From contig JADZDP010000177.1 of NCBI GenBank assembly GCA_020850995.1, positions 4,712 through 68,711 of the forward strand: DNA of 64,000 nucleotides. The letters are read 5' to 3'. How positions within the stretch are numbered: the stretch's first letter is position 1; each line of letters begins with the position of its first letter. Under the pieces are notes generated by a model. It saw only the letters and a list, made by a program, of their open reading frames with translations, did no database searches and was not told the DNA's origin. This DNA is from Deltaproteobacteria bacterium. Its GTDB lineage: Bacteria; Myxococcota; UBA727; VGSZ01. A program made the position numbers and the translations under genes. Shown here in pieces: positions 1-64,000 of the stretch.

Positions 1-561
1 GACCTGATCGTGCTTGGGCGCGCGATCGAGCAGGCGCTCCTCGCGGCACCAAGCGAATGGACGGCGAATCCGTCGGCAAACGAGCGGCTCCTCGCGGTCA
101 TCAACGGCGCTGTGGAGCGAGGCCGATCGGCGAAGGTCGCCGCCATCAGCAGCGGTGATCTGCTGCTGGCGATCGCGGAGCACGACCCGCAAGCGCAAGC
201 GCTGTTGCAGACCACGGGGTACTCGCATTCGATCTTGCTCTCGCTGCTCGCACACGGCAGCGAGGCCCCGCCGGCGCCCGACGCCAAGCTCCCCGCTGGG
301 GACACGCTCGAGGTCGTGGTCCACAACGACGACTACACGCCGCAGGACCTGGTGGTCGCGATCTTCGTCGACGAGCTCAACCTCGACCCGGCGCGCGCGC
401 ACGCGCTCATGCTCGAGGTCCACACCACGGGGCAGGCCACGGTCCTCAGCCTCCCGCGGGAGCAGGCGATCGAGCGCGCGCGGCGGGCCAGCCAGCGCGC
501 GCGCGCGGCGGGGGCCCCTTTGCGGATCACGCTGCGTGCAGCGGCGGAGGCACGGTCCTGA
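1..561 (+). CDS. clpS: ClpS adaptor-domain protein with N-terminal Clp-N-like repeat (5' end outside window)
   Basis: Frame 1 is open from nt 1 (the table ORF 10..561 starts at an internal GTG). The C-terminal half has the ClpS core (VVVHNDDYTPQDLVVAIFVDEL....AHALMLEVHTTGQATV). The preceding ~90 aa resemble repeat 2 of the ClpA/ClpB N-domain (ISSGDLLLAIAEHDPQAQALLQTTGYSHSILLSLLAHG). Confidence 0.6.
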   Translation, partial: DLIVLGRAIEQALLAAPSEWTANPSANERLLAVINGAVERGRSAKVAAISSGDLLLAIAEHDPQAQALLQTTGYSHSILLSLLAHGSEAPPAPDAKLPAGDTLEVVVHNDDYTPQDLVVAIFVDELNLDPARAHALMLEVHTTGQATVLSLPREQAIERARRASQRARAAGAPLRITLRAAAEARS

Positions 562-602
562 CGCGGGAGCCCTCGACGGCGAGCTCCCGGCGATAGAACG
601 AG

Positions 603-840
603 CTACGCCCGCGCGGCGCGCTGCCAGGTGCGTCCGCCGGCAGCACCAGATCGTGCTGGAGCGCCGCCTCGAGCACAGCCCGCGTGCCCGGACACGTCAG
701 GATCTCAAGCGCCTCACGCACCTCCGCCGGCACCTCGTCGAGGCCGCGGGCGCTCTTCTCGGGCAAGAGCCCGCGCGTGATCCCGGCGCGGTGCGCGCCT
801 CCACTCACACTCGCGCCGTGACAGCAATCACTCGCGGCCT
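603..840 (-). pseudogene. Diverged duplicate of the lon 3' end (fragment, no Lon body upstream)
   Basis: Minus-strand ORF 527..850 reads AHRAGITRGLLPEKSARGLDEVPAEVREALEILTCPGTRAVLEAALQHDLVLPADAPGSAPRG. The last 63 aa of intact Lon read AHRAGVTRVLLPEKNARDLDEVPAEVREALEIVLCSDMRQVLEAALEHDVVPPTDAQGGAPRG. Nucleotide similarity to nt 3934-4150 is visible over about 200 bp (for example, ...cgcctcacgcacctccgccggcacctcgtcgagg... is shared). Confidence 0.55.
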
Positions 841-868
841 CGCTGCTCAAGGCGCCACGCTGTCACAA

Positions 869-2830
869 ATGACGAGCGCCAGGCACCTGGGGGCGGCGCG
901 TCGATCGCGCTCACCATTCCCACGAGGCTTGGGAGCTTGTCTCCTTGCGGCGCTGGCGCTGTCGTGCGAGCCCCCGGTTCCCGAGGAGCCACCCGAGGGC
1001 GACGGCGACTCGCCATCAGAGGGCGAGGGCGAAGGCGAAGCCGAAGGTGAAGGTGAAGGTGAAGGTGAAGGTGAAGGTGAAGGTGAAGGTGAAGGTGAAG
1101 GTGAAGGTGAAGGCGAAGCCGAAGGTGAAGGCGAAGCCGAAGGCGAAGGCGAAGGTGAAGGCGAGGGAGAGCCCGTCTGCGGTGATGCGCAGCTTGGCGC
1201 CTTGGAGAGCTGCGACGACGGCAACATCATCGGCGGCGACGGCTGCGATCCTCTCTGCAGCGTTGAACCCGACTTCGAGTGCGACACGCCAGATGGCCCA
1301 TCCATCTGTGGGCTTCGGAACCAGACCCTCGGCTGGTTGGCGCGAGGCGCGACCATGGATGTCGTTGACGACGTGCCCGTGCCCCTGCGACGTGCCTACC
1401 GGGTGCTGCTACACGAGCCTGCCCTGGTACATGTCGAGGCCAGCGCCGTCGGCGCCGTGTCGGTGGCGCTCTTCGACAGCGGCGGCACCATGGTGGCCGG
1501 CGCTGGCAACGACCTCGCGGTCGATGTGGTCCTCGGTGCGCCATCCTTTGACCTGGTGGTGCGCGCGCCCACGGACGATGACGCGCAGGCGACCGGCGTC
1601 GTGCTGCATCTCGAGGCGTCGCGGCCGCCGGTCTGTGGCGACGGTTTCATCGACGCGGACGAGGAGTGCGACGACGGCAGCCTCGCGGGCTACGACGGGT
1701 GCGCAGCCTGCCGCGTCGAAGCGCTGTTCACCTGCAGCGGCGAGCCCTCGGTGTGTGTGCCACCGGTCGTCGACCTTGGCACCTTGGTCGCCGAGAGCAG
1801 TGTGCAGTACAACGACGTCCAAGGGCTCACCGCCGGGGAGCAGCGCATCTACCGCCTGCAGGCCCCCTGGGATTGCTTCGCGGTGAGCGTGGCGTCCATC
1901 GGCGGTGACGCCACCGTGCAGCTCCTCGACGTCTCGCCCGTGCCGGACGCGTCGATCACCACCTCGAGCAGCGGCGCGTTCTTCGTGTGCTACCACCGTG
2001 TCGGCACGCTCTTCGTCATCGTCACCGCCACCAGCACTGTCACCTCCCTCGCTGTTGAGGTGGAGAGCGAGCTGTGCGGCAACGGCTGGCTCGAGCGGAT
2101 CGAGGAGTGCGACGACGGCAACGAGGTGGCCGGGGATGGTTGCTCTGGCTGTCGCGTCGACTGGCTCTGGCGATGCGATACTGCGGAACCGTCGGCGTGC
2201 AGGCAACCGGAGGATCTCGGCGGCCTCGGCATCGGCGAGACCCTGGTCATCGATGAGCCCTTGGTGGTCGACGGGCCGCTGTACATCTGGCGTTTTGAAG
2301 AGATGTGGCGCTTCTCGCTTGCTGCGCCTGCGCGCGTCACGGTGACGGGAACGGCCAGCGGTGGCCCCTGGCTCCCCGGCTTCCTGACCCAGTACCGCGA
2401 CGGGACGTCCTCAGCACCGCTCACCTTTGCCGCCTTCGATGGCGTCGACAGCTACGCGGGCATCGCGGTGTACGGCGACACCACCGACGTTCATCTCGAG
2501 GTGAGCGCCGACGCGCTCGATGCCGATCTGGGCTCGCTAGCAGTGGGCCAGAGCACGGCACCGCTCGTGGAGCCAAGCGCGCTCGCGCCGGGCGAGGCGC
2601 GCTACTACCTGCTGCACGTCGTGGAAGCGGCCACGGTCACGGTGAGCGCAGCGACACCCGTGGGCACGCCGCTCATGGCCGCTTACGGTGACTCGGGGGA
2701 TTGGAGCGAGTGGCTGGGCGACACCGAGAGCTTCACCTTTGGTCCCGGGAGGCTGATTGTGCGTGTGGCGGCATTTGACAGCGCCTTGAGCGCGGGCTTC
2801 GAGCTCGTCGTCAGCGCGGGGCCACCGTAG
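869..2830 (+). CDS. Secreted lipoprotein with (EG)n acidic linker and three Myxococcus cysteine-rich repeats, each followed by a beta-rich module
   Basis: ATG at 869 in frame with table ORF 14..2830. Signal peptide and lipobox (LAALALSC). Then EGEGEGE... low complexity. Three copies of C-G-D-x(8-10)-E-C-D-D-G-N/S-x(3-4)-G-D-G-C (CGDAQLGALESCDDGNIIGGDGC, CGDGFIDADEECDDGSLAGYDGC, CGNGWLERIEECDDGNEVAGDGC). The 5' 850 nt of the table ORF is an R-rich frame shadow. Confidence 0.7.
   Translation: MTSARHLGAARRSRSPFPRGLGACLLAALALSCEPPVPEEPPEGDGDSPSEGEGEGEAEGEGEGEGEGEGEGEGEGEGEGEGEAEGEGEAEGEGEGEGEGEPVCGDAQLGALESCDDGNIIGGDGCDPLCSVEPDFECDTPDGPSICGLRNQTLGWLARGATMDVVDDVPVPLRRAYRVLLHEPALVHVEASAVGAVSVALFDSGGTMVAGAGNDLAVDVVLGAPSFDLVVRAPTDDDAQATGVVLHLEASRPPVCGDGFIDADEECDDGSLAGYDGCAACRVEALFTCSGEPSVCVPPVVDLGTLVAESSVQYNDVQGLTAGEQRIYRLQAPWDCFAVSVASIGGDATVQLLDVSPVPDASITTSSSGAFFVCYHRVGTLFVIVTATSTVTSLAVEVESELCGNGWLERIEECDDGNEVAGDGCSGCRVDWLWRCDTAEPSACRQPEDLGGLGIGETLVIDEPLVVDGPLYIWRFEEMWRFSLAAPARVTVTGTASGGPWLPGFLTQYRDGTSSAPLTFAAFDGVDSYAGIAVYGDTTDVHLEVSADALDADLGSLAVGQSTAPLVEPSALAPGEARYYLLHVVEAATVTVSAATPVGTPLMAAYGDSGDWSEWLGDTESFTFGPGRLIVRVAAFDSALSAGFELVVSAGPP
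1018..1170 (+). repeat. GAAGGN hexanucleotide tandem array encoding the (EG)n linker of the lipoprotein
   Basis: Direct reading: ggtgaaggtgaaggtgaaggtgaa... about 25 units. It is coding low complexity, not an intergenic VNTR. Confidence 0.8.
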
Positions 2831-2865
2831 CTGTCTCGTCCTGTTCGACTCGCTCGCCTGTCATC

Positions 2866-3816
2866 GTGGCAACCAAAACACTCTTTCACATGGACGTTGG
2901 CTCGGCTGAGTACCAGTCGTGTCGAGGCCAAGCGCACGTTCGCGCAGCCATCGAGGAGGCGTTCGCGGCCTATGCACCAATCGCCGACGTGGACTACGTC
3001 GACGCGTTTCGGACGCGGACAACGCAGCGGCTCTGGGAGCTCTTCACCTTTCACGTCCTGCGACGAGACGGGAAAGATCCAGCGTCACCGCGGCGGCACA
3101 CCGTTGACGACCGCGTCGTCGAGGGCGGCCCGGACTTCCTGCTCCAGGGCTCGCCCCGCGTGTGGGTGGAGTGCGTCGCTTCGGGTCCGGGTGAGGGCGA
3201 GAACCGCGTCGCGCCGATGCCCGATGGTTTCGGCACCTACGCGGTCGTGGACCCGAAGGCGGACCTGCGATTGGTGACCTCGGTGGATGAGAAGCGAAAG
3301 AAGTTCGACGGGTACCGCTCGCGGGGCATCGTGCAGGACGGCGACGTCAACGTCGTCGCCCTGCATGCGCGCGACGTGCACCCGTTCGTCGACGCGTCGG
3401 CAGAGCTCGGTGTCCCGGTGTACGTACGCATGCTCTACGGGCTCGGCGCCTACTACGAGAGGGTCGTCCCGGTTGGCGACGGCAGCGTCATCTTCCCGGG
3501 CGCCGAGTGGGAACGCCGCATTGTGGTCGAGAAGCGGCGTGACGAGCACGGTGTCATCGAGGTGGGCACTGCGCTGTTCTTCGAAGAGCGCTACGCGCAG
3601 GTCTCGGCGCTGATCGGTGGAATGCCGGGCGCGCGAGCGTTCCTCGACGACGACGAGCTTCGCGGCAGGGGTCTCGTCATCGTGCATAACCCGCGTGCCA
3701 AGGCGCCGCTGCCGCGCGGCTTCTTCGGCTTCGGCGCGGAGTACTGGGTCGAAGGCTGGGACGGCACGCGCGGTACACTCGCTGTCCGTGAGGCAACGAG
3801 GGACGCGCCGCGCTGA
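2866..3816 (+). CDS. Hypothetical protein (no recognisable domain)
   Basis: 316-aa ORF with normal amino acid composition and GC3-rich codon usage. The exact start is uncertain (M at 2866 or the internal M at 2888). Confidence 0.5.
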   Translation: MATKTLFHMDVGSAEYQSCRGQAHVRAAIEEAFAAYAPIADVDYVDAFRTRTTQRLWELFTFHVLRRDGKDPASPRRHTVDDRVVEGGPDFLLQGSPRVWVECVASGPGEGENRVAPMPDGFGTYAVVDPKADLRLVTSVDEKRKKFDGYRSRGIVQDGDVNVVALHARDVHPFVDASAELGVPVYVRMLYGLGAYYERVVPVGDGSVIFPGAEWERRIVVEKRRDEHGVIEVGTALFFEERYAQVSALIGGMPGARAFLDDDELRGRGLVIVHNPRAKAPLPRGFFGFGAEYWVEGWDGTRGTLAVREATRDAPR

Positions 3817-3933
3817 GGGATCACTAGGAATCGAACGTCGTGATCGCGAGCCGCGCCGCTGCCACGACAGCCACAGGGTTCGAGCCGTCCGACCGAAAAG
3901 CAGCGCCGGCACCGTGACGCCGCCAGCGCCCCC

Positions 3934-6294
<2,361 letters not shown>

Positions 6295-6668
6295 GGTCGG
6301 CTCCAGCTCGCGTCGCTCGTCGCTGACGCGGGGTTTCTCCCACGGCGGGAGAGTGCGGCACAGCGCGCGCACCAAGGGAGCGTAGGAACCGGCCCGCGCC
6401 GGACAAGGGCAGGCCCGCCGCGCGGACCGCCGCGGGGGCGCGCGCTCAGCGCTCGGCGGCCTCGAGCGCGACGCTCTCCGACTGCAACCACAAGCTGCCC
6501 AGCGCCCACGTCGAGAACGCCACGGTGGCCAGGGCGAGCACGAGGGGCTTCCAGAACGAGGGCACGGGGGCGGCGGGGGATGTGGGGGCGGTCTGCACCG
6601 GCGGTCTCCTGATGGCGTCGGGCAACGCTACGTGGAGACGGGGTCCGACCGCAAAATTTCCTTCCCGC

Positions 6669-8990
6669 ATGCCAAGCTCCGGCCGCGTGGGCCACAACGG
6701 CGCAGATCGAACCGAGGTCTTGGGCGGCGGCGACCCCAAGCGGCAGCCCCGGCTCGGCCGCTATCGCCTGGAGCGGCGCATCGGCCAGGGGGGCATGGCC
6801 GAGGTGTTCCTGGCGCGCGCCGAGGGCCCCGGCGGCTTCGAGAAGCAGGTCGTCATCAAGCGCATCCGACCGCAGCTCGTGAAGAACGAGCGCTTCGTCG
6901 AGATGTTCCTGCGCGAGGGTCGCCTGTTGGCGGGCCTCGATCACCCGAACATCGTGCGCGTCTTCGAGCTCGACGAGGCCGAGGGCGAGTACTTCCTGGC
7001 GCTCGAGTACTTGGACGGCCTGTCGCTGCGCGAGCTGATGGAGCGCTACTGGTTCGCCGGCAGGACCGTGCCGCTCGAGCCGGTGCTGCGCGTCTTCTCC
7101 GAGGCCGCGCTCGGCTTGGCGCACGCCCACGGCCTCAAGGAGCCGGGCGGCGCCTCGGCCAACCTGGTGCACAGAGACGTCAGCCCCGACAACCTCTTCG
7201 TCACCTCCACCTCGATCACCAAGGTGCTCGACTTCGGCATCGCCAAGCGCGAGGGCCTCGACGTGCTCACCCAGACCGGGGAGCTCAAGGGCAAGATCCA
7301 GTTCATGTCGCCCGAGGCGCTGCGCGGCGACACCTTGGATGCGCGCACCGACCTGTGGTCCTTCGGCATCACCATGTACTGGGCGTGCGCGGGGCGGCGG
7401 CCCTTCGACGGCGTCACCGATGTGCACACCATCAAGGGCATCCTCGAGGATCCGCCGCCGCCCTTGCGGCAGTTCAACAGCAAGCTGCCGGTGGCGGTGG
7501 AGGACATCGTCGCCTCGTGCCTCGAGAAGGACCGCAGCAAGCGCGTCAAGAGCGCGGCGCAGCTGCACGACACGCTGAGCGCGCTGCTCCTGGACCTGCC
7601 GCGCGGCGCGCCCACGCCCGCCGAGCTGGTCGCGGCGGCTCGTGCGCTGCCCTCGGTAGAGCACGAGATCACGCCGCGCACGGCCGCCGTGGCGCCCACG
7701 GTGCAGTGGCCCGATCGCACCATGCCGGTGGCGGTGGGCTCGTCGGGCGGTTCCTCGTCGATGATCGGGGCGCGCGGCAAGAACGCCCTGCCGCTGCCCG
7801 AGGGGACGGCGCTCGAGAGCGCCAAGGGCACCGAGGCCGCCACCAAGATCGGCCGCAAGTTCCAATCGAGCGTGCCGCCCACCGACAAGGTGCGGCCCAA
7901 GGTCGAGGCCGCCGAGGCGAGCGATGGGAGCGGCGAATTCGAGGGCGCCACCGACCTGGTGCCGGCCTCGTCCCTCCACACCACCGACGAGCACCGGCGC
8001 GTGATGGTGAGCACCGAGCACTCCGACGAGGCGCTCGGCACCACCGGCCCGCTGCGCTTGGAGGGCGACGGCGCCGTGCAGCAGGGCTTCCAGCCGCCCT
8101 CGGACCCCGTCATCGACGTCGAGCGCGAGCCGCGCTCCGGACCCAGGGCCGCGGCGCCCGCGGTGTCGCCGAGCGCGCCCACCATGCCGCACGTGGACCT
8201 CGCCGGCGTGGCGGCCGGCGCGCACGACATCCACGATCAGCACACCCAGGCGATGGTGGCGCTGCCGCAGTGGCCCGAGGCGGCCGAGGTCGAGATCCCC
8301 GCGGCGCGCCCGGCGCGCGTCGCGCCGGTGCTGGCCGGCATCGTCACGGCGCTGGCGATCGTGGTGGGCGCCTTGCACCTGAGCGGCATGCTCAATCGCG
8401 TCATCGATGGCCTGCTCGGGCGCGCGTACGCCGGCCTCGACGCCGGCACCGACCTGCCTGTCGACGCTGCGCACGAGGTCATCGCCGCGCCGGTCGACGC
8501 GGGCGCCGTCGTGGTGGACGGCGGCGGCGCGGCCCTCATCGACGCGGGCGCCGCGCCGGTCGTCGTCGACGCGGGCAGCGCCGCGCCCGCGGGGCGCACG
8601 CTCACCTTGATCGGCCCCGAGCACATCGAGTGGCTTGGGCCCACCGCCGAGCCCTTGGGCCTCGCGCGCGTGACGGTGCAGCTCGCGAGCGACGCCAAGG
8701 TCGTGTTTGCAAAAGACGCGCGCCGCGGCTGCACCACCCGCATCACCTTGGCGCCCGCGCAGCACACGGTCGACTACGCCCGCCTGCCCAAGGGGAAGAT
8801 CACGGTGCGCACGCGCCCGCCGGCCGAGGTGTTCCTCGGCGGCGAGCGGCTCGGGCGCACGCCGCTGCCGCCGCGAGAGCTGGTGGCCGGGCACTGCGAG
8901 CTACGCCTGGTGGCGCGCAAGAAGAGCAAGAAGGTGCCGGTCGAGGTGCGCGCCGGCAAGACCACCACGCTGACGCAAGACCTGCGCTGA
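6669..8990 (+). CDS. Ser/Thr protein kinase with C-terminal PEGA domain
   Basis: Kinase subdomains GQGGMAEVF, HRDVSPDNLFV, DFGIAK, SPE. The C-terminus has a PEGA-like module (RPPAEVFLGGERLGRTPL). The start was set to the ATG at 6669 (MPSSGR) to avoid overlapping the lon promoter; the table ORF begins at 6525. Confidence 0.75.
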   Translation: MPSSGRVGHNGADRTEVLGGGDPKRQPRLGRYRLERRIGQGGMAEVFLARAEGPGGFEKQVVIKRIRPQLVKNERFVEMFLREGRLLAGLDHPNIVRVFELDEAEGEYFLALEYLDGLSLRELMERYWFAGRTVPLEPVLRVFSEAALGLAHAHGLKEPGGASANLVHRDVSPDNLFVTSTSITKVLDFGIAKREGLDVLTQTGELKGKIQFMSPEALRGDTLDARTDLWSFGITMYWACAGRRPFDGVTDVHTIKGILEDPPPPLRQFNSKLPVAVEDIVASCLEKDRSKRVKSAAQLHDTLSALLLDLPRGAPTPAELVAAARALPSVEHEITPRTAAVAPTVQWPDRTMPVAVGSSGGSSSMIGARGKNALPLPEGTALESAKGTEAATKIGRKFQSSVPPTDKVRPKVEAAEASDGSGEFEGATDLVPASSLHTTDEHRRVMVSTEHSDEALGTTGPLRLEGDGAVQQGFQPPSDPVIDVEREPRSGPRAAAPAVSPSAPTMPHVDLAGVAAGAHDIHDQHTQAMVALPQWPEAAEVEIPAARPARVAPVLAGIVTALAIVVGALHLSGMLNRVIDGLLGRAYAGLDAGTDLPVDAAHEVIAAPVDAGAVVVDGGGAALIDAGAAPVVVDAGSAAPAGRTLTLIGPEHIEWLGPTAEPLGLARVTVQLASDAKVVFAKDARRGCTTRITLAPAQHTVDYARLPKGKITVRTRPPAEVFLGGERLGRTPLPPRELVAGHCELRLVARKKSKKVPVEVRAGKTTTLTQDLR

Positions 8991-9062
8991 CGCTGCCCGG
9001 AGCGCCGAGCGCCGTTGACCGGCGCGCGAAAACGCCCGATCTGCGGTCCAAGCGAGGTCCCC

Positions 9063-11129
9063 ATGACGCGCACCGTGGCTCCCTTCACCCTCCGGTTCTT
9101 GCTCCTCGTGGCCGCGCTCGTCGCGGTGGCCGCCGCCTGCGGCGAGCCCTCGAAGGGTGACGCCAAGAAGGCGCCGAGCACGCCGGCCGTGGCGGCGCCG
9201 GGCCTCGACAAGGTCGCGCGCGTCGACTTCAACCGCCGCGCCGCCGAGCTGTTCTTGCCCTTGTTCTGGATCGAGGACAAGAACGGCAACAATGCCCTCG
9301 ACGTCGACGAGCTAGCGGTGTTGTGGGGCATCGGCCCGGCGCAGGCGGCGGACGCCTGGCTGAAGGATGGCGCCTTCACGAAGGCCTTCCTGGACGCCTA
9401 CGCGGCGATGCAGCAGCCGGCTGACACCGGGGCCGACGCCGCCGACCAGGCACGCCGCCAGGCCGTGCTCGACGAGCTCGGCCAGGGCCGCCCCACGCTC
9501 GTGCTCACCGACACCACGGGCTTCAGCGACAACGACAAGGCCATCGTCAAGTCCATCATCGAGGCGGCGCAGCTCATCGAGCAGATCTACGCCAAGCAGG
9601 TGGGCGTGGCAGAGCTGCGCACGACGGTGCCGAACGACGACAAGGCCTCGCAGATGTTGCTCCACCGCAACCAGACCACCGCCTGCGCGGCGCCGAAGAC
9701 CGAGAAGAACCCCGAGTGCTCGGCGGTGAAGTCCAAGCAGAAGCCGAGCTCGGGCCTGTACCCGGCCAAGCTGCAGGGGGCCGACGGCAAGTTCTGCGAG
9801 GTGCTCGAGAAGCGCAAAGACGCCGACAAGCTCTTGCACCAATTCGTCACGGTGACGGCGCGGGCGGGCGGCAAGAGCGAGGGCAACGCCGCCACCGACG
9901 AGCTCGAGCCCGTGCCCTACCACGTGGCCTACCAGGCCGAGATGGCGGCGGTGAGCGCCAAGCTCAAGGCCGCCGCCACCCACACGGGCGCCAGCGAAGC
10001 GCCCTTCGCCGCCTACCTGTTCGCCGCCGCCCAGGCCTTCCTCGACGACAAGTGGGGCCCGGCCGACGAGGCCTGGGCCAAGATGAACGCCGAGAACAGC
10101 AAGTGGTACCTGCGCATCGGCCCCGACGAGACCTACTTCGAGCCCTGCTCGCGCAAGGCGGGCTTCCACGTCTCGTTCGCGCGCATCAACCAAGACTCGC
10201 TCGCCTGGCAGAAGAAGCTCGAGCCCTTCAAGGCCGAGATGGAGGGCGCGCTCGCCGCGCTCGCCGGCCCGCCCTACAAGGCGCGCGAGGTCAGCTTCCA
10301 CCTGCCCGACTTCATCGACGTGGTGTTGAACGCCGGCGACTCGCGCGACGCGCTCGGCGGCACCATCGGCCAGTCGCTCCCCAACTGGGGCGCCGTGGCC
10401 AACGAGGGCCGCGGCCGCACGGTGGCCATGGTCAACCTCTACACCGACAAGGACAGCGAGGCGGCGTGGACCAGCCAGGCCTCTTCGCTGTTCTGCAAAG
10501 ACACCATGGCGGCCGCCAGCTTCGACCCGAAGCTCGCCGTCATGTCGACGGTGCTGCACGAGGCGGCGCACAACCTGGGCCCCGCCCACGAGTACAAGGT
10601 GGGCGGCAAGACCGACGATCAGATCTTCGGCGGGCCGATGGCCTCCATGCTCGAGGAGCTGAAGGCGCAGACCGCGGCGCTCTATTTCTCCGAGTGGCTC
10701 GTGAGAAAGGGCGCGGTGGACGCGCAGGCGGCGGCGGGCTCGCACCTGCGCGACGTCACCTGGGCCTTCGGCCACATCGCCGCCGGCATGTACAACGCCG
10801 AGGGCAAGATCAAGGCGTACAGCCAGCTCGCGGCCATCCAGATGGGCACGCTCTACAAGCAGGGCGCGCTCACCTGGAACCCCGAAGAGCTTGCCGCCAA
10901 CGGCAAGGACAAGGGCTGCGTGCGGGTCGACCTCGCCAAGTGGAAGCCCGCGGTGGACGAGCTCGCCAAGGTGGTGCTCGGCATCAAGGGGCGCGGCGAC
11001 AAGGCGCTGGCGGAGCAGACGCGCAAGGGCATCGTCGACGACGACCAGGAGTTCGCCAAGCTGCGCGAGCTCATCACCGAGCGCTGGCTGCGCACGCCCA
11101 AGGCCTCGTTCGTGTACGCCATTCGCTGA
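9063..11129 (+). CDS. Lipoprotein, putative gluzincin-type Zn metallopeptidase (HEXXH...E)
   Basis: Signal peptide plus lipobox (VAAAC). HEAAH motif (VLHEAAHNLG) with EEL 25 aa downstream. The family is not identified. Confidence 0.55.
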   Translation: MTRTVAPFTLRFLLLVAALVAVAAACGEPSKGDAKKAPSTPAVAAPGLDKVARVDFNRRAAELFLPLFWIEDKNGNNALDVDELAVLWGIGPAQAADAWLKDGAFTKAFLDAYAAMQQPADTGADAADQARRQAVLDELGQGRPTLVLTDTTGFSDNDKAIVKSIIEAAQLIEQIYAKQVGVAELRTTVPNDDKASQMLLHRNQTTACAAPKTEKNPECSAVKSKQKPSSGLYPAKLQGADGKFCEVLEKRKDADKLLHQFVTVTARAGGKSEGNAATDELEPVPYHVAYQAEMAAVSAKLKAAATHTGASEAPFAAYLFAAAQAFLDDKWGPADEAWAKMNAENSKWYLRIGPDETYFEPCSRKAGFHVSFARINQDSLAWQKKLEPFKAEMEGALAALAGPPYKAREVSFHLPDFIDVVLNAGDSRDALGGTIGQSLPNWGAVANEGRGRTVAMVNLYTDKDSEAAWTSQASSLFCKDTMAAASFDPKLAVMSTVLHEAAHNLGPAHEYKVGGKTDDQIFGGPMASMLEELKAQTAALYFSEWLVRKGAVDAQAAAGSHLRDVTWAFGHIAAGMYNAEGKIKAYSQLAAIQMGTLYKQGALTWNPEELAANGKDKGCVRVDLAKWKPAVDELAKVVLGIKGRGDKALAEQTRKGIVDDDQEFAKLRELITERWLRTPKASFVYAIR

Positions 11130-11138
11130 GCGCCGCGC

Positions 11139-13415
11139 TCAGGGCAGGGGCACGCGCCACACGCGTGCGTCCTCGTCGCGCACATAGAGCGCGTCGCCGG
11201 CGAACACCGGACGCCAGCGCAAGCCCCCGGTGGGGCGGACGGGCCCATAGGAGACGGCGAAGGGCTCGGCCGTGGCGTCGCTGAAGCAGAGATCATCGTG
11301 CGGGTCGTTGGGCCACCGGCCCAGCCGCCCGCGCTCGGCGCCCACGAGGATGGAGTCGTCGCCGGCCGTGAGCAGCGCGCGGGCGCCGAGCTGTCGGGTG
11401 AGCGGCGCGAGCGGCGTGAGCGTCACGTCTTGCGCGAACCACAGGTGCACGGCTTGCACCGCGCGGCCCGACGAGGCCACGTACAGGCAGTCGAGGGAGC
11501 GCGCGATAGCCGTGACGCCGCCCGCGAAGGGATCGACGTCGTTGACGACGGGCACCAGCACCGAGCCGTCGCGGATCACGCCGTCACGGCTGGCGTTGAG
11601 CTCGAGCGCCACCACCGCGCCGTTGCCGGCGTAGAAGATCCAGTTGCCGTCGATGGTGAGGACGCCCGGGTGGCCGGGATCGAAGCGCGCGGCGAAGGTG
11701 GTCGTGGAGGGAGGGGTGCAGGCGACTTCCGGCACGCCGCCTGGTGCCAAGGCGCTACACCGCTGCAGGTTCAAACGGGCCTGCGCGGGGTTGCCGAAGT
11801 ACTCCGGGCCGCCCAACCACAACGACACCGTGCCGGCCGGCGCGCCCGGATCCACCGCCGCCACCAGCGGCTCTGTGGCGGTACCGACGATAGCGAGGTC
11901 CTCGGGCACCTGGCCGAGCACGTTGCCTTGGGTATCGATGGCGGCGGCCATCACGCGGGCTTGCGTTCGATCCACCGAGGCCACCACGCTCGCGCCCGTT
12001 GCCACGCTCGCCCCGAGCGCGAGCGCGTCGATCGCGAGCGGCACGTCGCTGACCGTGGCGGGCAGCCCATCGGGGAAATGCGCCACCACGCTGCGGGAGT
12101 AGGCGCCAAGCAGGATGCGCCGATCGCCGAGGGGGGCGCCCACCACGCGCTCCCCCGTGCTGGAGCCTGTCACCACGCCCGTGCGCAGCACCGCGGGCTC
12201 CGCCGGCTCGCCGTGCGAGGTAAAGGCGACGAAGTCCTCGCCGAAGATCCACGCGTCATCGCCGATGGACGCGGCCCCAGTGGCATCGCCGAAGCGCTGC
12301 GCCGAGGGGGGCAGGGCCACCGCCCGCGTCGCTTCGTTGGCCAGGTCGGTGACCACCAGCCCCGACGAGCCGGTGCAGGCCACGCGACCTGCGGCGGTGG
12401 TGGCGCAGGGACCGACCACGAAGTCGCCGTAGCCGGCGTTCCCGCCGGGCAGGTACAGGCCCTGTTCGAGGCCACCGCTCAGCAAGCCGCCGCGCCGCAG
12501 CTCGAGCTCCCAGGTGTTGGTCACCCGGGCGCTCACGAGCTGCACCGGCGTGCGCGGCGCCAGGCCCACGGGCGCCGCGACGATGCCCACGGCCTCGCCT
12601 TGCTCGAAGGGCTCGAGCCGCACGACGGTGAGGCCGCCCGCTGCGTCGTGCCGCTCCAGGGTGAAGAGCTCGCCGCTGACCGGAAAGGACGCGGCCACGG
12701 CCCAGGTGCTCGGGTCGGCGCAGGGGCGGGCCAAGCGCGTGAGCGTCGGCAGATCGTTGGTGTGGGGCACCTCGGGTAGCGCGATGTCGCCGACAAGCTC
12801 CGTGGGATCGGCGAGGCTACGCTCCTGCAGCACCGGATCCGGCGCGCCATCATCGTCGCCGAACTGCACGAGCATGACGAAGCGATCAGCGCTCACCACG
12901 CTCACCCCCGCCAGCTCACCGCCAGACTCCTCGACGTGGACGCACTGGCAGGCGTCGTCGCGCACCACGCAGGCGCCGCCCACGGTGCCCACCACCAAGC
13001 TGCCGTCGGCAGCGACGTCCATGGCGCCCAAGGGGCTCGCGCTGCAGTGGACGGGCGAGCTCAGGTCCTCCACGTCGCCGCAGAAGAAGTGCAGATCGGG
13101 GCCGTCGGCGACGACCAGCTGATCGACGCGCGCGCCGATGATCGGGTCGTTGTCGCCCGTGCTCAGGAAGGGATGGAGCTGCCAGTCTTCGCCCGCAAGG
13201 GGAGCAAGCCCTCCGCAGTGCGCCGCGGGCATCGTCGGTGCGTCTGGTGGCGCGCCGTCGCAGGCGGGCGCGCCAGCGTCGGGCAGCGGGGCGCTCAGTC
13301 TCTCCCAGTCGACACACGCGAGGAAGCACAGCGGCAGGGCCGCGCCCGCGAGCAGGAACGCGGGGAGCGCGGCGATGAGCGCACGCGCAGCGCGCCTCAC
13401 TCGAGCCCCACCCAC
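11139..13415 (-). CDS. Secreted hypothetical protein (758 aa)
   Basis: N-terminal signal peptide (ALPAFLLAGAALPLCFLAC). No recognisable catalytic motif. 19-nt overlap with the upstream gene suggests an operon. Confidence 0.5.
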   Translation of the reverse strand: MGGARVRRAARALIAALPAFLLAGAALPLCFLACVDWERLSAPLPDAGAPACDGAPPDAPTMPAAHCGGLAPLAGEDWQLHPFLSTGDNDPIIGARVDQLVVADGPDLHFFCGDVEDLSSPVHCSASPLGAMDVAADGSLVVGTVGGACVVRDDACQCVHVEESGGELAGVSVVSADRFVMLVQFGDDDGAPDPVLQERSLADPTELVGDIALPEVPHTNDLPTLTRLARPCADPSTWAVAASFPVSGELFTLERHDAAGGLTVVRLEPFEQGEAVGIVAAPVGLAPRTPVQLVSARVTNTWELELRRGGLLSGGLEQGLYLPGGNAGYGDFVVGPCATTAAGRVACTGSSGLVVTDLANEATRAVALPPSAQRFGDATGAASIGDDAWIFGEDFVAFTSHGEPAEPAVLRTGVVTGSSTGERVVGAPLGDRRILLGAYSRSVVAHFPDGLPATVSDVPLAIDALALGASVATGASVVASVDRTQARVMAAAIDTQGNVLGQVPEDLAIVGTATEPLVAAVDPGAPAGTVSLWLGGPEYFGNPAQARLNLQRCSALAPGGVPEVACTPPSTTTFAARFDPGHPGVLTIDGNWIFYAGNGAVVALELNASRDGVIRDGSVLVPVVNDVDPFAGGVTAIARSLDCLYVASSGRAVQAVHLWFAQDVTLTPLAPLTRQLGARALLTAGDDSILVGAERGRLGRWPNDPHDDLCFSDATAEPFAVSYGPVRPTGGLRWRPVFAGDALYVRDEDARVWRVPLP

Positions 13416-14122
13416 AGGAGCGCGCCGCCGAACGCGGCCGCGGCGGCGCCCGCGCCGAGGAGCGCGTAGCCCGTGTAGTAGAGGGGCTCGCCGAGCGCGC
13501 GCTTGTCGGCGGCGCCCTCGAGGTTGCCGGCGTCGTGCAGTCGTAGCCCCTCGTCGTGCAACCAGAGCGAGGCGCCGAGCAGCGCGCCGCCGGCAGCGAG
13601 GCCGAGGACGCCCGCGGACAGCGCGCCGATGCCGGCGACGCCGAGCGCAGAGAGCTCGTGGGGCGGGGCCAACAGCGCGTCCACCGCGCGCGGCAGCTCA
13701 CGGAGCACGGCGTCGGCCCCGGCGCCCTCGCGCTGGATCTGCTCGCGCGCCAGCACCACCATGCTGCGGCGCTCGAGCCGCGTCAGCGTCACCACCCACG
13801 TGGTGCCGACGCGGCCGATCTGCGTGGTCACGAGCTGCTCGGCGTCGAGGGCGTCGGCTACCTCGCTGGCGCAGGTGGTCGTGTCGCAGCCGAGCGCGGC
13901 GCGCGCCGCTTCGGTGTTGAGGATGCCCTGGAGGTCGTCGGTGCCGAGGGCGCTGTACTGCTTCGCGTGGTTGCGCGCCGCCGTCAGGATGGCGCTCTCG
14001 ATCAGGCGTGCCTCGTCGGCGCTCACCGAGCTCGCCTGGGCGCGCGCGAAGAACACCCGGGAGGGTGCCAGGTCGGCGCCGGCGGGCGCGGCGAGCAGGA
14101 CCATCACGAGCGCCGTCAACAC
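13397..14122 (-). CDS. Hypothetical secreted protein with C-terminal hydrophobic/Gly-Ala-rich anchor
   Basis: Signal peptide (MLTALVMVLLAAPAGA). The C-terminus has GIGALSAGVLGLAAGGALLGASLWL ... GAGAAAAAFGGALLWVGL, which is TM-like. Confidence 0.45.
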   Translation of the reverse strand: MLTALVMVLLAAPAGADLAPSRVFFARAQASSVSADEARLIESAILTAARNHAKQYSALGTDDLQGILNTEAARAALGCDTTTCASEVADALDAEQLVTTQIGRVGTTWVVTLTRLERRSMVVLAREQIQREGAGADAVLRELPRAVDALLAPPHELSALGVAGIGALSAGVLGLAAGGALLGASLWLHDEGLRLHDAGNLEGAADKRALGEPLYYTGYALLGAGAAAAAFGGALLWVGLE

Positions 14123-14221
14123 GCTGGCAGGCTACCCCGTCCGCATCGTCGCTGCGCGCCTGGTCCTGCGCGCTGTCTCGCGCTGGTTTCCTGGCGGGCG
14201 CGGCGGTGCTAGGCCCACGGC

Positions 14222-14761
14222 ATGGCGAAGCAGGCGACGGCGAAGCGGACGACGACAAAACGAGCAGCTGCCAAGCGGCCCGGCCGCGCAGCGCCGCGCT
14301 CGCCCAAGAAGGCGGCCCCGCGCGCGCGGACCACCGCGATCAAGCAGGGCCGCATCGAGGCGCTCACCCAGGTGTTCGCCGCGCTGGGCGCGCAGGACCC
14401 CGCGGCCTGGGCCCGCTCGCACGTCGACCAGGGCCACGACGAGCTCGGCCGTTTTGTCTTGCTGCGCGCGCTCTGGCTCAAGGCGGTGGAGCCCGGGCGC
14501 CTGCTCGGCATCGCGCGCAACGAGCCCGAGGTGGCGGCGGCCGCCGAGCGGCTCATCACGGTGGCGGGCTTGGCCGACCTCGACGCCGTGCTGCGCTTCG
14601 CGCAGAAGCAGGCGCTGCTCGACGTGTGCACGGTGCTCGACGATCCCTCGGCGTCCGACGAGGGCATCGGCTGGGCCGTCTATCGCACCGACGGGCGCGG
14701 CCTGCCGCTGTGGCCGCTCGATCGCCTGAGCGCGGGCCTCACCGACTCCGAGCCGCGCTGA
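14222..14761 (+). CDS. Hypothetical protein with Lys/Arg/Ala-rich (histone-H1-like) N-terminal tail
   Basis: MAKQATAKRTTTKRAAAKRPGRAAPRSPKKAAPRARTT..., followed by an ordinary globular region. Confidence 0.4.
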   Translation: MAKQATAKRTTTKRAAAKRPGRAAPRSPKKAAPRARTTAIKQGRIEALTQVFAALGAQDPAAWARSHVDQGHDELGRFVLLRALWLKAVEPGRLLGIARNEPEVAAAAERLITVAGLADLDAVLRFAQKQALLDVCTVLDDPSASDEGIGWAVYRTDGRGLPLWPLDRLSAGLTDSEPR

Positions 14762-14780
14762 GTCGGCGGAGGACGTCGTC

Positions 14781-15698
14781 ATGGTGGTGCTGCCGCTCGC
14801 TCTGCTGCTCGCGCTCGCTCCGCCGGCGCCGGCGGGCACCGCGCTGGCCGACGAGCTGCGCCGCGCCCGCGCCGACGACGTGGAGCTCGATGATCGCCTG
14901 TCGGCGGCGCGCCGCGCCTATGGCCTGGTGGCCAACGCCGAGACCACGGCGCTGTTCAAGGCCACCTTCCTCGACGTCGAGCGCGATCTGCTGGCGCACA
15001 CCCGCGCCTTCGAGCGCCTGCGCGCCTCGTGCGTCTCGCCCGACGCGGCGCCGCTCGGCGTGGAGGGCTGCGTGCGCGAGCTGGCGGCGCGCTCGTCGGC
15101 GCGCGCCATGCTCGTCGACGTCCAGGGCGACGAGGTGGTGAGCGTGGTGCTCGGCACCGACGACGCCGCGCTGCACGTGGTGCACGGCGTGGTGCGCCGC
15201 GCGCTGCAGCAGCGGGGTCGGCTCACCCTCGATCTCGAGGTGGCGCGCGCGCGCATACCGCGCGACGGGGCCCTCGAGCGCGCCCTCTTGAGCGCGCTGC
15301 CGAACGCGCCGCGCGCCGACGCCTTCGCGGGCCCGGTCTTGTCGCGCACCTCTCGTGAGGTGCTGGCGGCGCTGCCCGAGCGCGCCGTGGAGCTCACCGG
15401 CGTCGCCGGTCACCGTGTCATCCCCGAGCGCTGCGCCGGCGCTCCCACCACGCGCATGCTCGAGCAGAGCTGGCTCGGCCAAGCGCACGTCGCCTCGACG
15501 GCCGCGGGCGTCACCAGCCGCCAGGTGGTGTTCGACGCGTGGCGCGTCGAGCGTGGCGCCGAGCTCGCCCTCGACGGCCGCCACCCCCTGCGCGTCACCT
15601 GGCCGACGGCGGAGGGTGACGTCATCGAGCTCGACGGCGTGGCGTGGGGCGCCACCGAGGCCTTCCCGCGCGCGCCGGCGCTCAACTGTCCTCGCTGA
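14781..15698 (+). CDS. Hypothetical secreted protein
   Basis: Signal peptide (MVVLPLALLLALAPPAPAGTA). No domain recognised. Confidence 0.4.
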   Translation: MVVLPLALLLALAPPAPAGTALADELRRARADDVELDDRLSAARRAYGLVANAETTALFKATFLDVERDLLAHTRAFERLRASCVSPDAAPLGVEGCVRELAARSSARAMLVDVQGDEVVSVVLGTDDAALHVVHGVVRRALQQRGRLTLDLEVARARIPRDGALERALLSALPNAPRADAFAGPVLSRTSREVLAALPERAVELTGVAGHRVIPERCAGAPTTRMLEQSWLGQAHVASTAAGVTSRQVVFDAWRVERGAELALDGRHPLRVTWPTAEGDVIELDGVAWGATEAFPRAPALNCPR

Positions 15699-16302
15699 GC
15701 TGCTGGTCCACGGCCGCGCCGCTCGCGGTCGAGGCACGCAGCAAGGCGTGCACCGCGCGAAAGAGCGCGCGGCTCGCGTGCGGCGCCTTGCCCTTGCTGT
15801 GCTCCAGCGCAGCCTGGCGCGCGAGCTGGCGCAGCGCGGTGCGGTCGGCCGTGGGCTGCTCGACGACGAGCGCGGCCAGCGCCGCGTCACCCTCGGTGAC
15901 GAGACGGTCGCGCCAGCGCTCGGCGGCCTTGAAGGCGGCCGACGAGGGCGCGTCTTCCTGCAGCAGGGCCTGCAGCTGCGCATCGATGGGGCGCGCGTCG
16001 ATGGTGCGCATGATGCGGCCGATGAACTGGATCTGGCGCCGGTAGCCGCCGTGCGCGGTGATGCGCCGCGCCTCCATGACCGCGGCCTTGAGGTCGTCGG
16101 GCAGCTCGAGGCGCGCGAGCTTGCCCCCGGGCAGCTTCACTAGCGCCTCGCCGAGCTTCTCGAGGCGCCACGCGCGCTCCTTCTTGGCGGCCCTGGTCTC
16201 GCGCTCCTCACCCTGGTCCACCAGCTCGCGGTTGGCGGTGGCGTTGGCCTCGGCGAAGGGATCGACGCCGGGCTCGCCTTGCTCACGTCGTCGTCGGCTC
16301 AT
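15682..16302 (-). CDS. yjgA: YjgA/DarP (DUF615) 50S ribosomal subunit assembly factor
   Basis: Aligns with E. coli YjgA along its length: [32 protein letters not shown] vs [66 protein letters not shown] vs [35 protein letters not shown]. Confidence 0.8.
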   Translation of the reverse strand: [206 protein letters not shown]

Positions 16303-16699
16303 GCTTCACGCTCCTCGACCCTTGGCGAGCGATGCGCTCCACCAAGCTCGCTAGCTGCGCGGCCAGCGCGGCGGCGTCGGCGCTGGCGGCCTCGGGTTTG
16401 ACGATCACGATCAGGTCGCGCGCGTCCAGCCACTCTTTGTGGCGCCGCACGATCTCGCGCAGGCGCCGCCGCACCCGGTTGCGCACCACGGCGTTGCCCA
16501 CCTTCTTCGAGACCGTGAAGCCCACGCGCCCGGGCCTACCGTCGCGGCGCATGCGGGCCAGCAGCACCAGGAGCGCGCCGGCCGTCCGTGTGCCCTGGCG
16601 CTCGATGCGCGTGAAGTCGCCGGAGCGCAGCACCCGACGCTGCGGCGGCAGGCCCTGCGGCAGCTCGTGCACGGTGCGCGCGACGCGCGTCGCGCTCAC
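16283..16699 (-). CDS. rnpA: RNase P protein component
   Basis: [25 protein letters not shown] motif. The start was placed at a GTG overlapping the rpmH stop (GTGA), 16699 by residue counting in table ORF 16283..17134. An alternative start is the GTG at 16633. Confidence 0.75.
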
Positions 16700-16854
16700 T
16701 TCTGGTAGATGGTCGGGGTCAGGCGCTTGCGCCCGTGGGCGCGGCGGCGCTTGATGACGTTCTGGCCGCCGGGGGTGGCCATGCGGGCGCGGAAGCCGTG
16801 AGTACGGGCGCGCTTCACACGGGACGGCTGATAGGTACGAAGGGGCTTGGCCAT
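16696..16854 (-). CDS. rpmH: 50S ribosomal protein L34
   Basis: Reverse-strand translation gives [52 protein letters not shown]. It is below the 60-aa threshold of the ORF track. Coordinates are anchored by residue counting within table ORF 16283..17134 and may be off by 1 nt. Confidence 0.85.
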
Positions 16855-17318
16855 ACGGGCTCCACGTCTCGCGACGGAAGAGAGTGATCGGGGCGAAGGT
16901 GCTGGTTGGTGCCGCGCTTGTCAACGGGTGGCCGTGGGGCCTCGATCGGACCTGATGTATCGCCCTGCGAGCACGCCGGGGGCCTCTGCAGATCTCGGTC
17001 CGGTCGTTCGTTGCGCTCGCGTGACGGCGCGCCCGTCGCCGTCGATCCATCATCGACGATCGCGGTGCGCAGCGAGACGCGCGCGCGCAATCCGCGAGAT
17101 CCGAGCGCGAACGCCGATGAGGATCGGCGCGCATGTCCGCGGAAGATCGTGCTCGCGCAGATTCTTCGCCGAATCGCTTGCGGGGGCGACGAAGCGTCTG
17201 GTACAGGAACGCTCCCCGTCGACGAAAGGGTCGACATCACAACCACGCTGCCGTCAGGAGGGGTCACGCCACGCGCGACTCCGAGGGACGGCCGTCACCG
17301 TGGAGAGGCACCGCAGGC

Positions 17319-18800
17319 ATGACGCCGCGAAAGAGCGCGCCACCGTCCGACCAGCAGCGCCCGGGTGCACCCGTGGCCGCGCCCGGCGCCGATGGGGCCC
17401 CGGCGGCGCGCGTGCTGGCCGCGGTGCTCGAGCGCCTCGCACAGCGGGTGAGCCTGTTTACCTTCCGCGGCTTCCTGGAGCCGCTGCGCCCCGTGGCGCT
17501 CGCGCCTGATGACCAGGGCGCCCCCGAGCTCTTGCTGTCGGCGCCCACCGACTTCCTGCGCGACTGGGCCCGCGACCACTACCTCGAAGAGCTGACGCGC
17601 GAGGCGACCGCCGTGCTGGGCGCGGCCGTGGGGGTGCGCATCGTTGTGGCCCAGGGCGCGCCGGCCCCCGAGCCCGCGGCGCCGACGCTGGCCGCGCCGC
17701 GCGCCACGCCCTCCACGCTGCCACCGGCGGCGGTGGCGGCCGAGCTCGTGCCCTTCCGCGGCGCGCGCGAGCGGCCCGCTCGGCTCTCACCGCGCTACTC
17801 CTTCGAGTCCTTCATCACCGGCCCCTCGAACCGCATGGCCTACGCCGCCTGCACGGCGGTGGCCGAGCAGCCGGGGGCGCGCTTCTCGCCGCTCTTCTTG
17901 TTTGGCGGCACGGGCCTCGGCAAGACGCACCTCTTGCAGGCCATCGGCAACGAGGCGCTGGCGCTGCACCCCACCTTGCGCGTGGTGTACCTGAGCGCCG
18001 AGCAGTGGGTGAACGAGTACATCACCGAGATCCAGCACAAGCGCTTCGATGACTTCCGTCGTCGCTACCGCGACGGCTGCGACCTGTTGCTCATCGACGA
18101 CATCCAGTTCCTGGCGGGCAAGAACGCCTCGCAAGACGAGTTCTTCCACACCTTCAACGCGCTCTACGAGGCGCACAAGCAGATCGTGGTCACCTCCGAC
18201 CGCTATCCGCACGAGATCGCCGGGCTCGAGGATCGGCTCAAGACGCGCCTGCAGTGGGGCCTGGTGGCCGACGTGCAGCCGCCCGAGATCGAGACGCGCC
18301 TGGCCATCCTCGGGCAGAAGGCGCACGGCATCGGCTGCGCCTTGCCCGTCGACGTGGCCGAGTTCTTGGCCACCACGGTGACCTCGAGCGTGCGCGAGCT
18401 CGAGGGCGCCTTGGTGCGCCTGATGGCCTTCGCGCAGATCACGCGCGAGCCCATCACGCTCGCGGGCGCGCGCGAGCAGCTGCGCCCGGTGCTGGCGCTC
18501 AAGGCCACCGAGGTGCCCATGGGCCGCGTCATCGAGGTGGTGGCCACCTACTACGGGCTGCGCGCCAAGGACCTCACGGGGCCCTCGCGCCAGCGCCAGG
18601 TGACGCGCGCGCGTCAGGTGGCGATGTTCCTCGTGCGCCAGCACCTGGCGCGCAGCCTGCCCGAGATCGGGCGCGCCTTCGGCGACCGCGACCACACCAC
18701 GGTGCTGGCCAGCGTGAACAAGATCGCCGGCCTGCGCGAGGGCGACGCGGGCATCCAGGCAGTGCTCTCGCGCCTGGCGGCGAGCCTGTTCGGCGGCTGA
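17319..18800 (+). CDS. dnaA: Chromosomal replication initiator DnaA
   Basis: AAA+ Walker A GGTGLGKTHLL; DnaA signature regions (LLIDDIQFLAGK, C-terminal HTH VAMFLVRQHLARSLPEIGRAFG.RDHTTV). Start set to ATG 17319 (MTPRKS...). The 5' part of table ORF 17133.. is a frame shadow. Confidence 0.9.
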   Translation: MTPRKSAPPSDQQRPGAPVAAPGADGAPAARVLAAVLERLAQRVSLFTFRGFLEPLRPVALAPDDQGAPELLLSAPTDFLRDWARDHYLEELTREATAVLGAAVGVRIVVAQGAPAPEPAAPTLAAPRATPSTLPPAAVAAELVPFRGARERPARLSPRYSFESFITGPSNRMAYAACTAVAEQPGARFSPLFLFGGTGLGKTHLLQAIGNEALALHPTLRVVYLSAEQWVNEYITEIQHKRFDDFRRRYRDGCDLLLIDDIQFLAGKNASQDEFFHTFNALYEAHKQIVVTSDRYPHEIAGLEDRLKTRLQWGLVADVQPPEIETRLAILGQKAHGIGCALPVDVAEFLATTVTSSVRELEGALVRLMAFAQITREPITLAGAREQLRPVLALKATEVPMGRVIEVVATYYGLRAKDLTGPSRQRQVTRARQVAMFLVRQHLARSLPEIGRAFGDRDHTTVLASVNKIAGLREGDAGIQAVLSRLAASLFGG

Positions 18801-18872
18801 GGTTCGCGCCCGGCGCTGCAAGCGCTGGAATTCGCTCGTACAATCAAAATTTCAGCGGGCCGGGGATTGATC

Positions 18873-18888
18873 TGGCCTGATTTACGCT
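18873..18888 (+). promoter_or_regulatory. Candidate sigma-54 (-24/-12) promoter upstream of glnA-family gene
   Basis: TGGCCTGATTTACGCT matches GG-N10-GC (consensus TGGCACG-N4-TTGCW). It lies in a locally AT-rich intergenic region about 65 nt upstream of ATG 18954. Confidence 0.25.
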
Positions 18889-18953
18889 AAAACTCCCGCC
18901 ATCAAGGCTTCACTGGCCTGTTTCTTGACGAGCCTCTTGCCCAGGAGCACCCC

Positions 18954-20390
18954 ATGACAACGCCCGCGCTGCGCGACTTCTTGGAGATCCCCTACGACAA
19001 GCTCGAGGACATGAACCTCGAGCTCAAGGCTGCGCGCCTGTCGCGCACCAGCGCGGACAAGCTGCGCGAGGCCCGGCTCAAGTACCTGACCGACGAGAAG
19101 CGCATCAAGGCCGTCACCGTCTGCTTCACCGACCTCGAGGGTCGGCTGCAGATGCTCGACTACGACAAGAAGTTCCTGCTCAAGAGCGCCGACAACCTCA
19201 CCTTCGACGGCAGCTCGGTGCGCGGCTTCTCGGCGCAGCACGAGAGCGACCTGCGCCTCAACGTCGACTGGTCGTCGTTCTACTGGCTGCCCGCCGACGT
19301 GTTTGGTCCGGGCAAGGTGCTGGTGTTCTCCGAGGTGCTCGACCGCGACGGCAACCTGTACGCCTCCGACATGCGCGGCCGCCTCAAGCGCTTCACCGAC
19401 GAGATGTTCGCCAAGGATCAGGTGCTGTGCCACGTCGCCCCCGAGATCGAGGGCTTCCTCTTCGAGGGCAGGGACGCCGAGCGCCGCTACCACGAGACCG
19501 GCAAGTTCGACTACGTGTCGACGGGCGGCTATTACCACTCGCTGCCGGGCGACAAGCTGCGCGCCTTCATCGACGCCGCCGCCGAGGTGCAGCGCGCCAT
19601 GGGCTTCGGCAACGAGAAGGACCACCCCGAGGTGGCGCCCTCGCAGTTCGAGATGAACTTCGCCTACAGCGACGTCATCATCACCGCCGACCAGGTGCAG
19701 CTCTACAAGCTCTTGTGCCGTCAGGTGGCGTCGAACCTCGGCATGACGGCGAGCTTCTTGCCGAAGCCGGTCACCGGCATCAACGGCAGCGGCATGCACA
19801 CCAACATGTCCTTCAACAAGGCGGGCAAGAACCTGTTCTGGGAGAAGGGCGGCAAAGACAACTTGAGCCAGGCCGGCTGGGACGCGATCGATCGCATCCT
19901 CACCTCCGCCGACGACATCTGCTTGATCCTGAACTCGTCGGTCAACGCGTATCGCCGGCTCGACCCGCACTTCGAGGCGCCCAACCAGATCAAATCGAGC
20001 GCCAACGACCGCGGCTCCATGGTGCGCATCCCCACGGGCAACGAGAAGAGCGCGCGCATCGAGGTGCGCAGCGTGGGCCCCGACGCGAACCCCTACCTGA
20101 CCTTCTACACCATCGCCAAGACGGCGCTCGAGGGCCCGCGCTCCGTGGCCGACGAGGCCAAGCGCGCGCGTACGCGCTACCTGCCGGACAACATCAACGA
20201 CGCCATTCGCCTCTTCAAGGGCAGCAAGTGGGCGGCCGATCTGCTCGGCGAGGCCGTGCAGACCAAGTTCGCCGACCTGAAGCAGATGCAGGCGGACCGC
20301 TGCAGCAAGGCGCTCGGCGCCCTCATCAAGGTGCCCGAGATCCAGTTCCACCACGAGGTCACGAACCAGTACCTCTGGTCGAAGTTCTGA
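18954..20390 (+). CDS. glnA: Glutamine synthetase family protein
   Basis: GS signatures HPEVAPSQFEMNF, KPVTGINGSGMHTNMS, NAYRRL; 478 aa. Confidence 0.85.
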   Translation: MTTPALRDFLEIPYDKLEDMNLELKAARLSRTSADKLREARLKYLTDEKRIKAVTVCFTDLEGRLQMLDYDKKFLLKSADNLTFDGSSVRGFSAQHESDLRLNVDWSSFYWLPADVFGPGKVLVFSEVLDRDGNLYASDMRGRLKRFTDEMFAKDQVLCHVAPEIEGFLFEGRDAERRYHETGKFDYVSTGGYYHSLPGDKLRAFIDAAAEVQRAMGFGNEKDHPEVAPSQFEMNFAYSDVIITADQVQLYKLLCRQVASNLGMTASFLPKPVTGINGSGMHTNMSFNKAGKNLFWEKGGKDNLSQAGWDAIDRILTSADDICLILNSSVNAYRRLDPHFEAPNQIKSSANDRGSMVRIPTGNEKSARIEVRSVGPDANPYLTFYTIAKTALEGPRSVADEAKRARTRYLPDNINDAIRLFKGSKWAADLLGEAVQTKFADLKQMQADRCSKALGALIKVPEIQFHHEVTNQYLWSKF

Positions 20391-20530
20391 GCTTGGGCCC
20401 TTCCCGCGCGATCCTTCGTGAGCGCTCTCGCCCTCCCCCGAAACCGGCGTCTCGATTGATCACGTCTCGAGACGCAAGAACCAGCAGAAGAGGAAGAAGG
20501 TGGGGCTTGTTGTTTCGCCGTCACGGCAGG

Positions 20531-20814
20531 ATCGCTGCTCTCGCGAGAGCAGGCGGCGGTGCGTTCCTGCAACGTCGGCGTGCAAGGTGACGACGTCACT
20601 GCAGGAGTGAACGGCCCCCTTCTCGATCTTCCCCCTTGAAATGGGAAGCCGTGCCGGGTTCGCCACAACGGAGCGGCGAAGGCGGCACGGCCCTCCCCAG
20701 TACTCTGGGGAGGGAGATAGGGAGGGGTCCGTCCTGCTCTTCTGGATGCTCGGCCGACCCGGCAAGCCGAGCCTGCAAAAGGACACCGCCGCTTGCTCTC
20801 GCGAGAGCAGCGAT
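20531..20814. repeat. Pair of ~32-bp inverted repeats (each containing the 18-bp perfect palindrome CTGCTCTCGCGAGAGCAG) flanking a ~220-bp segment with further hairpins
   Basis: 20531-20562 gatcgctgctctcgcgagagcaggcggcggtg versus the reverse complement of 20783-20814 (gatcgctgctctcgcgagagcaagcggcggtg). Internal palindromes include ccctccccag-tact-ctggggaggg and cgtgccg...cggcacg. Lies between convergent glnA and the GGDEF-EAL gene. Confidence 0.45.
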
Positions 20815-20960
20815 CGTCGGTGGGTGAGCTACGACAAGCCCCAGATCCCGAAGATCCTGAGCTCCCGTGCCCTCGCCGACGGCCACTGCGAGATGTGGAG
20901 GATCGAGACCGATCTCGGGGGAGCGGCTCGCCGACCCCTGGCGGCCTCGCGGGTCGCTCG

Positions 20961-22697
20961 TCAGGCGTTCTTGGCGCGCTTGCCGCCCGGGGTCTTGCTG
21001 AGCCACGCCGTCAGGCCCTGCACCTCGGGGAAGGGCGGGCCGGGCTTGGCGAAGTAGTAGCCCTGCAAGAGCGGCACACCGAGATCGGTGACCACGCGGC
21101 GCTCGTCGGCGGTCTCGATGCCCTCGGCCACCACCTGCAGGCCCTCGCCGCGCGCGTACTCGAGCAGGTGCTTGATGAGGCGCGCGGCGCTGCCGTCGCG
21201 CTGAATGCCGCGCACCAGCGCCATGTCGAGCTTGACGATGTCGGGCTTGAGCAGCGCCACCGAGTTCAAGCCCGCGTAGCCAGCGCCCAGGTCGTCGATG
21301 GCCACGCGGAACTTGGCGCTCTGCAGCGACGAGATCAGATCCCGCATGCGAACGTAGTCGTGGATCTGGCTCGACTCGGTGACCTCGAAGACGATGCGCT
21401 CGGCGTGCGCGCCGTAGTGTTCGAGCGCCTCCTCCACGAGCTCATCGGCCAGCTCGAGTGGATGCAGGTTCAAAAAAAGCACGCTGTCGCCGGGCAGGCG
21501 GAGCAGGGGCTCGAGCGCCACCGGTCGCAGCGCGCGGCCGAGGTCGACCACGCGGCCGGCATGCTCGGCGGTCTGAAAGAGCGTGCCCGGGTGCGGGAAC
21601 GACGCGTGCTTCGGTCGGCACAGCGCCTCGAAGGCGAAGATGGCGCCGGTCTCGGCCGACAGGATGGGCTGATAGACGAAGCCCGCCAGGCGCCGGTTGA
21701 CCACCTCGTTGATGGCGAGCAGGCGCTCGATCTCGGCGCCGCTCTCGGTGGCGGGTAGCTCGTTGGGGGCGCCGAGATCGCTCGAGTAGGCCACCACGCG
21801 GTTCCTGCCGATGCGCTTGGCGGCGTAGAGCGCGCGATCGGCGGCGGCCAGGAGCTGGGTGCGGTCGCTGCCGTCCTCGGGGTAGCTGGCCACGCCCACG
21901 GAGAGCGTGACGTCGGGCAGGCGCCGCTCGGAGCCGCGGTGCTGCATGGCCGCGCGCAGGGCCTCGCCGCGCGCGGCCGCGCCGGCGCGGGTGGTGTCGG
22001 GCAAGAGGATGGCGAACTCGTCGCCGCCGTAGCGCGCCACCGCGTCGGAGCGGCGACCGCTCGAGGCGAACAGCTCGGCCGCGGTGCGCAGGCAGTAGTC
22101 GCCCACCTGATGGCCGTGCTTGTCGTTCACCTGCTTGAAGTGGTCGAGGTCGAGGAGCAGGAGCGAGCAGGGGCTGCCGGTGCGGGCGGCGCGCCCGATC
22201 TCGCGCTCGAGCACCTCGTGCAGGTAGGCGTGGTTGAACAGCCCGGTCATGGGGTCGCGCTGCACCAGGTCGCGCAGGTAGTGGTTCTTCTCGCGCAGCT
22301 CCATCACCACCTGGAACACGTTGAGCTGCGCGTGCACGTGCGCGAGCAACAGCTCACCCGACGGCAGCGCCGGCAACACCTGCGCCACGCCGGCCTCGAG
22401 GGCGCGCACCACGAAGCGGTCGTCGGGCACGCGCGAGCACACCAGGATGATCGAGACGTGGCTGGTCTCGGGGTCGCCCTTGATGAGGCGACAGGCCTCG
22501 AGCCCGTCGGTCTCTGGCAGCTGGTGGCGCGCCACCACCACCCAGGGCTTGAAGGTCTGCGCCAGCCAGGCTGCCGCGCCGCCGCTGGCCGCCGACACCT
22601 CGACGCGGAAGCCCTCGCTGACCAGCTGCTGCTGCGCCGCCGCCGCCGTGTCGGCGTCGTTGTCGATGATGAGGATGCGCGGCGCGTGCTCGTCCAC
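20961..22697 (-). CDS. Response-regulator receiver-GGDEF-EAL protein (c-di-GMP turnover)
   Basis: Receiver-like N-terminus (ILIIDNDAD...), intact GGDEF (RYGGDEFAILL) and EAL (FEALCRP). Start taken as GTG 22697 (VDEHAPRILIID); the upstream R-rich stretch of the table ORF would overlap the divergent gene. Confidence 0.75.
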   Translation of the reverse strand: MDEHAPRILIIDNDADTAAAAQQQLVSEGFRVEVSAASGGAAAWLAQTFKPWVVVARHQLPETDGLEACRLIKGDPETSHVSIILVCSRVPDDRFVVRALEAGVAQVLPALPSGELLLAHVHAQLNVFQVVMELREKNHYLRDLVQRDPMTGLFNHAYLHEVLEREIGRAARTGSPCSLLLLDLDHFKQVNDKHGHQVGDYCLRTAAELFASSGRRSDAVARYGGDEFAILLPDTTRAGAAARGEALRAAMQHRGSERRLPDVTLSVGVASYPEDGSDRTQLLAAADRALYAAKRIGRNRVVAYSSDLGAPNELPATESGAEIERLLAINEVVNRRLAGFVYQPILSAETGAIFAFEALCRPKHASFPHPGTLFQTAEHAGRVVDLGRALRPVALEPLLRLPGDSVLFLNLHPLELADELVEEALEHYGAHAERIVFEVTESSQIHDYVRMRDLISSLQSAKFRVAIDDLGAGYAGLNSVALLKPDIVKLDMALVRGIQRDGSAARLIKHLLEYARGEGLQVVAEGIETADERRVVTDLGVPLLQGYYFAKPGPPFPEVQGLTAWLSKTPGGKRAKNA

Positions 22698-22798
22698 GGC
22701 GCGAGCGTGAAAGAAGTTGGGCCCAACCGCAACCCCGCCCGTGCGCGGTGACGCGCGCGGTGCGCACGAGGAGTACGGAGGAGTTATCCTCGAGCGCC

Positions 22799-23419
22799 AT
22801 GCTCGCCGACGACGACTTCCGCGCCATCTACGACCTGCTCGACGTGGGCCAGACCGTCGACGACGCCGGCCGTGCGGTCGACTGCGGCATCCGCTGCGAC
22901 AAGTTCTGCTGCCGCCCCGACAACACCACCAAGTATCTCTTGCCCGGCGAGCGGCGCTTCCTCGACGCGGCCCTGGCCGCACGCGGCCGCGCGCCGCTCG
23001 CGTGCAAAGACCTCTACTACTTCGAGAGCCTCGACGAGCCGCCCGATCGGGCGTGCGCATGCGAGCCGCTGCGCGAGCTGCGGCCCTTCAACTGCCGCGT
23101 GTTCCCGTACTCGCCTGCGCTCGAGGGGACACGGGTGGTGGGGCTGCGGAAGAGCAAGCTCCAGTACCTGGCGCCCTGCTGGATCGACGAGCCCGCGCCG
23201 CGCTGGCGCGACGGGGCCATCAGCGCCTGGCAACGGGTCCTCGACGACGTCGATTGCCGCCTGCTCTTCTGTCGCCTCGGCGCCTTGTGGGAGTGGCATC
23301 AGGCCAGCGAGCGCGGCGAGGCAGCGGGGCATGCGGTGCAGGCCGTGGCCAGTATCGACGGGACCGACGAGGCAGACACCTGGGCGCGGGCGGCGCGCTT
23401 CTTCTCGCGCACCGATTGA
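22799..23419 (+). CDS. UPF0153/YkgJ-family putative Fe-S/zinc-chelating protein (CxxCxxCC motif)
   Basis: CGIRCDKFCCRP motif; start at ATG 22799 (MLADDDF). Confidence 0.5.
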   Translation: MLADDDFRAIYDLLDVGQTVDDAGRAVDCGIRCDKFCCRPDNTTKYLLPGERRFLDAALAARGRAPLACKDLYYFESLDEPPDRACACEPLRELRPFNCRVFPYSPALEGTRVVGLRKSKLQYLAPCWIDEPAPRWRDGAISAWQRVLDDVDCRLLFCRLGALWEWHQASERGEAAGHAVQAVASIDGTDEADTWARAARFFSRTD

Positions 23420-23450
23420 CGCTCGCACCGTCGCTGGGCACGGTGGCGCC

Positions 23451-24086
23451 ATGACCGAGGCGACCAAGCCGAGCCCGCTCGTGGCCGCGCTCTGCGGCGT
23501 GCTCGCGCCCGGCGCCGGCCTCTGCTACGCCGGGCGTTGGCGCTTGGCGCTCGGCGTGGCGCTCGCGTACGTGGCCATCGCCGTGGTGGTGCCGCTGGTG
23601 GTGGTGCGCCAGGGCATCGACCTCTCGCGCCTGCCCGAGCTGATCAAGGCCGCCGCGCTCGCCCTCTGGGTGCCGGCGCTGGTGTTCGGCGTGCTCGCCG
23701 CCGTGCTGGCGGCGCCCGCGGCCGGAGCACGGCCGCCCTGGCGCCACCCCTGGTGGCTGTTGGGCTTCGTGGTGCTGACGCATGCGGGCGCGTCCATCGC
23801 CCGCGGCCAGGTGGCCGAGCACGTCGTCACCGTGGTGGTGGTGCAGGGGCAGTTGCCGCGCCTGCAGCTCGAGCCTGGCGACGCCTTCGTGGTGGTGCGT
23901 GGCGCGCTCGAGGCGAGCGCCCTCGATCCTGGGGAGCTGGTGGGCGTCCGGCACGCCGAGCTGGACCAGATCGCCCAGGTGGTGTCGGTGGAGGAGCGCT
24001 CGCTCACCCTCGACCTCGGCGTCGGCCCCGAGGTGGCGGTGGCCCCGGCCGAGCTGCTCGGGCGTGCCGTTCGCGTGCGCCGCTGA
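23451..24086 (+). CDS. Hypothetical integral membrane protein
   Basis: ATG at 23451 in frame of table ORF 22872..24086. Three or four hydrophobic helices, then a soluble C-terminal ~90 aa. Confidence 0.5.
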   Translation: MTEATKPSPLVAALCGVLAPGAGLCYAGRWRLALGVALAYVAIAVVVPLVVVRQGIDLSRLPELIKAAALALWVPALVFGVLAAVLAAPAAGARPPWRHPWWLLGFVVLTHAGASIARGQVAEHVVTVVVVQGQLPRLQLEPGDAFVVVRGALEASALDPGELVGVRHAELDQIAQVVSVEERSLTLDLGVGPEVAVAPAELLGRAVRVRR

Positions 24087-24143
24087 GGTAGAGTGCTCCG
24101 ACGGTCGTTACGCCGACCGAGCAGCACGAGGAGCCAGCAGTCG

Positions 24144-24527
24144 ATGAGGACCAGGGAACGCACGGCACCGCAGCGCAGAGCTTCGTTCGGTCGACGAGCG
24201 CTCGGTGCGAGCGCGGTGCTCCTGATCGCAGCCGCGTGCGCCACGCCGCTCGAGGCCATCAAGGACCAGGTGCGCCATCAAGCGACCGGCGATCTCGTGT
24301 GCGACCACGCCAGCCTGCACGTGGTGCAGCTGCGTCCGCTCAAGAAAGTGCAGGGCGGCAAGCAGACCATCGAGCGCGGCTCCTTTTCGGCCAAGGGCTG
24401 CGGCGGCTACGCCACCTACGCCGTCGAGTGCATCCGCGGCGCGTGCATGGTGCAGCGCGAGGTCGACGAGACGCTCGACAACGGCAAGCCCAAGACCCCG
24501 CCGCAAGGCGATACGAGCGCTCCATGA
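24144..24527 (+). CDS. Small lipoprotein (paralog 1 of tandem pair)
   Basis: MRTRERTAPQRRASFGRRALGASAVLLIAAAC lipobox; conserved DLVCD...L..L and GCGGYATYAVEC. Confidence 0.5.
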   Translation: MRTRERTAPQRRASFGRRALGASAVLLIAAACATPLEAIKDQVRHQATGDLVCDHASLHVVQLRPLKKVQGGKQTIERGSFSAKGCGGYATYAVECIRGACMVQREVDETLDNGKPKTPPQGDTSAP

Positions 24528-24850
24528 GGAGCGCGGTGATGGCGTTGGCGCTGGCGTGCTCGTGCGCGACCATGGGCGGCGGCGGCGGCGCGCATCAGGC
24601 CATCATGGCGAAGGCCGTGTTCGACCTCGCCTGCTCGAGGGACGAGATCCGCCTGACCCGCTTGCCGCAGCAGCGCGTGCTCGTCGACGTCGCCACCGGC
24701 ATGCCCGTAGCCCGCGCCGCCTACGAGGCGAGCGGCTGCGGCGAGCGCGCCGACTACATCGTGGATTGCGTCGATCGCGACGGCGAGCAGCAGTGCACGG
24801 CGGCGCTCACGCGCGATCTCTCGGCGTCCTTCCCGCCAGCCGCGCGCTGA
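24524..24850 (+). CDS. Small lipoprotein (paralog 2 of tandem pair)
   Basis: MRSAVMALALACSC lipobox; DLACSRDEIRLTRL and GCGERADYIVDC parallel paralog 1. ATGA start/stop overlap with the upstream gene. Confidence 0.5.
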   Translation: MRSAVMALALACSCATMGGGGGAHQAIMAKAVFDLACSRDEIRLTRLPQQRVLVDVATGMPVARAAYEASGCGERADYIVDCVDRDGEQQCTAALTRDLSASFPPAAR

Positions 24851-24857
24851 GGCCCCC

Positions 24858-25409
24858 GTGCAACCGCAACGCAAGCGCTTGTTGGCGACCGGGATGGTGA
24901 TCGTGCTGGCGACGCCGGCGATCTTGATCGCGCTCGACGTCTTGCGCCGCACCGGCGCGAATGACGCGGTCGCGCCGCCCTCGTTCGAGTCGGTGGCGTT
25001 CGTCGACGCGCCCGGCTGGACCCGGCACGCCGGCCCCTGCACCGAGGTGCGCCCCGAGGACGGCTGCGTGGGTGAGTGGCGGCACGAGGGCGGCCAGGCC
25101 GCGCGCGTGTTCGCCATCGCCGCGCCCGATCGGCCGGCCCTCGATGGCTTCGTGCAGCGCCTGGAAGAGACCGTGACCAAGAACGGCGGCGTGGTCGAGC
25201 GCCTGGCCCAGCCGTCGTCGACGGGGGAGCTCACGCTGGTGCGCTTCCTCCAGCCGGCACCGGGTGGGCTCGCCACCATCAATTACGCGCTGCCCGGGCG
25301 CGATGGCCGCGCGCTGCACCTCGTCACCTCGGTGGTGCCCTTCGACGAGCAGCAGCCGGCAGACGCGCGCCTGCGCGTGCTGCTCGAGCGCGCCACGTGG
25401 GCGCGCTGA
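24858..25409 (+). CDS. Hypothetical membrane-anchored protein
   Basis: N-terminal TM (LLATGMVIVLATPAILIALDVL) followed by a soluble domain. Confidence 0.4.
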   Translation: MQPQRKRLLATGMVIVLATPAILIALDVLRRTGANDAVAPPSFESVAFVDAPGWTRHAGPCTEVRPEDGCVGEWRHEGGQAARVFAIAAPDRPALDGFVQRLEETVTKNGGVVERLAQPSSTGELTLVRFLQPAPGGLATINYALPGRDGRALHLVTSVVPFDEQQPADARLRVLLERATWAR

Positions 25410-25428
25410 CGGCCTCGCCCGCGCTTGC

Positions 25429-26859
25429 CTACAGCGTGGCGATGAGCGTCTCGTAGGTGCCCGCGATCTGCTGCGCGAGGATCAACACCTCGCCCACGTC
25501 GGGCGAGACATGGCGATCGTGGCCCTCGTCGACCACCAGCAGGTTGACCGGGCGACCGCGCACCAAGATGGGGAACACGGCCACGCTCTTGGGGATCTTG
25601 CGGCCCGTCGCCTTCACCCAGCCGCCGTGCGCGGGCAGCTTGGTGAGCGGTCCCAGGTAGTACGAGCGCGAATCGGCCACTAAGGTGAACACGCTGCGCT
25701 GGCTGCGATCGAGCACCACGCCCTGCAGGCGATCGGTCTCGAAGCCCTCGCCGATGCCCATCCAGCCGACGAGGCGGTCGGGATAGACCGACAAGAGGCA
25801 GGCGCGGGCGAAGCGGCTGCGCGCCGCGCGCAGCACCACGCGCGCGATGGCCGTGCGATCGGCGGCCGTCGACAACAGGCGGCTCGCGTTGGCAAAGGTC
25901 AGCGGGCTGTCGTCGACGACGTCGCCGACGTCGATGTGGAAGTCGAGCGTCGGCTGCCGGCGCACCACGGGTTGCGTGACGTCGGCCTCCACCAGGTCGA
26001 CCAGCGGATAGGCGTCGTCGGCGTCGGCGGCGGGCATGCGCGGCAGCGCCATCATCGGGTTGGTGTTCTCGATGACGTCGCGCCAATCGCCCTCCTCGGC
26101 GCCGGTCTTGGGCGGCGCCAGGAAGTCGTCGTCGCTACCCCTGCTGAGCGCCGCGGGTCGCGCCGGCACCGTGGGATTGCCGCCCTTGCCTGCCTCGGGC
26201 ACGGGCGAGGCAGTCGGGGGAGGCGGTGCCCGTGCCGGCGCCTCCTTGCGCACCTCGGGCAAGGTGATGACCGGCACCGAGCCGTCGTGCAGCCCGGCGT
26301 AGAGCGCCTGGAAGTCCTCTTCGCTGGTGAGCTCGGGGCTGTCCTTGGCCGGCGCCGTGTGCTCGTCGGCGCTCGGGCGCGGCCGCACGACGACACCGTC
26401 GAGGGGGATGGGGCGCAGGCTCGGCCGCAGCCCGTAGTGCTGTTCGAGGAGCTGCCACATGCGCGCCTCGCACACCAAGATGGGGATGACCCCAAGGCCG
26501 CTGGCGAAGCGCACGTCGTCGATGGCGAAGGCGTCGTGCGGATCGCGCATCAGCAGGTAGAGCTTCTTGTCTTGCACGTGGTGCGGCACCACGAAGCGGC
26601 GCTCGGCGATGGTCTTTGGCACCAGCTTGAGGGCGGCGGCATCGACCTTCAGCACCTTGCCGTGGCCGGAGTGCACGCCGAGCTGGTGGCCGAGCGCTTG
26701 CGCCAAGGTGCGCTCGTCGATGGCGCCGACGGCGAGCAGGTTGGTGCCCAGGCGATCGCCGAAGAGCACGCGCTGCTCCCACGCCTCGAGCAGCCGCGTG
26801 CGCGAGCAGATGCCGCGCGACAAGAGCAGCTCCCCCAGGCGCAGACGACGCTCGGCCAC
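25429..26859 (-). CDS. T2SSE/MshE N-terminal (MshEN) domain protein
   Basis: N-terminus RLGELLLSRGICSRTRLLEAWEQ...LGTNLLAVGAIDERTLAQALGHQLG and a second copy of the subdomain (IDDVRFASGLGVIPILVCEARMWQLLEQHYG) resemble GspE/MshE N-domains. No ATPase core. The C-terminal region is GAF-like, unconfirmed. Confidence 0.55.
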   Translation of the reverse strand: MAERRLRLGELLLSRGICSRTRLLEAWEQRVLFGDRLGTNLLAVGAIDERTLAQALGHQLGVHSGHGKVLKVDAAALKLVPKTIAERRFVVPHHVQDKKLYLLMRDPHDAFAIDDVRFASGLGVIPILVCEARMWQLLEQHYGLRPSLRPIPLDGVVVRPRPSADEHTAPAKDSPELTSEEDFQALYAGLHDGSVPVITLPEVRKEAPARAPPPPTASPVPEAGKGGNPTVPARPAALSRGSDDDFLAPPKTGAEEGDWRDVIENTNPMMALPRMPAADADDAYPLVDLVEADVTQPVVRRQPTLDFHIDVGDVVDDSPLTFANASRLLSTAADRTAIARVVLRAARSRFARACLLSVYPDRLVGWMGIGEGFETDRLQGVVLDRSQRSVFTLVADSRSYYLGPLTKLPAHGGWVKATGRKIPKSVAVFPILVRGRPVNLLVVDEGHDRHVSPDVGEVLILAQQIAGTYETLIATL

Positions 26860-26984
26860 GGGGGCACCCTAGCAGGCCGCGATGCGACCACCTACCTGCA
26901 AGGACCCGCGCGCGGTGCGCCGCGCAAGAAAAGAGAGAGCCACGGCGGCTGCCGTGGCTCTCTCGATCCCGCAAGCGTCGACGA

Positions 26985-27698
26985 TCAGCGACCGTTGTAG
27001 TCGCCGAACACGTAGTCGGCGGCGTACCAATCGGGCTGGCGCTCGACGTGCTCGGCGATGCGCGTGGCGCGCGTGGTGCCGGTCTTCACGTCGATGGCCT
27101 CGAGGTGCATCACCAAGCGAACGCCGTCGGACATGTTGGGCTGCGCGTCGGCGACCAGGCCGATGAGCGCGCCGACGATGAAGCGCAGGCCCAAGATGAT
27201 GAGACCGGGCTGGCGCGTGTTCAAGCGCATCAGGCGATAGGTGACGATGACGTCGGCGGGCTGGATCTTGCCGTCGCGGGCCAGGCTATCGGCGCGCGCC
27301 GCCAGCTTGGCGCTCTCGGTGTACTCGACGTAGAGCGAGCGCATCATGTCGTCGTCGCGGGCCACCACCTCGGAGACACCCTTGCTGCGCAGGATGTCGA
27401 TGATGGCGTCGTAGGTGAGCGCGTCCACCGACGAGTCGTTGTTGCTGCCGCCGTTCTTGTTGACCACCCACACGCGCTCGGTGGGCGCGATCTTCAGGTC
27501 TTTGATGGGGTCGGGCATCATCGAGCGCACGCCCTTGGCGTAGAGGAGCTGGATCTCCTCGCCCGCGGGCGTGGGCTCACCGCCGGTGATGCCGGGGATG
27601 GGGATGGGGATCATGTTGAGCAGCGCGGCGGGCGAGCAGCCGGCCGAGGCGGCGACGATCAGGGACATGATGGCGGCGGCGGAGAAGCGGCGAAGCAT
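26985..27698 (-). CDS. Lipoprotein, function unknown (weak CsgG/LpoB-like impression)
   Basis: Signal peptide plus lipobox (LIVAASAGCSP). Confidence 0.45.
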   Translation of the reverse strand: MLRRFSAAAIMSLIVAASAGCSPAALLNMIPIPIPGITGGEPTPAGEEIQLLYAKGVRSMMPDPIKDLKIAPTERVWVVNKNGGSNNDSSVDALTYDAIIDILRSKGVSEVVARDDDMMRSLYVEYTESAKLAARADSLARDGKIQPADVIVTYRLMRLNTRQPGLIILGLRFIVGALIGLVADAQPNMSDGVRLVMHLEAIDVKTGTTRATRIAEHVERQPDWYAADYVFGDYNGR

Positions 27699-27754
27699 TG
27701 CTGTTCCTCGGGGACGCGTGGGGCGGTGGAGCGCGGTGAGCGGCGTGGTGTGGG

Positions 27755-28576
27755 TCAGGGGAGGGTGGGGATGCGCGGCAGTTGCGGGATGTCGAAGGGC
27801 AGCACGTCGTTGAGCGTGTTCTGCGCGATGGCGATGAAGTTGTTGGCGGCGGCGATGGGGTCGAGCGGCTGCCCGGTGGCGGCCTGGGCCTGCGCCCGCG
27901 CCAGCGGTGCAATCTCGAAGAGCACGCGCGTGGGCAGAAGCCAGATGCCGCCCTGGCGTACCAGGTCGACGGCGTCGAACTTGGTGGTCTCGACGGCGCC
28001 GTTGCTCTTGCTGGTGACGTCGAAGTCGACGCGGAACACCTCGCCGCCCAGGGGCTGCACGCGGCGCAGCGTGACCACCAGGTCCTCGAAGCGCGGCAGC
28101 GAGGTCAACAAGGGCTCGAGCTCTTCGGGACGGAACACCACGGAGCGCTGGCGCAGGTGGTTGACCTCGGCGTCGGGCAGGGCGGCGTGGGCGCGGCGCT
28201 GGCGATCGACGATGTCTTGGCGGCGCTTGAGCTCGTTCCGCACGTCGGGGCGGTGCCAGTTCCAGTCACCCACCTGGTTCGGGATCGAGTCGTCGTGCAC
28301 GCCGCGGTAGTCGGTGGGGCGCGCGAGCAGCGGCAGGTAGCAGTTGAAGATCACCTGCCGCACCGTGCTCTGCAGCTCCATCTCTTCTTGCCAGGTGAGC
28401 ATGGGCAGCTCTTGGAAGGGCTCTTCGGGGCGCAAACCACCCTCGGGCGCGGCGGCCGCGGCGTCTTGCGCGGTGGCGGGCGCGGCGGCGAGCGTGCCGC
28501 CCACGAGGGTGGCGGCGGCGGTGAGCACAACGACTCGACTTCGAACCAGGTGAGCGACCCCTGCGCGTCTTCGCAT
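27755..28576 (-). CDS. Secreted hypothetical protein
   Basis: Signal peptide (VVVLTAAATLVGGTLAAAPATAQ). Same strand, closely spaced with the two downstream genes. Confidence 0.45.
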   Translation of the reverse strand: MRRRAGVAHLVRSRVVVLTAAATLVGGTLAAAPATAQDAAAAAPEGGLRPEEPFQELPMLTWQEEMELQSTVRQVIFNCYLPLLARPTDYRGVHDDSIPNQVGDWNWHRPDVRNELKRRQDIVDRQRRAHAALPDAEVNHLRQRSVVFRPEELEPLLTSLPRFEDLVVTLRRVQPLGGEVFRVDFDVTSKSNGAVETTKFDAVDLVRQGGIWLLPTRVLFEIAPLARAQAQAATGQPLDPIAAANNFIAIAQNTLNDVLPFDIPQLPRIPTLP

Positions 28577-28760
28577 GCGGACTCCTGGCGCGATCGCTCT
28601 GCGGCGTTCGCGGACGGCCGCCTATGCCACACTTCCGAGCGCAGCAGAAGCGAGAAGTGCAGGGCAACGCGCGCGCTGCGCAGGAGCTTTGTCGACGTGG
28701 ACGAGGCGCATGCGGGCGGCGGTGTGATCGTGATCGCACGCGCCCGCCGTGCGCGTGGCT

Positions 28761-30872
28761 TCAGCGGGTGGCGGGCTCGACGGCGCGCCGCTCGCGCAAG
28801 ATCTGCAGCCATTGGCGCGCCGAGGCCAGCAGGATCACGACCACGCACGCGATCAGCACCGCGGTGACGCTGCTCTGCACGATGCCGTTGCGCGCTTGCG
28901 CAGGGTCGGCGGCGCGCGCCAGGGGGAGGTAGATCTGCTGGAGCGCGAGCACGCCCGCGGTCAGGGTGGTGCCGCCCACGAAGAGCAGCGGCAGCAAGGT
29001 CACCAGCGCGTAGCGTCGTCGACGAGCCTGGCGCAGGATGATGGTGGTGCCCACCACCAAGGCCACCGCGGCCAAGAGCTGGTTGGCGATACCGAACATG
29101 GGCCAGATGGTGGCGATGGAGCCGGTCAGGATGAAGTAGGAGAAGCCGATCACGATGAGGGCGCTGGTGATGAGGGCGCCGGGCAGCCACGCGGTGTCGC
29201 CCATGCGCGGCCACACGCGGCTGAGCGCCTCCTGCAAGAGGAAGCGCCCCACGCGGGTGCCGGTGTCGATGGTGGTGAGGATGAACAGCGCCTCGAACAT
29301 GATCGCGAAGTGGTACCAGTAGGCGAGCAGGCCCTTCATGCCGGGCAGCCCGGCGAACACGCGGGCCATGCCCACGGCCAGCGACACGGCGCCGCCGGTG
29401 CGCGCGGCCACCACCTCGTCAGAGGCGGCCGAGAGCGTGGGCAGGTCGTCCACCTTGATGCCCAAGCGCGCGAAGTCGGCGGCGGGCAGCTCGTCGGCGT
29501 GCGGCGCGCGCGGGTCCACGTGGTAGCCGGCGGCGGCCAGCGCCGCGTTCGAGAGGCGCAGCACCTGCGAGAGCTTGAGCTCACGCCCGGCCAGCGCGTC
29601 GAGGCGCGCGCCCTCGCCGAGGCCGAGGGCCGCGCGGTCGCGCGGGGTGAGCGCAAGGTCGACGGCGGCCAGCGCGCCAGCGTCGTTCACGAAGCCCACG
29701 GGACCGGCGTCAGGCACACGCTCGACGGCGACGACGGCGACCTTCGGGTCGGTGTTGATGGCGAAGTAGTCGGCGGGCGGCAGCGCCACGGCGGCCACCA
29801 GCGCGGTGATGCCCACCAGGCCCTCCATCAGCATGGCGCCGTAGCCGATCATGCGGCAGTCGGGCTCGCGATCGATCATCTTCGGCGTGGTGCCGCTCGC
29901 CACCAGCGCGTGAAAGCCCGAGATGGCGCCGCACGCGATGGTGATGAACACGAAGGGGAAGAGCGCGCCCTTGACCACGGGCAAGAACAGATCGGCGCCC
30001 ACGCGCACGCCGCTGGCGCTGACCTCGTTCAAGAGCGGCATCTCGATGGCGGGGTTGACCACGATGAGCCCCACCACCAGGAGCGCGATGGTGCCGATCT
30101 TGAGGTAGCTCGACAGGTAGTCGCGCGGACACAAGAGCAGCCACACCGGCAGCACGCTGGCGACGAAGCCGTACCCGGCGATGGCGACGGTGATCTGCGT
30201 GTCGCTCAGGCGCAGGTACGCGCCGAAGCCGCTCTCGGCCACGTCGCGGCCGAACACCACCGCCAGCAGCAACACCACCACGCCGACCGCGCTGGCCTCG
30301 CGGATGCCGCGCGGCGAGCCGCCGCGCACGCGATAGATGTGCAGGCCCATCAGGAGGGCCAGCGGGATCGAGACGCCGATGGTGAATACACCCCAGCCGC
30401 TCTCGGCCAGCGCGCCCACCACCACCTTGCCCAAGCCCGCCAGCGCGATGACGATGATGAACAGGATGGCGACGCTGGTGATGAGCCCCACCACGGGGCC
30501 GAGCTCGGCGCGCGCGATCTCGGCCAGCGACTTGCCGTCTCGCCGCACGCTGGCCGCCATGATGACGAAGTCGTGCACGGCGCCGCCGAGCACCACGCCC
30601 ACCAGGATCCACAGGTAGCCGGGCAAGAAGCCGAACTGCGCGGCCAACACCGGGCCGATCAAGGGCCCCGCGCCGGTGATGGCGGCGAAGTGGTGGCCGA
30701 ACAGCACCCACTTGTTGGTGGGGTGGTAGTTGCTGCCGTCGGCGAGCGCGTGCGCGGGCGTGCGGCGCTCGGCGTCGAGCACCAGCACCTTCGTCGCCAG
30801 GAAGGCCGAGTAGTAGCGGTAGCCGATGGCCAGCACGCAGAGCGCGGCCACCATGAACGTGACGGCGTGCAT
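28761..30872 (-). CDS. cstA: Carbon starvation protein A (CstA family peptide/pyruvate transporter)
   Basis: 703 aa, polytopic; CstA signature region FGHHFAAITGAGPLIGPVLAAQFGFLPG. Confidence 0.85.
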   Translation of the reverse strand: MHAVTFMVAALCVLAIGYRYYSAFLATKVLVLDAERRTPAHALADGSNYHPTNKWVLFGHHFAAITGAGPLIGPVLAAQFGFLPGYLWILVGVVLGGAVHDFVIMAASVRRDGKSLAEIARAELGPVVGLITSVAILFIIVIALAGLGKVVVGALAESGWGVFTIGVSIPLALLMGLHIYRVRGGSPRGIREASAVGVVVLLLAVVFGRDVAESGFGAYLRLSDTQITVAIAGYGFVASVLPVWLLLCPRDYLSSYLKIGTIALLVVGLIVVNPAIEMPLLNEVSASGVRVGADLFLPVVKGALFPFVFITIACGAISGFHALVASGTTPKMIDREPDCRMIGYGAMLMEGLVGITALVAAVALPPADYFAINTDPKVAVVAVERVPDAGPVGFVNDAGALAAVDLALTPRDRAALGLGEGARLDALAGRELKLSQVLRLSNAALAAAGYHVDPRAPHADELPAADFARLGIKVDDLPTLSAASDEVVAARTGGAVSLAVGMARVFAGLPGMKGLLAYWYHFAIMFEALFILTTIDTGTRVGRFLLQEALSRVWPRMGDTAWLPGALITSALIVIGFSYFILTGSIATIWPMFGIANQLLAAVALVVGTTIILRQARRRRYALVTLLPLLFVGGTTLTAGVLALQQIYLPLARAADPAQARNGIVQSSVTAVLIACVVVILLASARQWLQILRERRAVEPATR

Positions 30873-30951
30873 GGGGAGGGTGCTACACCAGCGCGCGCCG
30901 AAGGGTCACGGGGGACGATGACAGCGGCGCGGCATCTGCTACACCCAGCAC

Positions 30952-31623
30952 ATGGACTTGCTTCGCCAAGCGCTCGACGTGTTCTTCCACGTCGACAAGC
31001 ACCTGGTGGGCCTGGTGGCCGACTACGGCACCTGGGTCTACGCCATCCTGTTCCTGGTCATCTTCTGCGAGACCGGCCTGGTGGTGACGCCCTTCCTCCC
31101 CGGCGACTCGCTCTTGTTCGCGGCGGGCGCCCTGTGCACCCTGGGTGGCGTCGAGCAGGGCGGCCTGGACATCACGGTGCTGGTGCCGCTCTTGATCACC
31201 GCCGCGGTGGTGGGCGACCAGACCAACTACTGGATCGGCCACGTGGTGGGCCCGGGCTTCCTCGAGAAGGAGCGCATCCGCTTCATCAAGAGGGCGCACC
31301 TCGAGAAGACCCAGCGCTTCTACGAGCGCTACGGCGGCAAGACCGTCATCCTCGCGCGCTTCGTGCCCATCGTGCGCACCTTCGCGCCCTTCGTGGCCGG
31401 CGTGGGCAGCATGCGCTACCGGCGCTTCGTGTCGTTCAGCGTCGTCGGCGGCATCGCCTGGGTGGGGATCTGCTCGTTGGCCGGCTACCTGTTCGGCGAG
31501 CTGCCCTTCGTGAAGCAGAACTTCGAGATCGTGGTGCTCGGCATCATCTTCGTCTCGGTGCTGCCCATCGCCTTCGAGATGGGGCGCGGCTGGCTCGAGA
31601 GCAGGAAGGCGCCGGTGGTGTGA
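30952..31623 (+). CDS. DedA-family membrane protein
   Basis: ETGLVVTPFLPGDSLLFAAGAL and ...KTVILARFVPIVRTFAPFVAGV are typical of the DedA/SNARE-associated family. Confidence 0.8.
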   Translation: MDLLRQALDVFFHVDKHLVGLVADYGTWVYAILFLVIFCETGLVVTPFLPGDSLLFAAGALCTLGGVEQGGLDITVLVPLLITAAVVGDQTNYWIGHVVGPGFLEKERIRFIKRAHLEKTQRFYERYGGKTVILARFVPIVRTFAPFVAGVGSMRYRRFVSFSVVGGIAWVGICSLAGYLFGELPFVKQNFEIVVLGIIFVSVLPIAFEMGRGWLESRKAPVV

Positions 31624-31641
31624 GCGCCTGACGAGCTCAGA

Positions 31642-31956
31642 TCAGGCGAGCTCGCCCCGGCGCGCCTTGTCGATCCACTTGGTGATCTGCTCCTCGATCA
31701 CCTCGAGGGCCTTGTTCTTGAAGGGCCGCAGCAGGAGCGGCACCTCCATGTCCATGTCGACGGCGCTGTCGCGGATCTCGAAGCTGCCCTTCATGGAGAG
31801 ACCCTTGACCCGGAAGGTGACCTCGGCGAGCTGCTCGTTGATCCACGCGATCTGCGGGTCGTACTCGGCGAAGCGCTCGGAGTAGGACTTGAGCGCCGCG
31901 TCGGCGGCCTTCTTGGCGAGTGGGATCGGGAGGTCGTGCGGGACCGAGTGCTTCAT
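31642..31956 (-). CDS. Putative polyhydroxyalkanoic-acid system protein (PHA_gran_rgn family, ~104 aa)
   Basis: MKHSVPHDLPIPLAKKAADAALKSYSERFAEYDPQIAWINEQLAEVTFRVKGLSMKGSFEIRDSAVDMDMEVPLLLRPFKNKALEVIEEQITKWI; start trimmed to M84 of the table ORF. Confidence 0.55.
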   Translation of the reverse strand: MKHSVPHDLPIPLAKKAADAALKSYSERFAEYDPQIAWINEQLAEVTFRVKGLSMKGSFEIRDSAVDMDMEVPLLLRPFKNKALEVIEEQITKWIDKARRGELA

Positions 31957-32000
31957 GGCAGTGCAGCGTAGCACTGCCGCCGGGGCAGACGTCGAGCGCG

Positions 32001-32867
32001 TCAGCTCGAGCAGTTGTTGGCCGCTGGGCTGCAAATGCCGACGTCGACCGGGAGCTGGAAGCTGCCGCCGGCGAAGCCACAACAGAGCTCGTCGCTGCCG
32101 CAGTCGTCGGTGCTCACGCACACCACCGCGTCGGTCTGACCGGCCTGCACGCAGCTGCCGGCGCTGACGCAGCTCGTCGCGTTGGTGGCGCCGTCGAGGC
32201 AGCACTCTTCGCTGAGCTCGCAGTCCTCGGCGCCGTCACAGACCACCGGCACGGCGAGGAGCGCGCCCGTGCAGCTGCCGCTGGACGCGATGCAGTTGCC
32301 GACGATGGCGAAGCTGACGTCGACGGTGACGCAGCAGACCGCGTTGGGGTCGCTGCAGGTGGTGGCGTCGCAGACCACGCCCGCCTCAGCGGAGCCCTCG
32401 TACTCTTGCCCCTGCACGAGCTCGCACGCGAGGCCGCTGCACACCTCGTTGCTCTCGCAGGGCACGATCACGGGGTCGCCGGCGGCGTTGCAGGTGCGCT
32501 CCGCCGACACGCTCTCGCAACCCGGCACGCACTCGCCCTCGCCCTCGCCCTCGCCGGGGTCGCCCTCGCCCTCGCCCTCGCCGGGGTCGCCCTCGCCCTC
32601 ACCCTCACCCTCACCTTCGCCCGCGGGCTCGCAGTCGCCGTCGTCGCACTCCTCGTCGTCGTCGCAGTCGCGGTCGCGCTCGCACTCCACGCACTCGCCG
32701 TCGACGCACAGGTTGTCGCCGAAGCAGTCGCTGGCTTGCGTGCAGTCGCCGGGCGCCAGGAAGAGGCCGCACGAGAGCGCCAAGGGTGCGAGCGCGAGCA
32801 GGAGCGTGAGCACGCCCACGCGGGCAGGCACGGGTGAGCGGACGGGGACGGGGTGCATCTTGGTCAT
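32001..32867 (-). CDS. Secreted Cys-rich lipoprotein with (GE)n linker (paralog of 54220..54915)
   Basis: Lipobox LALSC; GEGEGEGEGDPGEGEGEGDPGEGEGEGE; about 40 Cys in conserved spacing (ECVPGCE...ERTC...CDGAEDCE..EECC.DG...CGFAGG.F.LPVD.G.C.PAANNCS). Confidence 0.65.
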   Translation of the reverse strand: MTKMHPVPVRSPVPARVGVLTLLLALAPLALSCGLFLAPGDCTQASDCFGDNLCVDGECVECERDRDCDDDEECDDGDCEPAGEGEGEGEGEGDPGEGEGEGDPGEGEGEGECVPGCESVSAERTCNAAGDPVIVPCESNEVCSGLACELVQGQEYEGSAEAGVVCDATTCSDPNAVCCVTVDVSFAIVGNCIASSGSCTGALLAVPVVCDGAEDCELSEECCLDGATNATSCVSAGSCVQAGQTDAVVCVSTDDCGSDELCCGFAGGSFQLPVDVGICSPAANNCSS

Positions 32868-32897
32868 GGGACACCCTCGGAGGGACGGGGCGGAGTG

Positions 32898-32987
32898 GCG
32901 GAGAGAGAGGGATTCGAACCCTCGAGACGGTTTCCCGCCTACGCGATTTCCAGTCGCGTGCCTTCAGCCACTCGGCCATCTCTCCAC
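32898..32987 (-). tRNA. tRNA-Ser (anticodon GGA)
   Basis: Reverse complement reads GGAGAGATGGCCGAGTGGCTGAAGGCACGCGACTGGAAATCGCG...long variable arm...GGGTTCGAATCCCTCTCTCTCCGCCA, a class II cloverleaf. Coordinates approximate to 1 nt. Confidence 0.85.
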
Positions 32988-33102
32988 AGGCACCGCCGGG
33001 ACGCCGCTCATCTAGCGGATCTTTTTCCGCGCGTCGACGCCCACGGTTGAGGGCCCTGCGCCAGCGTTGACGACACCCGTGGTGCTGGCTACCTTGGTCA
33101 GC

Positions 33103-33192
33103 GGACAGCTGGCCGAGTGGCTGAAGGCACCTGACTCGAAATCAGGAGTACCCGCAAGGGTATCGGGGGTTCGAATCCCTCGCTGTCCGCCA
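33103..33192 (+). tRNA. tRNA-Ser (anticodon CGA)
   Basis: GGACAGCTGGCCGAGTGGCTGAAGGCACCTGACTCGAAATCAGG...GGGGGTTCGAATCCCTCGCTGTCCGCCA, divergent from the other tRNA-Ser. Coordinates approximate to 1 nt. Confidence 0.85.
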
Positions 33193-33263
33193 TCTTTCTC
33201 GACGACAAACCGCTTCGCAGCACACAAGGGCACACCCCTTGCTGCGCAGTGGTTTTCGCGCCC

Positions 33264-33338
33264 TCTGACTGGGTATCTGACAGGGAGCGGCTCGTGACGA
33301 TGACGTCTTGCCGCCGAGACAGGGTGTTTGACAGGGAA
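33264..33338. repeat. Direct-repeat motif copies (TCTGACTGGG, TCTGACAGGGAG, TTTGACAGGGAA) upstream of the NTase operon
   Basis: 33271-33286 gggtatctgacaggga; 33322-33338 gggtgtttgacagggaa. The same two motifs recur fused at 37712-37737. Confidence 0.5.
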
Positions 33339-33393
33339 AGGCCGCGAGATCGAGACTCTAGTTTTCTCGCTTCGGGAATGTTATGATCTAGAT

Positions 33394-33855
33394 ATGACGC
33401 TCGACAACGCAACCCTTCGCGACGCGTTGACCGCCCTCGGTGAGCTCCTCGTCGACCGCGGTGAGACCTACGACATCGTCGTCATCGGAGGCGGTGCATT
33501 GTTGCTCGGCGGCCACATCGAGCGGCCGACGAAGGATCTCGACGTCCTCGCGCGCATCGAGGGTGATCGCTGGCTCAGCGCGCAGCCGCTGCCCGATGCG
33601 CTGCGCGCCGCCGTCGCCGATGTCGGCGACGCGTTCGGGCTCGCGCGTGACTGGCTCAACTGCGGGCCGACGTCCCTGCTCGCGGGCGGGCTCCCCGACG
33701 GCTTCCCGGAACGGTTGAGCATCGAGCGTTTCGACGCGCTGACGCTCCTCACATCGGCGCGGTGGTGCCGCACGCACGATGCCTCCGAGGGCTTTCGCGG
33801 GCGGCAGCTTCTGCCGGTGCTGCAAGAGCTCGGTGTCGAGGTCGCCGATGTCTAG
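33394..33855 (+). CDS. Nucleotidyltransferase-fold (pol-beta superfamily) small protein
   Basis: hG[GS]-x13-DhD pattern (VVIGGGALLLGGHIERPTKDLDVLARI). Start taken as ATG 33394; the TTG start of the table ORF (33328) lies inside the repeat motif. Translationally coupled to the next gene. Confidence 0.5.
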   Translation: MTLDNATLRDALTALGELLVDRGETYDIVVIGGGALLLGGHIERPTKDLDVLARIEGDRWLSAQPLPDALRAAVADVGDAFGLARDWLNCGPTSLLAGGLPDGFPERLSIERFDALTLLTSARWCRTHDASEGFRGRQLLPVLQELGVEVADV

Positions 33856-34786
33856 CGCCGTCCAGAAGCAGGCCGCGGATCTCGCTTGGAGCCTCTGGAC
33901 GGAGCTCGGCATCGCCGGCGTCGTGCGGGAGCATGCCCACGTGGCAATCGATCCCGAGCCGCTCTTCGTCGCCACGCCGCTCCTTGCAGCGCACGACGCG
34001 CGCCTGCTCGAACAGGTGTCACGTTGGAGCGTGCTCTTCGGCGACTGGCTCGCGATGAGCCGAGTGCAGGCGCTGTGCAAGGCGGCGGAACCCACCGTGC
34101 ATGACGCGTTCGTGTCCTTCGCCGCGTCGATCCCCGGTGGGGGGCGGTGGACGTGTGAGGCCACGAAGATGTCGAAGCAGAAGAACCCGCCGCAGCTGAC
34201 GTCGATGGAGCTGCCGCTCTTGCGACCGGCGCTGGTCCGGCTGCGCCTGCGCGCGATATGCGGCGTCGGTGCACGCGCCGACGTCGTCGCAGAGCTCATC
34301 GGGCACGCGCGCGTATGGTTGCGTGCGTCCGACTTCGAGCATCTCGGCTACACGAAGAGAAACGTCGCTCGCTTGCTGTCCGAGCTCTGCGACGCCGGGT
34401 TTCTGCGGTCGCTGAAGGAGAAGAACGCGATCGCCTATCGCCTCGCCGACGGCGGGCGGTGGTCTGACCTCGTCGGCGCCACGGCCGTCACGTGGCCGGC
34501 ATGGCCCGCAATCTTCGACTTCGCCCGGTTGGCGCTGCGGCTCGATGGGGAACGTGCGAAGAGCGAAGGCGTGCGCCGGGTCGCGGCGGCCCAGACAGCG
34601 CACGCGCTCGAGCCGCTTTGCGATCGCTTGGACCTCGCGCAACCGCCGACCGCGACGGCGAATCCCCAGGCGTGGGCCGCAACGACCGCGTTCGTGGAGC
34701 GCGAGGTGGCAGCCTTCGCGGGCGCGACGTCGCCGTCGATGTCGCGTGCCGGCGGAGCTCGCGGCCGCGTCAGTGCCGCGCGTTGA
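33848..34786 (+). CDS. Hypothetical protein with predicted winged-helix segment, partner of the NTase-fold gene
   Basis: ATG 33848 overlaps the NTase stop. TKRNVARLLSELCDAGFLRSLKEKNAIAYRLAD resembles a wHTH. One Rx5H (RASDFEH) occurrence is noted but not diagnostic. Confidence 0.45.
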   Translation: MSSAVQKQAADLAWSLWTELGIAGVVREHAHVAIDPEPLFVATPLLAAHDARLLEQVSRWSVLFGDWLAMSRVQALCKAAEPTVHDAFVSFAASIPGGGRWTCEATKMSKQKNPPQLTSMELPLLRPALVRLRLRAICGVGARADVVAELIGHARVWLRASDFEHLGYTKRNVARLLSELCDAGFLRSLKEKNAIAYRLADGGRWSDLVGATAVTWPAWPAIFDFARLALRLDGERAKSEGVRRVAAAQTAHALEPLCDRLDLAQPPTATANPQAWAATTAFVEREVAAFAGATSPSMSRAGGARGRVSAAR

Positions 34787-34831
34787 TCGCGTCGCGCCGC
34801 GTCGCCGTGTCGACGAAACGGCGCTCACTCG

Positions 34832-35935
34832 TCAGCGTCCACATACCGGGCACGCAAGCCGCCCTTGCGCCGATGGCGCGCATCGTTCGCAAAGCAGGTG
34901 GATCTTGTCGTCGCATACCGCGGGGCGAGCGGCAGGGAGCAGGCAGCCGTCGCACGCAGGCACGTCGAGCGTGCGCGCGGCCGAGGGGAGGTGCAGGCTC
35001 AGCACGCGCTCCTCCTTCCGTCGACGCACGCGCACGTCGACGACGATCGTGGGCACTTCGACGACGGCGGCGAAGACGATCGTCGCGCGCGCACGCAACG
35101 TGTAGCGGGCGCGCAACTCCGCCAACTTCGCCGCGCGCTCATTCTCGAGATGTTCGACGCGGGCTTTGACCGCCGCCGGATCACGTTGCTTGCGACCGGT
35201 ACGCGTTTCGTAGATGAGCTCGTGAAAGTACGCATCGACGCGCTCGTGGTCGCGCCGGTGCCGGCGGGCGACGTTGTCCTGATGTGCGCCGGCGAGCGCG
35301 GCCAGCCGGGCGCGCAGCCGGGGCGGGAGGACCTCCGCGCGCACCGCAGGGAGGGCGCGGTGCGCTCCACGAAGCGCGCTCGTGGTGTCGAGCGCGAGCG
35401 CCGCGACCAGGGCCGAGTCCGGCGCGGCGCCGTCCGATGCGCACAACGCCAGCACCTCGAACGCCTCGTCGCGGTCGTCCGCCTCGACGACGAGGCGCGT
35501 GCCGACGAACGCGTACGCCTCGTTGCGAGCGCGTACCGCGCCGACGTCGACAACCGCGTTGCGCAGCGCGAAGCGGGCCGCGAGCGCCTCGGCCTGGCTC
35601 GCGCGCGGTGCCGCCAGCTCTGCGTCGGCGACGACGTACCCACGCAGCGACGAGCGCTCATCGACCAACCGATCGAGGAGCCCGGTCCCGAGCCCGCACG
35701 CAACGGCCCCTGTCCGTGCGGCTGACGCGACCTGCACCTCCTCCTGGAGCGCGAGCCGGGTGGCCAACGCCGACGGGAGGATCGCGAGGGCCTCCTCCTC
35801 GCCGTCGGCTGCGTTGGCGACCTCGACGAGCGCGCCGTCGCGCGCGAGGGCGTCCGCGCAGAAGCGCACGGGGCTCGGCAGTGTCGCCGGCAGTGTCGCC
35901 GGCAGTGTCGTCGGCAGCGCGGGCAGCGAGGTCAT
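34832..35935 (-). CDS. Hypothetical protein with C-terminal Cys-rich Zn-ribbon-like tail, co-operonic with SNF2 helicase
   Basis: C-terminus VPACDGCLLPAARPAVCDDKIHLLCERCAPSAQGRLACPVCGR (8 Cys + 1 His). The 4-nt overlap (35932-35935) with the upstream helicase gene implies coupling. Confidence 0.5.
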   Translation of the reverse strand: MTSLPALPTTLPATLPATLPSPVRFCADALARDGALVEVANAADGEEEALAILPSALATRLALQEEVQVASAARTGAVACGLGTGLLDRLVDERSSLRGYVVADAELAAPRASQAEALAARFALRNAVVDVGAVRARNEAYAFVGTRLVVEADDRDEAFEVLALCASDGAAPDSALVAALALDTTSALRGAHRALPAVRAEVLPPRLRARLAALAGAHQDNVARRHRRDHERVDAYFHELIYETRTGRKQRDPAAVKARVEHLENERAAKLAELRARYTLRARATIVFAAVVEVPTIVVDVRVRRRKEERVLSLHLPSAARTLDVPACDGCLLPAARPAVCDDKIHLLCERCAPSAQGRLACPVCGR

Positions 35936-37626
35936 GCGGCGAAGTCCTCGCCGAACACCGCGTCGTCGAGCTTCTTGGAGTTCTCGTACGTTCCGCGCGC
36001 CGCGCCGATCTCCGCCGCGAGCGCGTCGAAGCCACGGTCGATCTCCGCCTCGTCCTTGCTGGCGGCGTAGAGCGCGAGCACGCGCTCCTCGAGGTCGCGG
36101 TCATCGGCGAGGTTGCCGAGCACCATGTCCATCTCGCCGACGACGAGCTCGAACAGATGGAGCCGCCGATCGAGCACGTCGAGCAGCTTCTCCTCCGCCG
36201 ACCCCTTCATCGCGAGGTTGTAGACGTGCACGTCGCGCGTCTGGCCCATGCGGTGGACGCGGCCGATGCGCTGCTCGAGCAGCATCGGGTTCCACGGCAC
36301 GTCGAAGCTGACGACGACGTTGCAGTGCTGCAGGTTGGTCCCCTCGGCGCCGACGTCGGTGGACACGAGGGCGCAGCGCTCCTCGCGGAACCGCTCGACG
36401 GCGAGCGCCTTCTCGTCGGCCGACTGCGCGCCAGAGACCACGACGTGCCGCACGCCAGCGTCGTTGAACGCGCGCTCGATCGCCGCCAGCGTCGCGCGGA
36501 AGCGCGTGAACACCAGCGCGTGCCCGCCGTGCGCCCGCACCAATGCGACCAGCTGCTCGAGCTTCTTCGTCTGCGTCGCGGCCCGTGCCGCCTCGCGGGC
36601 AGCGGCGAAGGCGGGACCGTCGAGCGCGGTCGCGCGGTCAAGCGTGGCGCGCACGGCGTCAGGGCTCGAGCCCGCCTCGAGGAGCAGCGTGGTGCCGAGG
36701 AGCGTTCGCCGCGCGGCCTGCGCGTCGGCGCGCACGAGATCGACGACCCGATCGTAGAGCGCGCGCTCCGCGGCCAGCGGCTCGACGACGGCGGTGGTCA
36801 CGAAGCGCGGCGGCAGCTTCAAGCCGCACGCCGCGCGCGTGTTGCGCACCATGACGTCCCCAAGCAACTGTCGCAGCCGCTCGCGGTTCTTCGGCGAAGT
36901 CGGATCGGACTTGTCGACGAACTGCGCCTTGAACGCCGACGCCGTCGTGAGCTGGCCCGGCCGCAGCAACGTGACGAGCGCGTACAGCTCCTCGAGGCTC
37001 GTCTCGATCGGCGTGGCGGTGAGCAGCAGCAGGAAGCGGCTCTTCAGGCCGTCGACGAGCTTGTAGCCGAGGGTAGACTGCTTCTTGATGTGGTGGGCCT
37101 CGTCGACGACGACGAGATCCCACGAAGCGCTCTGGAGCAGTGGCGCGACTTTGGCGCCGCGCGCCTTGGCGAGCGACGCGAGCACGACACCGTCCCTCGC
37201 GAGGAACGCCGCCGGGTCTTGTTCGAAGGCGTGGTCATCGAGCGTCGCGGCCTGCACTCCGGCCTTCGCGAGGAGCTCGCCCCGCCACTGCGGAACGAGC
37301 GCCGGCGGTGCGATCACGAGGGTGCGGCGCGCCATGCCGCGCAGTTGGTACTCGCGCAGCACGAGGATCGCCTCGACGGTCTTGCCGAGCCCGACCTCGT
37401 CGGCGAGGAGCGCACGGCCGCGGAGCACGCGGAGCACGCGCCGGACGGTGTCGTGCTGGTAGGTGTGCGCGTCGACGCCGGCGAGCGACTGTGGCGAGAG
37501 CAGGTCGGTGAACGTCGCGGCCGACGCGAGGGTGTGCGCGCGCACCGCGAGCGAGAGGTCGACGAGCGTCATGGGCGCGCGCAGCAGCGCTGTGACGTCG
37601 CCCGTCGTCACGTCGGCGATCTCCAT
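35932..37626 (-). CDS. Compact SNF2-family (HepA/RapA-like) helicase/ATPase
   Basis: Motif I DEVGLGKT; motif II DLVVVDEAHHIK; motif III LLLTATP; C-terminal helicase motifs ...TDVGAEGTNLQ... and RIGRVHRMGQ; 564 aa. Confidence 0.8.
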   Translation of the reverse strand: MEIADVTTGDVTALLRAPMTLVDLSLAVRAHTLASAATFTDLLSPQSLAGVDAHTYQHDTVRRVLRVLRGRALLADEVGLGKTVEAILVLREYQLRGMARRTLVIAPPALVPQWRGELLAKAGVQAATLDDHAFEQDPAAFLARDGVVLASLAKARGAKVAPLLQSASWDLVVVDEAHHIKKQSTLGYKLVDGLKSRFLLLLTATPIETSLEELYALVTLLRPGQLTTASAFKAQFVDKSDPTSPKNRERLRQLLGDVMVRNTRAACGLKLPPRFVTTAVVEPLAAERALYDRVVDLVRADAQAARRTLLGTTLLLEAGSSPDAVRATLDRATALDGPAFAAAREAARAATQTKKLEQLVALVRAHGGHALVFTRFRATLAAIERAFNDAGVRHVVVSGAQSADEKALAVERFREERCALVSTDVGAEGTNLQHCNVVVSFDVPWNPMLLEQRIGRVHRMGQTRDVHVYNLAMKGSAEEKLLDVLDRRLHLFELVVGEMDMVLGNLADDRDLEERVLALYAASKDEAEIDRGFDALAAEIGAARGTYENSKKLDDAVFGEDFAA

Positions 37627-37711
37627 GGGCGGCGGCTCGACGCCAGCACCTCATCGCGAACGCGCGTCGCCATCGCCGCCGAGTAGCTGAAACGGCGGGC
37701 CGTTGCGATCC

Positions 37712-37737
37712 GGTTTGACAGGGAATCTGACAGGGTA
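37712..37737. repeat. Second copy of the TTTGACAGGGAA + TCTGACAGGG motif pair (same orientation), ~85 nt upstream of the helicase start
   Basis: ggtttgacagggaatctgacagggta; compare 33264-33338. Confidence 0.5.
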
Positions 37738-38009
37738 CGCCGTGCGAACGGTGCCCCTCGGTGCGCACACCGCCGCTCGCGCCGGCGGAGCCGGACGCGG
37801 CCGGCGCCGGGGCGTCGTACGTCTCGAACGTGCGCGTCCTGCAACGCGACGATGGACCAGCCCAGTAGCTCGGCTTCTCAGCTCGATTCACCCACCTATG
37901 GCCCTGGTGGCCGTGGCCGGTCTACGTTCACGACGCGGCGAGCCCCGCGGGGCGCCGATTCGCGCGCCGCTCGTCCAGAGAGCACACGCCCCGCGCAGAG
38001 GACCGGCTC

Positions 38010-39191
38010 ATGAAGAAGGCCACAGCCAGACTACGAGCGACCCGGTCGATCACGCTCTCTATCGCCAACTTCGCCCAGATCCGCAGTGTCGACCTCGCGC
38101 TTGGCGACCTGACCGTCCTTGTGGGTCCGCAAGGCGCAGGCAAGAGCCTCGCTCTACAGTGGCTCAAGGCGGGGATGGACGGGAAGCAGGTCATCGATGC
38201 GCTGCGCGCCGCCGGTCACCCCACCGAAAGATCCGACGTCGTCGTTGACCTCATCTTCGGCACCGGCATGGCACCGGCATGGCGGGCCGACTCGACCGTC
38301 ACTCTCGACGGAAAGACCATCACTCCGAAGGTACTGAGTCGTGTTGGAAACGGAGAGGAGCGCCTCTTCTTCATTCCTGCGCACCGCTCGATGCTGATTA
38401 GCGACGGCTGGGCGGCGCCCTTCCAAAAGCTCGGCTCCGACACCCCGGCAGTGGCGCGCCTCTTTAGCCAGAACCTCTTTGATCGCTTCAGCGGCAAGGA
38501 CGCGGGCACGCTCTTCCCCGTGGAGAAGCGCCTCAAGGCGGAGATCCGAAAACAGATCGACGACGCTGTCTTTCACGGTGGCAAGGTCGGAATCGCAGAG
38601 GATGCTCAGCATGCCCGTCGCCTCCGCCTCGCGCACGGGGACATGCACCTGCCGTTCATGACGTGGACTGCGGGCCAGCGCGAATTCACCCCACTCCTCC
38701 TCGCCCTCTATCACCTCCTCCCTTCGACCAAGCTGCGCAAGCGCAAAGGGACGGACTGGGTCGTTCTCGAGGAGCCGGAGATGGGACTTCACCCGCAAGC
38801 GATCACAGCTGTGATGCTGCTCGTCCTCGATCTCCTCTGGCGCGGCTACCGGGTCGTGATGTCGACTCACTCCCCGCACGTGCTGACCATGCTGTGGATG
38901 ATGCAGCGCCTCAAGGAGAACGCCGCTCGGTGGCAGCTCGTCTGCGAGGCCTTTGACGTGAAGGTACCGGCGCAGATGCGCAAGGTCGCGGAGGCCGCGC
39001 TCCAAAAAGACTACCGCGCCCACTTTCTGACATTCGGCAACGATGGGCATGTGACGTCGACGGAGATCACCGGTCTCGACCCATCTTCGGAGAACGAGGG
39101 CGAGGCCGAATGGGGCGGTCTCACGGGCTACTCGTCGCGTTTCGGTGACGTCGTGCGCAAGGCAGTGAACGAGGCCGAGAGTGGGCGCTAG
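38010..39191 (+). CDS. ABC-type (AAA_21/OLD-like) ATPase
   Basis: Walker A GPQGAGKS; Walker B/D-loop WVVLEEPEMGLHPQ; H-loop STHSPHVL; 393 aa. Codon usage and GC look visibly lower than the surrounding DNA. Confidence 0.7.
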   Translation: MKKATARLRATRSITLSIANFAQIRSVDLALGDLTVLVGPQGAGKSLALQWLKAGMDGKQVIDALRAAGHPTERSDVVVDLIFGTGMAPAWRADSTVTLDGKTITPKVLSRVGNGEERLFFIPAHRSMLISDGWAAPFQKLGSDTPAVARLFSQNLFDRFSGKDAGTLFPVEKRLKAEIRKQIDDAVFHGGKVGIAEDAQHARRLRLAHGDMHLPFMTWTAGQREFTPLLLALYHLLPSTKLRKRKGTDWVVLEEPEMGLHPQAITAVMLLVLDLLWRGYRVVMSTHSPHVLTMLWMMQRLKENAARWQLVCEAFDVKVPAQMRKVAEAALQKDYRAHFLTFGNDGHVTSTEITGLDPSSENEGEAEWGGLTGYSSRFGDVVRKAVNEAESGR

Positions 39192-39660
39192 CAAGGGCAG
39201 GAAGGCGACGCCCGTAAGGGCCGCGCTGGTCGACAACAGCCACCTGCTCAACCTCATTCAGGAAGGCCTCGGCGCGCTCAAGAGCTCGGACAAGGCCCTC
39301 ATCGCTGCCGAGCTCAAGTCCGCCTTCCTCGACAGCATCGACATCGACACAGGGCTCAGGGCGGGACACGATCAGGAGAATCGCTGGGACTACTTGCTAG
39401 GTCACGGGGCGAGAGAGGTTGTCGTTGCGCTCGAGACGCACGCAGCTCGCCAAGGAGAGATTCGCACGATCATCAGGAAGCGCCGCGCGGCGCTTGAACA
39501 GCTCAGGCCCCACCTGCGCGCCGGCTCCAAGATCACCGCGTGGTTCTGGGTTGCAACCGGCTCCGTCCGCTTTGCCGACACAGAGAAGGCCCCCCGCATA
39601 CTCGATCAGAATGGGATCACGTTCGTCGATAGGTGCCTCAAGGGGGCGCACCTCCGATGA
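39181..39660 (+). CDS. Small hypothetical protein (159 aa) coupled to the ABC ATPase; possible effector
   Basis: Overlaps the ATPase 3' end by 11 nt. No motif recognised with confidence (acidic-residue cluster ...VVVALETH...). Confidence 0.4.
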   Translation: MGASKGRKATPVRAALVDNSHLLNLIQEGLGALKSSDKALIAAELKSAFLDSIDIDTGLRAGHDQENRWDYLLGHGAREVVVALETHAARQGEIRTIIRKRRAALEQLRPHLRAGSKITAWFWVATGSVRFADTEKAPRILDQNGITFVDRCLKGAHLR

Positions 39661-39836
39661 GCGCCTCACCGCGGAGATCCGTTGCAGCCGTGGTCGACAC
39701 CTGTGGTCCTCGCCACAATCCTTGCGTCGCGTCCTTGCCACGCACCACGGACCACGCAGCCGCGGTGCTCCATGGGCTCCTGGCATGTCCCTGTGCCGGG
39801 CTCGATCACTGCGGTCGACCTTCGCAGTAGCGCCCG

Positions 39837-40706
39837 CTACCGAATGGTAAACGCCAGCAAGCCCGGCAAGCTGGTGGTGAACACGCCGGTCGCGTCGTCG
39901 AGCTGATGGAACCACACCTGCAGCCGCAGGGAGCAGGACGCGGCGCCGTCCTCGTCGTGAAACACGCCGGCGGGTTGGCAGTAGCTCACGAAGGGCATCT
40001 GGCGCGTCAGCTCGGTGCACACCTCGTTGGCGGCCTCGATGGCGTCGTCGCAGCGGGCGCTGTCCATGGCCTCGAGCGCGCGCGCGTCGTGGTGCACCAT
40101 CAGGTGGCTGCGCGGTCCCTCCCAGGCGTCGGCGTCGATGTCGGCGATGTTGGCGCGCGCGAACACCTCTTCCACAACGTGCTCGCAGCCCTGGAACTCC
40201 TCTTGGTTGCAGTTGGCGTCGCAGCCGTCCCACGACTCGTGGTTGCCGTCGTCGCACACCTCGCCGTCGTCGAGCGCGCCGTTGCCGCAGCTTGGCGCCG
40301 GGCCCACCAGCGGCGCGCCCGCGAAGTCGAGCACGTGCACGTCGTGGAGGGGGCCGGTGTCGCCGGGGCGCCAGACCTCGAAGCGCACGGCGCAGCGCGG
40401 CGTCACGTGCGCGTAGAAGAACGCGGTGGTGTAGCCGCACGAGCTCACCGTGCCGTCTTGGTAGAGCTCGCCGCACACCGCTGCGAGCTCTTGGTCCACG
40501 GCGTCGCAGCTGGCGGCGCTGACCTCGCCCTCGAGCGTGGCGTCGACCAGCTGGTGCACGCGGTACTCGAGCTCGCCGCTGCCGGGGCGCTCCGGCTCGG
40601 TGATGGCGCGCTTGACGACGCTGGCGAGCTCCCTGGTCTGTTCGGCCGGCGATTGGCCGCAGGCGGCGAGGGCACACACGAGGAGGGTGGGGGTGAGCTT
40701 GCGCAT
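39837..40706 (-). CDS. Lipoprotein with one Myxococcus cysteine-rich repeat
   Basis: Lipobox LVCALAAC; CGNGALDDGEVCDDGNHESWDGCDANC. Confidence 0.6.
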   Translation of the reverse strand: MRKLTPTLLVCALAACGQSPAEQTRELASVVKRAITEPERPGSGELEYRVHQLVDATLEGEVSAASCDAVDQELAAVCGELYQDGTVSSCGYTTAFFYAHVTPRCAVRFEVWRPGDTGPLHDVHVLDFAGAPLVGPAPSCGNGALDDGEVCDDGNHESWDGCDANCNQEEFQGCEHVVEEVFARANIADIDADAWEGPRSHLMVHHDARALEAMDSARCDDAIEAANEVCTELTRQMPFVSYCQPAGVFHDEDGAASCSLRLQVWFHQLDDATGVFTTSLPGLLAFTIR

Positions 40707-40838
40707 AGCGTGAGCCCCGGCAAGTCGCGTGCCGCGGGCCCGCGCCCGGCGCAGCGCAGCGTGGCGCAGTGCGACCCGAGTGGCGCCGCGCTCGCACCCG
40801 CGGAAATCCGCGATCCGGGCAGTCTGTCAGCAGCAGCG

Positions 40839-41876
40839 TCAGGGCGAGCGCCGCAAGAGCACGCCGCCGGTGAGCGGCAGCGTGTCGATGGAGCCGCCCA
40901 CCGCCCAGTAGGAGCCGTCCTCGCCGATGAAGCAGCCGTGCAGCGTGACGAACATGGGGAAGCCGAGCTCCTCGCCCACGAAGGCGCCTTGCTGGCGCGT
41001 GAGCACCATGCCGCTTTGGCCCACCACCAAGCCCTCGTCGCCGCGCAGGTGGACGCCGAAGAGCGAAGGCAAGGACGCACCGGCCGGCGTCACCTCTTGC
41101 CAGGGCGCGGCGTCGTCGCGGCCGCGGGCGAGGATGCGCCCTTGGTACGGACCGCCCACGGCCACGGCGCCCTCGTCGTCCAAGGCCACGGTGAACAGCG
41201 AGCTCTCCAAGTCGAAGGCCACCTCGGTGAGCGCGGCGCCGTCCCAGTGAAAGGTGCGGCCCTTGGTGCCGACGAGCCACACGTCGTCGGGGCCGCGGGC
41301 CGCCGCCTTCCACATCACGTAGTCGACGGTGGCCGTGGGCAGCGCCACCGCCTCCATGGGCCCGCCGCCTTGCGAGCGCCACACGAAGCCACCCGTGAGG
41401 CCGCCGATGCGCCCGCCGGCGGCCCACACGTCGTCACCCGTGGCGAGCACGCCAAAGACGATGAGCGCCTCGTTGTCTTGCCCCGTCACCGGCGTGGTCA
41501 GCTCTTCCACCACGGCCGCGCCGCTCGAGATGTCGATGCGCGCCACGCGTCCGAAGCTGCCCGACACGTACGCCACGTCGGCGCTCACGGGATCGACCCA
41601 CCACAGGTCGCCCTGCAGGTTCGCGTCGTAGGCCACGAACCCCCCGTCGTCGCTCGGGTCGTGATCGACGAGCAAGGTGGCGAAGGCCGGGCCCTCCACG
41701 CCGTCGGGGTCGCCGCCCACGGTCCACACCGCGCCGTCGCGCTCGCGGATGGAGAGCAGCGCGCCCGGCTCGGTCTCGCGCGCCATGCTCCACGTCGGCG
41801 CCGGCACGGGCACGCACTGCTCGCACGCGAGGCAGCACATCGGCAACGCCAGGAAGGCGAGCCCGCGTCCTCTCAC
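40839..41876 (-). CDS. Lipoprotein, beta-propeller-like repeats
   Basis: Lipobox-like PMCCLAC; repeated G..DDVW..G motifs. Confidence 0.45.
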   Translation of the reverse strand: MRGRGLAFLALPMCCLACEQCVPVPAPTWSMARETEPGALLSIRERDGAVWTVGGDPDGVEGPAFATLLVDHDPSDDGGFVAYDANLQGDLWWVDPVSADVAYVSGSFGRVARIDISSGAAVVEELTTPVTGQDNEALIVFGVLATGDDVWAAGGRIGGLTGGFVWRSQGGGPMEAVALPTATVDYVMWKAAARGPDDVWLVGTKGRTFHWDGAALTEVAFDLESSLFTVALDDEGAVAVGGPYQGRILARGRDDAAPWQEVTPAGASLPSLFGVHLRGDEGLVVGQSGMVLTRQQGAFVGEELGFPMFVTLHGCFIGEDGSYWAVGGSIDTLPLTGGVLLRRSP

Positions 41877-42391
41877 TGCAGGCTCGCGAACACGACATCG
41901 ATGGACGCGCTGGCCGCGGCGCCGTTCTCATCACTCACGTCGACGGCGAGGGTCACGGGGCGGCCCGCCAAGCTCTCGGGCGTGTCTTCACGGGCGGGGT
42001 CGAGCCCGAACACCACGTTGGTCACCAGGCCGTAGCTGTTCTCGATGCAGTAGATGCTGGCGCCGAGCGGGAAGTCTCCCAGGAGCTCGGCGGCGCCGGC
42101 CTCGTCGGTGCCGGTGATGCGCACCTCGGTCGAGACGCTGCGCGGGAAGATGATCATGGTCTCGTGCGCCGACATGCCGAGCGTGCGCAAGGTCGCCATC
42201 ACGCCGTTGCCGCCTTGCGGGGCGAAGCCGAGCACCACCTCGTCACCGCTCTCGAAGGGCTCGAATTCGCTGCTGCCCACCAAGCGCCCGATCTCCACCG
42301 AGGGGCTCTGCTGCGACATGCAGGGGTCGTCGCAGCCCGCGAGCGAGATCACAGCGAGCACGGCGATGGCGACGAGGATGGTGCGCGGCAT
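41873..42391 (-). CDS. Small lipoprotein
   Basis: Lipobox VISLAGC; 4-nt overlap with the downstream gene. Confidence 0.45.
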   Translation of the reverse strand: MPRTILVAIAVLAVISLAGCDDPCMSQQSPSVEIGRLVGSSEFEPFESGDEVVLGFAPQGGNGVMATLRTLGMSAHETMIIFPRSVSTEVRITGTDEAGAAELLGDFPLGASIYCIENSYGLVTNVVFGLDPAREDTPESLAGRPVTLAVDVSDENGAAASASIDVVFASLQ

Positions 42392-42426
42392 GCAGGCTCA
42401 CCGTACCAGAAGCGTGCCAACCAACA

Positions 42427-43332
42427 TCACTTGCTCTCTGGCGAGAGCGGCGAGGCGATCTTGACGCTGCGGCGGATCTTGCGGACGTTGGCATGTGCGT
42501 CGACGGCGATGACCTCGGTGTAGCTGGTGTCGGGGTCCACCGCGACCTCCTTCTCGAAGTTGCCGAACATGTCCACCGGCACCTCGCGGCCGTCCACCGT
42601 CAGTTTTGCCGCGTCCTTGACCTTGCCGCGCACGACGGCCTTGTCATAGCTCGGCACCTGCACCTCGACCTCGAGCTCGGGCGGCGTGGTGTCGAGCGTC
42701 ACCTTGATCTCCACGGTGGCGGCGTTGCCGGCGTGATCGATGGCCTTGACGCTGATGCTGCTCTCGCCCTCGGGCAGGTCGCGCACCGCCGCCCGGTAGT
42801 AGTCGCCGTCTTTGCCGGCGCTCTCCTCGCCCACGTCGACCTCGGCGGTGTCGACGTCGGGCACGCGCACCGTCACGTTGACCACGGGTTCGGTCACCAC
42901 CAGGTTCGGCGCGGGCTCGAGCACCTCGATGCTCGGGGCCTTGTTGTCGAAGCCGCGGTAACTCAGCCGCACCTCGGCGCGCTGGGCCTCGAGCCCGGGG
43001 TGCGGCAGCTGCTGGATGTGCCAGCGCAGCACCCCGAGCGAGCCGCGGTAGCCGAAGACGTAGCGCGCCTCGGGCGAAGGCGGCGGTGGCGGCGCGGGTG
43101 CGTCGTCTTTGCCCTTGCGCTTCTTCTTGGCGCTGGCCGTTGGCGGGGCTGCGTCGTCCACCATGCGGCAGTCGCTCACGCCCTCGATGGCGCACAGCCG
43201 CTCGCGTAGCTCGGCGCGCTCGTCGGGGCGCAGGCCCACCACCACCAGCTCGAGCAAGAGCGGCGGATCGTCGACGCGCGGGGTGGCGCACGCGCAGAGC
43301 AGCAGGACCGCGAGCACGGCGCGCATCAGCAC
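42427..43332 (-). CDS. Lipoprotein with Ig-like beta-sandwich repeats
   Basis: Lipobox LLCAC; Lys-rich linker; tandem V..V.V.V. beta-strand patterning. Confidence 0.45.
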   Translation of the reverse strand: MLMRAVLAVLLLCACATPRVDDPPLLLELVVVGLRPDERAELRERLCAIEGVSDCRMVDDAAPPTASAKKKRKGKDDAPAPPPPPSPEARYVFGYRGSLGVLRWHIQQLPHPGLEAQRAEVRLSYRGFDNKAPSIEVLEPAPNLVVTEPVVNVTVRVPDVDTAEVDVGEESAGKDGDYYRAAVRDLPEGESSISVKAIDHAGNAATVEIKVTLDTTPPELEVEVQVPSYDKAVVRGKVKDAAKLTVDGREVPVDMFGNFEKEVAVDPDTSYTEVIAVDAHANVRKIRRSVKIASPLSPESK

Positions 43333-43344
43333 CCTCAGCTCCCC

Positions 43345-44925
43345 TCAGTGGCCCGTCAGCTTGATGTTGGCCTTGTCGAGCATCATCTTGAAGCTGGTGC
43401 GATCGACGGACTTCGCGAACGCGTCGTCGGGCGCGACCACGCCCTCCCTGACGTGCGCGAACAAGGCGTCGTTGAGGGTCTGCATGCCGATCTGCTTTTG
43501 CGTTTGCATCATGCTCGGGATCTGGAAGGTCTTGCCCTCGCGGATCAGGTTGGCCACCGCGGTGTTGCACACCAGGATCTCGAGCGCGGCCACGCGCCCG
43601 CCCCCTACCTTCTTGCACAGCGTCTGCGCGATCACGCCCTTGAGCGACTCCGACAGCATCATGCGCACCTGCTCCTGCCGGTCGGTGGGGAACTGATCGA
43701 TGATGCGGTCGATGGTCGACACCGCCGTGGTCGTGTGCAGCGTGCCAAACACCAGGTGGCCGGTCTCGGCGGTCTCGATGGCGATGCCCACGGTCTCGAG
43801 GTCGCGCATCTCGCCCACCAGCACGATGTCGGGGTCTTCGCGCAGGGCCGCGCGCAGCGCCGCCGAGAAGCTCATGGTGTCGACGTGCACCTCGCGCTGG
43901 TTCACCAGGCAGCTCTTGGTCTCGTGCACGAATTCGACAGGGTCTTCGATGGTGATGATGTGGTCGGTGCGCGAGCGGTTGATCCAGTCGACCATGGCCG
44001 CGAGCGTCGTCGACTTGCCCGAGCCCGTGGGCCCGGTGACGACGACGAGCCCCTTGTGCAGCGAGCAGAAGTCCTTGACCACGTTCGGCAGCTTGAGGTC
44101 CTCGAAGGTCAGGATCTTCGAGGGGATGACGCGCAACACGCCAGACACACCGCGCCGATCCTTGAAGGCGTTGACGCGGAAGCGCGCGATGCCGGGCAGC
44201 TCGTAGGCGTAGTCGGCGTCGTTGCTCTTCTCGAACTTCTCGCGCGCGGCCAGCGGTGCCACCTCCATCAACATGGCGCGGATGGCGTCGGACGACAGCG
44301 TTGCCTCGAAGCCAGGGACGAGGCTGATGTCGCCGTCTTTGCGCATGCGCGGCTGCATGTTGGCGGTGATGTGCAGGTCCGAGGCCTTGTTCTGCACCAG
44401 CGCATGCAGCAGCGGATCGATCTGCTTGCGTGCGCCAGCGGCCATCGCCGGCGCGGGCGTGGGCGGCGCCGCCGCGACCAGCGGCTGAGGCGGGGCCTCG
44501 GGCGGCGCGGGCGGCGCGGGCGGCGCGGGCGTGGGCGGCGCTGGGCGCGCGGCAGCCGGCGGCGGCGGCGCGGGCGGCGGCGGCGTCGACGGCGTGGGTG
44601 GGGAGGGCGTCACAGTCGCGCCGGCCTGCGCCGGCCGGATGAGCGCATCGAGGCGCCCCTGGTAGCGGCGCAGGTGCGCGGTCACCGGGCCGCCGGCGTC
44701 GAAGGTGAAGGTGGCGTCGCCGTCGCTGGTGAAGCCGTAGTCGACCTCGGGCGGCACCACGTCTTTGAGGATGGCCTGGATCTGATCTGCGCGCACCGGC
44801 TGGGCCAAGAGCACCTTCATCTGCTGGCCGCTGCGCAGCCGGATGGGCTGCCCGGTGACGAACAGGATCTCCTCCCCCTCTCCTCGACGAACCGCGGCGA
44901 TGAAGCGATCGATGGGACGCAGCAT
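43345..44925 (-). CDS. pilT: PilT-family (type IV pilus retraction-like) ATPase with ~120-aa N-terminal extension and Pro/Ala-rich linker
   Basis: Walker A GPTGSGKSTT; PilT motifs DIVLVGEMRD and GHLVFGTLHT. Start trimmed to M92 of the table ORF (MLRPIDRF...). Confidence 0.8.
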   Translation of the reverse strand: MLRPIDRFIAAVRRGEGEEILFVTGQPIRLRSGQQMKVLLAQPVRADQIQAILKDVVPPEVDYGFTSDGDATFTFDAGGPVTAHLRRYQGRLDALIRPAQAGATVTPSPPTPSTPPPPAPPPPAAARPAPPTPAPPAPPAPPEAPPQPLVAAAPPTPAPAMAAGARKQIDPLLHALVQNKASDLHITANMQPRMRKDGDISLVPGFEATLSSDAIRAMLMEVAPLAAREKFEKSNDADYAYELPGIARFRVNAFKDRRGVSGVLRVIPSKILTFEDLKLPNVVKDFCSLHKGLVVVTGPTGSGKSTTLAAMVDWINRSRTDHIITIEDPVEFVHETKSCLVNQREVHVDTMSFSAALRAALREDPDIVLVGEMRDLETVGIAIETAETGHLVFGTLHTTTAVSTIDRIIDQFPTDRQEQVRMMLSESLKGVIAQTLCKKVGGGRVAALEILVCNTAVANLIREGKTFQIPSMMQTQKQIGMQTLNDALFAHVREGVVAPDDAFAKSVDRTSFKMMLDKANIKLTGH

Positions 44926-45416
44926 CAGCGCTTCTCCTCGAGCGGCACGACCGTGAGGATCGAGGTCGAGCTCAACAGGTAGACGTGATCGTCGGTGCGC
45001 AAGGGGAAGAAGGACTCGAGCTTCTCGAGATAGTCGCCGAGCCGATTGGTGGGGGAGGGCATCGCGTAGCGGACGCTGCCTTCCACGCGCGTGCCGTCTG
45101 CCATGGTGACCAACACCCGCGCCACCGACGAGGCCTCGCTGTCCTCCGCCTCGGCGTCGAGCTCGTCGATGGCGGCGAGCAGGTCGAGGCGCGCCCACGC
45201 CAGGTGGCGCGTGGCCACGAACACCACGCGCTCGGCGGTCTTGAGCGGCACGAACCAGCGCTGCGCGAGCACGTCGAGCAGGCGCTCGCCGCGGTCCTCG
45301 TCGCCCCTGGGACGCAGGAACACCTCGCCGCGCAACAGCTCGCCGCGCGTGGTGGCCATCTCGACCGCGACGGTCTCTTTCCTGATGATCAGCCCGGCAT
45401 CATTGGTGTCGCTCAC
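44925..45416 (-). CDS. Hypothetical protein immediately upstream of and overlapping the PilT-like gene start
   Basis: 163-aa ORF; its stop overlaps the pilT-like start; no domain recognised. Confidence 0.4.
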   Translation of the reverse strand: MSDTNDAGLIIRKETVAVEMATTRGELLRGEVFLRPRGDEDRGERLLDVLAQRWFVPLKTAERVVFVATRHLAWARLDLLAAIDELDAEAEDSEASSVARVLVTMADGTRVEGSVRYAMPSPTNRLGDYLEKLESFFPLRTDDHVYLLSSTSILTVVPLEEKR

Positions 45417-45493
45417 CGTGGCCTCCGACGTAGGCTTCCTACCTCGGATCGACCGAGCGGCGGAAGCTCGGCGCGACGGGCTATACTGCAGCG

Positions 45494-46591
45494 GTGCGCC
45501 TCCTCCCGCTCGCTGCGCTCTCGTGCTGCGCCCTCGTGCTCTCCTGCGAGAGCGTGGTGGGGGTCGGCGACGCCTGCGACGACGATGGCGACTGCCGCAC
45601 CATCTGCGTCGACGGCTACTGCACCATCATCGAGGGCGAGGGGGAAGGCGAGGGCGAGGGGGAAGGAGAAGGCGACGGGGAAGGAGAAGGCGACGGGGAA
45701 GGTGAGGGCGAGGGGGAAGGCGAAGGTGAAGGTGAAGGTGAGGGCGAGGGGGAAGGAGAAGGCGAGGGGGAAGGCGAGGGCGAGCCCTTCGTGGCACGCA
45801 GTTGCCAAGAGCTGCTCGCGTACGACGCAGGCACGGTGAACGGCAGCTACCCCTTCGACTTCGACGGCGACGGCGCCTACGACGACCTCGACGGCGACGG
45901 CCTCGACGTGAACGACGTGGTCCCCTGCGAGATGGCGCGCGCCGGCGGCGGCTGGACCAACGTGGTGCGCCTGAGCGACATCGCCGCCTGCCCTGGCGAC
46001 TGGCAGCTCATCGTCGCCACCAACTTCTCGGGGTGCCAGCGCAACCAGGGCGGCGCGGGGACGCGCTCGGCGACCTTCAGCCCGCGCGTGCCCTGGACCG
46101 ACGTGCGCGGCGGCGCCACCGCCATCGTCTACGGCGACGGCGACGCCTTCAACGACGAGCAGGGGCGCTCCATCGACTCGTACTACGTCGATGGCGTCAG
46201 CGTGACCACCGCAGCGCCACGGCAACACCTGTTCACCTTGGTGGCCGGTCACCCCGAAGACGCGCCGTCTTCCGACTGCCCGTGCAACGGCGGTCAGCCG
46301 CCGCCCGCCTTCGTCGAGGACAACTTCGCGTGCGACGAGCCTGGGCCCGACTGTCGACCCGGCGGCGGGCGCGCGTGGGGACCAGCAGATCCGCTCTGGG
46401 ACGCCACCTGGGACGGCGTCGACACCATGTGCCTGCCCGCCGACGCGGCCAAGATCGACGGGGGCCTCTTCGTGCGCACCGGCGTCAACGCGACGCCCGC
46501 GGCCACCGCCATCGAGGTGCGCATCAGCCACGACCAGGGCTCGAGCGACGAGGACCTGGCCATCACGGCGCTGGAGCTGTGGGTGCGCTGA
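45494..46591 (+). CDS. Secreted lipoprotein with (GE)n linker; C-terminal domain with GGGWT motif
   Basis: GTG start; lipobox ALVLSC; 60-residue (E/D)G array; GGGWTNVVRL is reminiscent of fibrinogen-related domains (weak). Confidence 0.55.
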   Translation: MRLLPLAALSCCALVLSCESVVGVGDACDDDGDCRTICVDGYCTIIEGEGEGEGEGEGEGDGEGEGDGEGEGEGEGEGEGEGEGEGEGEGEGEGEGEPFVARSCQELLAYDAGTVNGSYPFDFDGDGAYDDLDGDGLDVNDVVPCEMARAGGGWTNVVRLSDIAACPGDWQLIVATNFSGCQRNQGGAGTRSATFSPRVPWTDVRGGATAIVYGDGDAFNDEQGRSIDSYYVDGVSVTTAAPRQHLFTLVAGHPEDAPSSDCPCNGGQPPPAFVEDNFACDEPGPDCRPGGGRAWGPADPLWDATWDGVDTMCLPADAAKIDGGLFVRTGVNATPAATAIEVRISHDQGSSDEDLAITALELWVR

Positions 46592-46603
46592 GACGCGCGC
46601 GCG

Positions 46604-46897
46604 TCAGTAGCGCCCGCCGCCGCCGCCGCCGCCGCGCGGACGATCCTCGCGCGGCCGCGCGATGCTCACCTGCAGGTTGCGCCCCTCGAAGGGCTTGCCG
46701 TCGAGGCCACCGATGGCGGCCTGGGCCTGCTCGGGAGTGCCCATCTCCACGAAGGCGAAGCCGCGGGAGCGGCCGGTGTCGCGGTCGGTGACGACGTTCG
46801 CCTGGCTCACCGTGCCGAACGGCGAGAACAGGTTCGTGAGATCGGCGTCGGTGACCTTGAAGGGCAGGTTGCCCACGTAGAGGCGGTTGTTGGACAT
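46604..46897 (-). CDS. RRM-type RNA-binding protein with Gly-rich tail
   Basis: RNP-2 LYVGNLPF and RNP-1 RGFAFVEM; C-terminal RPRGGGGGGGRY. Confidence 0.8.
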   Translation of the reverse strand: MSNNRLYVGNLPFKVTDADLTNLFSPFGTVSQANVVTDRDTGRSRGFAFVEMGTPEQAQAAIGGLDGKPFEGRNLQVSIARPREDRPRGGGGGGGRY

Positions 46898-47043
46898 GGC
46901 GTGACTCCCCGCGTGGGAGCTTCCCTGCATTGGGCGCTCATTTCAACTCGCGGCGGCCCGCCGGCGCGCGGCCGCGCCAAAGGGGGCCGCTCCCCGCTAG
47001 AGAGCGGCAACGGGCCGGGGCATCCCTGGCCGTGCTTGAGGTG

Positions 47044-47952
47044 CCGATGCACGCCGATCGCCGGGTCTCGCTCGATGCCGCATTCCTCGCCGCGCTCAAG
47101 GCCGAGCGCAGCGCGCGTCGCGGCGCCGACAAGCCGGCCGCTCCCAGCATCACCAAGGGGGCGGTGGAGCGCGCGCTCGGCGGGCTCGCGGGCGACCAGG
47201 GCGAGCGTGTCGACGTGGTGGCGCGCTTCCTCGACGGCACCGACGCCACCGCGCTGACACCGGCGGCGCGCGCGGCCTTGCTCGCCTTCGTGCAGGCACA
47301 GCAGGGATCGGCGGGCGGCACGTCGGTGACCGACGCCCCCGTGGCCACGTCGCAGGTGGGTCGCTCAGGCAGCGCGCGCGCGCGCGTGCTGCACCTCCTC
47401 GCGCAGCACAGCAGCGTCGACCAGACCAAGCAGCGCAGCGCGCGCGTCACCGGCTGGCTCGACGTCGCCGAGGCCGACCTGCTGCGGGCCGGCGCGCGCT
47501 TGGCCGGCCTCGCCCACGAGGCGACCAGCGCGTTCAGCGGGGGCGTGGCGACCACCGGCGCAGACGAGCTCGCGACGCTCATCGACGGGGCCACCAAGCA
47601 CAGAGTTCAGCGCGGCGACGTCGAGGAGGTGCGCCGCTGGCTGGCCACGCCGCCGCTGCCGCCCGCCCGCGTCGACGAGCTGCGCCGCTGCTTCGAGCGC
47701 CTCGATCGCGCCGGCACCTTGTCGTGGACGCCGGGGAGCGTGGCCGAGCTGCAGCCGGGCACGCGCTTCGCTCGCGTGGAGCTGGCGCGCGAGCGCCATG
47801 GCGATGGGTTCAGCTTCACGGCGTGGATCCCGCTCGGAGCGCGCGGTCGATCGGGCGGCGCCGCGCGCGACATCGGCGAGTTCTACGTCGAGCGCACCGG
47901 CGGCTTCGCGGGCCTGACGCTCTCGGTGGGCCCGCTGCAGCTCGGTAGCTGA
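47044..47952 (+). CDS. Hypothetical protein
   Basis: Start at MHADRR (internal M of table ORF 46930..); no domains. Confidence 0.35.
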   Translation, partial: PMHADRRVSLDAAFLAALKAERSARRGADKPAAPSITKGAVERALGGLAGDQGERVDVVARFLDGTDATALTPAARAALLAFVQAQQGSAGGTSVTDAPVATSQVGRSGSARARVLHLLAQHSSVDQTKQRSARVTGWLDVAEADLLRAGARLAGLAHEATSAFSGGVATTGADELATLIDGATKHRVQRGDVEEVRRWLATPPLPPARVDELRRCFERLDRAGTLSWTPGSVAELQPGTRFARVELARERHGDGFSFTAWIPLGARGRSGGAARDIGEFYVERTGGFAGLTLSVGPLQLGS

Positions 47953-48119
47953 CGCGCGCGACGAGCACATGGCCCTTAGGGCCCGCGAACCGACAACTCA
48001 ATCGTCCTCGCGAGCGATCCATCGTCGCTGGCGGCGTCGCGTCCTCGGTCCGTGGCGACGGCCACGGCCCTGCGGGCCTCCTTGCCATCGACGCGCCTCG
48101 CTCGCGATCACCGATCGAC

Positions 48120-48734
48120 TTGTCCGTTCGCGGGCCCTTACCGCGGATGGGCAGGTCGCGTACCGTGCGGGTCATGGCGGGGAAGAGGTCTCTTGCAGTG
48201 CGCGCGGCCGAGCGGCTCGCCGGGCCGAGCGTCGCCGCCCGCGTCGACGACGCGCAGCACTGGACGCGCCCCATGGTGGAGCGCGCCATCCTGGTGTTCG
48301 ACGAGCTCGATCGCCTGCCGCCATTCGACGAGGACGCCATCCGTGGGCGCGTGCTCGACTTCCTCGCCTTCGCCGATCGGGTGGCGCTCGGCGGCGTGGC
48401 CGACGAGGCGGCGCCGCTGGCGCGGGCCTTCGTCGAGCGCGGCTATCGCTGGTTGGCCGACCACCCCCAGCTGGCGCCCTTCACCACGCCGGCATGGTCG
48501 GCGCTGATGGTCGAAGAGGTGATCCAGTGGTTCTCGGCCGCCACCAGCGGCGCGCCCGACGCTGGCGCCAGCGCCGAGATCGGGCGCCGCCTGCGCACCT
48601 TCGCCGCCGTGGTGAGCACCGGTGCTGTGGAGAGCGGCGACGCCGCGAGCTTGGCCGAGGCCTTCTTGGCGCACGCGACCCATTGGGTCGAACGCCACCC
48701 GCACGCCAAGGCCGCCTTCGAACAGCAGCACTGA
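48120..48734 (+). CDS. Hypothetical protein
   Basis: ORF only. Confidence 0.3.
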   Translation: MSVRGPLPRMGRSRTVRVMAGKRSLAVRAAERLAGPSVAARVDDAQHWTRPMVERAILVFDELDRLPPFDEDAIRGRVLDFLAFADRVALGGVADEAAPLARAFVERGYRWLADHPQLAPFTTPAWSALMVEEVIQWFSAATSGAPDAGASAEIGRRLRTFAAVVSTGAVESGDAASLAEAFLAHATHWVERHPHAKAAFEQQH

Positions 48735-48827
48735 AGCGGGGCGCCGCGGCGCTCCCTGCTTGGCGCGCACCTCGCGCGGTGCGCGCTCGCCCTCAGCAGA
48801 TCGTCGTCACGCGCGCTGCGCGCTCGC

Positions 48828-49871
48828 TCACGCGTCGATGAGCGTGAACGAGAAGCCGCGCCCGCCGACGCGGTCGATGAAGCGCTGCATGGCGTCGGGC
48901 GGCAAGGTCTGGCAACCGATGGACTTCGGGCTGTTCTGAAAGCCCGCGTGGAACAGGATGCCCGACAGCGTGTCGCCACGCCGGCGCGAGCGCTCGACCT
49001 CCGCCGCCGAGTAGCGGCCGTCGTCGTTGCCATCGCGCACGCCGGGGATGTTGCCGCTGCCCGCGCGCGTGCGCACGTGAAAGCTCGGCATACCGTTGTG
49101 GTTGCCGTTGCTGACGGCGCGGTAGTTGCCGGCGCTGATGCGCCCCACGTGGTCCACCAGCGAGGTGGTGTGCTGCCCCGCGTGGGTGGCGCCGCGCAGC
49201 TCGAGCACGCGCTGATCGGGCGTGAGCACCACGAAGGTGTCGTCGTACTGGCGGTTGTTGGTGGAGGCGTGGCGGTTGCCGTGCGCGTCCAGGCCGCGGA
49301 TGCCGAGCACCGTGGGCTTGCCGTCGGCGCACACCTCGCCACCATTGGCGCGGACCAGGGCCGCGTAGTGGTCCCACTTCTGCCGTTCGCTCATGGAGCG
49401 TGGCGCCAGCTCCACGGCGCCGCTGCCGCCGGGCGTGGGCTCGGTGCGCTCGGCGGCGCGGCGCTGCGACTCGACGCGGGCGCGCTGCTGGAAGTCGGCG
49501 CCGCTTTGGCCCGGCACGCGGTCGCCAGGCGCGGGCTGCAGCCCGCGATCGCTGCCGCGGCGCCGATCGACGCCGGCGGTAGGCGTGCCGAGCTCGCGCA
49601 GGGTCTCTTTACCGATGACCCCGTCGGGCACCAGGCCGCGGCTCCTCTGGAAGGCCACCAAGGCTTCGCGCGTGTCGGGGCCGAGCTTGCCGTCGATGCC
49701 CTTCGGCCCCACCGAGAAGCCGTGGGCCTCGAGCAAGCGCTGGGCCTCGGCCACCTCGGGCCCGTCGGCGCCCCGGCGCAGCGTCTGACCCGCTTCGATC
49801 TTCTGGGTCAGCTGGTCGGCCCGCGGCAGCTCGCGGGGGCGGCGGACATCGGCGGCACAAACAGCGCTCAT
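48828..49871 (-). CDS. Peptidoglycan-binding-domain protein (PG_binding_1-like) with C-terminal putative hydrolase-like domain
   Basis: GADGPEVAEAQRLLEAHGFSVGPKGIDGKLGPDTREALVAFQRSRGLVPDGVIGKETLRELG matches the PGBD fold pattern. Confidence 0.5.
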   Translation of the reverse strand: MSAVCAADVRRPRELPRADQLTQKIEAGQTLRRGADGPEVAEAQRLLEAHGFSVGPKGIDGKLGPDTREALVAFQRSRGLVPDGVIGKETLRELGTPTAGVDRRRGSDRGLQPAPGDRVPGQSGADFQQRARVESQRRAAERTEPTPGGSGAVELAPRSMSERQKWDHYAALVRANGGEVCADGKPTVLGIRGLDAHGNRHASTNNRQYDDTFVVLTPDQRVLELRGATHAGQHTTSLVDHVGRISAGNYRAVSNGNHNGMPSFHVRTRAGSGNIPGVRDGNDDGRYSAAEVERSRRRGDTLSGILFHAGFQNSPKSIGCQTLPPDAMQRFIDRVGGRGFSFTLIDA

Positions 49872-50032
49872 GGCAGCCTCGAGGGGTTGACCAGGAGGTT
49901 TTCGCTGACCGCAAGGTCGCCGTTCTCCCTTCAGCGCGATCTGGCCTCGGTCAGCCGCCTGATCTGCCGCGGATCACATCTCGTACATCATCCCACAGGC
50001 GATACTCTCCAGGTCCCCTCCCGGGAGGCCCC

Positions 50033-50929
50033 GTGCTCGCAGAAGACCGCAAGGCGCTGATCACCATCACGCTCACCGCCGCTGACGCCGCCTACGCCGA
50101 CCGCGGCCTGAGCTTGGCCGCGCAGGCCTACGAGGACGCCGCGCGCCTGGCGCAAGATCAGGGCGACCACCTGGCGCGCGCCCGCGCGCTCTTTGGCGCC
50201 GGGCAGGTGTGCCGCGAGCGCGACCAGCAGGCGAGCGCCGCCGTGCACTTCGCCGACGCGCTGGCGGCGTTCCTCGCCGCCGGCGACGAACAAGCCGCGG
50301 CGCGCGCCTTGGCCGGCGTCACCGCGCTGGCCGCCGACCCGCGCGCCCTGGTGGTGCACCGCGCCCTCGCCTTTGCGCGCGCGCTGGCCCCTGGCGACGA
50401 CGCCGACGCCTTCGCCCGCGCCGGCGACGAGGTGCTGCGCCTGCTCAAGGGCGCCGCCGCCGAGCCCGTCATCGACGCCGCGCTCAGCCTGTGCACGCAA
50501 GCGCTCACCGTAGAGCGCGCCGACCTGAGCGCGCGCTGGCTGTTCTCGGCCGCGGGCTCGTTGCGCGCCTTGGCCGCGCGTGGGCCCGACCCACGCGTGG
50601 CGCGCGCCTCCGATCTCCTCTCGCGCACGCTCGGCTTGGCCCGCGTGTCGGCGGGCGAGGGCGACGCAGACGACGCGTGGGCCTTCGCGCTGGCCGAGCT
50701 TGGCGCCGAGCTCGGCGACCGCGCCCTCGACGAGCTGCGCCGCCTGCGCGCGCACCTGCAGCGCGCGCGCCTCTTGGTGGAGGGCGGTCGGCCTGCCCAG
50801 GCGCTGCAAAGCGCCAAGCAGGCCTTCGTGCTGGCGCGGAGCGCCCTGGGCGACGAGGACCCGGTGACCCAAGAGGCCCTGGCGCTGCGCACCCAGGCGG
50901 CCCAGGCGGCCCCGGCAGCCCGCGCCTGA
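50033..50929 (+). CDS. Ala-rich helical repeat (TPR-like) hypothetical protein
   Basis: Repetitive A..A..L.A..G pattern. Confidence 0.35.
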   Translation: MLAEDRKALITITLTAADAAYADRGLSLAAQAYEDAARLAQDQGDHLARARALFGAGQVCRERDQQASAAVHFADALAAFLAAGDEQAAARALAGVTALAADPRALVVHRALAFARALAPGDDADAFARAGDEVLRLLKGAAAEPVIDAALSLCTQALTVERADLSARWLFSAAGSLRALAARGPDPRVARASDLLSRTLGLARVSAGEGDADDAWAFALAELGAELGDRALDELRRLRAHLQRARLLVEGGRPAQALQSAKQAFVLARSALGDEDPVTQEALALRTQAAQAAPAARA

Positions 50930-51035
50930 GCCCACCGATCGCGAGCTCCGGGGCTGGCGGGGGCGCACCAGGGCAAATTGACGCACCGTGACGTGACGCA
51001 TTGACAAATTTGTCAAAAGGCGTCCACGCTGTGAC

Positions 51036-53003
51036 ATGACGCGCCCCACCTCGACCAACTTCTTCCTCGACAACGACGACCTGCGCTTCCAGCTCTCCCG
51101 CGTCGACTGGGCGACGCTGGTGTCGTTGCAGGAGGCGGCCTTCGCCGACGAGGACGGCTTCAAGGATCCCGCGGAGGCGCGCGCCTTCTACGAGGACGTG
51201 TTGTCGAACCTGGGCGAGTTCGTGGCGCGCGAGATCGCCGCCCACGAGCACGAGCTCGATACCCAGCACCCCGAGCTCAAGGACGGCGAGGTGGTGCCGC
51301 CGCCGCGCATGAAGAAGATCCTCGACCAGATGCAGGCCCTGGGCGCGCTCTCGCTCACGTTGCCGCGTCGCCTGGGCGGCTCCAACGTGCCGATCCTGGT
51401 GCAGAACGTGTTGGTCGAGCTGGTCACGCGCGCCGACGCCAGCGTGGCCGCCGAGTTCGGCTTCTACTCGGGCATCGGCCAGGCGCTGCTCTTCTACTCG
51501 ATGGAAGAGGGCAGCGTGGAGATCAAGGACGGCGTGCCGGTGAAGACCCGCTTCGACGACGTGGTGCGCCGCATCGCCGAGCACCAGGAGTGGGGCGCCA
51601 TGGTGCTTACCGAGCCCGGCGCCGGCAGCGATCTTGGGCAGATCAAGGCCAAGGCTGTGCTCTCGCCCGACGGCAGCTGGCGCGTCACCGGGCAGAAGAT
51701 CTTCATCACCGCCGGTCACGGCGATCACCACATCGTCATCGCGCGCTCGGAGGAAGAGGGCACGCACCCGGGTCTCAAGGGCCTGTCGCTCTTCTACGTG
51801 CCCCGCTTCGTCGACGCGCAGGGCCAGCGCTGCAAGAAGAGCGACCCCGGGGCCAAGCGCAACTTCGACATCGGCGGCGTCGAGCACAAGATGGGTCAGC
51901 ACTCGGCGGTGGCCGCCACCATCAACTACGAAGACTCGAGGGCCGAGCTGCTCGGCCAGCGTGGCCACGGCTTCCTCGGCATGTTGATGCTGATGAACAA
52001 CGCGCGCATCAGCGTGGGCTTCGAGGGCATCGGCACCTGCGAGACCGCCTATCGCATGGCGCGCGCCTACGCCGAGGAGCGCGTCACCATGGGCAAGCCC
52101 ATCGCGCGCCACGAGATGATCGCCGACGAGCTCGACGAGATGGAGGTGGTGATCCGCGGCCTGCGTGCCATCACCTTCGAGGCCGCCTTCCACGAGGAGG
52201 TGAGCGCGCGCCTCAAGCTCATGAGCAAGGTGAAGCCCGAGGCCACCGAGGAGGCGAAGAAGGAGACCGAGAAGAAGGTGCGCCGCCACAAGCGCAAGGC
52301 GCGCGCGCTCACGCCGCTCATCAAGTACTGGGCGGGCGAGGAGTGCGTGCGCATGGCGCGCATGTGCATGCAGATCATGGGAGGCGTCGGCTACATCACC
52401 GAGACCGGCGCCGAGAAGATCTTGCGCGACGCGCTGGTCATCCCCGTCTACGAGGGCACCAGCCAAATCCAGGCGCTGATGGCGCTGAAAGACAACCTGC
52501 AGGCGGCCATCAGGAACCCCACGCGCTTCCTCTCCGAGCTCGCCACCGCGCGCTTGGAGACCCTGTCGGCGCGCGCCGAGCTCGAGAAGGGCGAGGCGCG
52601 CCTGCGCCACCACGCCATGAGCGCCATGCAGACCATCATCACGCGCATCGCGGCCGACAAGCTCGGCGACGTGCGCGGGCGCCCCTTGGCCGAGTGGAAG
52701 AGCGCCTTCATGAAGGACTGGGATCCGCAGAAGGACTTCTCGTTCGGTCTGTTGCACGCCGAGCGTTTGACCAAGCTGCTCACCTGGTCGGCGGTGGCCG
52801 AGACCCTGGTGCGCCAGGCCAACGAGGTGAAGGGCACGGCCGACTACGAGGAGCGCGCGGCGCTGGCCTTGCGCTTCATCGAGCGCTTCGAGCCCCGCGC
52901 GCGCGGCGTGGTGGCCGAGATCGAGGCCACCGGCGGCTCGCTCATCGGGCGCGTGTTGGCGCGGCCCAGGCGCGAACGCGCCGCGGCCAAGGCGGCGGAG
53001 TAG
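51036..53003 (+). CDS. Acyl-CoA dehydrogenase (long, ~650 aa FadE-like form)
   Basis: ACAD motifs: TEPGAGSDLG; ...GMLMLMNNARISVG..; YEGTSQIQ. Confidence 0.85.
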   Translation: MTRPTSTNFFLDNDDLRFQLSRVDWATLVSLQEAAFADEDGFKDPAEARAFYEDVLSNLGEFVAREIAAHEHELDTQHPELKDGEVVPPPRMKKILDQMQALGALSLTLPRRLGGSNVPILVQNVLVELVTRADASVAAEFGFYSGIGQALLFYSMEEGSVEIKDGVPVKTRFDDVVRRIAEHQEWGAMVLTEPGAGSDLGQIKAKAVLSPDGSWRVTGQKIFITAGHGDHHIVIARSEEEGTHPGLKGLSLFYVPRFVDAQGQRCKKSDPGAKRNFDIGGVEHKMGQHSAVAATINYEDSRAELLGQRGHGFLGMLMLMNNARISVGFEGIGTCETAYRMARAYAEERVTMGKPIARHEMIADELDEMEVVIRGLRAITFEAAFHEEVSARLKLMSKVKPEATEEAKKETEKKVRRHKRKARALTPLIKYWAGEECVRMARMCMQIMGGVGYITETGAEKILRDALVIPVYEGTSQIQALMALKDNLQAAIRNPTRFLSELATARLETLSARAELEKGEARLRHHAMSAMQTIITRIAADKLGDVRGRPLAEWKSAFMKDWDPQKDFSFGLLHAERLTKLLTWSAVAETLVRQANEVKGTADYEERAALALRFIERFEPRARGVVAEIEATGGSLIGRVLARPRRERAAAKAAE

Positions 53004-53009
53004 CGCCCG

Positions 53010-53483
53010 CTACTTATGGTACGGGCCGCCGCGCGCGATCTCGGCGGCCCGGTAGAGCTGCTCGCACAGCACGCACACGGCGAGGCGGTGCGCCAGCGTC
53101 AGCGACGACAGCGACCACACCTCGTCGGCCGCGTCGGTGACGCGCGCGTGCAGGCCGGTGGCGCCGCCGATCAAGAACGCCAGCGGCTTGCCGCGCGCCA
53201 GCAGCTTCTCGAGGCGCGCCGCCAGCGCCTCCGACGAGGGAAACGCGCTGCCACCGGCGTCGAGCGCCACGCGCGTGCACCCCTCGGACGCGGCCAAGAG
53301 GCGCTCGGCCTCGTCGCCCTTCACGCGCGCGTCGTCGGCGCCTTTGCCGCGCTTGGCAGGAGCGAGCGCCACCAGGCCGGCGTCGAGGCGCCGGCCGGCG
53401 CGCTCGAGGTAGGCCGCCGCCGCTTGCTGCAGCGGGTCGCGCGCGTCCTCACCGAGGAAGATCACGCGGCAGCGCTGCCTCAT
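53010..53483 (-). CDS. rlmH: 23S rRNA (pseudouridine1915-N3)-methyltransferase
   Basis: SPOUT C-terminus LAFLIGGATGL...WSLSSLTLAHRLAVCVLCEQLYRAAEIARGGPYHK; start MRQRCRVIFLGE (M64 of table ORF); ATGA overlap with rsfS. Confidence 0.8.
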   Translation of the reverse strand: MRQRCRVIFLGEDARDPLQQAAAAYLERAGRRLDAGLVALAPAKRGKGADDARVKGDEAERLLAASEGCTRVALDAGGSAFPSSEALAARLEKLLARGKPLAFLIGGATGLHARVTDAADEVWSLSSLTLAHRLAVCVLCEQLYRAAEIARGGPYHK

Positions 53484-54190
53484 TCGTTGGCGGCGAAGGC
53501 CGGGCTCTCGTCGGCATCGGCGCGGGCGGCGGCCTCGAGCGCTGCGTAGCGCTTCAGGCCGACGGCTTCGTCGACTGGCACGTGCGCTGCGTCTTGCCAG
53601 AAGCCCTCGAGGTCGTAGTACTGCCGCGCGCTGCCCAAGAACACGTGCAGCACCACGGCGCCGTAGTCGCACAGCACCCAGTGGCCCTGCTCGAGCCCCT
53701 CGGTGCCGAAGCTGCCCTTGCCGGCGCGCTTCATCTCTTCAGCCACGTGGCGCGCGATGGCCTGCACCTGCCGCTCGCTCGGCGCCGACGCGAGCACGAA
53801 GTAGTCGGCATAGCTGGTCAGCTCGGTGACGTGCAGGATGACGACGTCCTCGGCCTTCTTGGCCAGGGCAAGCGCGGCCAGCACCTGCGCGAGCAGCTCG
53901 GTGGGGTCGGGCGGCGCCCGTGGCGCCGGTGGGGCGGGCGCGAGCACGACGGCGGGCTTCAAGGCTGCGGGCTTGTTGGCCGCGCCTTTGGCGCGCGCGG
54001 GCGCCTTCGTGCTCTTGGGGCGCGCCTTGCTGGCCTTCACCCTCGTGCCGCCCTTCGCGGGCTTGGCGGCGGGTGCGCTCTTCTTGCTCTTGCCGGCGGC
54101 CTTGGTGGTGGCCTTCGTCGCGGCCTTCTTGGCGGGCTTCTTGGTGGAACGCGAGGGCGCAGTCGCTGCGCGCTTCTTCTTGGCCGGCAC
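53480..54190 (-). CDS. rsfS: Ribosomal silencing factor RsfS (Iojap) with Lys/Ala-rich N-terminal extension
   Basis: C-terminal core DVVILHVTELTSYADYFVLASAPSERQVQAIARHVAEEMKRAG...GHWVLCDYGAVVLHVF. Start uncertain (non-ATG; set to about 54190 to avoid overlap with the upstream gene). Confidence 0.7.
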   Translation of the reverse strand: MPAKKKRAATAPSRSTKKPAKKAATKATTKAAGKSKKSAPAAKPAKGGTRVKASKARPKSTKAPARAKGAANKPAALKPAVVLAPAPPAPRAPPDPTELLAQVLAALALAKKAEDVVILHVTELTSYADYFVLASAPSERQVQAIARHVAEEMKRAGKGSFGTEGLEQGHWVLCDYGAVVLHVFLGSARQYYDLEGFWQDAAHVPVDEAVGLKRYAALEAAARADADESPAFAANE

Positions 54191-54219
54191 TGGTGCTCCT
54201 GACGTTGAACGCGCGGCCC

Positions 54220-54915
54220 TTAGAGGCTGCAGTTGTTGGCGGCGGGCGCGCAGGTGCCCAGGTCGACGGGCAGCTCGAACATGCCGCCGGCGAAGCCACA
54301 GCACAGCTCATCGGCGTTGCAGTCGTCGGTGGTGATGCACACCACCGAGTCGGTCTGGCCCGCCTGGGTGCAGGTGCCGGCAGCCACGCAGCTCGTCGAG
54401 AAGGTGTCGCCGTCGATGCAGCACTCTTCGCCAACCTCGCAGTCTTCGGCGCCGTCGCAGGCGAGGGGGATCGCAGCCAGCCCCCCCACACAGGCGTCAC
54501 CAGGCTCGATGCAGGTGCCGACGATGCCAGCGTTGACGGTCACGCAGCAGGTCGTGGCCGGGTCTGCGCAGGTGGCGGCGTCGCACACGACGCCGTCCTC
54601 GGCGGTGCCGCTGTACTCCTCGCCTTGGATGACCTCGCACGCGGTGCCCGTGCAGGCCTCGTTTTGCGCGCAGGGCGCGATCACGGGGTCGCCGTCGGCG
54701 TCGCAGGTGCGCTCGCTCTGCGGCGTCTCGCAGCCGGGCACGCACTCGCCCTCGCCCTCGCCCTCGCCTTCGCCCTCACCCTCGGTGCCCGCGTCCAGCA
54801 CGTCGACGCCGGCGTCGTCGTCGTCGTCGTCGTCGCTGCCGGGGGGCGGGCAGGCGGCCAGGCCGATCAGCAGGGTGGGCAGGGCGAGCACGAGCAAGCG
54901 CAGGTCGAAGGTCAT
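54220..54915 (-). CDS. Secreted Cys-rich lipoprotein with poly-Asp/(GE)n linker (paralog of 32001..32867)
   Basis: MTFDLRLLVLALPTLLIGLAAC; DDDDDDD and GEGEGEGEGEGE; roughly 65% identity with the other paralog over ~170 aa. Confidence 0.65.
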   Translation of the reverse strand: MTFDLRLLVLALPTLLIGLAACPPPGSDDDDDDDAGVDVLDAGTEGEGEGEGEGEGECVPGCETPQSERTCDADGDPVIAPCAQNEACTGTACEVIQGEEYSGTAEDGVVCDAATCADPATTCCVTVNAGIVGTCIEPGDACVGGLAAIPLACDGAEDCEVGEECCIDGDTFSTSCVAAGTCTQAGQTDSVVCITTDDCNADELCCGFAGGMFELPVDLGTCAPAANNCSL

Positions 54916-55022
54916 GGGAGCGATCCTCGGCCCCAAGCATGACACCCCCGCGCCGCGGCGCAACCGGGCGCGACTTGCCCGCGCGCTCTTGCAGGAGCGC
55001 GCGCAGGTCGGCAGATGGGGGC

Positions 55023-56270
55023 ATGAGCGAGGCCGCGTCGGTGAGCGCCCCCATCGTCGAGGAGTCGCAGCGAAAGCGTGCGCTCGCCGTCGCCTTCGTC
55101 ACGCTCTTCCTCGACCTGCTCGGCTTCGGCGTCATCATCCCCATCCAGCCCTTCTACGCCGAGAGCTTCGGCGCCTCGCCCACGGTGGTGACGCTGATCG
55201 GCGCCAGCTACTCGCTGATGCAGTTCGTGTTCGCGCCCGTCTGGGGGCGGCTCTCCGATCGCATCGGCCGTCGCCCGGTGGTGCTCATCTCGGTGGCCTT
55301 CGGCGGCGTGGGCTTCTTGGTGTTCGGCCTGGCGCAGAGCCTGGTCATGTTGTTCGTGGCGCGCATGATCGCCGGCTTCGGCAACGCCAACCTCGGCACC
55401 GTGCAGGCGCTGGTCGCCGACGTGACGCCGGGGCACGCGCGCACCAAGGCCATGGGCCTCTTGGGCGCGGCCTTCGGCCTCGGCTTCGTCTTTGGCCCGG
55501 TCATCGGCGGCCTGGTGGGCTCGGCCTTTGGCCCCGCGGCGCCGGCCTTCGTGTCGGCGGCGCTGGCCGGCCTCAACTGGCTCCTCGCCTTCGCGCTCTT
55601 GCCCGAGACGCGTCTCCCGGGCGCCGCCACCGTGCGCGCCGCGCGGGGCCTGCGCGCCCTCGGCGAGGTGCGCGCGCTCGTCAACGTGCCGCGGCTCTTG
55701 GTCATCATCCTCGTGTTCACCACCGGATTCTCGCTCATGGAGACGGCGCTGGCGCTCTTCGTCGAGCACCAGTTCGTGGCGAAGGACATCCTCGGCACCG
55801 ACGCCGGGCACCGCACGGCGACGCGCCTCACCACGTGGGTGTTGTTGGCGGTGGGCGTCACCGCGGTCATCGTGCAGGGCGGCCTCATCGGGCCCGCCCG
55901 TCGTCGGCTCGGCGAGAAGGCGCTCATCGTTGGTGGTGCTGCGCTGTGCGCGCTCTCCTTCGTAGGCATCGCGTTGGTGCCGAGCTACGCGCTCTTGTTC
56001 GCGCCCATCGTGGTGCTCTCGGTGGGCTCGGGCGTGTTCTCGCCCTCGCAGTCGAGCCTCTTGTCCCGCTCCGTCGACGCCGACCGGCAAGGGGCGACGC
56101 TTGGGCTCTCGCAGTCGGCGTCGGCGCTGGGCCGCATCCTCGGGCCCGCCGTGTCGGGCCTGCTCTTCGAGCGCGCGCACGGCATGCCCTTCGTGGTGGG
56201 CGCGGCGCTGATCGGCGTGGGCGCGGCAGTGGCGCTGGGCCTGCGACCGCCGGACCAGCCCGAGGCGTGA
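55023..56270 (+). CDS. MFS transporter (DHA1-like)
   Basis: 12 predicted TM; MFS motif GRLSDRIGRRPV; ATG 55023 (MSEAASVS). Confidence 0.8.
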   Translation: MSEAASVSAPIVEESQRKRALAVAFVTLFLDLLGFGVIIPIQPFYAESFGASPTVVTLIGASYSLMQFVFAPVWGRLSDRIGRRPVVLISVAFGGVGFLVFGLAQSLVMLFVARMIAGFGNANLGTVQALVADVTPGHARTKAMGLLGAAFGLGFVFGPVIGGLVGSAFGPAAPAFVSAALAGLNWLLAFALLPETRLPGAATVRAARGLRALGEVRALVNVPRLLVIILVFTTGFSLMETALALFVEHQFVAKDILGTDAGHRTATRLTTWVLLAVGVTAVIVQGGLIGPARRRLGEKALIVGGAALCALSFVGIALVPSYALLFAPIVVLSVGSGVFSPSQSSLLSRSVDADRQGATLGLSQSASALGRILGPAVSGLLFERAHGMPFVVGAALIGVGAAVALGLRPPDQPEA

Positions 56271-58256
56271 TCAGAGCCCGAAGCGATAGCCGGTCACCAC
56301 GGCGACGCCGACGGGCAGGCCCACGAGCTGCTCGCCGGCTACACCGCTGAGGGCGCGCGCGGTGCCGGCGCGCGCGTCGACTTCGAAGAAGCCGGGGCCG
56401 AGGCGGTGGGCCCACCCGATCACCAGCTGCCCGCCGAGGGAGGGCTCGACCGTGTGCCGCACGGTGCCGCGAAAGGGGTAGCGCAGCTCGCCGAGCACCA
56501 CGCCCACGGCGCCACCGAGGTGGAACGCGACGTCGGGCGAGATGGGCGGGCGCCAGCCGAGCTCGACCCACAGCGGGTAGCTGCGCTGATCGAGCACCGG
56601 CGCCGGTCGCAGCAGCGACTGCAAGAGCGAGGCGGACACGCCGGCGTGCAGGCTGCCGTCGAAGCCGGGCAGGCGCGCCAAGAGCGAGAGGTCGGGGCCC
56701 ACCGACACCATGGCGCCGTAGTTCGAGCTGATGGCGAGCCCTGCGCCCACCAGGAACAGGGCCTGCGGGGGCGGCGCCGTGCGCACCAAGGTCTCGGCCT
56801 GCACCTCGCCCACCGAGCCAGTGACGCGCACGAAGTCGGGGTGATCGTTCTTCACCGGCACCAGGCGCGCCACGAAGCGCTTGCCGTCGACGGCGCCGCC
56901 CTCGATGCGCCCCACGCGCTCTTCCACCTCGATGCGCGCGCCCGTCGGCACCAGCTCGTTGCCGGCCCGGTCGGTGACGCGCAGCGACAGCTCCACCGCG
57001 CTCTCCCCGTCGGCGACGACCACGTCGGCCTTGTCGAAGGAGGCGCGCGCCGGCTTGCCGGCGCTGAGCGACACCTTGGCCAGGCCGAGCACGGTCCCCG
57101 CGGGGACGCGCGCGCTGATGGTCACCTCGGTGCGCTCGGTGTGTGGCGGGATCAGCCAGTTGATGCGGCGGCGGCCGTCTGGCAGCGTGCTGATGGCATC
57201 GATGCGGCCATAATCGACGTCGACGGTGGCGGCGCTGGCGGCCACGGTGCTGCCGGCGCCGTCGAAGAGCTGCACCACGGTCTCCACCACGCGCTCGTCG
57301 TCGGCGCTGAGGGCGTTGCGCGAGAGCGTGAACACGGCCTTGGCCGGCGCGCCGCTGATGAGCTGCACGCTGGCCTCGGCCTCGGATCCCGCGGCGCCCT
57401 CGAGGGCCACCGCCACCGTGGCCCGGCCCGGCGCGGTGGTGCCCGGCTGCCAGGTGACGAGGAAGACGCCCGGCGCTACGCCCACGGGCGCGCCGGAGAA
57501 CGCGCCCACGCTGGCCGTGGTCTTGAGCTTGGCGGTGTGCAAGGGCGCGCCCTTCTTGTCGACGACGAAGGCCAAGAGGCGGCCCTTGGCGCCACCGTCG
57601 GCCGCCACGGGGTTGTCGAGCGCCATCAGCGCCACGCGGTTGAAGGAGGGCACGCCGAGGTCGATGGCCTTCTGCGACTCGTTGCCCACCTCGTCGACGG
57701 AGCGGGCCACGGCGCGCTCTGGGCCGGGGGGGACCAAGAGCGGCACCTTGGCCAGGCCCGTCGGGTCGGCCTGCACCGGCCCGTGGCTGTCGTTGCCGAT
57801 GAACACCGTCACCGTGCTGTTGGCCTTGGTGCGCACGGCGGTCTCGCCCTTGCCCCAGAGCTGCACCGGCACGAAGCCCACGGCGGACGCGGTGGCGGTC
57901 TCGATGGTGGCGGCCACGATGGCCACGTGGGGGAACGCCTCTTTGGGCGGCGTGAAGGTGCAGCTCCAGACGCCGGGGCCCGTGCGCGTTGGGCTCGAGA
58001 GCGCGCCCGTGGACACCGTGAGCGCGGGCGGCGCCACGTCGAGGGGCGTGCCGTCGGGCAGCTTGGCCGTGAGCGTCACGGTGGCGCTGGTGGTCTCGCC
58101 GAGCACGACGCGCGCGGGCTCGAGCGCGAAGGTGATGGCGGTGGCGTCGATGGCGCGGGCGCGCGGCTCGGCGGCGTGCGCCTGCGCGGCGAGGGCGAAG
58201 GCGAGCGCGGGCGCTGCGCGCAGCAGGGGGAGGAGGGCGGCGCCAGGGTGCGGCAC
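56271..58256 (-). CDS. Large secreted protein with repeated Ig-like domains and C-terminal beta-rich region
   Basis: Candidate GTG start 58256 followed by a signal peptide (PHPGAALLPLLRAAPALAFALAAQAHA). Repetitive Ala/Val/Gly beta-strand pattern. The upstream 200 aa of the table ORF is antisense shadow of the GNAT gene. Confidence 0.5.
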   Translation of the reverse strand: MPHPGAALLPLLRAAPALAFALAAQAHAAEPRARAIDATAITFALEPARVVLGETTSATVTLTAKLPDGTPLDVAPPALTVSTGALSSPTRTGPGVWSCTFTPPKEAFPHVAIVAATIETATASAVGFVPVQLWGKGETAVRTKANSTVTVFIGNDSHGPVQADPTGLAKVPLLVPPGPERAVARSVDEVGNESQKAIDLGVPSFNRVALMALDNPVAADGGAKGRLLAFVVDKKGAPLHTAKLKTTASVGAFSGAPVGVAPGVFLVTWQPGTTAPGRATVAVALEGAAGSEAEASVQLISGAPAKAVFTLSRNALSADDERVVETVVQLFDGAGSTVAASAATVDVDYGRIDAISTLPDGRRRINWLIPPHTERTEVTISARVPAGTVLGLAKVSLSAGKPARASFDKADVVVADGESAVELSLRVTDRAGNELVPTGARIEVEERVGRIEGGAVDGKRFVARLVPVKNDHPDFVRVTGSVGEVQAETLVRTAPPPQALFLVGAGLAISSNYGAMVSVGPDLSLLARLPGFDGSLHAGVSASLLQSLLRPAPVLDQRSYPLWVELGWRPPISPDVAFHLGGAVGVVLGELRYPFRGTVRHTVEPSLGGQLVIGWAHRLGPGFFEVDARAGTARALSGVAGEQLVGLPVGVAVVTGYRFGL

Positions 58257-58304
58257 GGACCCATCTTGCGCCGACCAGGCCTGCCGCGGGAAGACTCCCG
58301 TGTC

Positions 58305-58748
58305 GTGCACGTTCACCGCGCCACCACCGCCGATGAGCTGGCCGCCTGCCTGCGCCTGCGCCGCACCGTGTTCATCGAGGAGCAGGGCGTGCCCGAGGCC
58401 GACGAGCTCGATGAGCTCGACGGCGTGTGCCGCCACTTCCTGGCCACGCCGAGCGTCACCAGTCGGCCGGATGAGGCCATCGGCACCGCTCGCCTGCTCT
58501 TCCTCGCCGCCGACACCGCCAAGGCGCAGCGCGTCGCGGTGCTGGCCGCGCATCGCGGACAGGGGGTGGGCGCCGCGCTCATGTTCGCCCTCGAGGGCGA
58601 AGCGGCGCGGGCCGGCGCCACCACCTTGATGCTCGCGAGCCAACTCTCGGCGGCCCGCTTCTATGAGCGCCTCGGCTACCGCGCCGAGGGCGAGGTGTTC
58701 GTCGACGCCGGCATCGATCACGTGGTGATGAAGAAGAGCATCGGCTGA
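58305..58748 (+). CDS. GNAT-family N-acetyltransferase
   Basis: RQGQGVGAALM (Q/R-x-x-G-x-G/A motif A) and C-terminal FYERLGYRAEGE; start at GTG (VHVHRATTAD), uncertain. Confidence 0.65.
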   Translation: MHVHRATTADELAACLRLRRTVFIEEQGVPEADELDELDGVCRHFLATPSVTSRPDEAIGTARLLFLAADTAKAQRVAVLAAHRGQGVGAALMFALEGEAARAGATTLMLASQLSAARFYERLGYRAEGEVFVDAGIDHVVMKKSIG

Positions 58749-58789
58749 GCGCGCAGGCAGGATCCGGGTCGGGGCGCTAGAATCGTCTC

Positions 58790-59275
58790 GTGGACCGCAC
58801 GCCCATCCTGCCCGTGGCGCCGCTCTCGTCTGCCACGACCGTGGCAAGGCAGGTGCAGCGCGAGCTCGAGGCGCACGAGGTGGACCCCGCGGTGGTGGCG
58901 GGCCTGGTGCGCGCGCGCTTGGCGCTCGAGCGGGCGCGCGGCTGGGTGAGCTTCCTCGGCATCATCACCACGGTGGCGGGCGTGGTGGGCCTGGCGCTCA
59001 CCGTCGACAGCAAGGGGCTCTTGGCGGTGCTGGCGCCGCTGGTGGCGTCGGTGCCCTTCGCGGCCGTGCTCTTCGCCGAGCGCCTCGCGTGGTTCTCGTT
59101 CTCCCGCCACGCGCGCGCCGTGGGTCTGTCGGCGACGGCGTGCCGGCGCGTCTTCGAGGGCGCCGCTGGGGTCGATCACTGGATGGACGTGCTCGCGTCG
59201 TGCGGGCGCCCGCCCACCGACGTGGAGATCGCGCGCTTCGTCATCGGGCGTGACGAGGGCGTGGTGCCGGCCTGA
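58790..59275 (+). CDS. Hypothetical membrane protein (2 TM)
   Basis: ORF with two hydrophobic helices. Confidence 0.35.
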   Translation: MDRTPILPVAPLSSATTVARQVQRELEAHEVDPAVVAGLVRARLALERARGWVSFLGIITTVAGVVGLALTVDSKGLLAVLAPLVASVPFAAVLFAERLAWFSFSRHARAVGLSATACRRVFEGAAGVDHWMDVLASCGRPPTDVEIARFVIGRDEGVVPA

Positions 59276-59506
59276 GGGCCGAGGGTGCCGGCGGGACGGC
59301 GCTCGGACCTGCTCGCCCGCTTGTGATCCGCACCACGACACGACACCGCACGCTCGGCCGGGTGGGTCCGCGTCCACAGCTGTGAGCGCGATGGAACGCG
59401 GCGCGTACCGCGCTGCACAGCGAGCAGCTCGCGCCGAACCTACCGAACGGCTTGCGCCGCGATCGGGCGCCTGCTAGGCGGCCCGGCGCGAATCGGGGTG
59501 AACGAG

Positions 59507-62500
59507 ATGCATACGAGCAGGATTGCGGCGCCGCGCGCGCGCGCGGGACGAGACACGTCGAATGGTCGCCAGTGGCGCGCGACCGCGCAGCGGAGCAGCA
59601 AGCAGGCGCTCGCGCTCTTGCTGGCGCAGCTCTTGTTGCTGCCCCTACCGCTGCGCGCGCAAGAGGAGAGCGCCGAGGTGACGGGCGCCTTCACCGTCAA
59701 CGACTTCGTGCCCTCCCTCGCCAGCAACGCCGTGAGCACCACCGCCGCGACAGGTGAGCGCCACTTCTCGGTGCCGGTCTCGGCGCGCGGCAGCTTCGGC
59801 CACTCGCTGCCGATCGAGGTCCCCGCGGGGCGCAACGGCATGAGCCCCGCGCTGGCGCTCGGCTATGAGAGCGGGCAGCTCAGCGACTCGGTGGTGGGCG
59901 CGGGATGGCAGCTCACGACGGCGCAAGTGACGCGCTCGACCCGCGAGGGCACGCCGCAGCTCGTGCGCGAGGGCACCGCGCTGCGCTACGCCGACGACGA
60001 CGGGGCGGGCGCGCGTTTTTCTGTGGGAGACGCTGAGCTGGTGCCGCTGGCCGCCGCCGCCACGCGCCCGTCGACGCTGCTGCGGCAGAGCACCATGTAC
60101 CTCGCCGAGCGCAGCGGCGCCGCGCCCACGGTGTGGGAGTACTCGCCGCTCGACGACGCCTGGGCCGAGCACCGCCCGAGCGGCGTCAAGGCCTACTACG
60201 GCGCCGACCCCTTCGACACGAACGGCACCACGCGCGTGCGAAACGAGCTCGGCACCTTCGCGTGGCTCTTGGTGCGCGAGATCGACGTCGACGGCAGCAG
60301 CGTGATCTATCGCTACCACTTCGCGAGCGATCAGACGCGCGCCAACCTGCGCGACGCGCAACGCGCCCCCGTGCTCGCCAAGGTGAGCTGGGGCGGCAAC
60401 CGCGTCATGGGGATCAACGATCCCTTCTCCGTCGAGGTGAGCATCAGCGCCGGCGTGAACCAGGGCGGCGTCGACTACCGCCGCGGCAACGTGCGCACCG
60501 CGGGCCGCGTCTCGGCCATCAGCGTGTGTGGCCCGCAGCAGACCATGACGACGGCGAGCGGCAGCATCACCGTGGGCAGCCTGGCCGCCAGCGGCACGCC
60601 TTGCGCTGGGCGCGTGCAGTATCGGAAGTACGGGCTCGCCTATGCCCGGAGCGCCGACACCGCGCGCTGGCTCTTGTCGTCGGTGACGGAGACCGTCTCC
60701 GACGTGGCCGAGGCGCGGACCACCAGCTTCAGCTACAGCTCCAACAAGGGACATCTCGCCTTCGCTGCGCCCCAGGTGCTGCCCGGCGCCACCAGCGGGG
60801 CCCTGCGCTTCCTCGACACCAGGCTCCTCATGACGCAGCGGTCGACGGCACGGACGCCGGACGAGGCCATGGCGAAGACCGACGTCACCGAGGCCGCGCG
60901 CTTCATCGATGTCACGGGTGACGGCCGCGCCGATCTCGTGCACCACGCGGCGGGCATGGGCGCGGTTGACGCGCCCGTCGTCAGCTACGCCGACCCGGTG
61001 GTGTACGCCAGCGAGGACCCGATCGCGTTCGAGCCCTTTGGCGTCGACGTGGTGCGCAGCGCGTACAAGAACGCGGCCGGCTCGTTCCGGGCCCTGACGG
61101 GCGGCACGTCCGCGTCGGTGCGCGAGCACCTCTTGGCCGGGAGCGCGCCCACGGGCCTGGTGTCGTCGCCCACGCGCTACACCGATCTCGCCGACGTCGA
61201 CGGCGATGGCCGCGTGGACGGCGTGTTCTTCTCCTCCATCCGCACCGACCGTCCCCCGCCCTCGCGTGGCGCCTGCTTCAGCGAGGATTTCTGGCGCGCC
61301 TGCGGGCCCATCGATCCACCCATGCCGGGCTTCGACGTGTGCGCGGTGAGCTCGGTGTGCGAGATCGTGAGCGAGCTCGACCTGGTGGCCTGCGTCGATG
61401 ACTCCTGCTGGATCACGGAAGATCTCTTCGTCCGCCTCTTCGACGAGCTCGCCGATTGGCAGGCCACGCCGCCCACCTCGGTGGAGGGCCAGCAGATCCT
61501 CGCGGGCTTCGGCATCTCGGTAGAAGCGCTGCGCCGCTTGGTGTTGGTGAACGCGCTCGAGCTGCGCGCGCGCATCGGCCTGCGCGTCGACTACTCCGAG
61601 AGCGAGGCCAAGGACCTCGAGCTGCAGGCGGCCAACGCGCAGGGCTCCAGCGCGGAGAAGTGCGCGGGCCTCCTCGAGTGGTGCCACGGCTCGGGTGGGC
61701 TTGACGGGCTGCCGGCGCCCCACGTCGACATCGACTACGAGGGCCTGCTCTCCGAGCTGTGCTTCGAGTTTCACGACGACGAGATCTGCGCGACGCCGCC
61801 GCACGATCACCCCACCGTGCACGCGCCGGTGATGAACCTCGGCGTGCACGTCGGTGGCGGCACGCCCCTGAGCGGCGCCGCCTTGGTGCCGCTGCGCGGC
61901 TGGCCCGCGGGCTTTGGCAAGGCCACTATGCTGACGGGGCCCAACGGCGCGGGCCTGCCGCCCTACGTCGCCGAGATCGTGGCCGACATCACGGCTCCCA
62001 TCGTGGACGCCAACGGCGATGGGCGCGCGGACGTGCTGCTCCTGCGCGGCATCGAGATGACGATTGCCAACGGCATGCGCCCGTCCTTCACCTTCGTGCC
62101 GCGCGCCTTCATCGCCCACGACGCGCCGAGCGAGCGCACCGTGAGCCCCGTGGGCTTCACGCTCGACTGGGACAGCTTCCATCAGAAGTACCCGCTGCCA
62201 GGCGAAGTGCAGCTCCCCGTCAGCGACTTCACGCAGTCCATGAGCGACATCTTGGTGACGCCCGGGCTCGACTACCGCTTCGGCCCCGAACCCTCGGTGT
62301 TCGAGGAGGGCGTGGCCTTCAACTCCTTCGTGCTCGACGTCAACGCAGACGGCTTGCCGGACCTGATTGCCGCCGAGCCCGCGCCGACCAACCTGCACTC
62401 GGGGCATCAGGTCTTCCTCAACCGCGGCTATCGCTTCGGCGTGCCCGCGGCCGGGCGGCCCGGGGCCACCACGAGCTTCGTGCCCATGAGCGCCGGCGCG

Positions 62501-64000
62501 GCGCAGGGCCCCTTCGGGCGCCTGCTCAAGCGCGAGCTGGACGAGCACTTCGCCGCGGGCCGCGATGGGCACGTGCCCATGGCGGGCATGTCCTTCGTCG
62601 ACGTCAACGCCGATGGTCGTGTGGACGTGGTGGTGTGGGCGGGTCCGAGCGACCAGGATGGCAGGCTCGAGATCTGGCTCAACCTCGGCGATCGCTTCGA
62701 GCGCGCCCACGACAACGGTCCCCAGGGCACGCTGGCGCCGCTGCAGGTCGACCTGCCCGCAGGTGTCGGCACTGGCGGGCTGCGCTTCGCCAATCTGGAG
62801 CCAAGCTCCTTGTCGAACACCCGGCGCGGCTTCACCATCGGTGACCTGCTCAGGATGGAGGACGTCGACGACGACGGTCTGGTCGACCTGGTGGTGCCGG
62901 GGCTCGTGTGTCCGACCTTGGCAGCCGCGGGCAACGTCGACTGCGACGCGGAGGCGAACCGCTACGACCGCGCCGGCGTGACGCGCGAGACGAACGGTTG
63001 GATCACGCTGTCGAACCCCTCGCGCAAGCTGCGGCGCGCGCGCTTCCTGCGCAACCTCGGCGAGCGCCCCGATCTCCTCACGGGCATCAGCAGCACGGGC
63101 GGTGCCGGCATGGCCATCGCCTACGGCAACGCCCGCACCAGCGCCGTGGTGGCCAGCGACTTCGTGCCGCCCGGCCTGCCCGTGGTCGAGGAGGTGGAGT
63201 CGTGGTCGGCGCCGGGCGCCGACGCGTCGCTGGTGCTCCTCTCCTACGCCGACTTCGTGCGCGGCCGACCGGGCGTCGAGAGCACGGGCTTTGGCGAGGT
63301 CGCGGCCACCTTCATCGAGAGCTTCGAGGGGCTCGCCACCACCCGGGCGACCTTGACGCGGCGCTACCACAGCGAGAGCGAGGCGCTCGGCGTCGCCATG
63401 CCCTTCCGCGGACTGGTGCAGGAGGAGATCGTGGACGCCGACGGCGAGCGCACGCGCACGATCACGACGCGCAGCGCGCACGCCGTGAGCACCTCACGGC
63501 CCGCCCTACGCGTCGACCAAGACGCCGTCATCGAGGAGGCGTGCACGCTGGCTGGCGCGAGCTGCGCCAGCACGCCGGTGGCGCGGGCCCACCTCGTCGA
63601 CGCGCGCGACCAGCTCGGCCTGCCGCTCAGGGAGCGCGACGGCGACTATCGCAGCGGCAGCCTGAGCGACGTCGTCAGCACCGAGACCGCCTACGGCCAC
63701 CGCACGGGGCCCTGGGTGCTCGGCCTGGCGGAAGAGCAGGTAGTGACGGGCACGCGCTACGACGTGGAGGGCAACGCGAGCACCGGCGTGCTCAGCCGGC
63801 AGCTCGCCACCTATGACAGCGTCGGCCGCGTGCTGCGGCAAGAGCGCCCCGGGGTGAGCGACGCCGCCTGCGGCCTTGGCGAGCTCGATGAGCTCACCGA
63901 GGTAGTGGCGCGCAACGGCGCCGGCAACCCCACGACGGTGGAGCACAACGGGCAGCGCGTGAGCTTCACCTATGACCCGTGGCAATTGGAGCGGCGCCGC
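59507..64000 (+). CDS. SpvB/TcB-like N-terminal domain protein with FG-GAP/integrin-like beta-propeller repeats (giant polymorphic-toxin-type protein; 3' end beyond window)
   Basis: Manual translation from ATG 59507 gives MHTSRIAAP...LLLAQLLLLPLPLRAQEE (signal), then SFGHSLPIEVPAGRNGMSPALALGYESGQLSDSVVGAGWQLTTAQVTRSTREGTPQL (SpvB/TcB N-domain signature). Later repeats include FIDVTGDGRADLV, VNADGLPDLI, FVDVNADGRVDVVVW and MEDVDDDGLVDLVVPG. The frame is open to nt 64000 at spot checks. It is absent from the ORF track because there is no in-window stop. Confidence 0.7.
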   Translation, partial: MHTSRIAAPRARAGRDTSNGRQWRATAQRSSKQALALLLAQLLLLPLPLRAQEESAEVTGAFTVNDFVPSLASNAVSTTAATGERHFSVPVSARGSFGHSLPIEVPAGRNGMSPALALGYESGQLSDSVVGAGWQLTTAQVTRSTREGTPQLVREGTALRYADDDGAGARFSVGDAELVPLAAAATRPSTLLRQSTMYLAERSGAAPTVWEYSPLDDAWAEHRPSGVKAYYGADPFDTNGTTRVRNELGTFAWLLVREIDVDGSSVIYRYHFASDQTRANLRDAQRAPVLAKVSWGGNRVMGINDPFSVEVSISAGVNQGGVDYRRGNVRTAGRVSAISVCGPQQTMTTASGSITVGSLAASGTPCAGRVQYRKYGLAYARSADTARWLLSSVTETVSDVAEARTTSFSYSSNKGHLAFAAPQVLPGATSGALRFLDTRLLMTQRSTARTPDEAMAKTDVTEAARFIDVTGDGRADLVHHAAGMGAVDAPVVSYADPVVYASEDPIAFEPFGVDVVRSAYKNAAGSFRALTGGTSASVREHLLAGSAPTGLVSSPTRYTDLADVDGDGRVDGVFFSSIRTDRPPPSRGACFSEDFWRACGPIDPPMPGFDVCAVSSVCEIVSELDLVACVDDSCWITEDLFVRLFDELADWQATPPTSVEGQQILAGFGISVEALRRLVLVNALELRARIGLRVDYSESEAKDLELQAANAQGSSAEKCAGLLEWCHGSGGLDGLPAPHVDIDYEGLLSELCFEFHDDEICATPPHDHPTVHAPVMNLGVHVGGGTPLSGAALVPLRGWPAGFGKATMLTGPNGAGLPPYVAEIVADITAPIVDANGDGRADVLLLRGIEMTIANGMRPSFTFVPRAFIAHDAPSERTVSPVGFTLDWDSFHQKYPLPGEVQLPVSDFTQSMSDILVTPGLDYRFGPEPSVFEEGVAFNSFVLDVNADGLPDLIAAEPAPTNLHSGHQVFLNRGYRFGVPAAGRPGATTSFVPMSAGAAQGPFGRLLKRELDEHFAAGRDGHVPMAGMSFVDVNADGRVDVVVWAGPSDQDGRLEIWLNLGDRFERAHDNGPQGTLAPLQVDLPAGVGTGGLRFANLEPSSLSNTRRGFTIGDLLRMEDVDDDGLVDLVVPGLVCPTLAAAGNVDCDAEANRYDRAGVTRETNGWITLSNPSRKLRRARFLRNLGERPDLLTGISSTGGAGMAIAYGNARTSAVVASDFVPPGLPVVEEVESWSAPGADASLVLLSYADFVRGRPGVESTGFGEVAATFIESFEGLATTRATLTRRYHSESEALGVAMPFRGLVQEEIVDADGERTRTITTRSAHAVSTSRPALRVDQDAVIEEACTLAGASCASTPVARAHLVDARDQLGLPLRERDGDYRSGSLSDVVSTETAYGHRTGPWVLGLAEEQVVTGTRYDVEGNASTGVLSRQLATYDSVGRVLRQERPGVSDAACGLGELDELTEVVARNGAGNPTTVEHNGQRVSFTYDPWQLERRR

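Follow-up and report, generated by a model that had tools for sequence, protein, structure and literature searches.

In E. coli, oriC is located between gidA and mioC, about 42 kb from dnaA, and contains GATC-containing low-affinity DnaA sites. The dnaA promoter region of this bacterium carries nine GATC sites in 225 bp (PMC5835720). For Sorangium cellulosum So ce56, the predicted oriC is flanked by a kinase gene and dnaN, with dnaA nearly 2 Mb away (Gao & Zhang 2008, PMC2650636; reviewed in PMC8538405), so that the precedent of myxobacteria with dispersed dnaA and dnaN, mentioned in an earlier note on the DNA studied here, is real. The origin also adjoins dnaN in cyanobacteria (e.g., Microcystis and Prochlorococcus), with TTTTCCACA boxes (PMC2650636). 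Moreover, most Myxococcota loci retrieved in this work are organized as yidC..rpmH<>dnaA-dnaN-recF-gyrB and carry perfect boxes to either side of dnaA.

The dnaA locus described here was analysed within a 64-kb stretch of DNA, hereafter the window. It shares the phylum and the rpmH-rnpA<>dnaA junction with canonical Myxococcota (Kofleriaceae, Polyangia MAGs), whereas the latter have yidC following rnpA, dnaN-recF-gyrB following dnaA and, flanking dnaA on either side, perfect TTATCCACA/TTGTCCACA boxes, the window being devoid of all three. As in Sorangium So ce56, dnaA and dnaN are dispersed in a high-GC member of the Myxococcota, the GC skew is uninformative and the origin is assigned to the spacer upstream of dnaN, here from relatives. 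Unlike in Sorangium, the DnaA of the window falls in a deep clade of its own, made up of uncultured lineages, dnaA keeps rpmH-rnpA, and the origin-side neighbours in its relatives are gidB-parAB-bactofilin. Divergent rpmH and dnaA promoters (here candidates) and an origin away from dnaA and beside gid genes (here predicted) are features in common with E. coli, but the latter retains dnaA-dnaN-recF and an autoregulatory DnaA box in the dnaA promoter, both missing from the window. With cyanobacteria, which belong to another phylum and do not exhibit such parAB-gidB linkage, the relatives of the window would share an origin linked to dnaN rather than to dnaA. We consider it likely that an orthodox dnaA has here been separated from the replication origin, which would lie elsewhere, at the dnaN/gidB spacer, while the spacers at dnaA would function as promoters.

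Gene order and the DnaA protein

Genes were identified with Pfam and NCBIfam models and follow the order darP<rnpA<rpmH, a 464-bp GC-rich spacer, and dnaA followed by a gene of the glutamine synthetase (GS) family:

15682-16302, minus strand: darP/yjgA, ribosome biogenesis factor, DUF615 (Pfam PF04751, 1.3e-45; NCBIfam NF003593, 151.7 bits against a cut-off of 70)
16283-16699, minus strand: rnpA, RNase P protein component (Pfam PF00825; TIGR00188, 82 bits against a cut-off of 38; gene call in the related locus L081)
16696-16854, minus strand: rpmH, ribosomal protein L34 (Pfam PF00468; TIGR01030, 72.5 bits against a cut-off of 37.7)
16855-17318, no strand: rpmH-dnaA spacer, 464 bp, with blocks conserved in two- and three-species alignments
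17319-18800, plus strand: dnaA, 493 aa (Pfam PF11638, PF00308, PF08299; TIGR00362 equivalog)
18801-18953, plus strand: dnaA-GS spacer, with blocks common to the window and the related species L172
18954-20390, plus strand: GS-family gene (Pfam PF00120, PF03951)

The broken order that the earlier note had described, with rpmH-rnpA-yjgA on one side and dnaA-glutamine synthetase on the other, is borne out in both gene identities and coordinates. DnaN, RecF, GyrB and YidC gave no tblastn match anywhere in the 64-kb window, and the canonical rpmH-rnpA-yidD-yidC / dnaA-dnaN-recF-gyrB island is absent from it by this search; the same four queries do match in most Myxococcota loci. darP overlaps the rnpA stop by 20 nt and, therefore, probably closes an rpmH-rnpA-darP operon, an order also present in L001, L081, L172, and L181. 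An assembly artefact is ruled out by the recurrence of the arrangement in an independent 12.6-kb contig, 99% identical (GCA_041918315.1), and in two other species, L172 and L181, with DnaA proteins 82% and 78% identical. The gene directly after dnaA belongs to the GS family in L081, L172, and probably L181, and is a different ORF in L001. Judged from these comparisons, the unusual gene order reflects a rearrangement shared throughout a lineage of uncultured myxobacteria.

The gene after dnaA, previously called glnA, contains both the N- and C-terminal Pfam domains of glutamine synthetases and, thus, its family assignment stands; its identity as a canonical glnA is unproven, with 249 bits against the type-I GlnA equivalog TIGR00653 (cut-off 429.15) and scores also under the type III and GlnII cut-offs. 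The DnaA protein passes the TIGR00362 equivalog model (483 bits, cut-off 343.9) and comprises all four domains, with Pfam DnaA_N, Bac_DnaA, and Bac_DnaA_C matches and intact Walker A, Walker B, sensor, and arginine-finger motifs. Its start at 17319 matches the gene call in the 99%-identical contig and is supported by alignments with relatives, in which conservation is lost and frame-breaking indels appear 5' of the ATG. In the domain IV alignment, the base-contact residues R399, P423, D433, H434, and T435 are kept. By these sequence features, it is an orthodox chromosomal replication initiator. In the DnaA tree, the window groups with locus L085 and the closed genome CP060221 in a deep Myxococcota clade, and by this placement the organism is a member of a deep, mostly uncultured Myxococcota lineage.

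Loci of dnaN in the DnaA clade

Seven dnaN loci of the DnaA clade display one layout, namely (bactofilin-parB-parA-)gidB, a spacer of ~0.5 kb and dnaN. The spacers upstream of dnaN contain TCC[AC]CA boxes along with the most AT-rich 40 bp of the respective locus, the density of TCC[AC]CA cores ranging from 4.3 to 21/kb in the seven spacers vs 0.2-1.2/kb in the remainder of each locus. L085 reads dnaA>pepN><dnaN, with 11 boxes in 400 bp, followed by gidB>parA>parB>bactofilin, while in CP060221 dnaA and dnaN are 90 kb apart and boxes together with a 40-mer of 7% GC are located between gidB and dnaN. L164, L166, L167, L168, and L176 present gidB, spacer, and dnaN; the four longer of them continue past gidB with parA-parB-bactofilin, and no dnaA occurs within 10 kb or up to the contig end. 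Hence, dnaA directly adjoins the dnaN box spacer in none of the seven loci, and lies ~4 kb away in one. In the MAG record ERZ25039495, dnaN (L167) and dnaA (L001/L171, a species-level relative of the window, 67% identity) are on separate contigs of 276 kb and 255 kb, and the genome of L001 thus combines a GATC-rich dnaA spacer with a separate spacer at dnaN that bears boxes and an AT-rich element. Relatives L001-L003, L006, and L084 are devoid of the yidC..rpmH<>dnaA-dnaN-recF-gyrB layout and its perfect boxes. Nearly all origin assignments in these relatives are themselves predictions from sequence.

The predicted origins in the DnaA clade of the window carry ordinary TTATCCACA/TTTTCCACA or nTTTCCCCA boxes. 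The TTTTCCACA type, found in cyanobacteria as well, is the most frequent in L085 and CP060221, and the C-rich variant nTTTCCCCA of the GC-rich relatives has its counterpart in TTATCCCCC of Sorangium. Since the contact residues of domain IV are kept and the predicted origins of the clade have ordinary boxes, exotic boxes are not to be expected, which disfavours the earlier proposal of divergent boxes in place.

The two spacers flanking dnaA

The rpmH-dnaA spacer is GC-rich (69%) and, as noted previously, has no convincing DnaA boxes: TTATCCACA at up to two mismatches has no match in 16855-17318 or in 18801-18953, so that the box cluster that would have pointed to a conventional origin upstream of dnaA was looked for and is absent. 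Across the whole window, the same search yields 28 matches vs 27.8 expected from shuffles, i.e., chance, the relaxed pattern TTNTNCACA yields 32 vs 39 expected, and no clustering of Sorangium-, Caulobacter-, or Streptomyces-type box variants was found. Nor does the rpmH-dnaA spacer contain any TCC[AC]CA core in the window, L172, or L001. No AT-rich element is found in the spacer either, the lowest GC content of any 40 bp being 57%, whereas the predicted origins of relatives with genomes of 64-72% GC go down to 33-40%. Thus, neither a box cluster nor an AT-rich unwinding element is present at 16855-17318. The replication term of the GC skew in the window (left -0.006±0.010, right +0.013±0.008) has the sign of an origin at dnaA without being significant, and in pooled loci the side term is undetectable at dnaA and dnaN loci alike. 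The most AT-rich 120 bp of the whole window begin at 18819, within the dnaA-GS spacer, in keeping with the earlier note, which had located the most AT-rich nearby stretch 3' of dnaA. However, this spacer is AT-rich only in relative terms (40-bp minimum 45% GC), and boxes with an AT-rich element conserved in relatives were not found at 18801-18953, the junction itself being missing in L001. The following features were recognized in both spacers:

16886-17148, no strand: eight GATC sites, at 16886, 16944, 16991, 17044, 17058, 17098, 17122, and 17145
16914-16925, minus strand: block GCGCTTGTCAAC, invariant in the window, L172, L181, and L001, with TTGACA on the minus strand
17039-17062, no strand: 24-nt block CCGTCGATCCATCATCGACGATCG, identical in the window and L172 and partly kept in L181
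17176-17225, plus strand: candidate dnaA promoter and leader, with GCTTGC (-35-like), 17 nt, TACAGG (-10-like), and then conserved TCCCCGTCGACGA
18873-18888, plus strand: sigma-54-type -24/-12 candidate TGGCCTGATTTACGCT, with GG at 18874-18875 and GC at 18886-18887

We read the rpmH-dnaA spacer as a probable divergent promoter and regulatory region rather than an origin. TTGACA of GCGCTTGTCAAC is a candidate -35 element of a rpmH promoter. On the other side, conservation of the dnaA promoter candidate extends over the window, L172, and L181, and it is still recognizable in L001; because a consensus sigma-70 scan gave no match, we only infer that 17176-17225 constitutes the promoter and leader of dnaA. 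The spacer would thus hold a TTGACA-containing promoter for rpmH and a TTGC-N17-TACAGG promoter for dnaA, separated by six to eight conserved blocks with GATC sites, presumably bound by regulators or targeted by methylation. One of the conserved blocks, CCGTCGATCCATCATCGACGATCG, contains a 7-bp inverted repeat (CGTCGAT/ATCGACG) and two GATC sites, and is a candidate regulator-binding site.

The GATC array comprises eight sites in ~260 bp, the E. coli dnaA promoter region being likewise rich in GATC with nine in 225 bp (PMC5835720), and forms a dense cluster conserved in relatives, of the kind expected for a Dam/SeqA-type region. Its density of 17/kb vs 5.6/kb in the window is three times the mean and ties with the window maximum, although enrichment against dinucleotide shuffles is weak and not significant (P=0.11). 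All eight sites are kept in L172 (DnaA 82% identical), where 34% of 4-mers are kept (P~1e-4), seven of the eight are kept in L181, and the dnaA spacer of L001 has a similar GATC density. Across these species, the eight conserved sites show constraint on the spacer beyond the two putative promoters. Outside some Gammaproteobacteria, neither Dam nor SeqA is known to occur. No Pfam match to a methyltransferase family was obtained among the ORFs scanned in the window, i.e., 64 kb of the genome. By analogy with the low-affinity sites of E. coli oriC, weak DnaA binding may occur in the rpmH-dnaA spacer.

Such sites could also be taken further, the spacer being itself the origin, with weak GATC-containing DnaA sites (RGATCS, one AGATCT) in place of 9-mer boxes and unwinding at a patch of slightly higher AT content at ~17140-17180. 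The conservation of the array in both other species, its comparable density in L001, the compatible sign of the window skew terms and the classical position of an origin at rpmH<>dnaA agree with this reading. However, we regard it as unlikely given the absence of 9-mer boxes and TCC[AC]CA cores, a GC minimum far above that of the predicted origins of equally GC-rich relatives, a GATC count not significant against shuffles, the ordinary boxes predicted from DnaA domain IV, and, moreover, the genome of L001, in which a GATC-rich dnaA spacer coexists with a separate box-plus-unwinding-element spacer at dnaN.

It is very improbable that the dnaA of the window is a second, diverged paralogue in a genome holding a canonical dnaA-dnaN-recF-gyrB locus, with the origin, elsewhere. 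Its clade does form a long branch outside all other retrieved DnaA proteins, other phyla included, and two more Myxococcota dnaA sets without dnaN or DnaA boxes occur in unrelated contexts; nevertheless, the protein exceeds the equivalog cut-off with all motifs present, its gene retains the ancestral rpmH-rnpA neighbours, a canonical dnaA precedes dnaN in none of the seven dnaN loci of the clade, and no assembly with two dnaA loci appears among the best 80 loci per scan.

Regarding the dnaA-GS spacer, we read it as the likely promoter and leader of the GS-family gene. TGGCCTGATTTACGCT is a candidate sigma-54-type promoter, whose GG-N10-GC spacing is conserved in L172 together with block TTTACGCTAAAAC, and whose -12 element is CGCT instead of the TTGC of the sigma-54 pattern (TGGCAC-N5-TTGC). 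Another candidate sigma-54 site, TGGCCTGTTTCTTGAC at 18916-18931, was rejected as unconserved in L172. The AT-rich 150 bp after dnaA would accordingly represent a sigma-54-type promoter plus leader; that they are instead the unwinding element of an origin 3' of dnaA is scarcely credible, even though AT content over 120 bp peaks there within the window and the position is that of the usual dnaA-dnaN origin, where many bacteria have oriC, given the lack of any box-like site, the 45% GC minimum, the ORF directly after dnaA in L001, and conserved blocks that fit a GG-N10-GC sigma-54 promoter and a ribosome-binding site.

Probable position of the origin in the lineage

Relatives have box-bearing spacers at dnaN and no boxes are present at rpmH-dnaA; therefore, the window most likely does not include oriC, which would instead neighbour dnaN and the partition genes parAB. 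Of the alternatives raised earlier, that of an origin elsewhere is favoured by the ordinary boxes of the clade, the seven dnaN loci and the missing TCC[AC]CA cores. We infer that oriC of this genome is at its own dnaN locus, a placement derived from relatives with DnaA 51-67% identical, the closer L081, L172, and L181 being known from their dnaA loci.

In the sublineage of the window, dnaA would have retained only its old left neighbours, rpmH-rnpA, with darP now replacing yidC after rnpA and the GS-family gene acquired on the right side. The origin of the lineage would occupy the ~0.5-kb spacer that precedes dnaN and adjoins gidB, usually with parA-parB-bactofilin beyond, and would comprise clustered DnaA boxes, ordinary or C-rich in type, and after them an AT-rich element for unwinding. 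The distance between this origin and dnaA would range from 4 kb up to well over 100 kb.

Gene order at dnaA and the lineage of its product

The genes around dnaA in the window were each assigned by both Pfam and NCBIfam and are arranged as follows:

15682-16302, minus strand: darP/yjgA
16283-16699, minus strand: rnpA, overlapping both neighbours
16696-16854, minus strand: rpmH
17319-18800, plus strand: dnaA
18954-20390, plus strand: glutamine-synthetase (GS)-family gene

Since rnpA overlaps the genes on both sides, rpmH-rnpA-darP looks like a single operon. The dnaA start at 17319 matches the gene call in a 99%-identical contig, and an extension of the ORF to an upstream ATG at 17133 was rejected, as conservation is lost and frame-breaking indels appear upstream of 17319 in alignments with two relatives. 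DnaN, RecF, GyrB and YidC gave no tblastn match within the 64-kb window, and the same four queries do match in most related loci. Pfam scans of the remaining window ORFs found no parAB, gidAB, mnmE or gyrase. The atypical dnaA neighbourhood described in the earlier note is borne out by these assignments and by its recurrence in GCA_041918315.1, an independent assembly with 99% identity over 12.4 kb, and in two further species, represented by the homologous loci L172 (on a 906-kb contig; DnaA 82% identical) and L181 (DnaA 78% identical). Matching synteny is present on the 906-kb contig of GCA_016177705.1 (JACOUT01), and the species of the window also occurs in metagenomes SRR36607691 and ERR16043870. 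An exact look-up with the window DnaA returned no match, and the near-identical contig was reached with the GS-family protein.

The gene following dnaA had been called glnA. Its membership of the glutamine-synthetase family stands, with both Pfam domains present, whereas the type-I label does not, since the product scores 249 bits against the NCBIfam type-I GlnA cut-off of 429; for this reason the name GS-family gene is preferred. The protein is also well under the NCBIfam cut-offs for type III and GlnII, and could act as an amide ligase of GS type on another substrate.

The window DnaA is orthodox, scoring above the TIGR00362 equivalog cut-off, and its domain IV keeps R399, P423, D433, H434 and T435 (E. 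coli numbering), the base-specific contacts of E. coli DnaA; thus, there is no reason to expect exotic boxes. Position 439 is Ala in the window and Ser or Ala in canonical myxobacteria with perfect boxes. In a protein scan covering one genome per species, the best match (67% identity) was locus L001, from a 'delta proteobacterium' MAG. Most Myxococcota loci retrieved (Kofleriaceae, Polyangia) carry the textbook yidC…rnpA-rpmH<>dnaA-dnaN-recF-gyrB island, with perfect TTATCCACA/TTGTCCACA boxes upstream of dnaA and between dnaA and dnaN. L001, L002, L003, L006 and L084 have no dnaN after dnaA and zero boxes at <=1 mismatch in about 20 kb. Neighbour-joining trees place these five, together with the window, L172, L086 and L087, in one deep DnaA clade, separate from all other DnaA sequences retrieved, whose lower-GC members are L085, L004, L088, L005, L007 and L174 (the closed genome CP060221.1).

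Two more Myxococcota dnaA groups (L010, L013, L042; and L011, L015, L020, L031) have no dnaN downstream, no rpmH upstream and no DnaA box. One of them nests within canonical Polyangia DnaA; in the other, dnaA has an ECF sigma factor and an AMIN-domain gene as neighbours. They could be either independent relocations or paralogues. In L042, four 12-bp periodic repeats GACCGATCGnTT lie at about 9074-9150, just 5' of dnaA or within its start.

Origin signals in the window and beside dnaN in relatives

The rpmH-dnaA spacer (16855-17318) comprises 464 bp at 69% GC. At <=2 mismatches, TTATCCACA has 28 matches across the window against 27.8 expected, none of them in this spacer or in the dnaA-GS spacer (18801-18953), and a relaxed box pattern and the Sorangium, Caulobacter and Streptomyces variants performed no better in the window. 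TCC[AC]CA box cores are likewise absent from the rpmH-dnaA spacers of the window, L172 and L001, and the window as a whole holds no cluster of such cores. The statement that the rpmH-dnaA spacer shows no convincing DnaA boxes is therefore confirmed, and the suggestion that an origin with divergent boxes operates in place finds no support in a spacer with zero cores and a DnaA with an orthodox domain IV. Rfam returned only two tRNAs in the window and no RNA element in either spacer, and scans with sigma-70 and terminator consensuses gave nothing useful.

GC skew, proposed earlier as one check, did not arbitrate within the window, where the replication term is -0.006±0.010 to the left of dnaA and +0.013±0.008 to its right. 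It was uninformative as a coarse profile, as a per-gene regression with replication and transcription terms, and as a pooled GC3 regression over four dnaA loci and three dnaN loci. Gene orientation is the dominant contributor to third-position skew (-0.13 to -0.19), and neither the dnaA nor the dnaN loci show a side term. For Sorangium, too, skew is reported not to invert (PMC8538405).

Two other stretches of the window contain box-like matches. Those at 27.4-27.7 kb fall in sequence that reads as coding on the minus strand (no ORF was confirmed there). A low-GC stretch at 38-39 kb with three matches was rejected as an origin, since it codes for an AAA ATPase within a probable island. The surrounding region has the look of an integrated island that carries defence-type genes:

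32896-39800: two divergent tRNA-Ser genes (GGA, minus strand; CGA, plus strand), then a lower-GC stretch
33328-33855: AbiEii/DUF6036-like nucleotidyltransferase
35932-37626, minus strand: SNF2-family helicase
38010-39191: AAA_21/AAA_15 ATPase

Paired TGACAGGG motifs occur near 33268-33340 and 37713-37735.

The dnaN loci of relatives present a different picture from the window's dnaA. In L085 (DnaA 51% identical, GC 0.49), Pfam gives the order dnaA>, pepN>, <dnaN, spacer, gidB>, parA>, parB>, bactofilin>, <gatB, <rnpA, <rpmH (arrowheads mark direction), and the dnaN-gidB spacer has eleven boxes at <=1 mismatch in 400 bp. The L085 DnaN served as the query for clade-specific DnaN proteins, whose contigs were then looked up. 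L164 (GC 0.66), L166 (0.54), L167 (0.72) and L168-170 (0.64) share the order bactofilin<parB<parA<gidB<dtd<HHH_3 protein<small ORF, followed by a spacer of about 0.5 kb and dnaN>, with no dnaA within 10 kb. In L176 (GC 0.68; 6-kb contig), gidB and dtd are accompanied by these two small genes, here inverted, and a 0.7-kb spacer then leads to dnaN; the contig carries no dnaA. The closed 2.5-Mb genome CP060221.1 reads rpmH>rnpA>gatB> <parB<gidB, spacer (at 1.3236 Mb), dnaN>, with dnaA 90 kb away at 1.2332 Mb.

Across the seven dnaN spacers, TCC[AC]CA cores number 4.3-21 per kb, compared with 0.2-1.2 per kb elsewhere in each locus, and the AT-richest 40 bp adjoins dnaN at the end of each spacer. 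The GC content of these 40 bp is 7-23% in low-GC genomes and 33-40% where the genome has 64-72% GC. The box takes the form TTATCCACA/TTTTCCACA in low-GC genomes and nTTTCCCCA/CTCTCCACA in GC-rich ones, the latter recalling TTATCCCCC, proposed as the Sorangium box (PMC2650636). In GC-rich relatives, the conserved core next to dnaN runs from a box, ATT(T)CCCCAG, through TGATCGRAG to CAATTGA(T), the last of these lying at the AT-rich patch. No copy of this motif of the unwinding-element side exists in the window. The motif, ATTTCCCCAG...TGATCGRAG...CAATTGA, could act as an origin search signature for the clade and was seen at three loci:

L167, 9880-9960
L168, 9850-9910
L176, 3370-3430

The L167 dnaN (contig_20123) and the L001/L171 dnaA (contig_20088) belong to one ENA record, ERZ25039495, a long-read MAG, on different contigs that contig-coordinate arithmetic puts at least about 140 kb apart. 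Therefore, a box-less rpmH-dnaA spacer and a dnaN spacer with boxes and an AT-rich unwinding element coexist in the genome of the nearest species-level relative.

Two further features of these loci can be recorded. The predicted origin spacer of L176 carries, at 3141-3225 and 5' of dnaN, six tandem copies of a 13-nt unit, AGAGCACGGACGA. Throughout the clade (L164-L168, L085), a bactofilin gene directly follows parA-parB beside the predicted origin, an order that recalls the bactofilin-ParABS organisation reportedly described in Myxococcus xanthus.

Conserved elements in the two dnaA spacers

When the rpmH-dnaA spacer is aligned with those of L172 (67% spacer identity) and L181, several discrete conserved blocks stand out:

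rpmH leader
GCGCTTGTCAAC, with TTGACA on the rpmH strand
CGATCG…CTGATGYAT
GCAGATCT
17039-17062: CCGTCGATCCATCATCGACGATCG, 24 nt, identical in the window and L172, in part also present in L181
AGATCCGA
GTCCGCGGAAGATCG
promoter-like GCTTGC-N17-TACAGG, then TCCCCGTCGACGA

The 24-nt block, midway between the candidate rpmH and dnaA promoters, includes two GATC sites and an inverted repeat of 7 bp, CGTCGAT/ATCGACG; it may serve a regulator as operator. GATC is the best-conserved tetranucleotide of the spacer: all eight sites are kept in L172 (P~1e-4, against a background of 34% of spacer tetranucleotides conserved) and seven of the eight in L181. Their density ties for the window maximum, the other maxima being coding. 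Enrichment as such was dropped as an argument, since it is not significant against dinucleotide-preserving shuffles (P=0.11), and the case for a GATC array thus rests on conservation rather than density. De novo comparison of four diverged spacers recovered only GC-rich low-complexity words and CCGATC as shared k-mers, and repeat finding in the window's spacer only short, weak repeats. In the GC-rich L167, L168 and L176, GATC sites also lie on either side of the unwinding element predicted at dnaN (P=0.01-0.05). The origin spacers of low-GC clade members have none and, therefore, any GATC function would be sublineage-specific.

By its conservation pattern, the rpmH-dnaA spacer is read as holding divergent promoters and a conserved array of sites for a regulator or for methylation. 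With 9 GATC in 225 bp and sequestration by SeqA (PMC5835720), the E. coli dnaA promoter offers a suggestive parallel. By that analogy, the array might be a methylation- or GATC-binding-protein switch tying dnaA expression and origin firing to fork passage, which we regard as improbable; if true, it would be a functional analogue of Dam/SeqA sequestration arisen outside Gammaproteobacteria. In a less likely variant, the array would titrate DnaA, or would be an origin that lacks boxes and binds DnaA with low affinity.

The dnaA-GS spacer does hold the most AT-rich 120 bp of the window, starting at 18819, as the earlier note had observed for the region downstream of dnaA. The window and L172 share in it CAAGCGCTGGAATTCGC, AATCAAAA, TTGATC.GGC, TTTACGCTAAAAC and an AGGAG ribosome-binding site, and TGGCCTGATTTACGCT, at 18873-18888, shows the GG-N10-GC spacing typical of sigma-54 promoters, which is kept in L172. 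Judged by gene order, this spacer is a recent junction and no ancestral origin, since L001 lacks the GS gene and has an ORF directly after dnaA. Compared with L172 and L081 (the near-identical contig), a 12-nt insertion (CCTCTTGCCC-like) lies at 18930-18945, just 5' of the GS-family ribosome-binding site.

Predicted placement of oriC in the clade

The proposal that oriC lies elsewhere is supported by the box clusters and AT-rich element at dnaN in seven clade loci and by the lack of either in the window's rpmH-dnaA spacer. A clear rule emerges for the clade: the predicted oriC is the spacer, rich in boxes, that separates gidB(-parAB-bactofilin) from dnaN. The origin assignments in relatives are predictions, and placement of the window's own oriC would follow from the relatives' dnaN loci. 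A hidden canonical dnaA paralogue elsewhere in the genome is unlikely, as no canonical dnaA precedes dnaN in the seven loci. The dnaA-dnaN distances of three relatives (4 kb, 90 kb and at least about 140 kb) show a stepwise break-up of the ancestral origin island.

E. coli has its oriC beside the gid genes, and there the spacer between rpmH and dnaA serves as a promoter region only. That dnaA can be separate from oriC and dnaN is already known from Sorangium and cyanobacteria (PMC2650636). The phenomenon is thus known as a kind, and what is new is its occurrence in a poorly known Myxococcota lineage together with a clade-wide rule. Origin-finding and genome-rotation pipelines often use dnaA to mark the origin, which would misplace oriC in this large uncultured lineage, for which the comparative data yield a testable rule and a likely GC-rich box variant, nTTTCCCCA. 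Moreover, the conserved GATC array provides a small but genuine lead on how dnaA may be controlled away from the origin, where the autoregulatory DnaA box has been lost.

What the first reader, a model, noticed from the sequence alone, without database searches (positions are those of the whole stretch)
32001..54915. Family of four secreted lipoproteins with (Gly-Glu)n or poly-acidic tethers placed right after the lipobox; two are ~65%-identical Cys-rich paralogs 22 kb apart
869..2830, 32001..32867, 45494..46591 and 54220..54915 all start with lipobox, then a 20-60-residue run of (GE)n (with DPGE or poly-Asp variants) encoded by GAAGGN tandem repeats, then a Cys-rich globular region. The 32001 and 54220 proteins share an identical Cys scaffold (~34-40 Cys; ECVPGCE...CDGAEDCE..EECC...CGFAGG.F.LPVD.G.C.PAANNCS). 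The acidic low-complexity tether may act as a flexible or Ca2+-binding spacer holding a disulfide-rich head away from the membrane. The repeat length is likely hypervariable between strains because of slippage.
Basis: seen in the sequence. Interest (0 to 1): 0.5.

Follow-up and report, generated by a model that had tools for sequence, protein, structure and literature searches.

The report
Acidic Gly-Glu stalks on myxobacterial lipoproteins
Four lipid-anchored exported proteins of an uncultured myxobacterium carry a floppy, strongly acidic Gly-Glu repeat stalk between the anchor and three unrelated kinds of head; two of the heads belong to a small, unnamed, cysteine-rich protein family whose predicted fold matches no solved structure.

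Summary
All four ORFs (869-2830+, 32001-32867-, 45494-46591+, 54220-54915-) pass a PROSITE-type lipobox test. Each holds an in-frame (Gly-Glu)n tract encoded by tandem DNA repeats.

They are not one protein family. D carries three TIGR02232 myxobacterial Cys repeats. C has a weak fibrinogen-like GGGW domain. Only A and B are paralogs (66% identity over 175 residues, all 24 Cys aligned).

A and B belong to an unnamed family found only in Myxococcota MAGs where a source is named. It has 47 representatives among 1.84 billion proteins and no Pfam or NCBIfam model. The core has 18 Cys in three six-Cys modules with a CDGPEDC hallmark. AlphaFold gives pLDDT 92.7, with no structural neighbour in the PDB.

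Of 145 relatives, 119 have a lipobox followed by a low-complexity, nearly always acidic linker (median 52 residues). Only 13 use (GE)n. The array is therefore one flavour of the known disordered lipoprotein tether, not a family marker.

In A and C, small 4-Cys modules sit between the lipobox and the array.

The DNA shows slippage signatures, and array length differs between species. A 99%-identical strain variant has an identical array, so hypervariability is not supported.

The parts
32001..32867 (-). Gene A, 288-aa lipoprotein: signal plus lipobox, two 4-Cys mini-modules, (GE)n linker, 24-Cys head
   Evidence: ORF and translation. Identical to NCBI MCC7073818.1. Lipobox Cys33.
32769..32867 (-). 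A: signal peptide and lipobox (..LALSC, Cys33)
   Evidence: PS51257-type pattern match; coordinates.
32631..32747 (-). A: two small 4-Cys modules (DCx5DCx5CxDGxC type) lying between the lipobox and the array
   Evidence: Sequence. Conserved in orthologs L002 and L004. Sub-threshold DUF7107 hit, E 0.015.
32532..32630 (-). A: (GE)n linker with two Asp-Pro breaks, 33 residues; includes a 68-bp perfect tandem tract with a 27-bp period
32004..32531 (-). A: Cys-rich head, made of a 6-Cys extension (residues 113-152) and an 18-Cys core of three six-Cys modules (153-288)
   Evidence: Alignments A1-A3. AF2 pLDDT 92.7. Internal repeat by hhalign.
54220..54915 (-). Gene B, 231-aa lipoprotein and paralog of A. 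It has no mini-modules: lipobox, then a Pro/Asp-rich stretch with Asp7, then (GE)6, then the same 24-Cys head.
   Evidence: The ortholog L003 starts at the same Met.
54745..54849 (-). B: 35-residue acidic linker (PPPGSDDDDDDDAGVDVLDAGT plus EGEGEGEGEGEGE)
54223..54744 (-). B: Cys-rich head, 66% identical to the head of A
45494..46591 (+). Gene C, 365-aa lipoprotein with a GTG start: lipobox Cys18, one 4-Cys mini-module, 51-residue (GE)n, 268-aa C-terminal domain with a fibrinogen-like C..GGGW motif
   Evidence: NF040941 scores 24 bits against a cut-off of 30. Same architecture in metagenome locus L140.
45632..45784 (+). C: (GE)n array, 51 residues, 18-bp period at the DNA level
869..2830 (+). 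Gene D, 653-aa lipoprotein: lipobox Cys33, Pro/Glu-rich stretch, 51-residue (GE)n, then three TIGR02232/DUF4215 Cys-rich repeats separated by unannotated, Cys-poor domains
1019..1171 (+). D: (GE)n array containing a 71-bp perfect (GAAGGT)n tract built of codons that are rare in this genome

Best explanation
Shown: four separate genes encode Sec-exported, lipid-anchored proteins. They share an N-terminal build, not ancestry. The order is signal peptide with lipobox Cys, then in A and C one or two small 4-Cys modules, then a polyanionic (Gly-Glu)n low-complexity segment of 13-51 residues encoded by tandem DNA repeats, then a disulfide-rich head. The heads are of three unrelated kinds. A and B are old paralogs, kept as a pair in at least one related genome. 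Their head belongs to a small unnamed family of about 200-aa acidic lipoproteins, found in Myxococcota MAGs wherever a source is named. Its core is three six-Cys modules.

Inferred: after lipidation the proteins go to the outer membrane. The (GE)n segment acts as a sequence-independent, charge-expanded, disordered stalk. It is the local version of the N-terminal disordered linker that outer-membrane lipoproteins need for Lol handling. It also holds the head some 10-25 nm (contour length) away from the anionic membrane. Because only length and disorder matter, replication slippage makes and resizes the arrays, and relatives have swapped in other repeat types.

The biochemical job of the A/B head is not known. 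The best guess is a binding or inhibitor module.
For: - Lipobox in all four; arrays in frame.
- Unrelated heads: D matches TIGR02232 at 94 bits against a cut-off of 20.8. C matches GGGWT_bact at 24 bits against 30. A and B match nothing.
- A/B paralogy. The pair is also present in MAG CAZONM01 (L003, L004), and the A-type gene keeps its synteny: tRNA-Ser upstream in the window, and DedA and CstA alongside.
- Family size: 47 representatives among 1.84e9 proteins; 179 proteins by profile search, all 'hypothetical', none with a precomputed Pfam domain. Named sources are Sandaracinaceae, Polyangia and Myxococcales MAGs.
- Linkers: 119 of 145 members have a lipobox plus linker, median 52 aa, composed of G 20%, D 15%, A 12%, S 9%, P 8.5%. 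Net charge is negative in nearly all. (GE)>=3 occurs in only 13; others use DAGP, TDSG, SDTD or PDAWSPTTTT repeats.
- Heads are acidic too: mean net charge -13 over 129 aa.
- The lipobox / mini-Cys module / (GE)n cassette is fused to unrelated heads in metagenome contigs and in another gene of L001 and L002.
- Slippage signatures and species-level length differences.
- Published rule that linker length and disorder, not sequence, govern Lol sorting; a Gly-Ser repeat linker works (10.1101/2021.01.05.425367).
- None of the four has Lys at +2, the M. xanthus inner-membrane signal (PMC3222651).
Against: - Localisation, lipidation and disorder are all inferred; no signal-peptide or disorder predictor was available and there is no experiment.
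- In A and C the array follows a folded mini-module, so there it is an interdomain linker rather than the membrane-proximal tether.
- (GE)n also occurs deep inside large secreted proteins (L113, L130, L055), so it is a general linker and not specific to lipoproteins.
- Only about 4 of roughly 11 candidate lipoproteins in the window have it.
- The strongly acidic character of both stalk and head across the family may have a function of its own that a pure spacer model ignores.
Confidence: 0.6

Rival explanations
1. The polyanionic stalk, and the acidic head, is a low-affinity, high-capacity Ca2+ or metal-binding element. It would act as a cation reservoir or a cation-dependent rigid rod at the envelope.
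For: - Stalks are pure Glu/Asp/Gly.
- Heads are also strongly acidic across the family: mean net charge -13, and 94% of cores are at or below -5.
- The CDGxEDC motif loosely recalls Ca2+-binding LDL-receptor class A modules; 2 of 30 members give weak LDLa hits.
Against: - Some relatives with the same head have almost uncharged Ser/Gly/Thr linkers (P0058, P0088, P0106), so charge in the stalk is not obligatory.
- LDLa hits are sub-threshold and absent for A and B.
- No binding data exist.
Confidence: 0.15
2. The acidic stretch after the lipid-modified Cys is a surface-export or vesicle-sorting signal analogous to the Bacteroidota lipoprotein export signal (LES). It would flip the proteins to the cell surface or into outer-membrane vesicles.
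For: - LES is a short, negatively charged motif just after Cys+1 (PMC5080379).
- In the A/B family, D/E frequency is 28-41% at +3 and +4 (24% at +5), and 'CGDDD'-type starts are common.
- D has Glu at +2, and B has an Asp7 run from +7.
Against: - LES is position-specific (+2 to +6) and known only in Bacteroidota.
- In A and C the array begins about 47 and 29 residues after the Cys, behind Cys modules.
- A starts GLFLAPGD, with no acidic residue before +8.
- No export machinery was identified near any of the genes.
Confidence: 0.12
3. The arrays are contingency loci: slippage-driven, strain-to-strain hypervariable tracts that vary a surface antigen or switch the genes on and off.
For: - Long perfect tracts: 71 bp in D, 68 bp in A.
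- Rare codons inside the arrays point to recent expansion.
- Lengths differ among species-level orthologs.
- Many metagenome contigs break inside such arrays.
Against: - All repeat periods (6, 18, 27 bp) are multiples of three, so slippage changes length and never the frame.
- A 99%-identical strain variant has an identical array.
- The B-type linker has the same length in two genomes.
Confidence: 0.08

Closest known systems
N-terminal intrinsically disordered linkers of E. coli outer-membrane lipoproteins (RcsF, NlpD, Pal; El Rayes et al., 10.1101/2021.01.05.425367)
   Same: A lipobox Cys is followed by a disordered linker of more than 22 residues and then a globular domain. The sequence is free, while length and disorder matter; an artificial Gly-Ser repeat works. 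The A/B family shows the same freedom of linker sequence.
   Different: Here the linker is a near-perfect polyanionic dipeptide repeat encoded by a DNA microsatellite. In A and C it sits behind a small Cys module rather than directly after the sorting residues. Any role in Lol sorting is untested.
Bacteroidota lipoprotein export signal (LES; PMC5080379, PMC6222051)
   Same: Negatively charged residues close to the lipidated Cys of outer-membrane lipoproteins.
   Different: LES is a 4-5 residue, position-specific motif (C-X-K-(D/E)2-X, or SDDDD) in another phylum. The arrays here are 13-51 residues long and lie at variable distance from the Cys.
TIGR02232 / Pfam DUF4215 'cysteine-rich acidic repeat' proteins of Myxococcales
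   Same: Protein D is a member, with three repeats scoring 94 bits against a cut-off of 20.8.
   Different: This applies to D only. A, B and C have no such repeat.
WAP 'four-disulfide core' domains (PF00095)
   Same: Each six-Cys module of the A/B core has the C-x5-C-x5-CC spacing. Seven of 30 family members give weak WAP hits, best E 4.7e-4.
   Different: There are six Cys per module, not eight. A and B give no WAP hit even at E <= 1. Fold searches find no WAP structure.
Trypanosome procyclins (EP/GPEET repeat coat proteins) - analogy from my own knowledge
   Same: Lipid-anchored surface proteins whose body is an acidic dipeptide repeat thought to form an extended stalk. The Pfam Trypan_PARP model gives low-complexity hits here.
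   Different: Procyclins are eukaryotic, GPI-anchored at the C-terminus, use Glu-Pro rather than Gly-Glu, and have no globular head. The Pfam hits (16-23 bits against a cut-off of 100) reflect composition only.
NF040941 GGGWT_bact fibrinogen-like YCDxxxxGGGW domain proteins
   Same: C has 'VVPCEMARAGGGWTNV' and a 24-bit match over the whole 46-position model. Metagenome locus L140 has lipobox, mini-module, (GE)n and a 'WCDNEIDGGGW' motif.
   Different: The score is below the curated cut-off of 30. The rest of the 268-aa domain has only two distant homologs and no PDB relative.

Membership tests
Bacterial lipoproteins (PROSITE PS51257-type signal) | Pattern {DERK}(6)-[LIVMFWSTAG](2)-[LIVMFYSTAGCQ]-[AGS]-C, with the Cys at about residue 15-35 and a K/R in the first 7 residues | tested here: met
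   A Cys33, B Cys22, C Cys18, D Cys33; all have K/R within residues 1-7.
Bacterial lipoproteins (PROSITE PS51257-type signal) | Actual diacylglyceryl modification and LspA cleavage | not testable with these tools
   Needs palmitate labelling, globomycin sensitivity or mass spectrometry.
Lipoproteins with an N-terminal intrinsically disordered linker (El Rayes et al.) | A segment of more than 22 residues without regular structure between the sorting residues and the globular domain | tested here: inconclusive
   Low-complexity two- to four-letter segments of 35 (B) and 68 (D) residues follow the Cys directly. In A and C a Cys module intervenes. No disorder predictor was available, and the full-length proteins were not modelled.
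Lipoproteins with an N-terminal intrinsically disordered linker (El Rayes et al.) | The linker is required for Lol-dependent outer-membrane targeting | not testable with these tools
   Requires deletion or replacement constructs and membrane fractionation.
TIGR02232 myxo_disulf_rpt / PF13948 DUF4215 (protein D) | Score above the curated cut-off | tested here: met
   TIGR02232 94.1 bits against 20.8, three stretches. DUF4215 62.7 bits against 27.
NF040941 GGGWT_bact (protein C) | Score above the curated cut-off of 30 bits | tested here: not met
   24 bits, E 2.9e-5, covering profile positions 1-46 of 46. The motif is present but membership is not established.
WAP four-disulfide core, PF00095 (A/B head) | Eight Cys in the WAP spacing and a Pfam match above the gathering score | tested here: not met
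LDL-receptor class A, PF00057 (A/B head, 'CDGxEDC') | Pfam match; six Cys plus the acidic Ca2+ cage | tested here: not met
   No hit for A or B. Two of 30 relatives hit at E about 0.02.
Bacteroidota LES-bearing surface lipoproteins | K/Q/S followed by at least two D/E at +2 to +6 after the Cys | tested here: not met
   Mature N-termini are A: GLFLAPGD; B: PPPGSDDD; C: ESVVGVGD; D: EPPVPEEP. The family shows only modest D/E enrichment at +3 to +5.
New 18-Cys 'CDGPEDC' lipoprotein family (A, B and relatives; unnamed) | About 130-aa C-terminal core with 18 conserved Cys in three C-x4-5-C-x5-6-CC-x(n)-C-x5-6-C modules, the start motif (E)YxGxxExGVxC, and CDG(P/A)EDC in module 2 | tested here: met
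   A and B hold every invariant column of alignments A2 and A3. Profile hits reach E 1e-29 to other members.

The most novel reading that the evidence does not exclude
The unit 'lipobox, then a 4-Cys hairpin module, then (GE)n' is a portable targeting-and-display cassette of Polyangia-type myxobacteria. A dedicated pathway would recognise it and place unrelated heads on the cell surface or in vesicles. One such head, the A/B 18-Cys domain, would be a new disulfide-rich fold acting as a surface-tethered binder or WAP-like protease inhibitor in a predatory, protease-secreting organism.
Probability: 0.15. Interest if true: 0.65.

Novelty: new variant of a known kind. Interest (0 to 1): 0.4.

Why it matters
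- It gives a natural example of the rule that lipoprotein tethers need length and disorder, not sequence. One conserved head is carried on many different low-complexity stalks, and one stalk type is carried by unrelated heads.
- It delimits an unnamed Cys-rich domain family found only in Myxococcota MAGs where a source is named. A confident structure model with no solved neighbour makes it a clean target for structural and functional work.
- It explains a practical annotation problem. (GE)n arrays break assemblies and cause mis-called starts, as in P0002, so these genes are under-represented in MAG protein sets.

Tried and rejected
- AF2 on a 3-sequence alignment gave an unusable model (pLDDT 41). 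It was replaced by the 61-sequence run.
A1 worked.
- The afdb50 fold library was unavailable. BFVD gave nothing.
- A PDB sequence search with the family profile gave no hit even at E <= 10.
- Exact-sequence look-ups of B, C and D, with every plausible start, found nothing. No strain variants could be compared for them.
- All-against-all BLAST of neighbouring ORFs in 20 loci found no partner gene shared beyond the close orthologs. Guilt by association is therefore not available.
- Pfam TrAA12, Trypan_PARP, ser_rich_anae_1 and 2A1904 hits fall on the GE tract and are composition artefacts.
- On/off phase variation is rejected because all repeat periods are multiples of three.
- The idea that GAA/GGT codons avoid G-quadruplexes was looked at briefly. 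G4-like motifs occur in the arrays of A and C and not in those of B and D. The result is not conclusive and was not pursued.
- A literature search for bacterial Gly-Glu repeat lipoproteins found only eukaryotic RPGR ORF15 and unrelated uses.
Full report
**What is in the sequence**

The window has 71% G+C. Protein A is identical to MCC7073818.1, a hypothetical protein of a 'Deltaproteobacteria bacterium' MAG.

- A: 32001-32867 (-), 288 aa
- B: 54220-54915 (-), 231 aa
- C: 45494-46591 (+), GTG start, 365 aa
- D: 869-2830 (+), 653 aa

A six-frame scan finds long Gly-Glu runs only in these four genes. The only other hit is a single three-unit GEGEGE at 58188-58205, which I did not examine. TRF reports tandem arrays at 1031-1161, 32528-32622, 45631-45784 and 54741-54784.

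All four N-termini match the PROSITE PS51257-type lipobox pattern, with Cys at residue 33, 22, 18 and 33 and a basic residue in the first seven. The refutation condition 'arrays fall outside the coding frame' is therefore not met.

**Where the description needs correcting**

1. In A the lipobox is followed by two small 4-Cys modules (residues 41-79, DCTQASDCFGDNLCVDGECVECERDRDCDDDEECDDGDC). In C it is followed by one (26-43, DACDDDGDCRTICVDGYC). Only then does the array begin. In B and D the low-complexity region does start right after the Cys: PPPGSDDDDDDD... in B and EPPVPEEPPEGDGDSPS... in D.
2. Array lengths are 33 (A, with two Asp-Pro breaks), 13 (B), 51 (C) and 51 (D) residues.
3. Cys counts are 33 and 25 for A and B, not 34-40.

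**Not one family**

Pfam and NCBIfam separate the heads:
- D has three TIGR02232 'cysteine-rich acidic repeat' / DUF4215 units (94 bits against a cut-off of 20.8).
- C has a sub-threshold match to the fibrinogen-like GGGWT_bact model (24 bits against 30).
- A and B match nothing.

Hits to TrAA12, Trypan_PARP and a serine-rich family lie on the GE tract and are composition artefacts.

A and B are true paralogs: 66% identity over 175 residues entirely outside the low-complexity part, with all 24 Cys aligned. The second refutation condition, 'similarity confined to low complexity', is also not met.

**The A/B head is an unnamed family**

*Size and distribution*
- A word-indexed search found only A itself and one relative.
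- An exhaustive HMMER search of 1.84 billion representatives found 47 at E <= 1e-3.
- A profile search of 5.8 billion clusters found 179. All are 'hypothetical' and none has a precomputed Pfam domain.
- Where a source names the organism, it is Sandaracinaceae, Polyangia, Myxococcales or 'delta proteobacterium' MAGs.

*Core*
- The conserved core is about 130 residues with 18 Cys.
- It begins (E)YxGxAExGVVCG and carries a CDG(P/A)EDC hallmark.
- It consists of three modules with the spacing C-x4-5-C-x5-6-CC-x(n)-C-x5-6-C.
- hhalign between the modules gives 73%, 71% and 35% probability.
- A, B and their close orthologs add a 40-residue, 6-Cys extension in front.

*Structure*
- AlphaFold2 failed with three sequences (pLDDT 41). 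With a 61-sequence alignment it gave pLDDT 92.7 and pTM 0.79, an all-beta model.
- Foldseek against the PDB gave nothing better than E 0.36 and TM < 0.2; the top hits are TNF-receptor-like Cys-rich rods.
- BFVD gave nothing. The family profile has no PDB sequence hit even at E <= 10. AFDB could not be searched.
- Seven of 30 members give weak WAP hits and two give weak LDLa hits. A and B give neither.

**The stalk seen through the family**

- Of 145 members with a recognisable core, 119 have a lipobox-like signal.
- The segment between the lipid Cys and the core has a median length of 52 residues. Its composition is G 20%, D 15%, A 12%, S 9%, P 8.5%, T 7%, E 5%. Its net charge is negative in almost every case.
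- Only 13 use (GE)>=3. Others use DAGP(GG), TDSG, SDTD, PDAWSPTTTT or Ser/Gly-rich repeats, and a few are nearly uncharged.
- The cores are also acidic: mean net charge -13, and 94% are at or below -5.
- Lys at +2 is rare. D/E reaches 28-41% at +3 and +4 (24% at +5).

One head is thus carried on many stalks. Conversely, in this genome one stalk type is carried by three head types. This is the pattern expected if the stalk is selected for length, disorder and usually charge, not for sequence. That is the published behaviour of the N-terminal linkers of E. coli outer-membrane lipoproteins, where a Gly-Ser repeat can replace the native linker (10.1101/2021.01.05.425367).

**A recurrent cassette**

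- The related contigs L001 and L002 carry another gene, about 443 aa in L001. It reads lipobox, then CTADEDCPDATRCVDGIC, then (GE)22 or (GE)18, then an unrelated domain. The window has no such gene at the corresponding position.
- A capped metagenome scan for (GARGGN)8 returned 120 loci. Many are in other reading frames or on low-GC contigs that may not be bacterial.
- Among the ORFs translated in the GE frame, I read 13 with a lipobox followed by (GE)n. Five of these have a 4-Cys mini-module in between (L054, L059, L106, L132, L140).
- Their heads are unrelated, including an alpha/beta hydrolase (L107) and MopE-type motifs (L030).
- L140 repeats the architecture of C, down to a GGGW motif.
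- (GE)n also occurs as an interdomain linker deep inside large secreted proteins (L113, L130, L055, L028). It is therefore a general linker and not a lipoprotein-specific signal.
- In the window, about 4 of roughly 11 candidate lipoproteins have it.

**DNA level and variability**

- Ordinary genes of the window use GAG for 95% of Glu and GGC for 78% of Gly.
- D's array uses GAA 22 times in 26 and GGT 13 times in 22. It contains a perfect 71-bp (GAAGGT)n tract.
- A has a perfect 68-bp tract with a 27-bp period, C 44 bp with an 18-bp period, and B 24 bp.
- Perfect tracts built of disfavoured codons are best explained by recent slippage or tandem duplication.

Among A-type orthologs, the linker between the mini-module and CVPGC measures:
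- 32 residues in the window
- 34 in L002
- 26 in L004
- at least 44 in L001, whose contig ends inside the array

The B-type linker is 35 residues in both genomes compared. A 99%-identical variant of A from another assembly (P0158) has exactly the same array. Exact look-ups for B, C and D found no entries, so no further strain comparisons were possible.

The conclusion is that the arrays change length over species-level time, while strain-level hypervariability is unsupported. All periods are multiples of three, so on/off phase variation is excluded.

**Surroundings**

The four genes are scattered and monocistronic-looking:
- D lies between a ClpS-domain gene and an unannotated gene.
- A lies between a tRNA-Ser and a PHA-granule-region gene, with DedA/VTT and CstA beyond.
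- C lies between an unknown gene plus a PilT-type ATPase on one side and an RRM protein on the other.
- B lies between RsfS and an MFS transporter.

A-type synteny (DedA, CstA and a 288-aa unknown) is kept in L001, L002 and L004. Distant family members share no neighbour. Context therefore gives no functional clue.

**Mechanism and its status**

*Shown:* the architecture, the paralogy, the family, the diversity of linkers, and the slippage signatures.

*Inferred from established knowledge:*
- Sec export, with Lgt, LspA and Lnt processing at the lipobox.
- Disulfide formation in the periplasm.
- Lol transport to the outer membrane. None of the four has Lys at +2, the M. xanthus inner-membrane signal (PMC3222651).
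- A charge-expanded stalk with a contour length of roughly 12-25 nm at about 0.36 nm per residue.

*Open:* the job of the A/B head. A binding or inhibitor module is the best guess.

*Rivals:* cation binding, an LES-like surface-export signal (PMC5080379), and contingency variation. Each is less well supported, for the reasons given under the rival explanations.

**Verdict**

This is a real and tidy feature. It is mostly an instance of a known principle, the disordered lipoprotein tether, in an unusual polyanionic, microsatellite-encoded form. It comes together with a previously undescribed Cys-rich domain family. Interest is moderate.

Noticed in passing
window 45785-46588 (C-terminal domain of C): The only homologs found (P0156, P0157; 33-36% identity) carry N-terminal signal-like sequences and motifs such as 'YCDMD..GW', 'DSYYVDGVSVTHG', 'PLWDG' and 'DDIEVRIC'. 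They look eukaryote-like and come from ENA assemblies. The domain may be shared between myxobacteria and some eukaryotes.
   Followed up: partly
window 1019-1171 and 45632-45784: The GE arrays use GAA and GGT, codons that make up only 5% and 7% of Glu and Gly codons in ordinary genes of this 71% G+C window. This is a strong local departure from the genomic codon bias.
   Followed up: yes
L001 6620-7951 (-) and the matching ORF in L002: Related MAGs carry a further lipoprotein with lipobox, 4-Cys module, (GE)22 or (GE)18 and a C-terminal domain containing 'YRTHCDMQRGGF'. The window has instead an unrelated lipoprotein at 26985-27698 (-).
   Followed up: partly
L001 1-140; many of L021-L140: Contigs very often end inside (GE)n arrays. 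The gene caller started P0002 at an internal Met downstream of an in-frame stop near the contig end. Such genes are therefore systematically truncated or mis-started in MAG annotations.
   Followed up: partly
window 53480-54304 (-): The RsfS ribosome-silencing-factor gene appears to have a long Lys/Ala/Pro-rich, histone-H1-like N-terminal extension, if the upstream start is used.
   Followed up: no
window 43345-45198 (-), tandem repeats at 44446-44598: A PilT/T2SSE-type ATPase carries a Pro/Ala-rich low-complexity N-terminal region encoded by 9- and 24-bp tandem repeats.
   Followed up: no
window 32896-32985 (-) and 33103-33192 (+): Two divergently oriented tRNA-Ser genes (GGA and CGA anticodons) lie directly upstream of gene A. 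In L002 and L004 the reading frame upstream of the A-type ortholog looks like translated tRNA sequence, which suggests the tRNA is conserved there; ARAGORN was not run on those loci.
   Followed up: partly
window 10-561 (+): The ClpS adaptor domain (residues 100-174) is preceded by an extra N-terminal region of about 100 residues. The ORF touches the start of the window, so its true start is unknown.
   Followed up: no
L113 5148-8198 (+): A 1017-aa metagenome protein has a (GE)n linker of about 50 residues joining two large repeated regions of unidentified function. This shows that the same linker is used between domains of secreted proteins, not only after lipoboxes.
   Followed up: no

Follow-up and report, generated by a model that had tools for sequence, protein, structure and literature searches.

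Three two-gene cassettes beside a tRNA-Ser pair in a myxobacterial genome, including a candidate PDC-M56 pair

Gene content and base composition of the segment

We analyzed a stretch of 64 kb (the window) from a Polyangiaceae-like Myxococcota genome, that of an uncultured myxobacterium. The segment at 33.2–39.7 kb of the window lies beside two tRNA-Ser genes and carries six protein-coding genes, here named A to F. The features of the locus are as follows.

32896–32985, minus strand: tRNA-Ser, anticodon GGA (ARAGORN; Rfam tRNA 60.3 bits)
33103–33192, plus strand: tRNA-Ser, anticodon CGA (ARAGORN; Rfam tRNA 58.5 bits)
33267–33285 and 33318–33336, plus strand: two copies of GACWGGG-N5-TGACAGGG, in the AT-rich spacer upstream of the A/B operon
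33394–33855, plus strand: A, DUF6036 / AbiEii-like minimal nucleotidyltransferase, 153 aa (Pfam)
33848–34786, plus strand: B, nucleotidyltransferase partner with a central winged-helix-like region, 312 aa (8-nt overlap with A)
34832–35935, minus strand: C, SNF2 helicase partner with a RING-like C-terminus, 367 aa (4-nt overlap with D)
35932–37626, minus strand: D, core SNF2-family helicase, 564 aa (Pfam)
37717–37735, plus strand: third copy of the motif, GACAGGG-N5-TGACAGGG, between D and E, ~290 bp upstream of E
38010–39191, plus strand: E, PDC-M56A, ABC-type (AAA_21/AAA_15) ATPase without TOPRIM domain, 393 aa (PADLOC)
39181–39660, plus strand: F, PDC-M56B, partner with a predicted PD-(D/E)xK nuclease fold, 159 aa (11-nt overlap with E)

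The six genes form three overlapping pairs, A/B, D/C and E/F, and an independent gene caller reproduced the calls on public contigs. The original prediction had described divergent tRNA-Ser genes (GGA and CGA) next to three independent two-gene units. Both descriptions hold: ARAGORN and Rfam agree on the tRNAs, and the separate units are borne out by the overlaps, the independent gene calls and a patchy conservation that goes cassette by cassette. The accompanying domain assignments also stand, namely a nucleotidyltransferase (NTase) for A, a weak winged-helix (wHTH) region in B, SNF2 for D, a zinc-binding domain in C and an ABC ATPase for E. The 3' end of tRNA-Ser(CGA) points toward the gene cluster, which begins ~200 bp away. 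When the region was scanned with Rfam, the two tRNAs alone scored above threshold; sub-threshold matches to 'Plastid-psbl-rps4' run antisense to the tRNAs and were dismissed as artefacts. A sigma-70 promoter scan returned zero sites. Paralogy of two flanking lipoprotein-like genes, prompted by DNA repeats that they share, was considered and rejected.

The GC content of the whole window is 0.710. Genes A–D (33394–37626) have a GC content of 0.713, which equals the window median and falls at the 53rd percentile of same-size windows, while E/F (38010–39660) is the lowest 1651-bp stretch of the 64 kb, with a value of 0.636. The 201-bp spacer between the tRNA genes and A has a GC content of 0.562. 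Together, E/F and this spacer bring the value for the whole region down to 0.687. Scored per gene against 36 background genes, E (GC 0.635) has z-scores of -2.9 for GC and -2.1 for GC3, and F has -2.8 and -2.0, respectively, so that this pair is low in GC and GC3, and in codon score as well. B and C are mildly low in GC3 (z about -1), and D has native codon usage (GC3 0.933, z +0.4). Equally low GC3 is found in three window genes outside the segment (14–2830, 16283–17134 and 27048–28310). Atypical composition is thus limited to E/F (1.65 kb) and the spacer, approximately one quarter of the segment. A visibly low GC content over ~6.5 kb, as originally proposed, was not found, and the GC and codon-usage profiles confirm an atypical composition for E/F but not for A–D, which resemble the background. 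The snippet of the ATPase gene that had been offered as the clearest case is located at 38367–38405, inside the low-GC gene E. E/F is the sole compositionally foreign cassette, and it looks recently imported.

The E/F pair

E matches the PADLOC model PDC-M56A over positions 4–380 of 382 (E=1.8e-117, 390.5 bits), and F matches PDC-M56B over positions 9–146 of 151 (E=3.4e-21). With full-length matches to both components and an adjacent, overlapping operon, E/F is a new member of the PADLOC candidate system PDC-M56. The system is one of 145 PDC candidates predicted from guilt-by-embedding (Payne et al., 2024, bioRxiv 10.1101/2024.01.29.577857), and our literature search retrieved no mention of PDC-M56.

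The ATPase motifs of E are intact (Walker A GPQGAGKS, VVLEEPE and THS), and its Pfam matches are AAA_21, AAA_15 and AAA_23 only. Neither E nor F contains a TOPRIM domain. Because E lacks this domain, the label 'OLD-like' that the protein had been given is justified at the level of the ABC ATPase and not beyond it. The predicted structure of F is confidently that of a PD-(D/E)xK nuclease fold, with invariant D, E and K residues.

The pair is mobile and is found in varied surroundings. One E/F-like pair lies inside a cluster of SNF2, 1496-aa methyltransferase and HNH genes, and another among housekeeping genes. A 61%-identical pair is encoded on a phage contig that has a T7-type portal gene and whose GC content is 0.64, and an E-like ATPase without partner is carried by a mobilizable plasmid. 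The closest relatives of E/F (56–61% identical) are found in Betaproteobacteria, in Burkholderiaceae and on the phage contig of matching GC. E had no match among the INPHARED phages.

By analogy with defence systems built around ABC ATPases, we infer a defence activity with a sensor-effector logic for E/F. The ATPase E would detect foreign DNA or some cue of infection, and would license the small nuclease F to cut nucleic acid, which may block the phage or kill the infected cell. If active, E/F gives the candidate family a myxobacterial member. The intact ABC ATPase with its PD-(D/E)xK-fold partner, together with the occurrence on a phage contig, also provides a mechanistic handle, and it is therefore reasonable to put PDC-M56 to an experimental test.

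The A/B and D/C pairs

A matches the Pfam family DUF6036 (PF19502) with 28.6 bits (cut-off 23.6, E 1.5e-6), the alignment covering model positions 11–47 only, and scores 21.2 bits against AbiEii (PF08843), under the Pfam cut-off of 22.5. The NTase motif 'IGGGALLL...TKDLDV' (GGG...DLD) is retained. Compared with intact homologues of 180–195 residues, A carries an in-frame deletion of ~40 residues, which removes the 'RLASRADQIALKVYAA...' segment (tblastn) and is fixed in the strain relatives. Having lost these conserved residues, the NTase is probably inactive here, and B may be left over as a DNA-binding protein, either a remnant or a regulator.

The B family comprises at least 119 proteins without a Pfam domain, several of which show weak wHTH Pfam matches; in a profile search against the PDB, B matched the ArsR protein 2oqg (E=0.0068). 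A B-family gene was always found directly downstream of a DUF6036-type NTase (three independent contexts). Across these contexts the pairs adjoin FitA/PIN, AbiEi/Eii and bpMoxR genes, and in two of the three the neighbours are toxin-antitoxin or conflict genes. The family was absent from IMG/VR. B homologues of 473 aa were considered as possible A+B fusions and rejected, as they have neither an NTase domain nor similarity to A. In its behaviour the conserved A/B pair resembles toxin-antitoxin or abortive-infection modules, and with its DUF6036 NTase and wHTH protein it defines a type that carries no name so far.

The composite motif upstream of A/B recurs upstream of E/F, with three occurrences against 0.10 expected, a number reached in 0 of 100 shuffles. 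In other genomes, homologous cassettes lack the TGACAGGG motif in their upstream regions. Its presence here before both pairs hints at some coupling between them.

D has a complete SNF2 core (Pfam SNF2-rel_dom 1.4e-37, Helicase_C 1.6e-22) with the motifs GxGKT, DEAH and QRIGRVHRMGQ. A comparison between strains revealed 21 synonymous and 2 non-synonymous codon differences, and D is under purifying selection. The C-terminus of C contains eight putative zinc ligands that are invariant in the alignment, in the arrangement C-x2-C-x9-C-x4-H-x2-C-x2-C-x9-C-x2-C. RING domains of the C3HC4 type ligate zinc in a cross-brace, with the consensus C-x2-C-x(9-39)-C-x(1-3)-H-x(2-3)-C-x2-C-x(4-48)-C-x2-C. The ligand spacing in C is compatible with this consensus except for the four residues between the third cysteine and the histidine. 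The profile match of C to the RING chain 8i3x is sub-threshold (E=0.99), and the AlphaFold2 model (pLDDT 90) had no match among solved structures. The C family is uncharacterised and has 1,416 cluster representatives; of 45 loci, at least 43 have an SNF2 gene next to the C-family gene. Long members of the family were evaluated as D+C fusions and rejected, since they lack an SNF2 domain; one of them has an IclR HTH.

Because of its native composition, the purifying selection and its ordinary neighbours, D/C is most likely a chromosomal remodelling motor associated with DNA or with RNA polymerase and not a defence system, although our certainty is low. C may be a targeting or adaptor subunit of the translationally coupled SNF2 ATPase D. 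Alternatively, D/C could itself be a defence system, a minimal relative of the DISARM DrmD or BREX BrxH-type helicases, split so that C provides the C-terminal module absent from D. We consider this improbable. The best PADLOC and NCBIfam matches of D are indeed DrmD, BrxH, ZorD and DpdE, but the scores stay far under the curated cut-offs (218.3 bits against 950 for DrmD_b, 205.2 against 610 for DrmD, and similarly low for the DpdE models; the RapA score is 175.7 against 576). C has a weak similarity to DrmD models at their far C-terminal end (E about 1e-3), yet only 3–4 of 34 C-family members match DrmD at E<=0.01, and homology to the DrmD C-terminus was rejected as too weak. In one D/C context, genes for toxin-antitoxin modules, transposases and TIR proteins abound. 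Against this, 61 neighbour proteins from 13 loci, a small sample obtained with a crude gene caller, showed no enrichment for defence, the only PADLOC matches being two generic kinases. No DISARM or BREX partner genes were found near D/C, the composition of the pair is native and the C family is missing from the viral contigs of IMG/VR.

A wider reading, which strikes us as more doubtful still, holds that D/C is a widespread two-subunit bacterial machine and, as a separate matter, that the orphaned wHTH protein B may now regulate the PDC-M56 cassette via the TGACAGGG repeats. Rad5, Rad16 and HLTF are eukaryotic remodellers that combine SNF2 and RING domains, and D/C would by analogy be their prokaryotic counterpart, with a role in DNA repair or transcription-coupled remodelling. 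The D/C type is in any case a conserved and unnamed pair, which with ~1,400 clusters deserves a family description.

Origin of the segment and comparison with known systems

We consider it reasonably probable that three functionally independent two-gene cassettes accumulated here side by side, as opposed to the integration of a single element. Each cassette has a patchy distribution and occurs in varied contexts, and the three never co-occur in the 80 C-family loci and the other contexts examined. That the segment lies beside tRNA genes may be chance, or the site may be a permissive insertion spot. Three patchy cassettes next to tRNA genes also look like a defence or accessory hotspot, which counts against accretion. 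Synteny anchored on CstA in GTDB species genomes gave 80 loci, none of which contained dedA, the two tRNA genes or a gene of the segment; the nearest available genomes are distant, with CstA only 64–71% identical. All strain-level relatives (~99% nucleotide identity) have the same arrangement, without presence/absence polymorphism.

The original prediction was that the segment may be an old, decayed, low-GC island. As a single element, it would have inserted at tRNA-Ser(CGA), carried three anti-phage systems and lost its integrase. The start of the cluster 200 bp from the tRNA 3' end is consistent with such an element, as are the patchy distribution of the cassettes and their varied contexts, the low GC of E/F and its PADLOC match, the slightly low GC3 of B and C, the decay of NTase A, which fits an old element, and the motif common to the A/B and E/F upstream regions. 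An integrase is indeed missing, as had been noted, both among the open reading frames of the segment (33.2–39.7 kb, all accounted for) and among the nearest flanking genes. A tRNA-derived direct repeat that could represent an att scar is likewise missing from the window, where probes of 20 and 28 nt, allowed three mismatches at most, match the two tRNA genes only. The median GC of A–D and the fully native codon usage of D also argue against a single island, as do the separate occurrence of the cassettes elsewhere, the ordinary genes around D/C and the lack of polymorphism among the strain relatives. We therefore regard this explanation as unlikely. The PADLOC search of the six proteins returned E/F as the PDC-M56 candidate, and the neighbour sample showed no defence association for D/C. 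The term 'defence-like' that had been applied to all three units is supported for E/F and, given the toxin-antitoxin or conflict genes beside its homologues in two of three contexts, for A/B, but is not supported for D/C.

At the other extreme, all six genes could be native, with the GC dip of E/F reflecting amino-acid composition or a weak codon bias at low expression. The low GC3 of the three other window genes, the arrangement fixed among strain relatives and the missing mobility genes are compatible with this. We nevertheless judge it highly improbable, as E/F is the 1.65-kb stretch of lowest GC in the window, with GC3 and codon score low as well, and its closest relatives, 56–61% identical, belong to Betaproteobacteria, Burkholderiaceae and a phage contig of matching GC; by contrast, the highly conserved CstA is only 64–71% identical to its nearest relatives. 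Accretion of separate cassettes remains our preferred explanation. Since only one cassette, the catalogued candidate pair, looks recently imported, the segment is a fairly ordinary accessory-gene patch, in which a defence island integrated as a unit is not clearly recognizable. Support for a genomic island is weak and the locus is unremarkable in this respect; the two unnamed gene pairs, defined as by-products, may be more useful.

Like tRNA-integrated islands, the segment is a cluster of accessory genes directly downstream of a tRNA 3' end; unlike them, it has neither an integrase nor a flanking direct repeat derived from the tRNA 3' end, and only about a quarter of it is atypical in composition. 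D shares a complete SNF2 ATPase core with DrmD, BrxHII, RapA (HepA) and DpdE, and resembles RapA in its native composition and ordinary neighbours. RapA, however, has about 960 residues with N-terminal domains, whereas D is a bare core of 564 residues, without the N- or C-terminal accessory domains of these four proteins, and scores 3- to 5-fold under the curated cut-offs of bacterial SNF2 helicase families. An obligatory partner like C, with its RING-like zinc domain, has not been described for the DrmD, BrxHII, RapA or DpdE systems. DISARM components DrmA, DrmB and DrmM were absent from the six proteins, the tested flanking genes and the D/C contexts examined.

AbiE is a type IV toxin-antitoxin system of a wHTH antitoxin (AbiEi) and an NTase toxin (AbiEii). 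A/B likewise is a bicistron of two overlapping genes, one for a pol-beta-type NTase and one for a protein with a wHTH region, and its homologues lie beside toxin-antitoxin modules. In contrast to AbiE, the NTase comes first, it is small (153 aa; 180–195 aa when intact) with a large in-frame deletion, and it scores under the AbiEii cut-off; the downstream protein B has no AbiEi match in Pfam or PADLOC.

The combination of an ABC-type ATPase with a nuclease-fold protein in E/F recalls HEC-02, Gabija GajA/B, PARIS AriA/B, OLD nucleases and Septu PtuA/B. E gives partial matches to the Old, AriA, GajA and HEC-01A models and to OLD and PtuA structures. All of these matches are confined to the Walker A motif or to the signature/Walker B part, and those to the Old and GajA models span ~60–100 residues. 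In OLD-family nucleases and GajA, the ABC ATPase domain is fused to a TOPRIM nuclease domain; E shows no such fusion, and the fold of F is PD-(D/E)xK. HEC-02 pairs an ABC ATPase with a NERD PD-(D/E)xK protein. E/F differs from these ABC-ATPase systems in that E has just 393 residues and F is a separate protein of 159 residues, which is unrelated in sequence to NERD, GajB, AriB and PtuB. This copy of E/F is not embedded in restriction-modification, BREX or DISARM loci, and nothing structural sets it apart from PDC-M56, itself a prediction. As in PDC-M56, each of the two proteins corresponds to its component model along the full length, and the two are encoded by adjacent, overlapping genes, an architecture that the homologous pairs keep.

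Gene pairs beside the tRNA-Ser genes

GC3-guided gene calling resolved three overlapping gene pairs, A/B, D/C and E/F, beside a divergent pair of tRNA-Ser genes that both ARAGORN and Rfam detected. The two tRNA genes and the three two-gene units had been read from the sequence in the original prediction, and both observations hold.

32896-32985, minus strand: tRNA-Ser (GGA)
33103-33192, plus strand: tRNA-Ser (CGA), divergent from tRNA-Ser (GGA)
33267-33285 and 33318-33336, plus strand: two copies of GACWGGG-N5-TGACAGGG, upstream of A/B
33394-33855, plus strand: gene A, DUF6036 nucleotidyltransferase (NTase); overlaps B
33848-34786, plus strand: gene B, partner of A; overlaps A
34832-35935, minus strand: gene C, zinc protein; overlaps D
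35932-37626, minus strand: gene D, SNF2 helicase; overlaps C
37717-37735, plus strand: one copy of GACWGGG-N5-TGACAGGG, about 290 bp upstream of E
38010-39191, plus strand: gene E, ABC ATPase; overlaps F
39181-39660, plus strand: gene F, small partner of E; overlaps E

When public contigs from this organism (metagenome-assembled genome GCA_041918315.1) were called independently, all six genes came out with identical lengths. A similarity search with CstA, a conserved protein encoded near the tRNA pair, placed the organism near Polyangiaceae and other Myxococcota. Sub-threshold Rfam matches to 'Plastid-psbl-rps4 3UTR' (32899-32950, plus strand; 33138-33189, minus strand) lie antisense to the tRNA-Ser genes and are almost certainly artefacts, because that plastid family overlaps a trnS gene. 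The flanking genes encode native-looking Cys-rich lipoproteins. The one adjoining tRNA-Ser (GGA), at 32001-32867 on the minus strand, has a signal peptide and lipobox together with (GEGEGE/GDP)n and Cys/Asp-rich repeats, especially at 32526-32740, which in the DNA are tandem CTCGCC-type hexamers. The gene at 39837-40706 contains a similar short motif, DDGEVCDDGN, but paralogy of the two proteins was rejected.

The composite motif upstream of A/B and E, with TGACAGGG half-sites spaced 12 bp apart, occurs three times against 0.10 expected, and all four exact copies of TGACAGGG in the 64-kb window fall at these three sites. It contains the -35-like hexamer TTGACA and might serve A/B and E/F as a common operator or promoter. 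Homologous cassettes of other genomes lack the motif in their upstream regions.

Composition and the single-island model

The segment had been proposed to be one tRNA-Ser-flanked island with about 6.5 kb of lowered GC content. The genes, tRNAs and architecture of that proposal stand, but the lowered GC covers less of the segment than described. With a window GC of 71.0%, the stretch from A to D (33394-37626) has a GC of 0.713, at the 53rd percentile of same-length window stretches, whereas E/F (38010-39660) reaches 0.636, the lowest value of any 1651-bp stretch in the 64-kb window. The average of the full proposed interval (32898-39660) is 0.687, because E/F and a 201-bp spacer after the tRNA (GC 0.562) drag it down. 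With 36 background genes as reference (GC 0.716±0.028, GC3 0.911±0.053), the GC3 of D (0.933) is native and B and C fall slightly short (z about -1). For E and F the departures are larger: z -2.9 and -2.8 in GC, -2.1 and -2.0 in GC3, and -2.3 and -2.8 in codon score. Three other window genes (14-2830, 16283-17134 and 27048-28310) are as deviant in GC3 and codon score (z -2.1 to -2.9), so that E/F is a moderate outlier in GC3. The plus-strand call at 27048-28310 may itself be a gene-calling artefact, since two ORFs on the minus strand (26985-27698 and 27755-28576), both higher in GC3, clash with it.

A single integration event is unsupported. No partial copies of either tRNA-Ser gene were found elsewhere in the window, and the predicted lack of an integrase was confirmed for the segment and the adjoining genes. 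None of the 80 C-family loci carries A, B, E or F, and co-occurrence of the three pairs was not found in any other context examined. In the nearest species-level genomes CstA is just 64-71% identical and the neighbouring genes and tRNAs are not shared, so the proposed synteny comparison does not discriminate. Contigs of strain-level relatives, drawn from several samples, are colinear with the window at about 99% identity. The data are consistent with gain of one cassette at a time, E/F having arrived last, and are compatible both with and without a role for the tRNA neighbourhood as a permissive site.

The A/B and D/C pairs

The three modules had been described as defence-like, which is partly supported: E/F is a catalogued candidate defence pair and A/B a decayed toxin-antitoxin-like pair, but the SNF2 pair gave no evidence of a defence role. 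By Pfam, A scores above the threshold for DUF6036, whose members are nucleotidyltransferases of uncharacterised function, and narrowly below that for AbiEii. B, which has no Pfam domain, is one of at least 119 related proteins, each about 300 residues long. For the predicted winged-helix partner the signals are weak, both in the central region of B (ArsR 2oqg, E=0.0068) and in several family members (HVO_A0261_N, MarR_2, HTH_Crp_2, HTH_20). In three independent contexts a DUF6036/AbiEii-like NTase of 180-195 residues lies directly upstream of, and overlaps, a B homologue, and two of the three adjoin conflict genes (FitA/PIN, AbiEi/AbiEii or bpMoxR). Relative to intact homologues, A keeps the GGG...DLD catalytic motif but has an in-frame gap of about 40 residues, the conserved 'RxDQIAxKxYAA' segment among them; every strain-level relative has this 153-residue version. 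In L091, a locus from another Myxococcota metagenome-assembled genome, the NTase upstream of a B homologue is split into ORFs of 65 and 115 residues (7413-8008), an apparent second, independent decay with the partner intact. Taken together, these features fit a toxin-antitoxin-like module with a decay-prone NTase. Assignment to AbiE was rejected: the genes stand in the opposite order, the AbiEi domain is absent and the AbiEii match stays under the threshold.

D comprises the entire SNF2 core without accessory domains (SNF2-rel_dom, 1.4e-37; Helicase_C, 1.6e-22), and its best matches, among them DrmD, RapA and DpdE, score 3- to 5-fold below NCBIfam cut-offs. The predicted Zn-ribbon partner is a zinc-ligand protein, but not a simple ribbon: the invariant C-terminus of C (C-x2-C-x9-C-x4-H-x2-C-x2-C-x9-C-x2-C) has eight predicted zinc ligands in a RING-like arrangement. 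A second motif, RRHxRDHxRIxxYF, is also conserved. An exhaustive profile search gave 1,416 cluster representatives, and the family is therefore large, though unnamed. Of 80 metagenome loci, 45 have enough sequence upstream of C to judge, and at least 43 of these 45 place an SNF2 gene immediately before it, typically with a 4-bp overlap; C-SNF2 fusions were not found. A weak similarity to the DrmD C-terminus was not accepted as homology, because it is confined to 3-4 of 34 members.

Codon differences between strains number 21 synonymous against 2 non-synonymous in D, a clear sign of purifying selection. For C, the comparison with about 99%-identical strains (L001, L182 and L183) gives 4 synonymous and 9 non-synonymous differences, which suggests relaxed or diversifying selection, though the numbers are small. 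The surroundings of C/D vary from locus to locus. Among 61 neighbour proteins at 13 loci, Pfam finds ordinary regulatory, transport and metabolic domains, and the sole PADLOC matches are two generic Ser/Thr kinases; one locus, L090, has many toxin-antitoxin, transposase and TIR genes. A possible defence role for D/C has no positive support, and our tentative preference is for D as a chromosomal remodelling motor and C as a zinc-binding adaptor subunit. This large uncharacterised family of SNF2 partners is the most interesting by-product of the analysis.

The E/F pair and its relation to known systems

Both proteins of E/F match the PADLOC phage defence candidate PDC-M56, as PDC-M56A (E=1.8e-117, model positions 4-380 of 382) and PDC-M56B (E=3.4e-21, positions 9-146 of 151). 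The PDC systems are 145 untested candidates, predicted from homologues embedded in BREX, DISARM or type I RM loci (Payne et al., bioRxiv 10.1101/2024.01.29.577857); a literature search found no mention of PDC-M56 by name. The ATPase motifs of E are intact (Walker A GPQGAGKS, Walker B VVLEEPE, signature-like TAGQ, H-loop THS), and residues D70, E85 and K100 of F are invariant across its family of more than 465 proteins. Related pairs adjoin an SNF2 helicase, a 1496-residue methyltransferase and an HNH protein in one context and lie amid housekeeping genes in another. The IMG/VR contig IMGVR_UViG_3300048575_000521 (L184, GC 0.64) carries a phage-borne PDC-M56-type cassette (4796-6486; 61% identity for E, the closest homologue found, and 43% for F), 1.3 kb from a T7-type portal gene (Head-tail_con, 1.5e-90). 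An E-type ATPase without the partner is present on a mobilizable Opitutaceae plasmid.

What is shown for E/F is its fold, its motifs, its pairing and its mobility. Because of the PDC-M56 matches, the motifs, the F family and the varied and mobile settings, we read the pair as a horizontally acquired cassette of an ATPase sensor and a predicted nuclease effector. The predicted OLD-like ATPase with a small partner is upheld in its motifs and pairing, but relatedness of E to the OLD, GajA, AriA and PtuA ATPases is limited to short motif-bearing stretches, and E has no TOPRIM domain. The anti-phage function and activation logic proposed for E/F are inferred from the analogous systems HEC-02, Gabija, PARIS and Septu.
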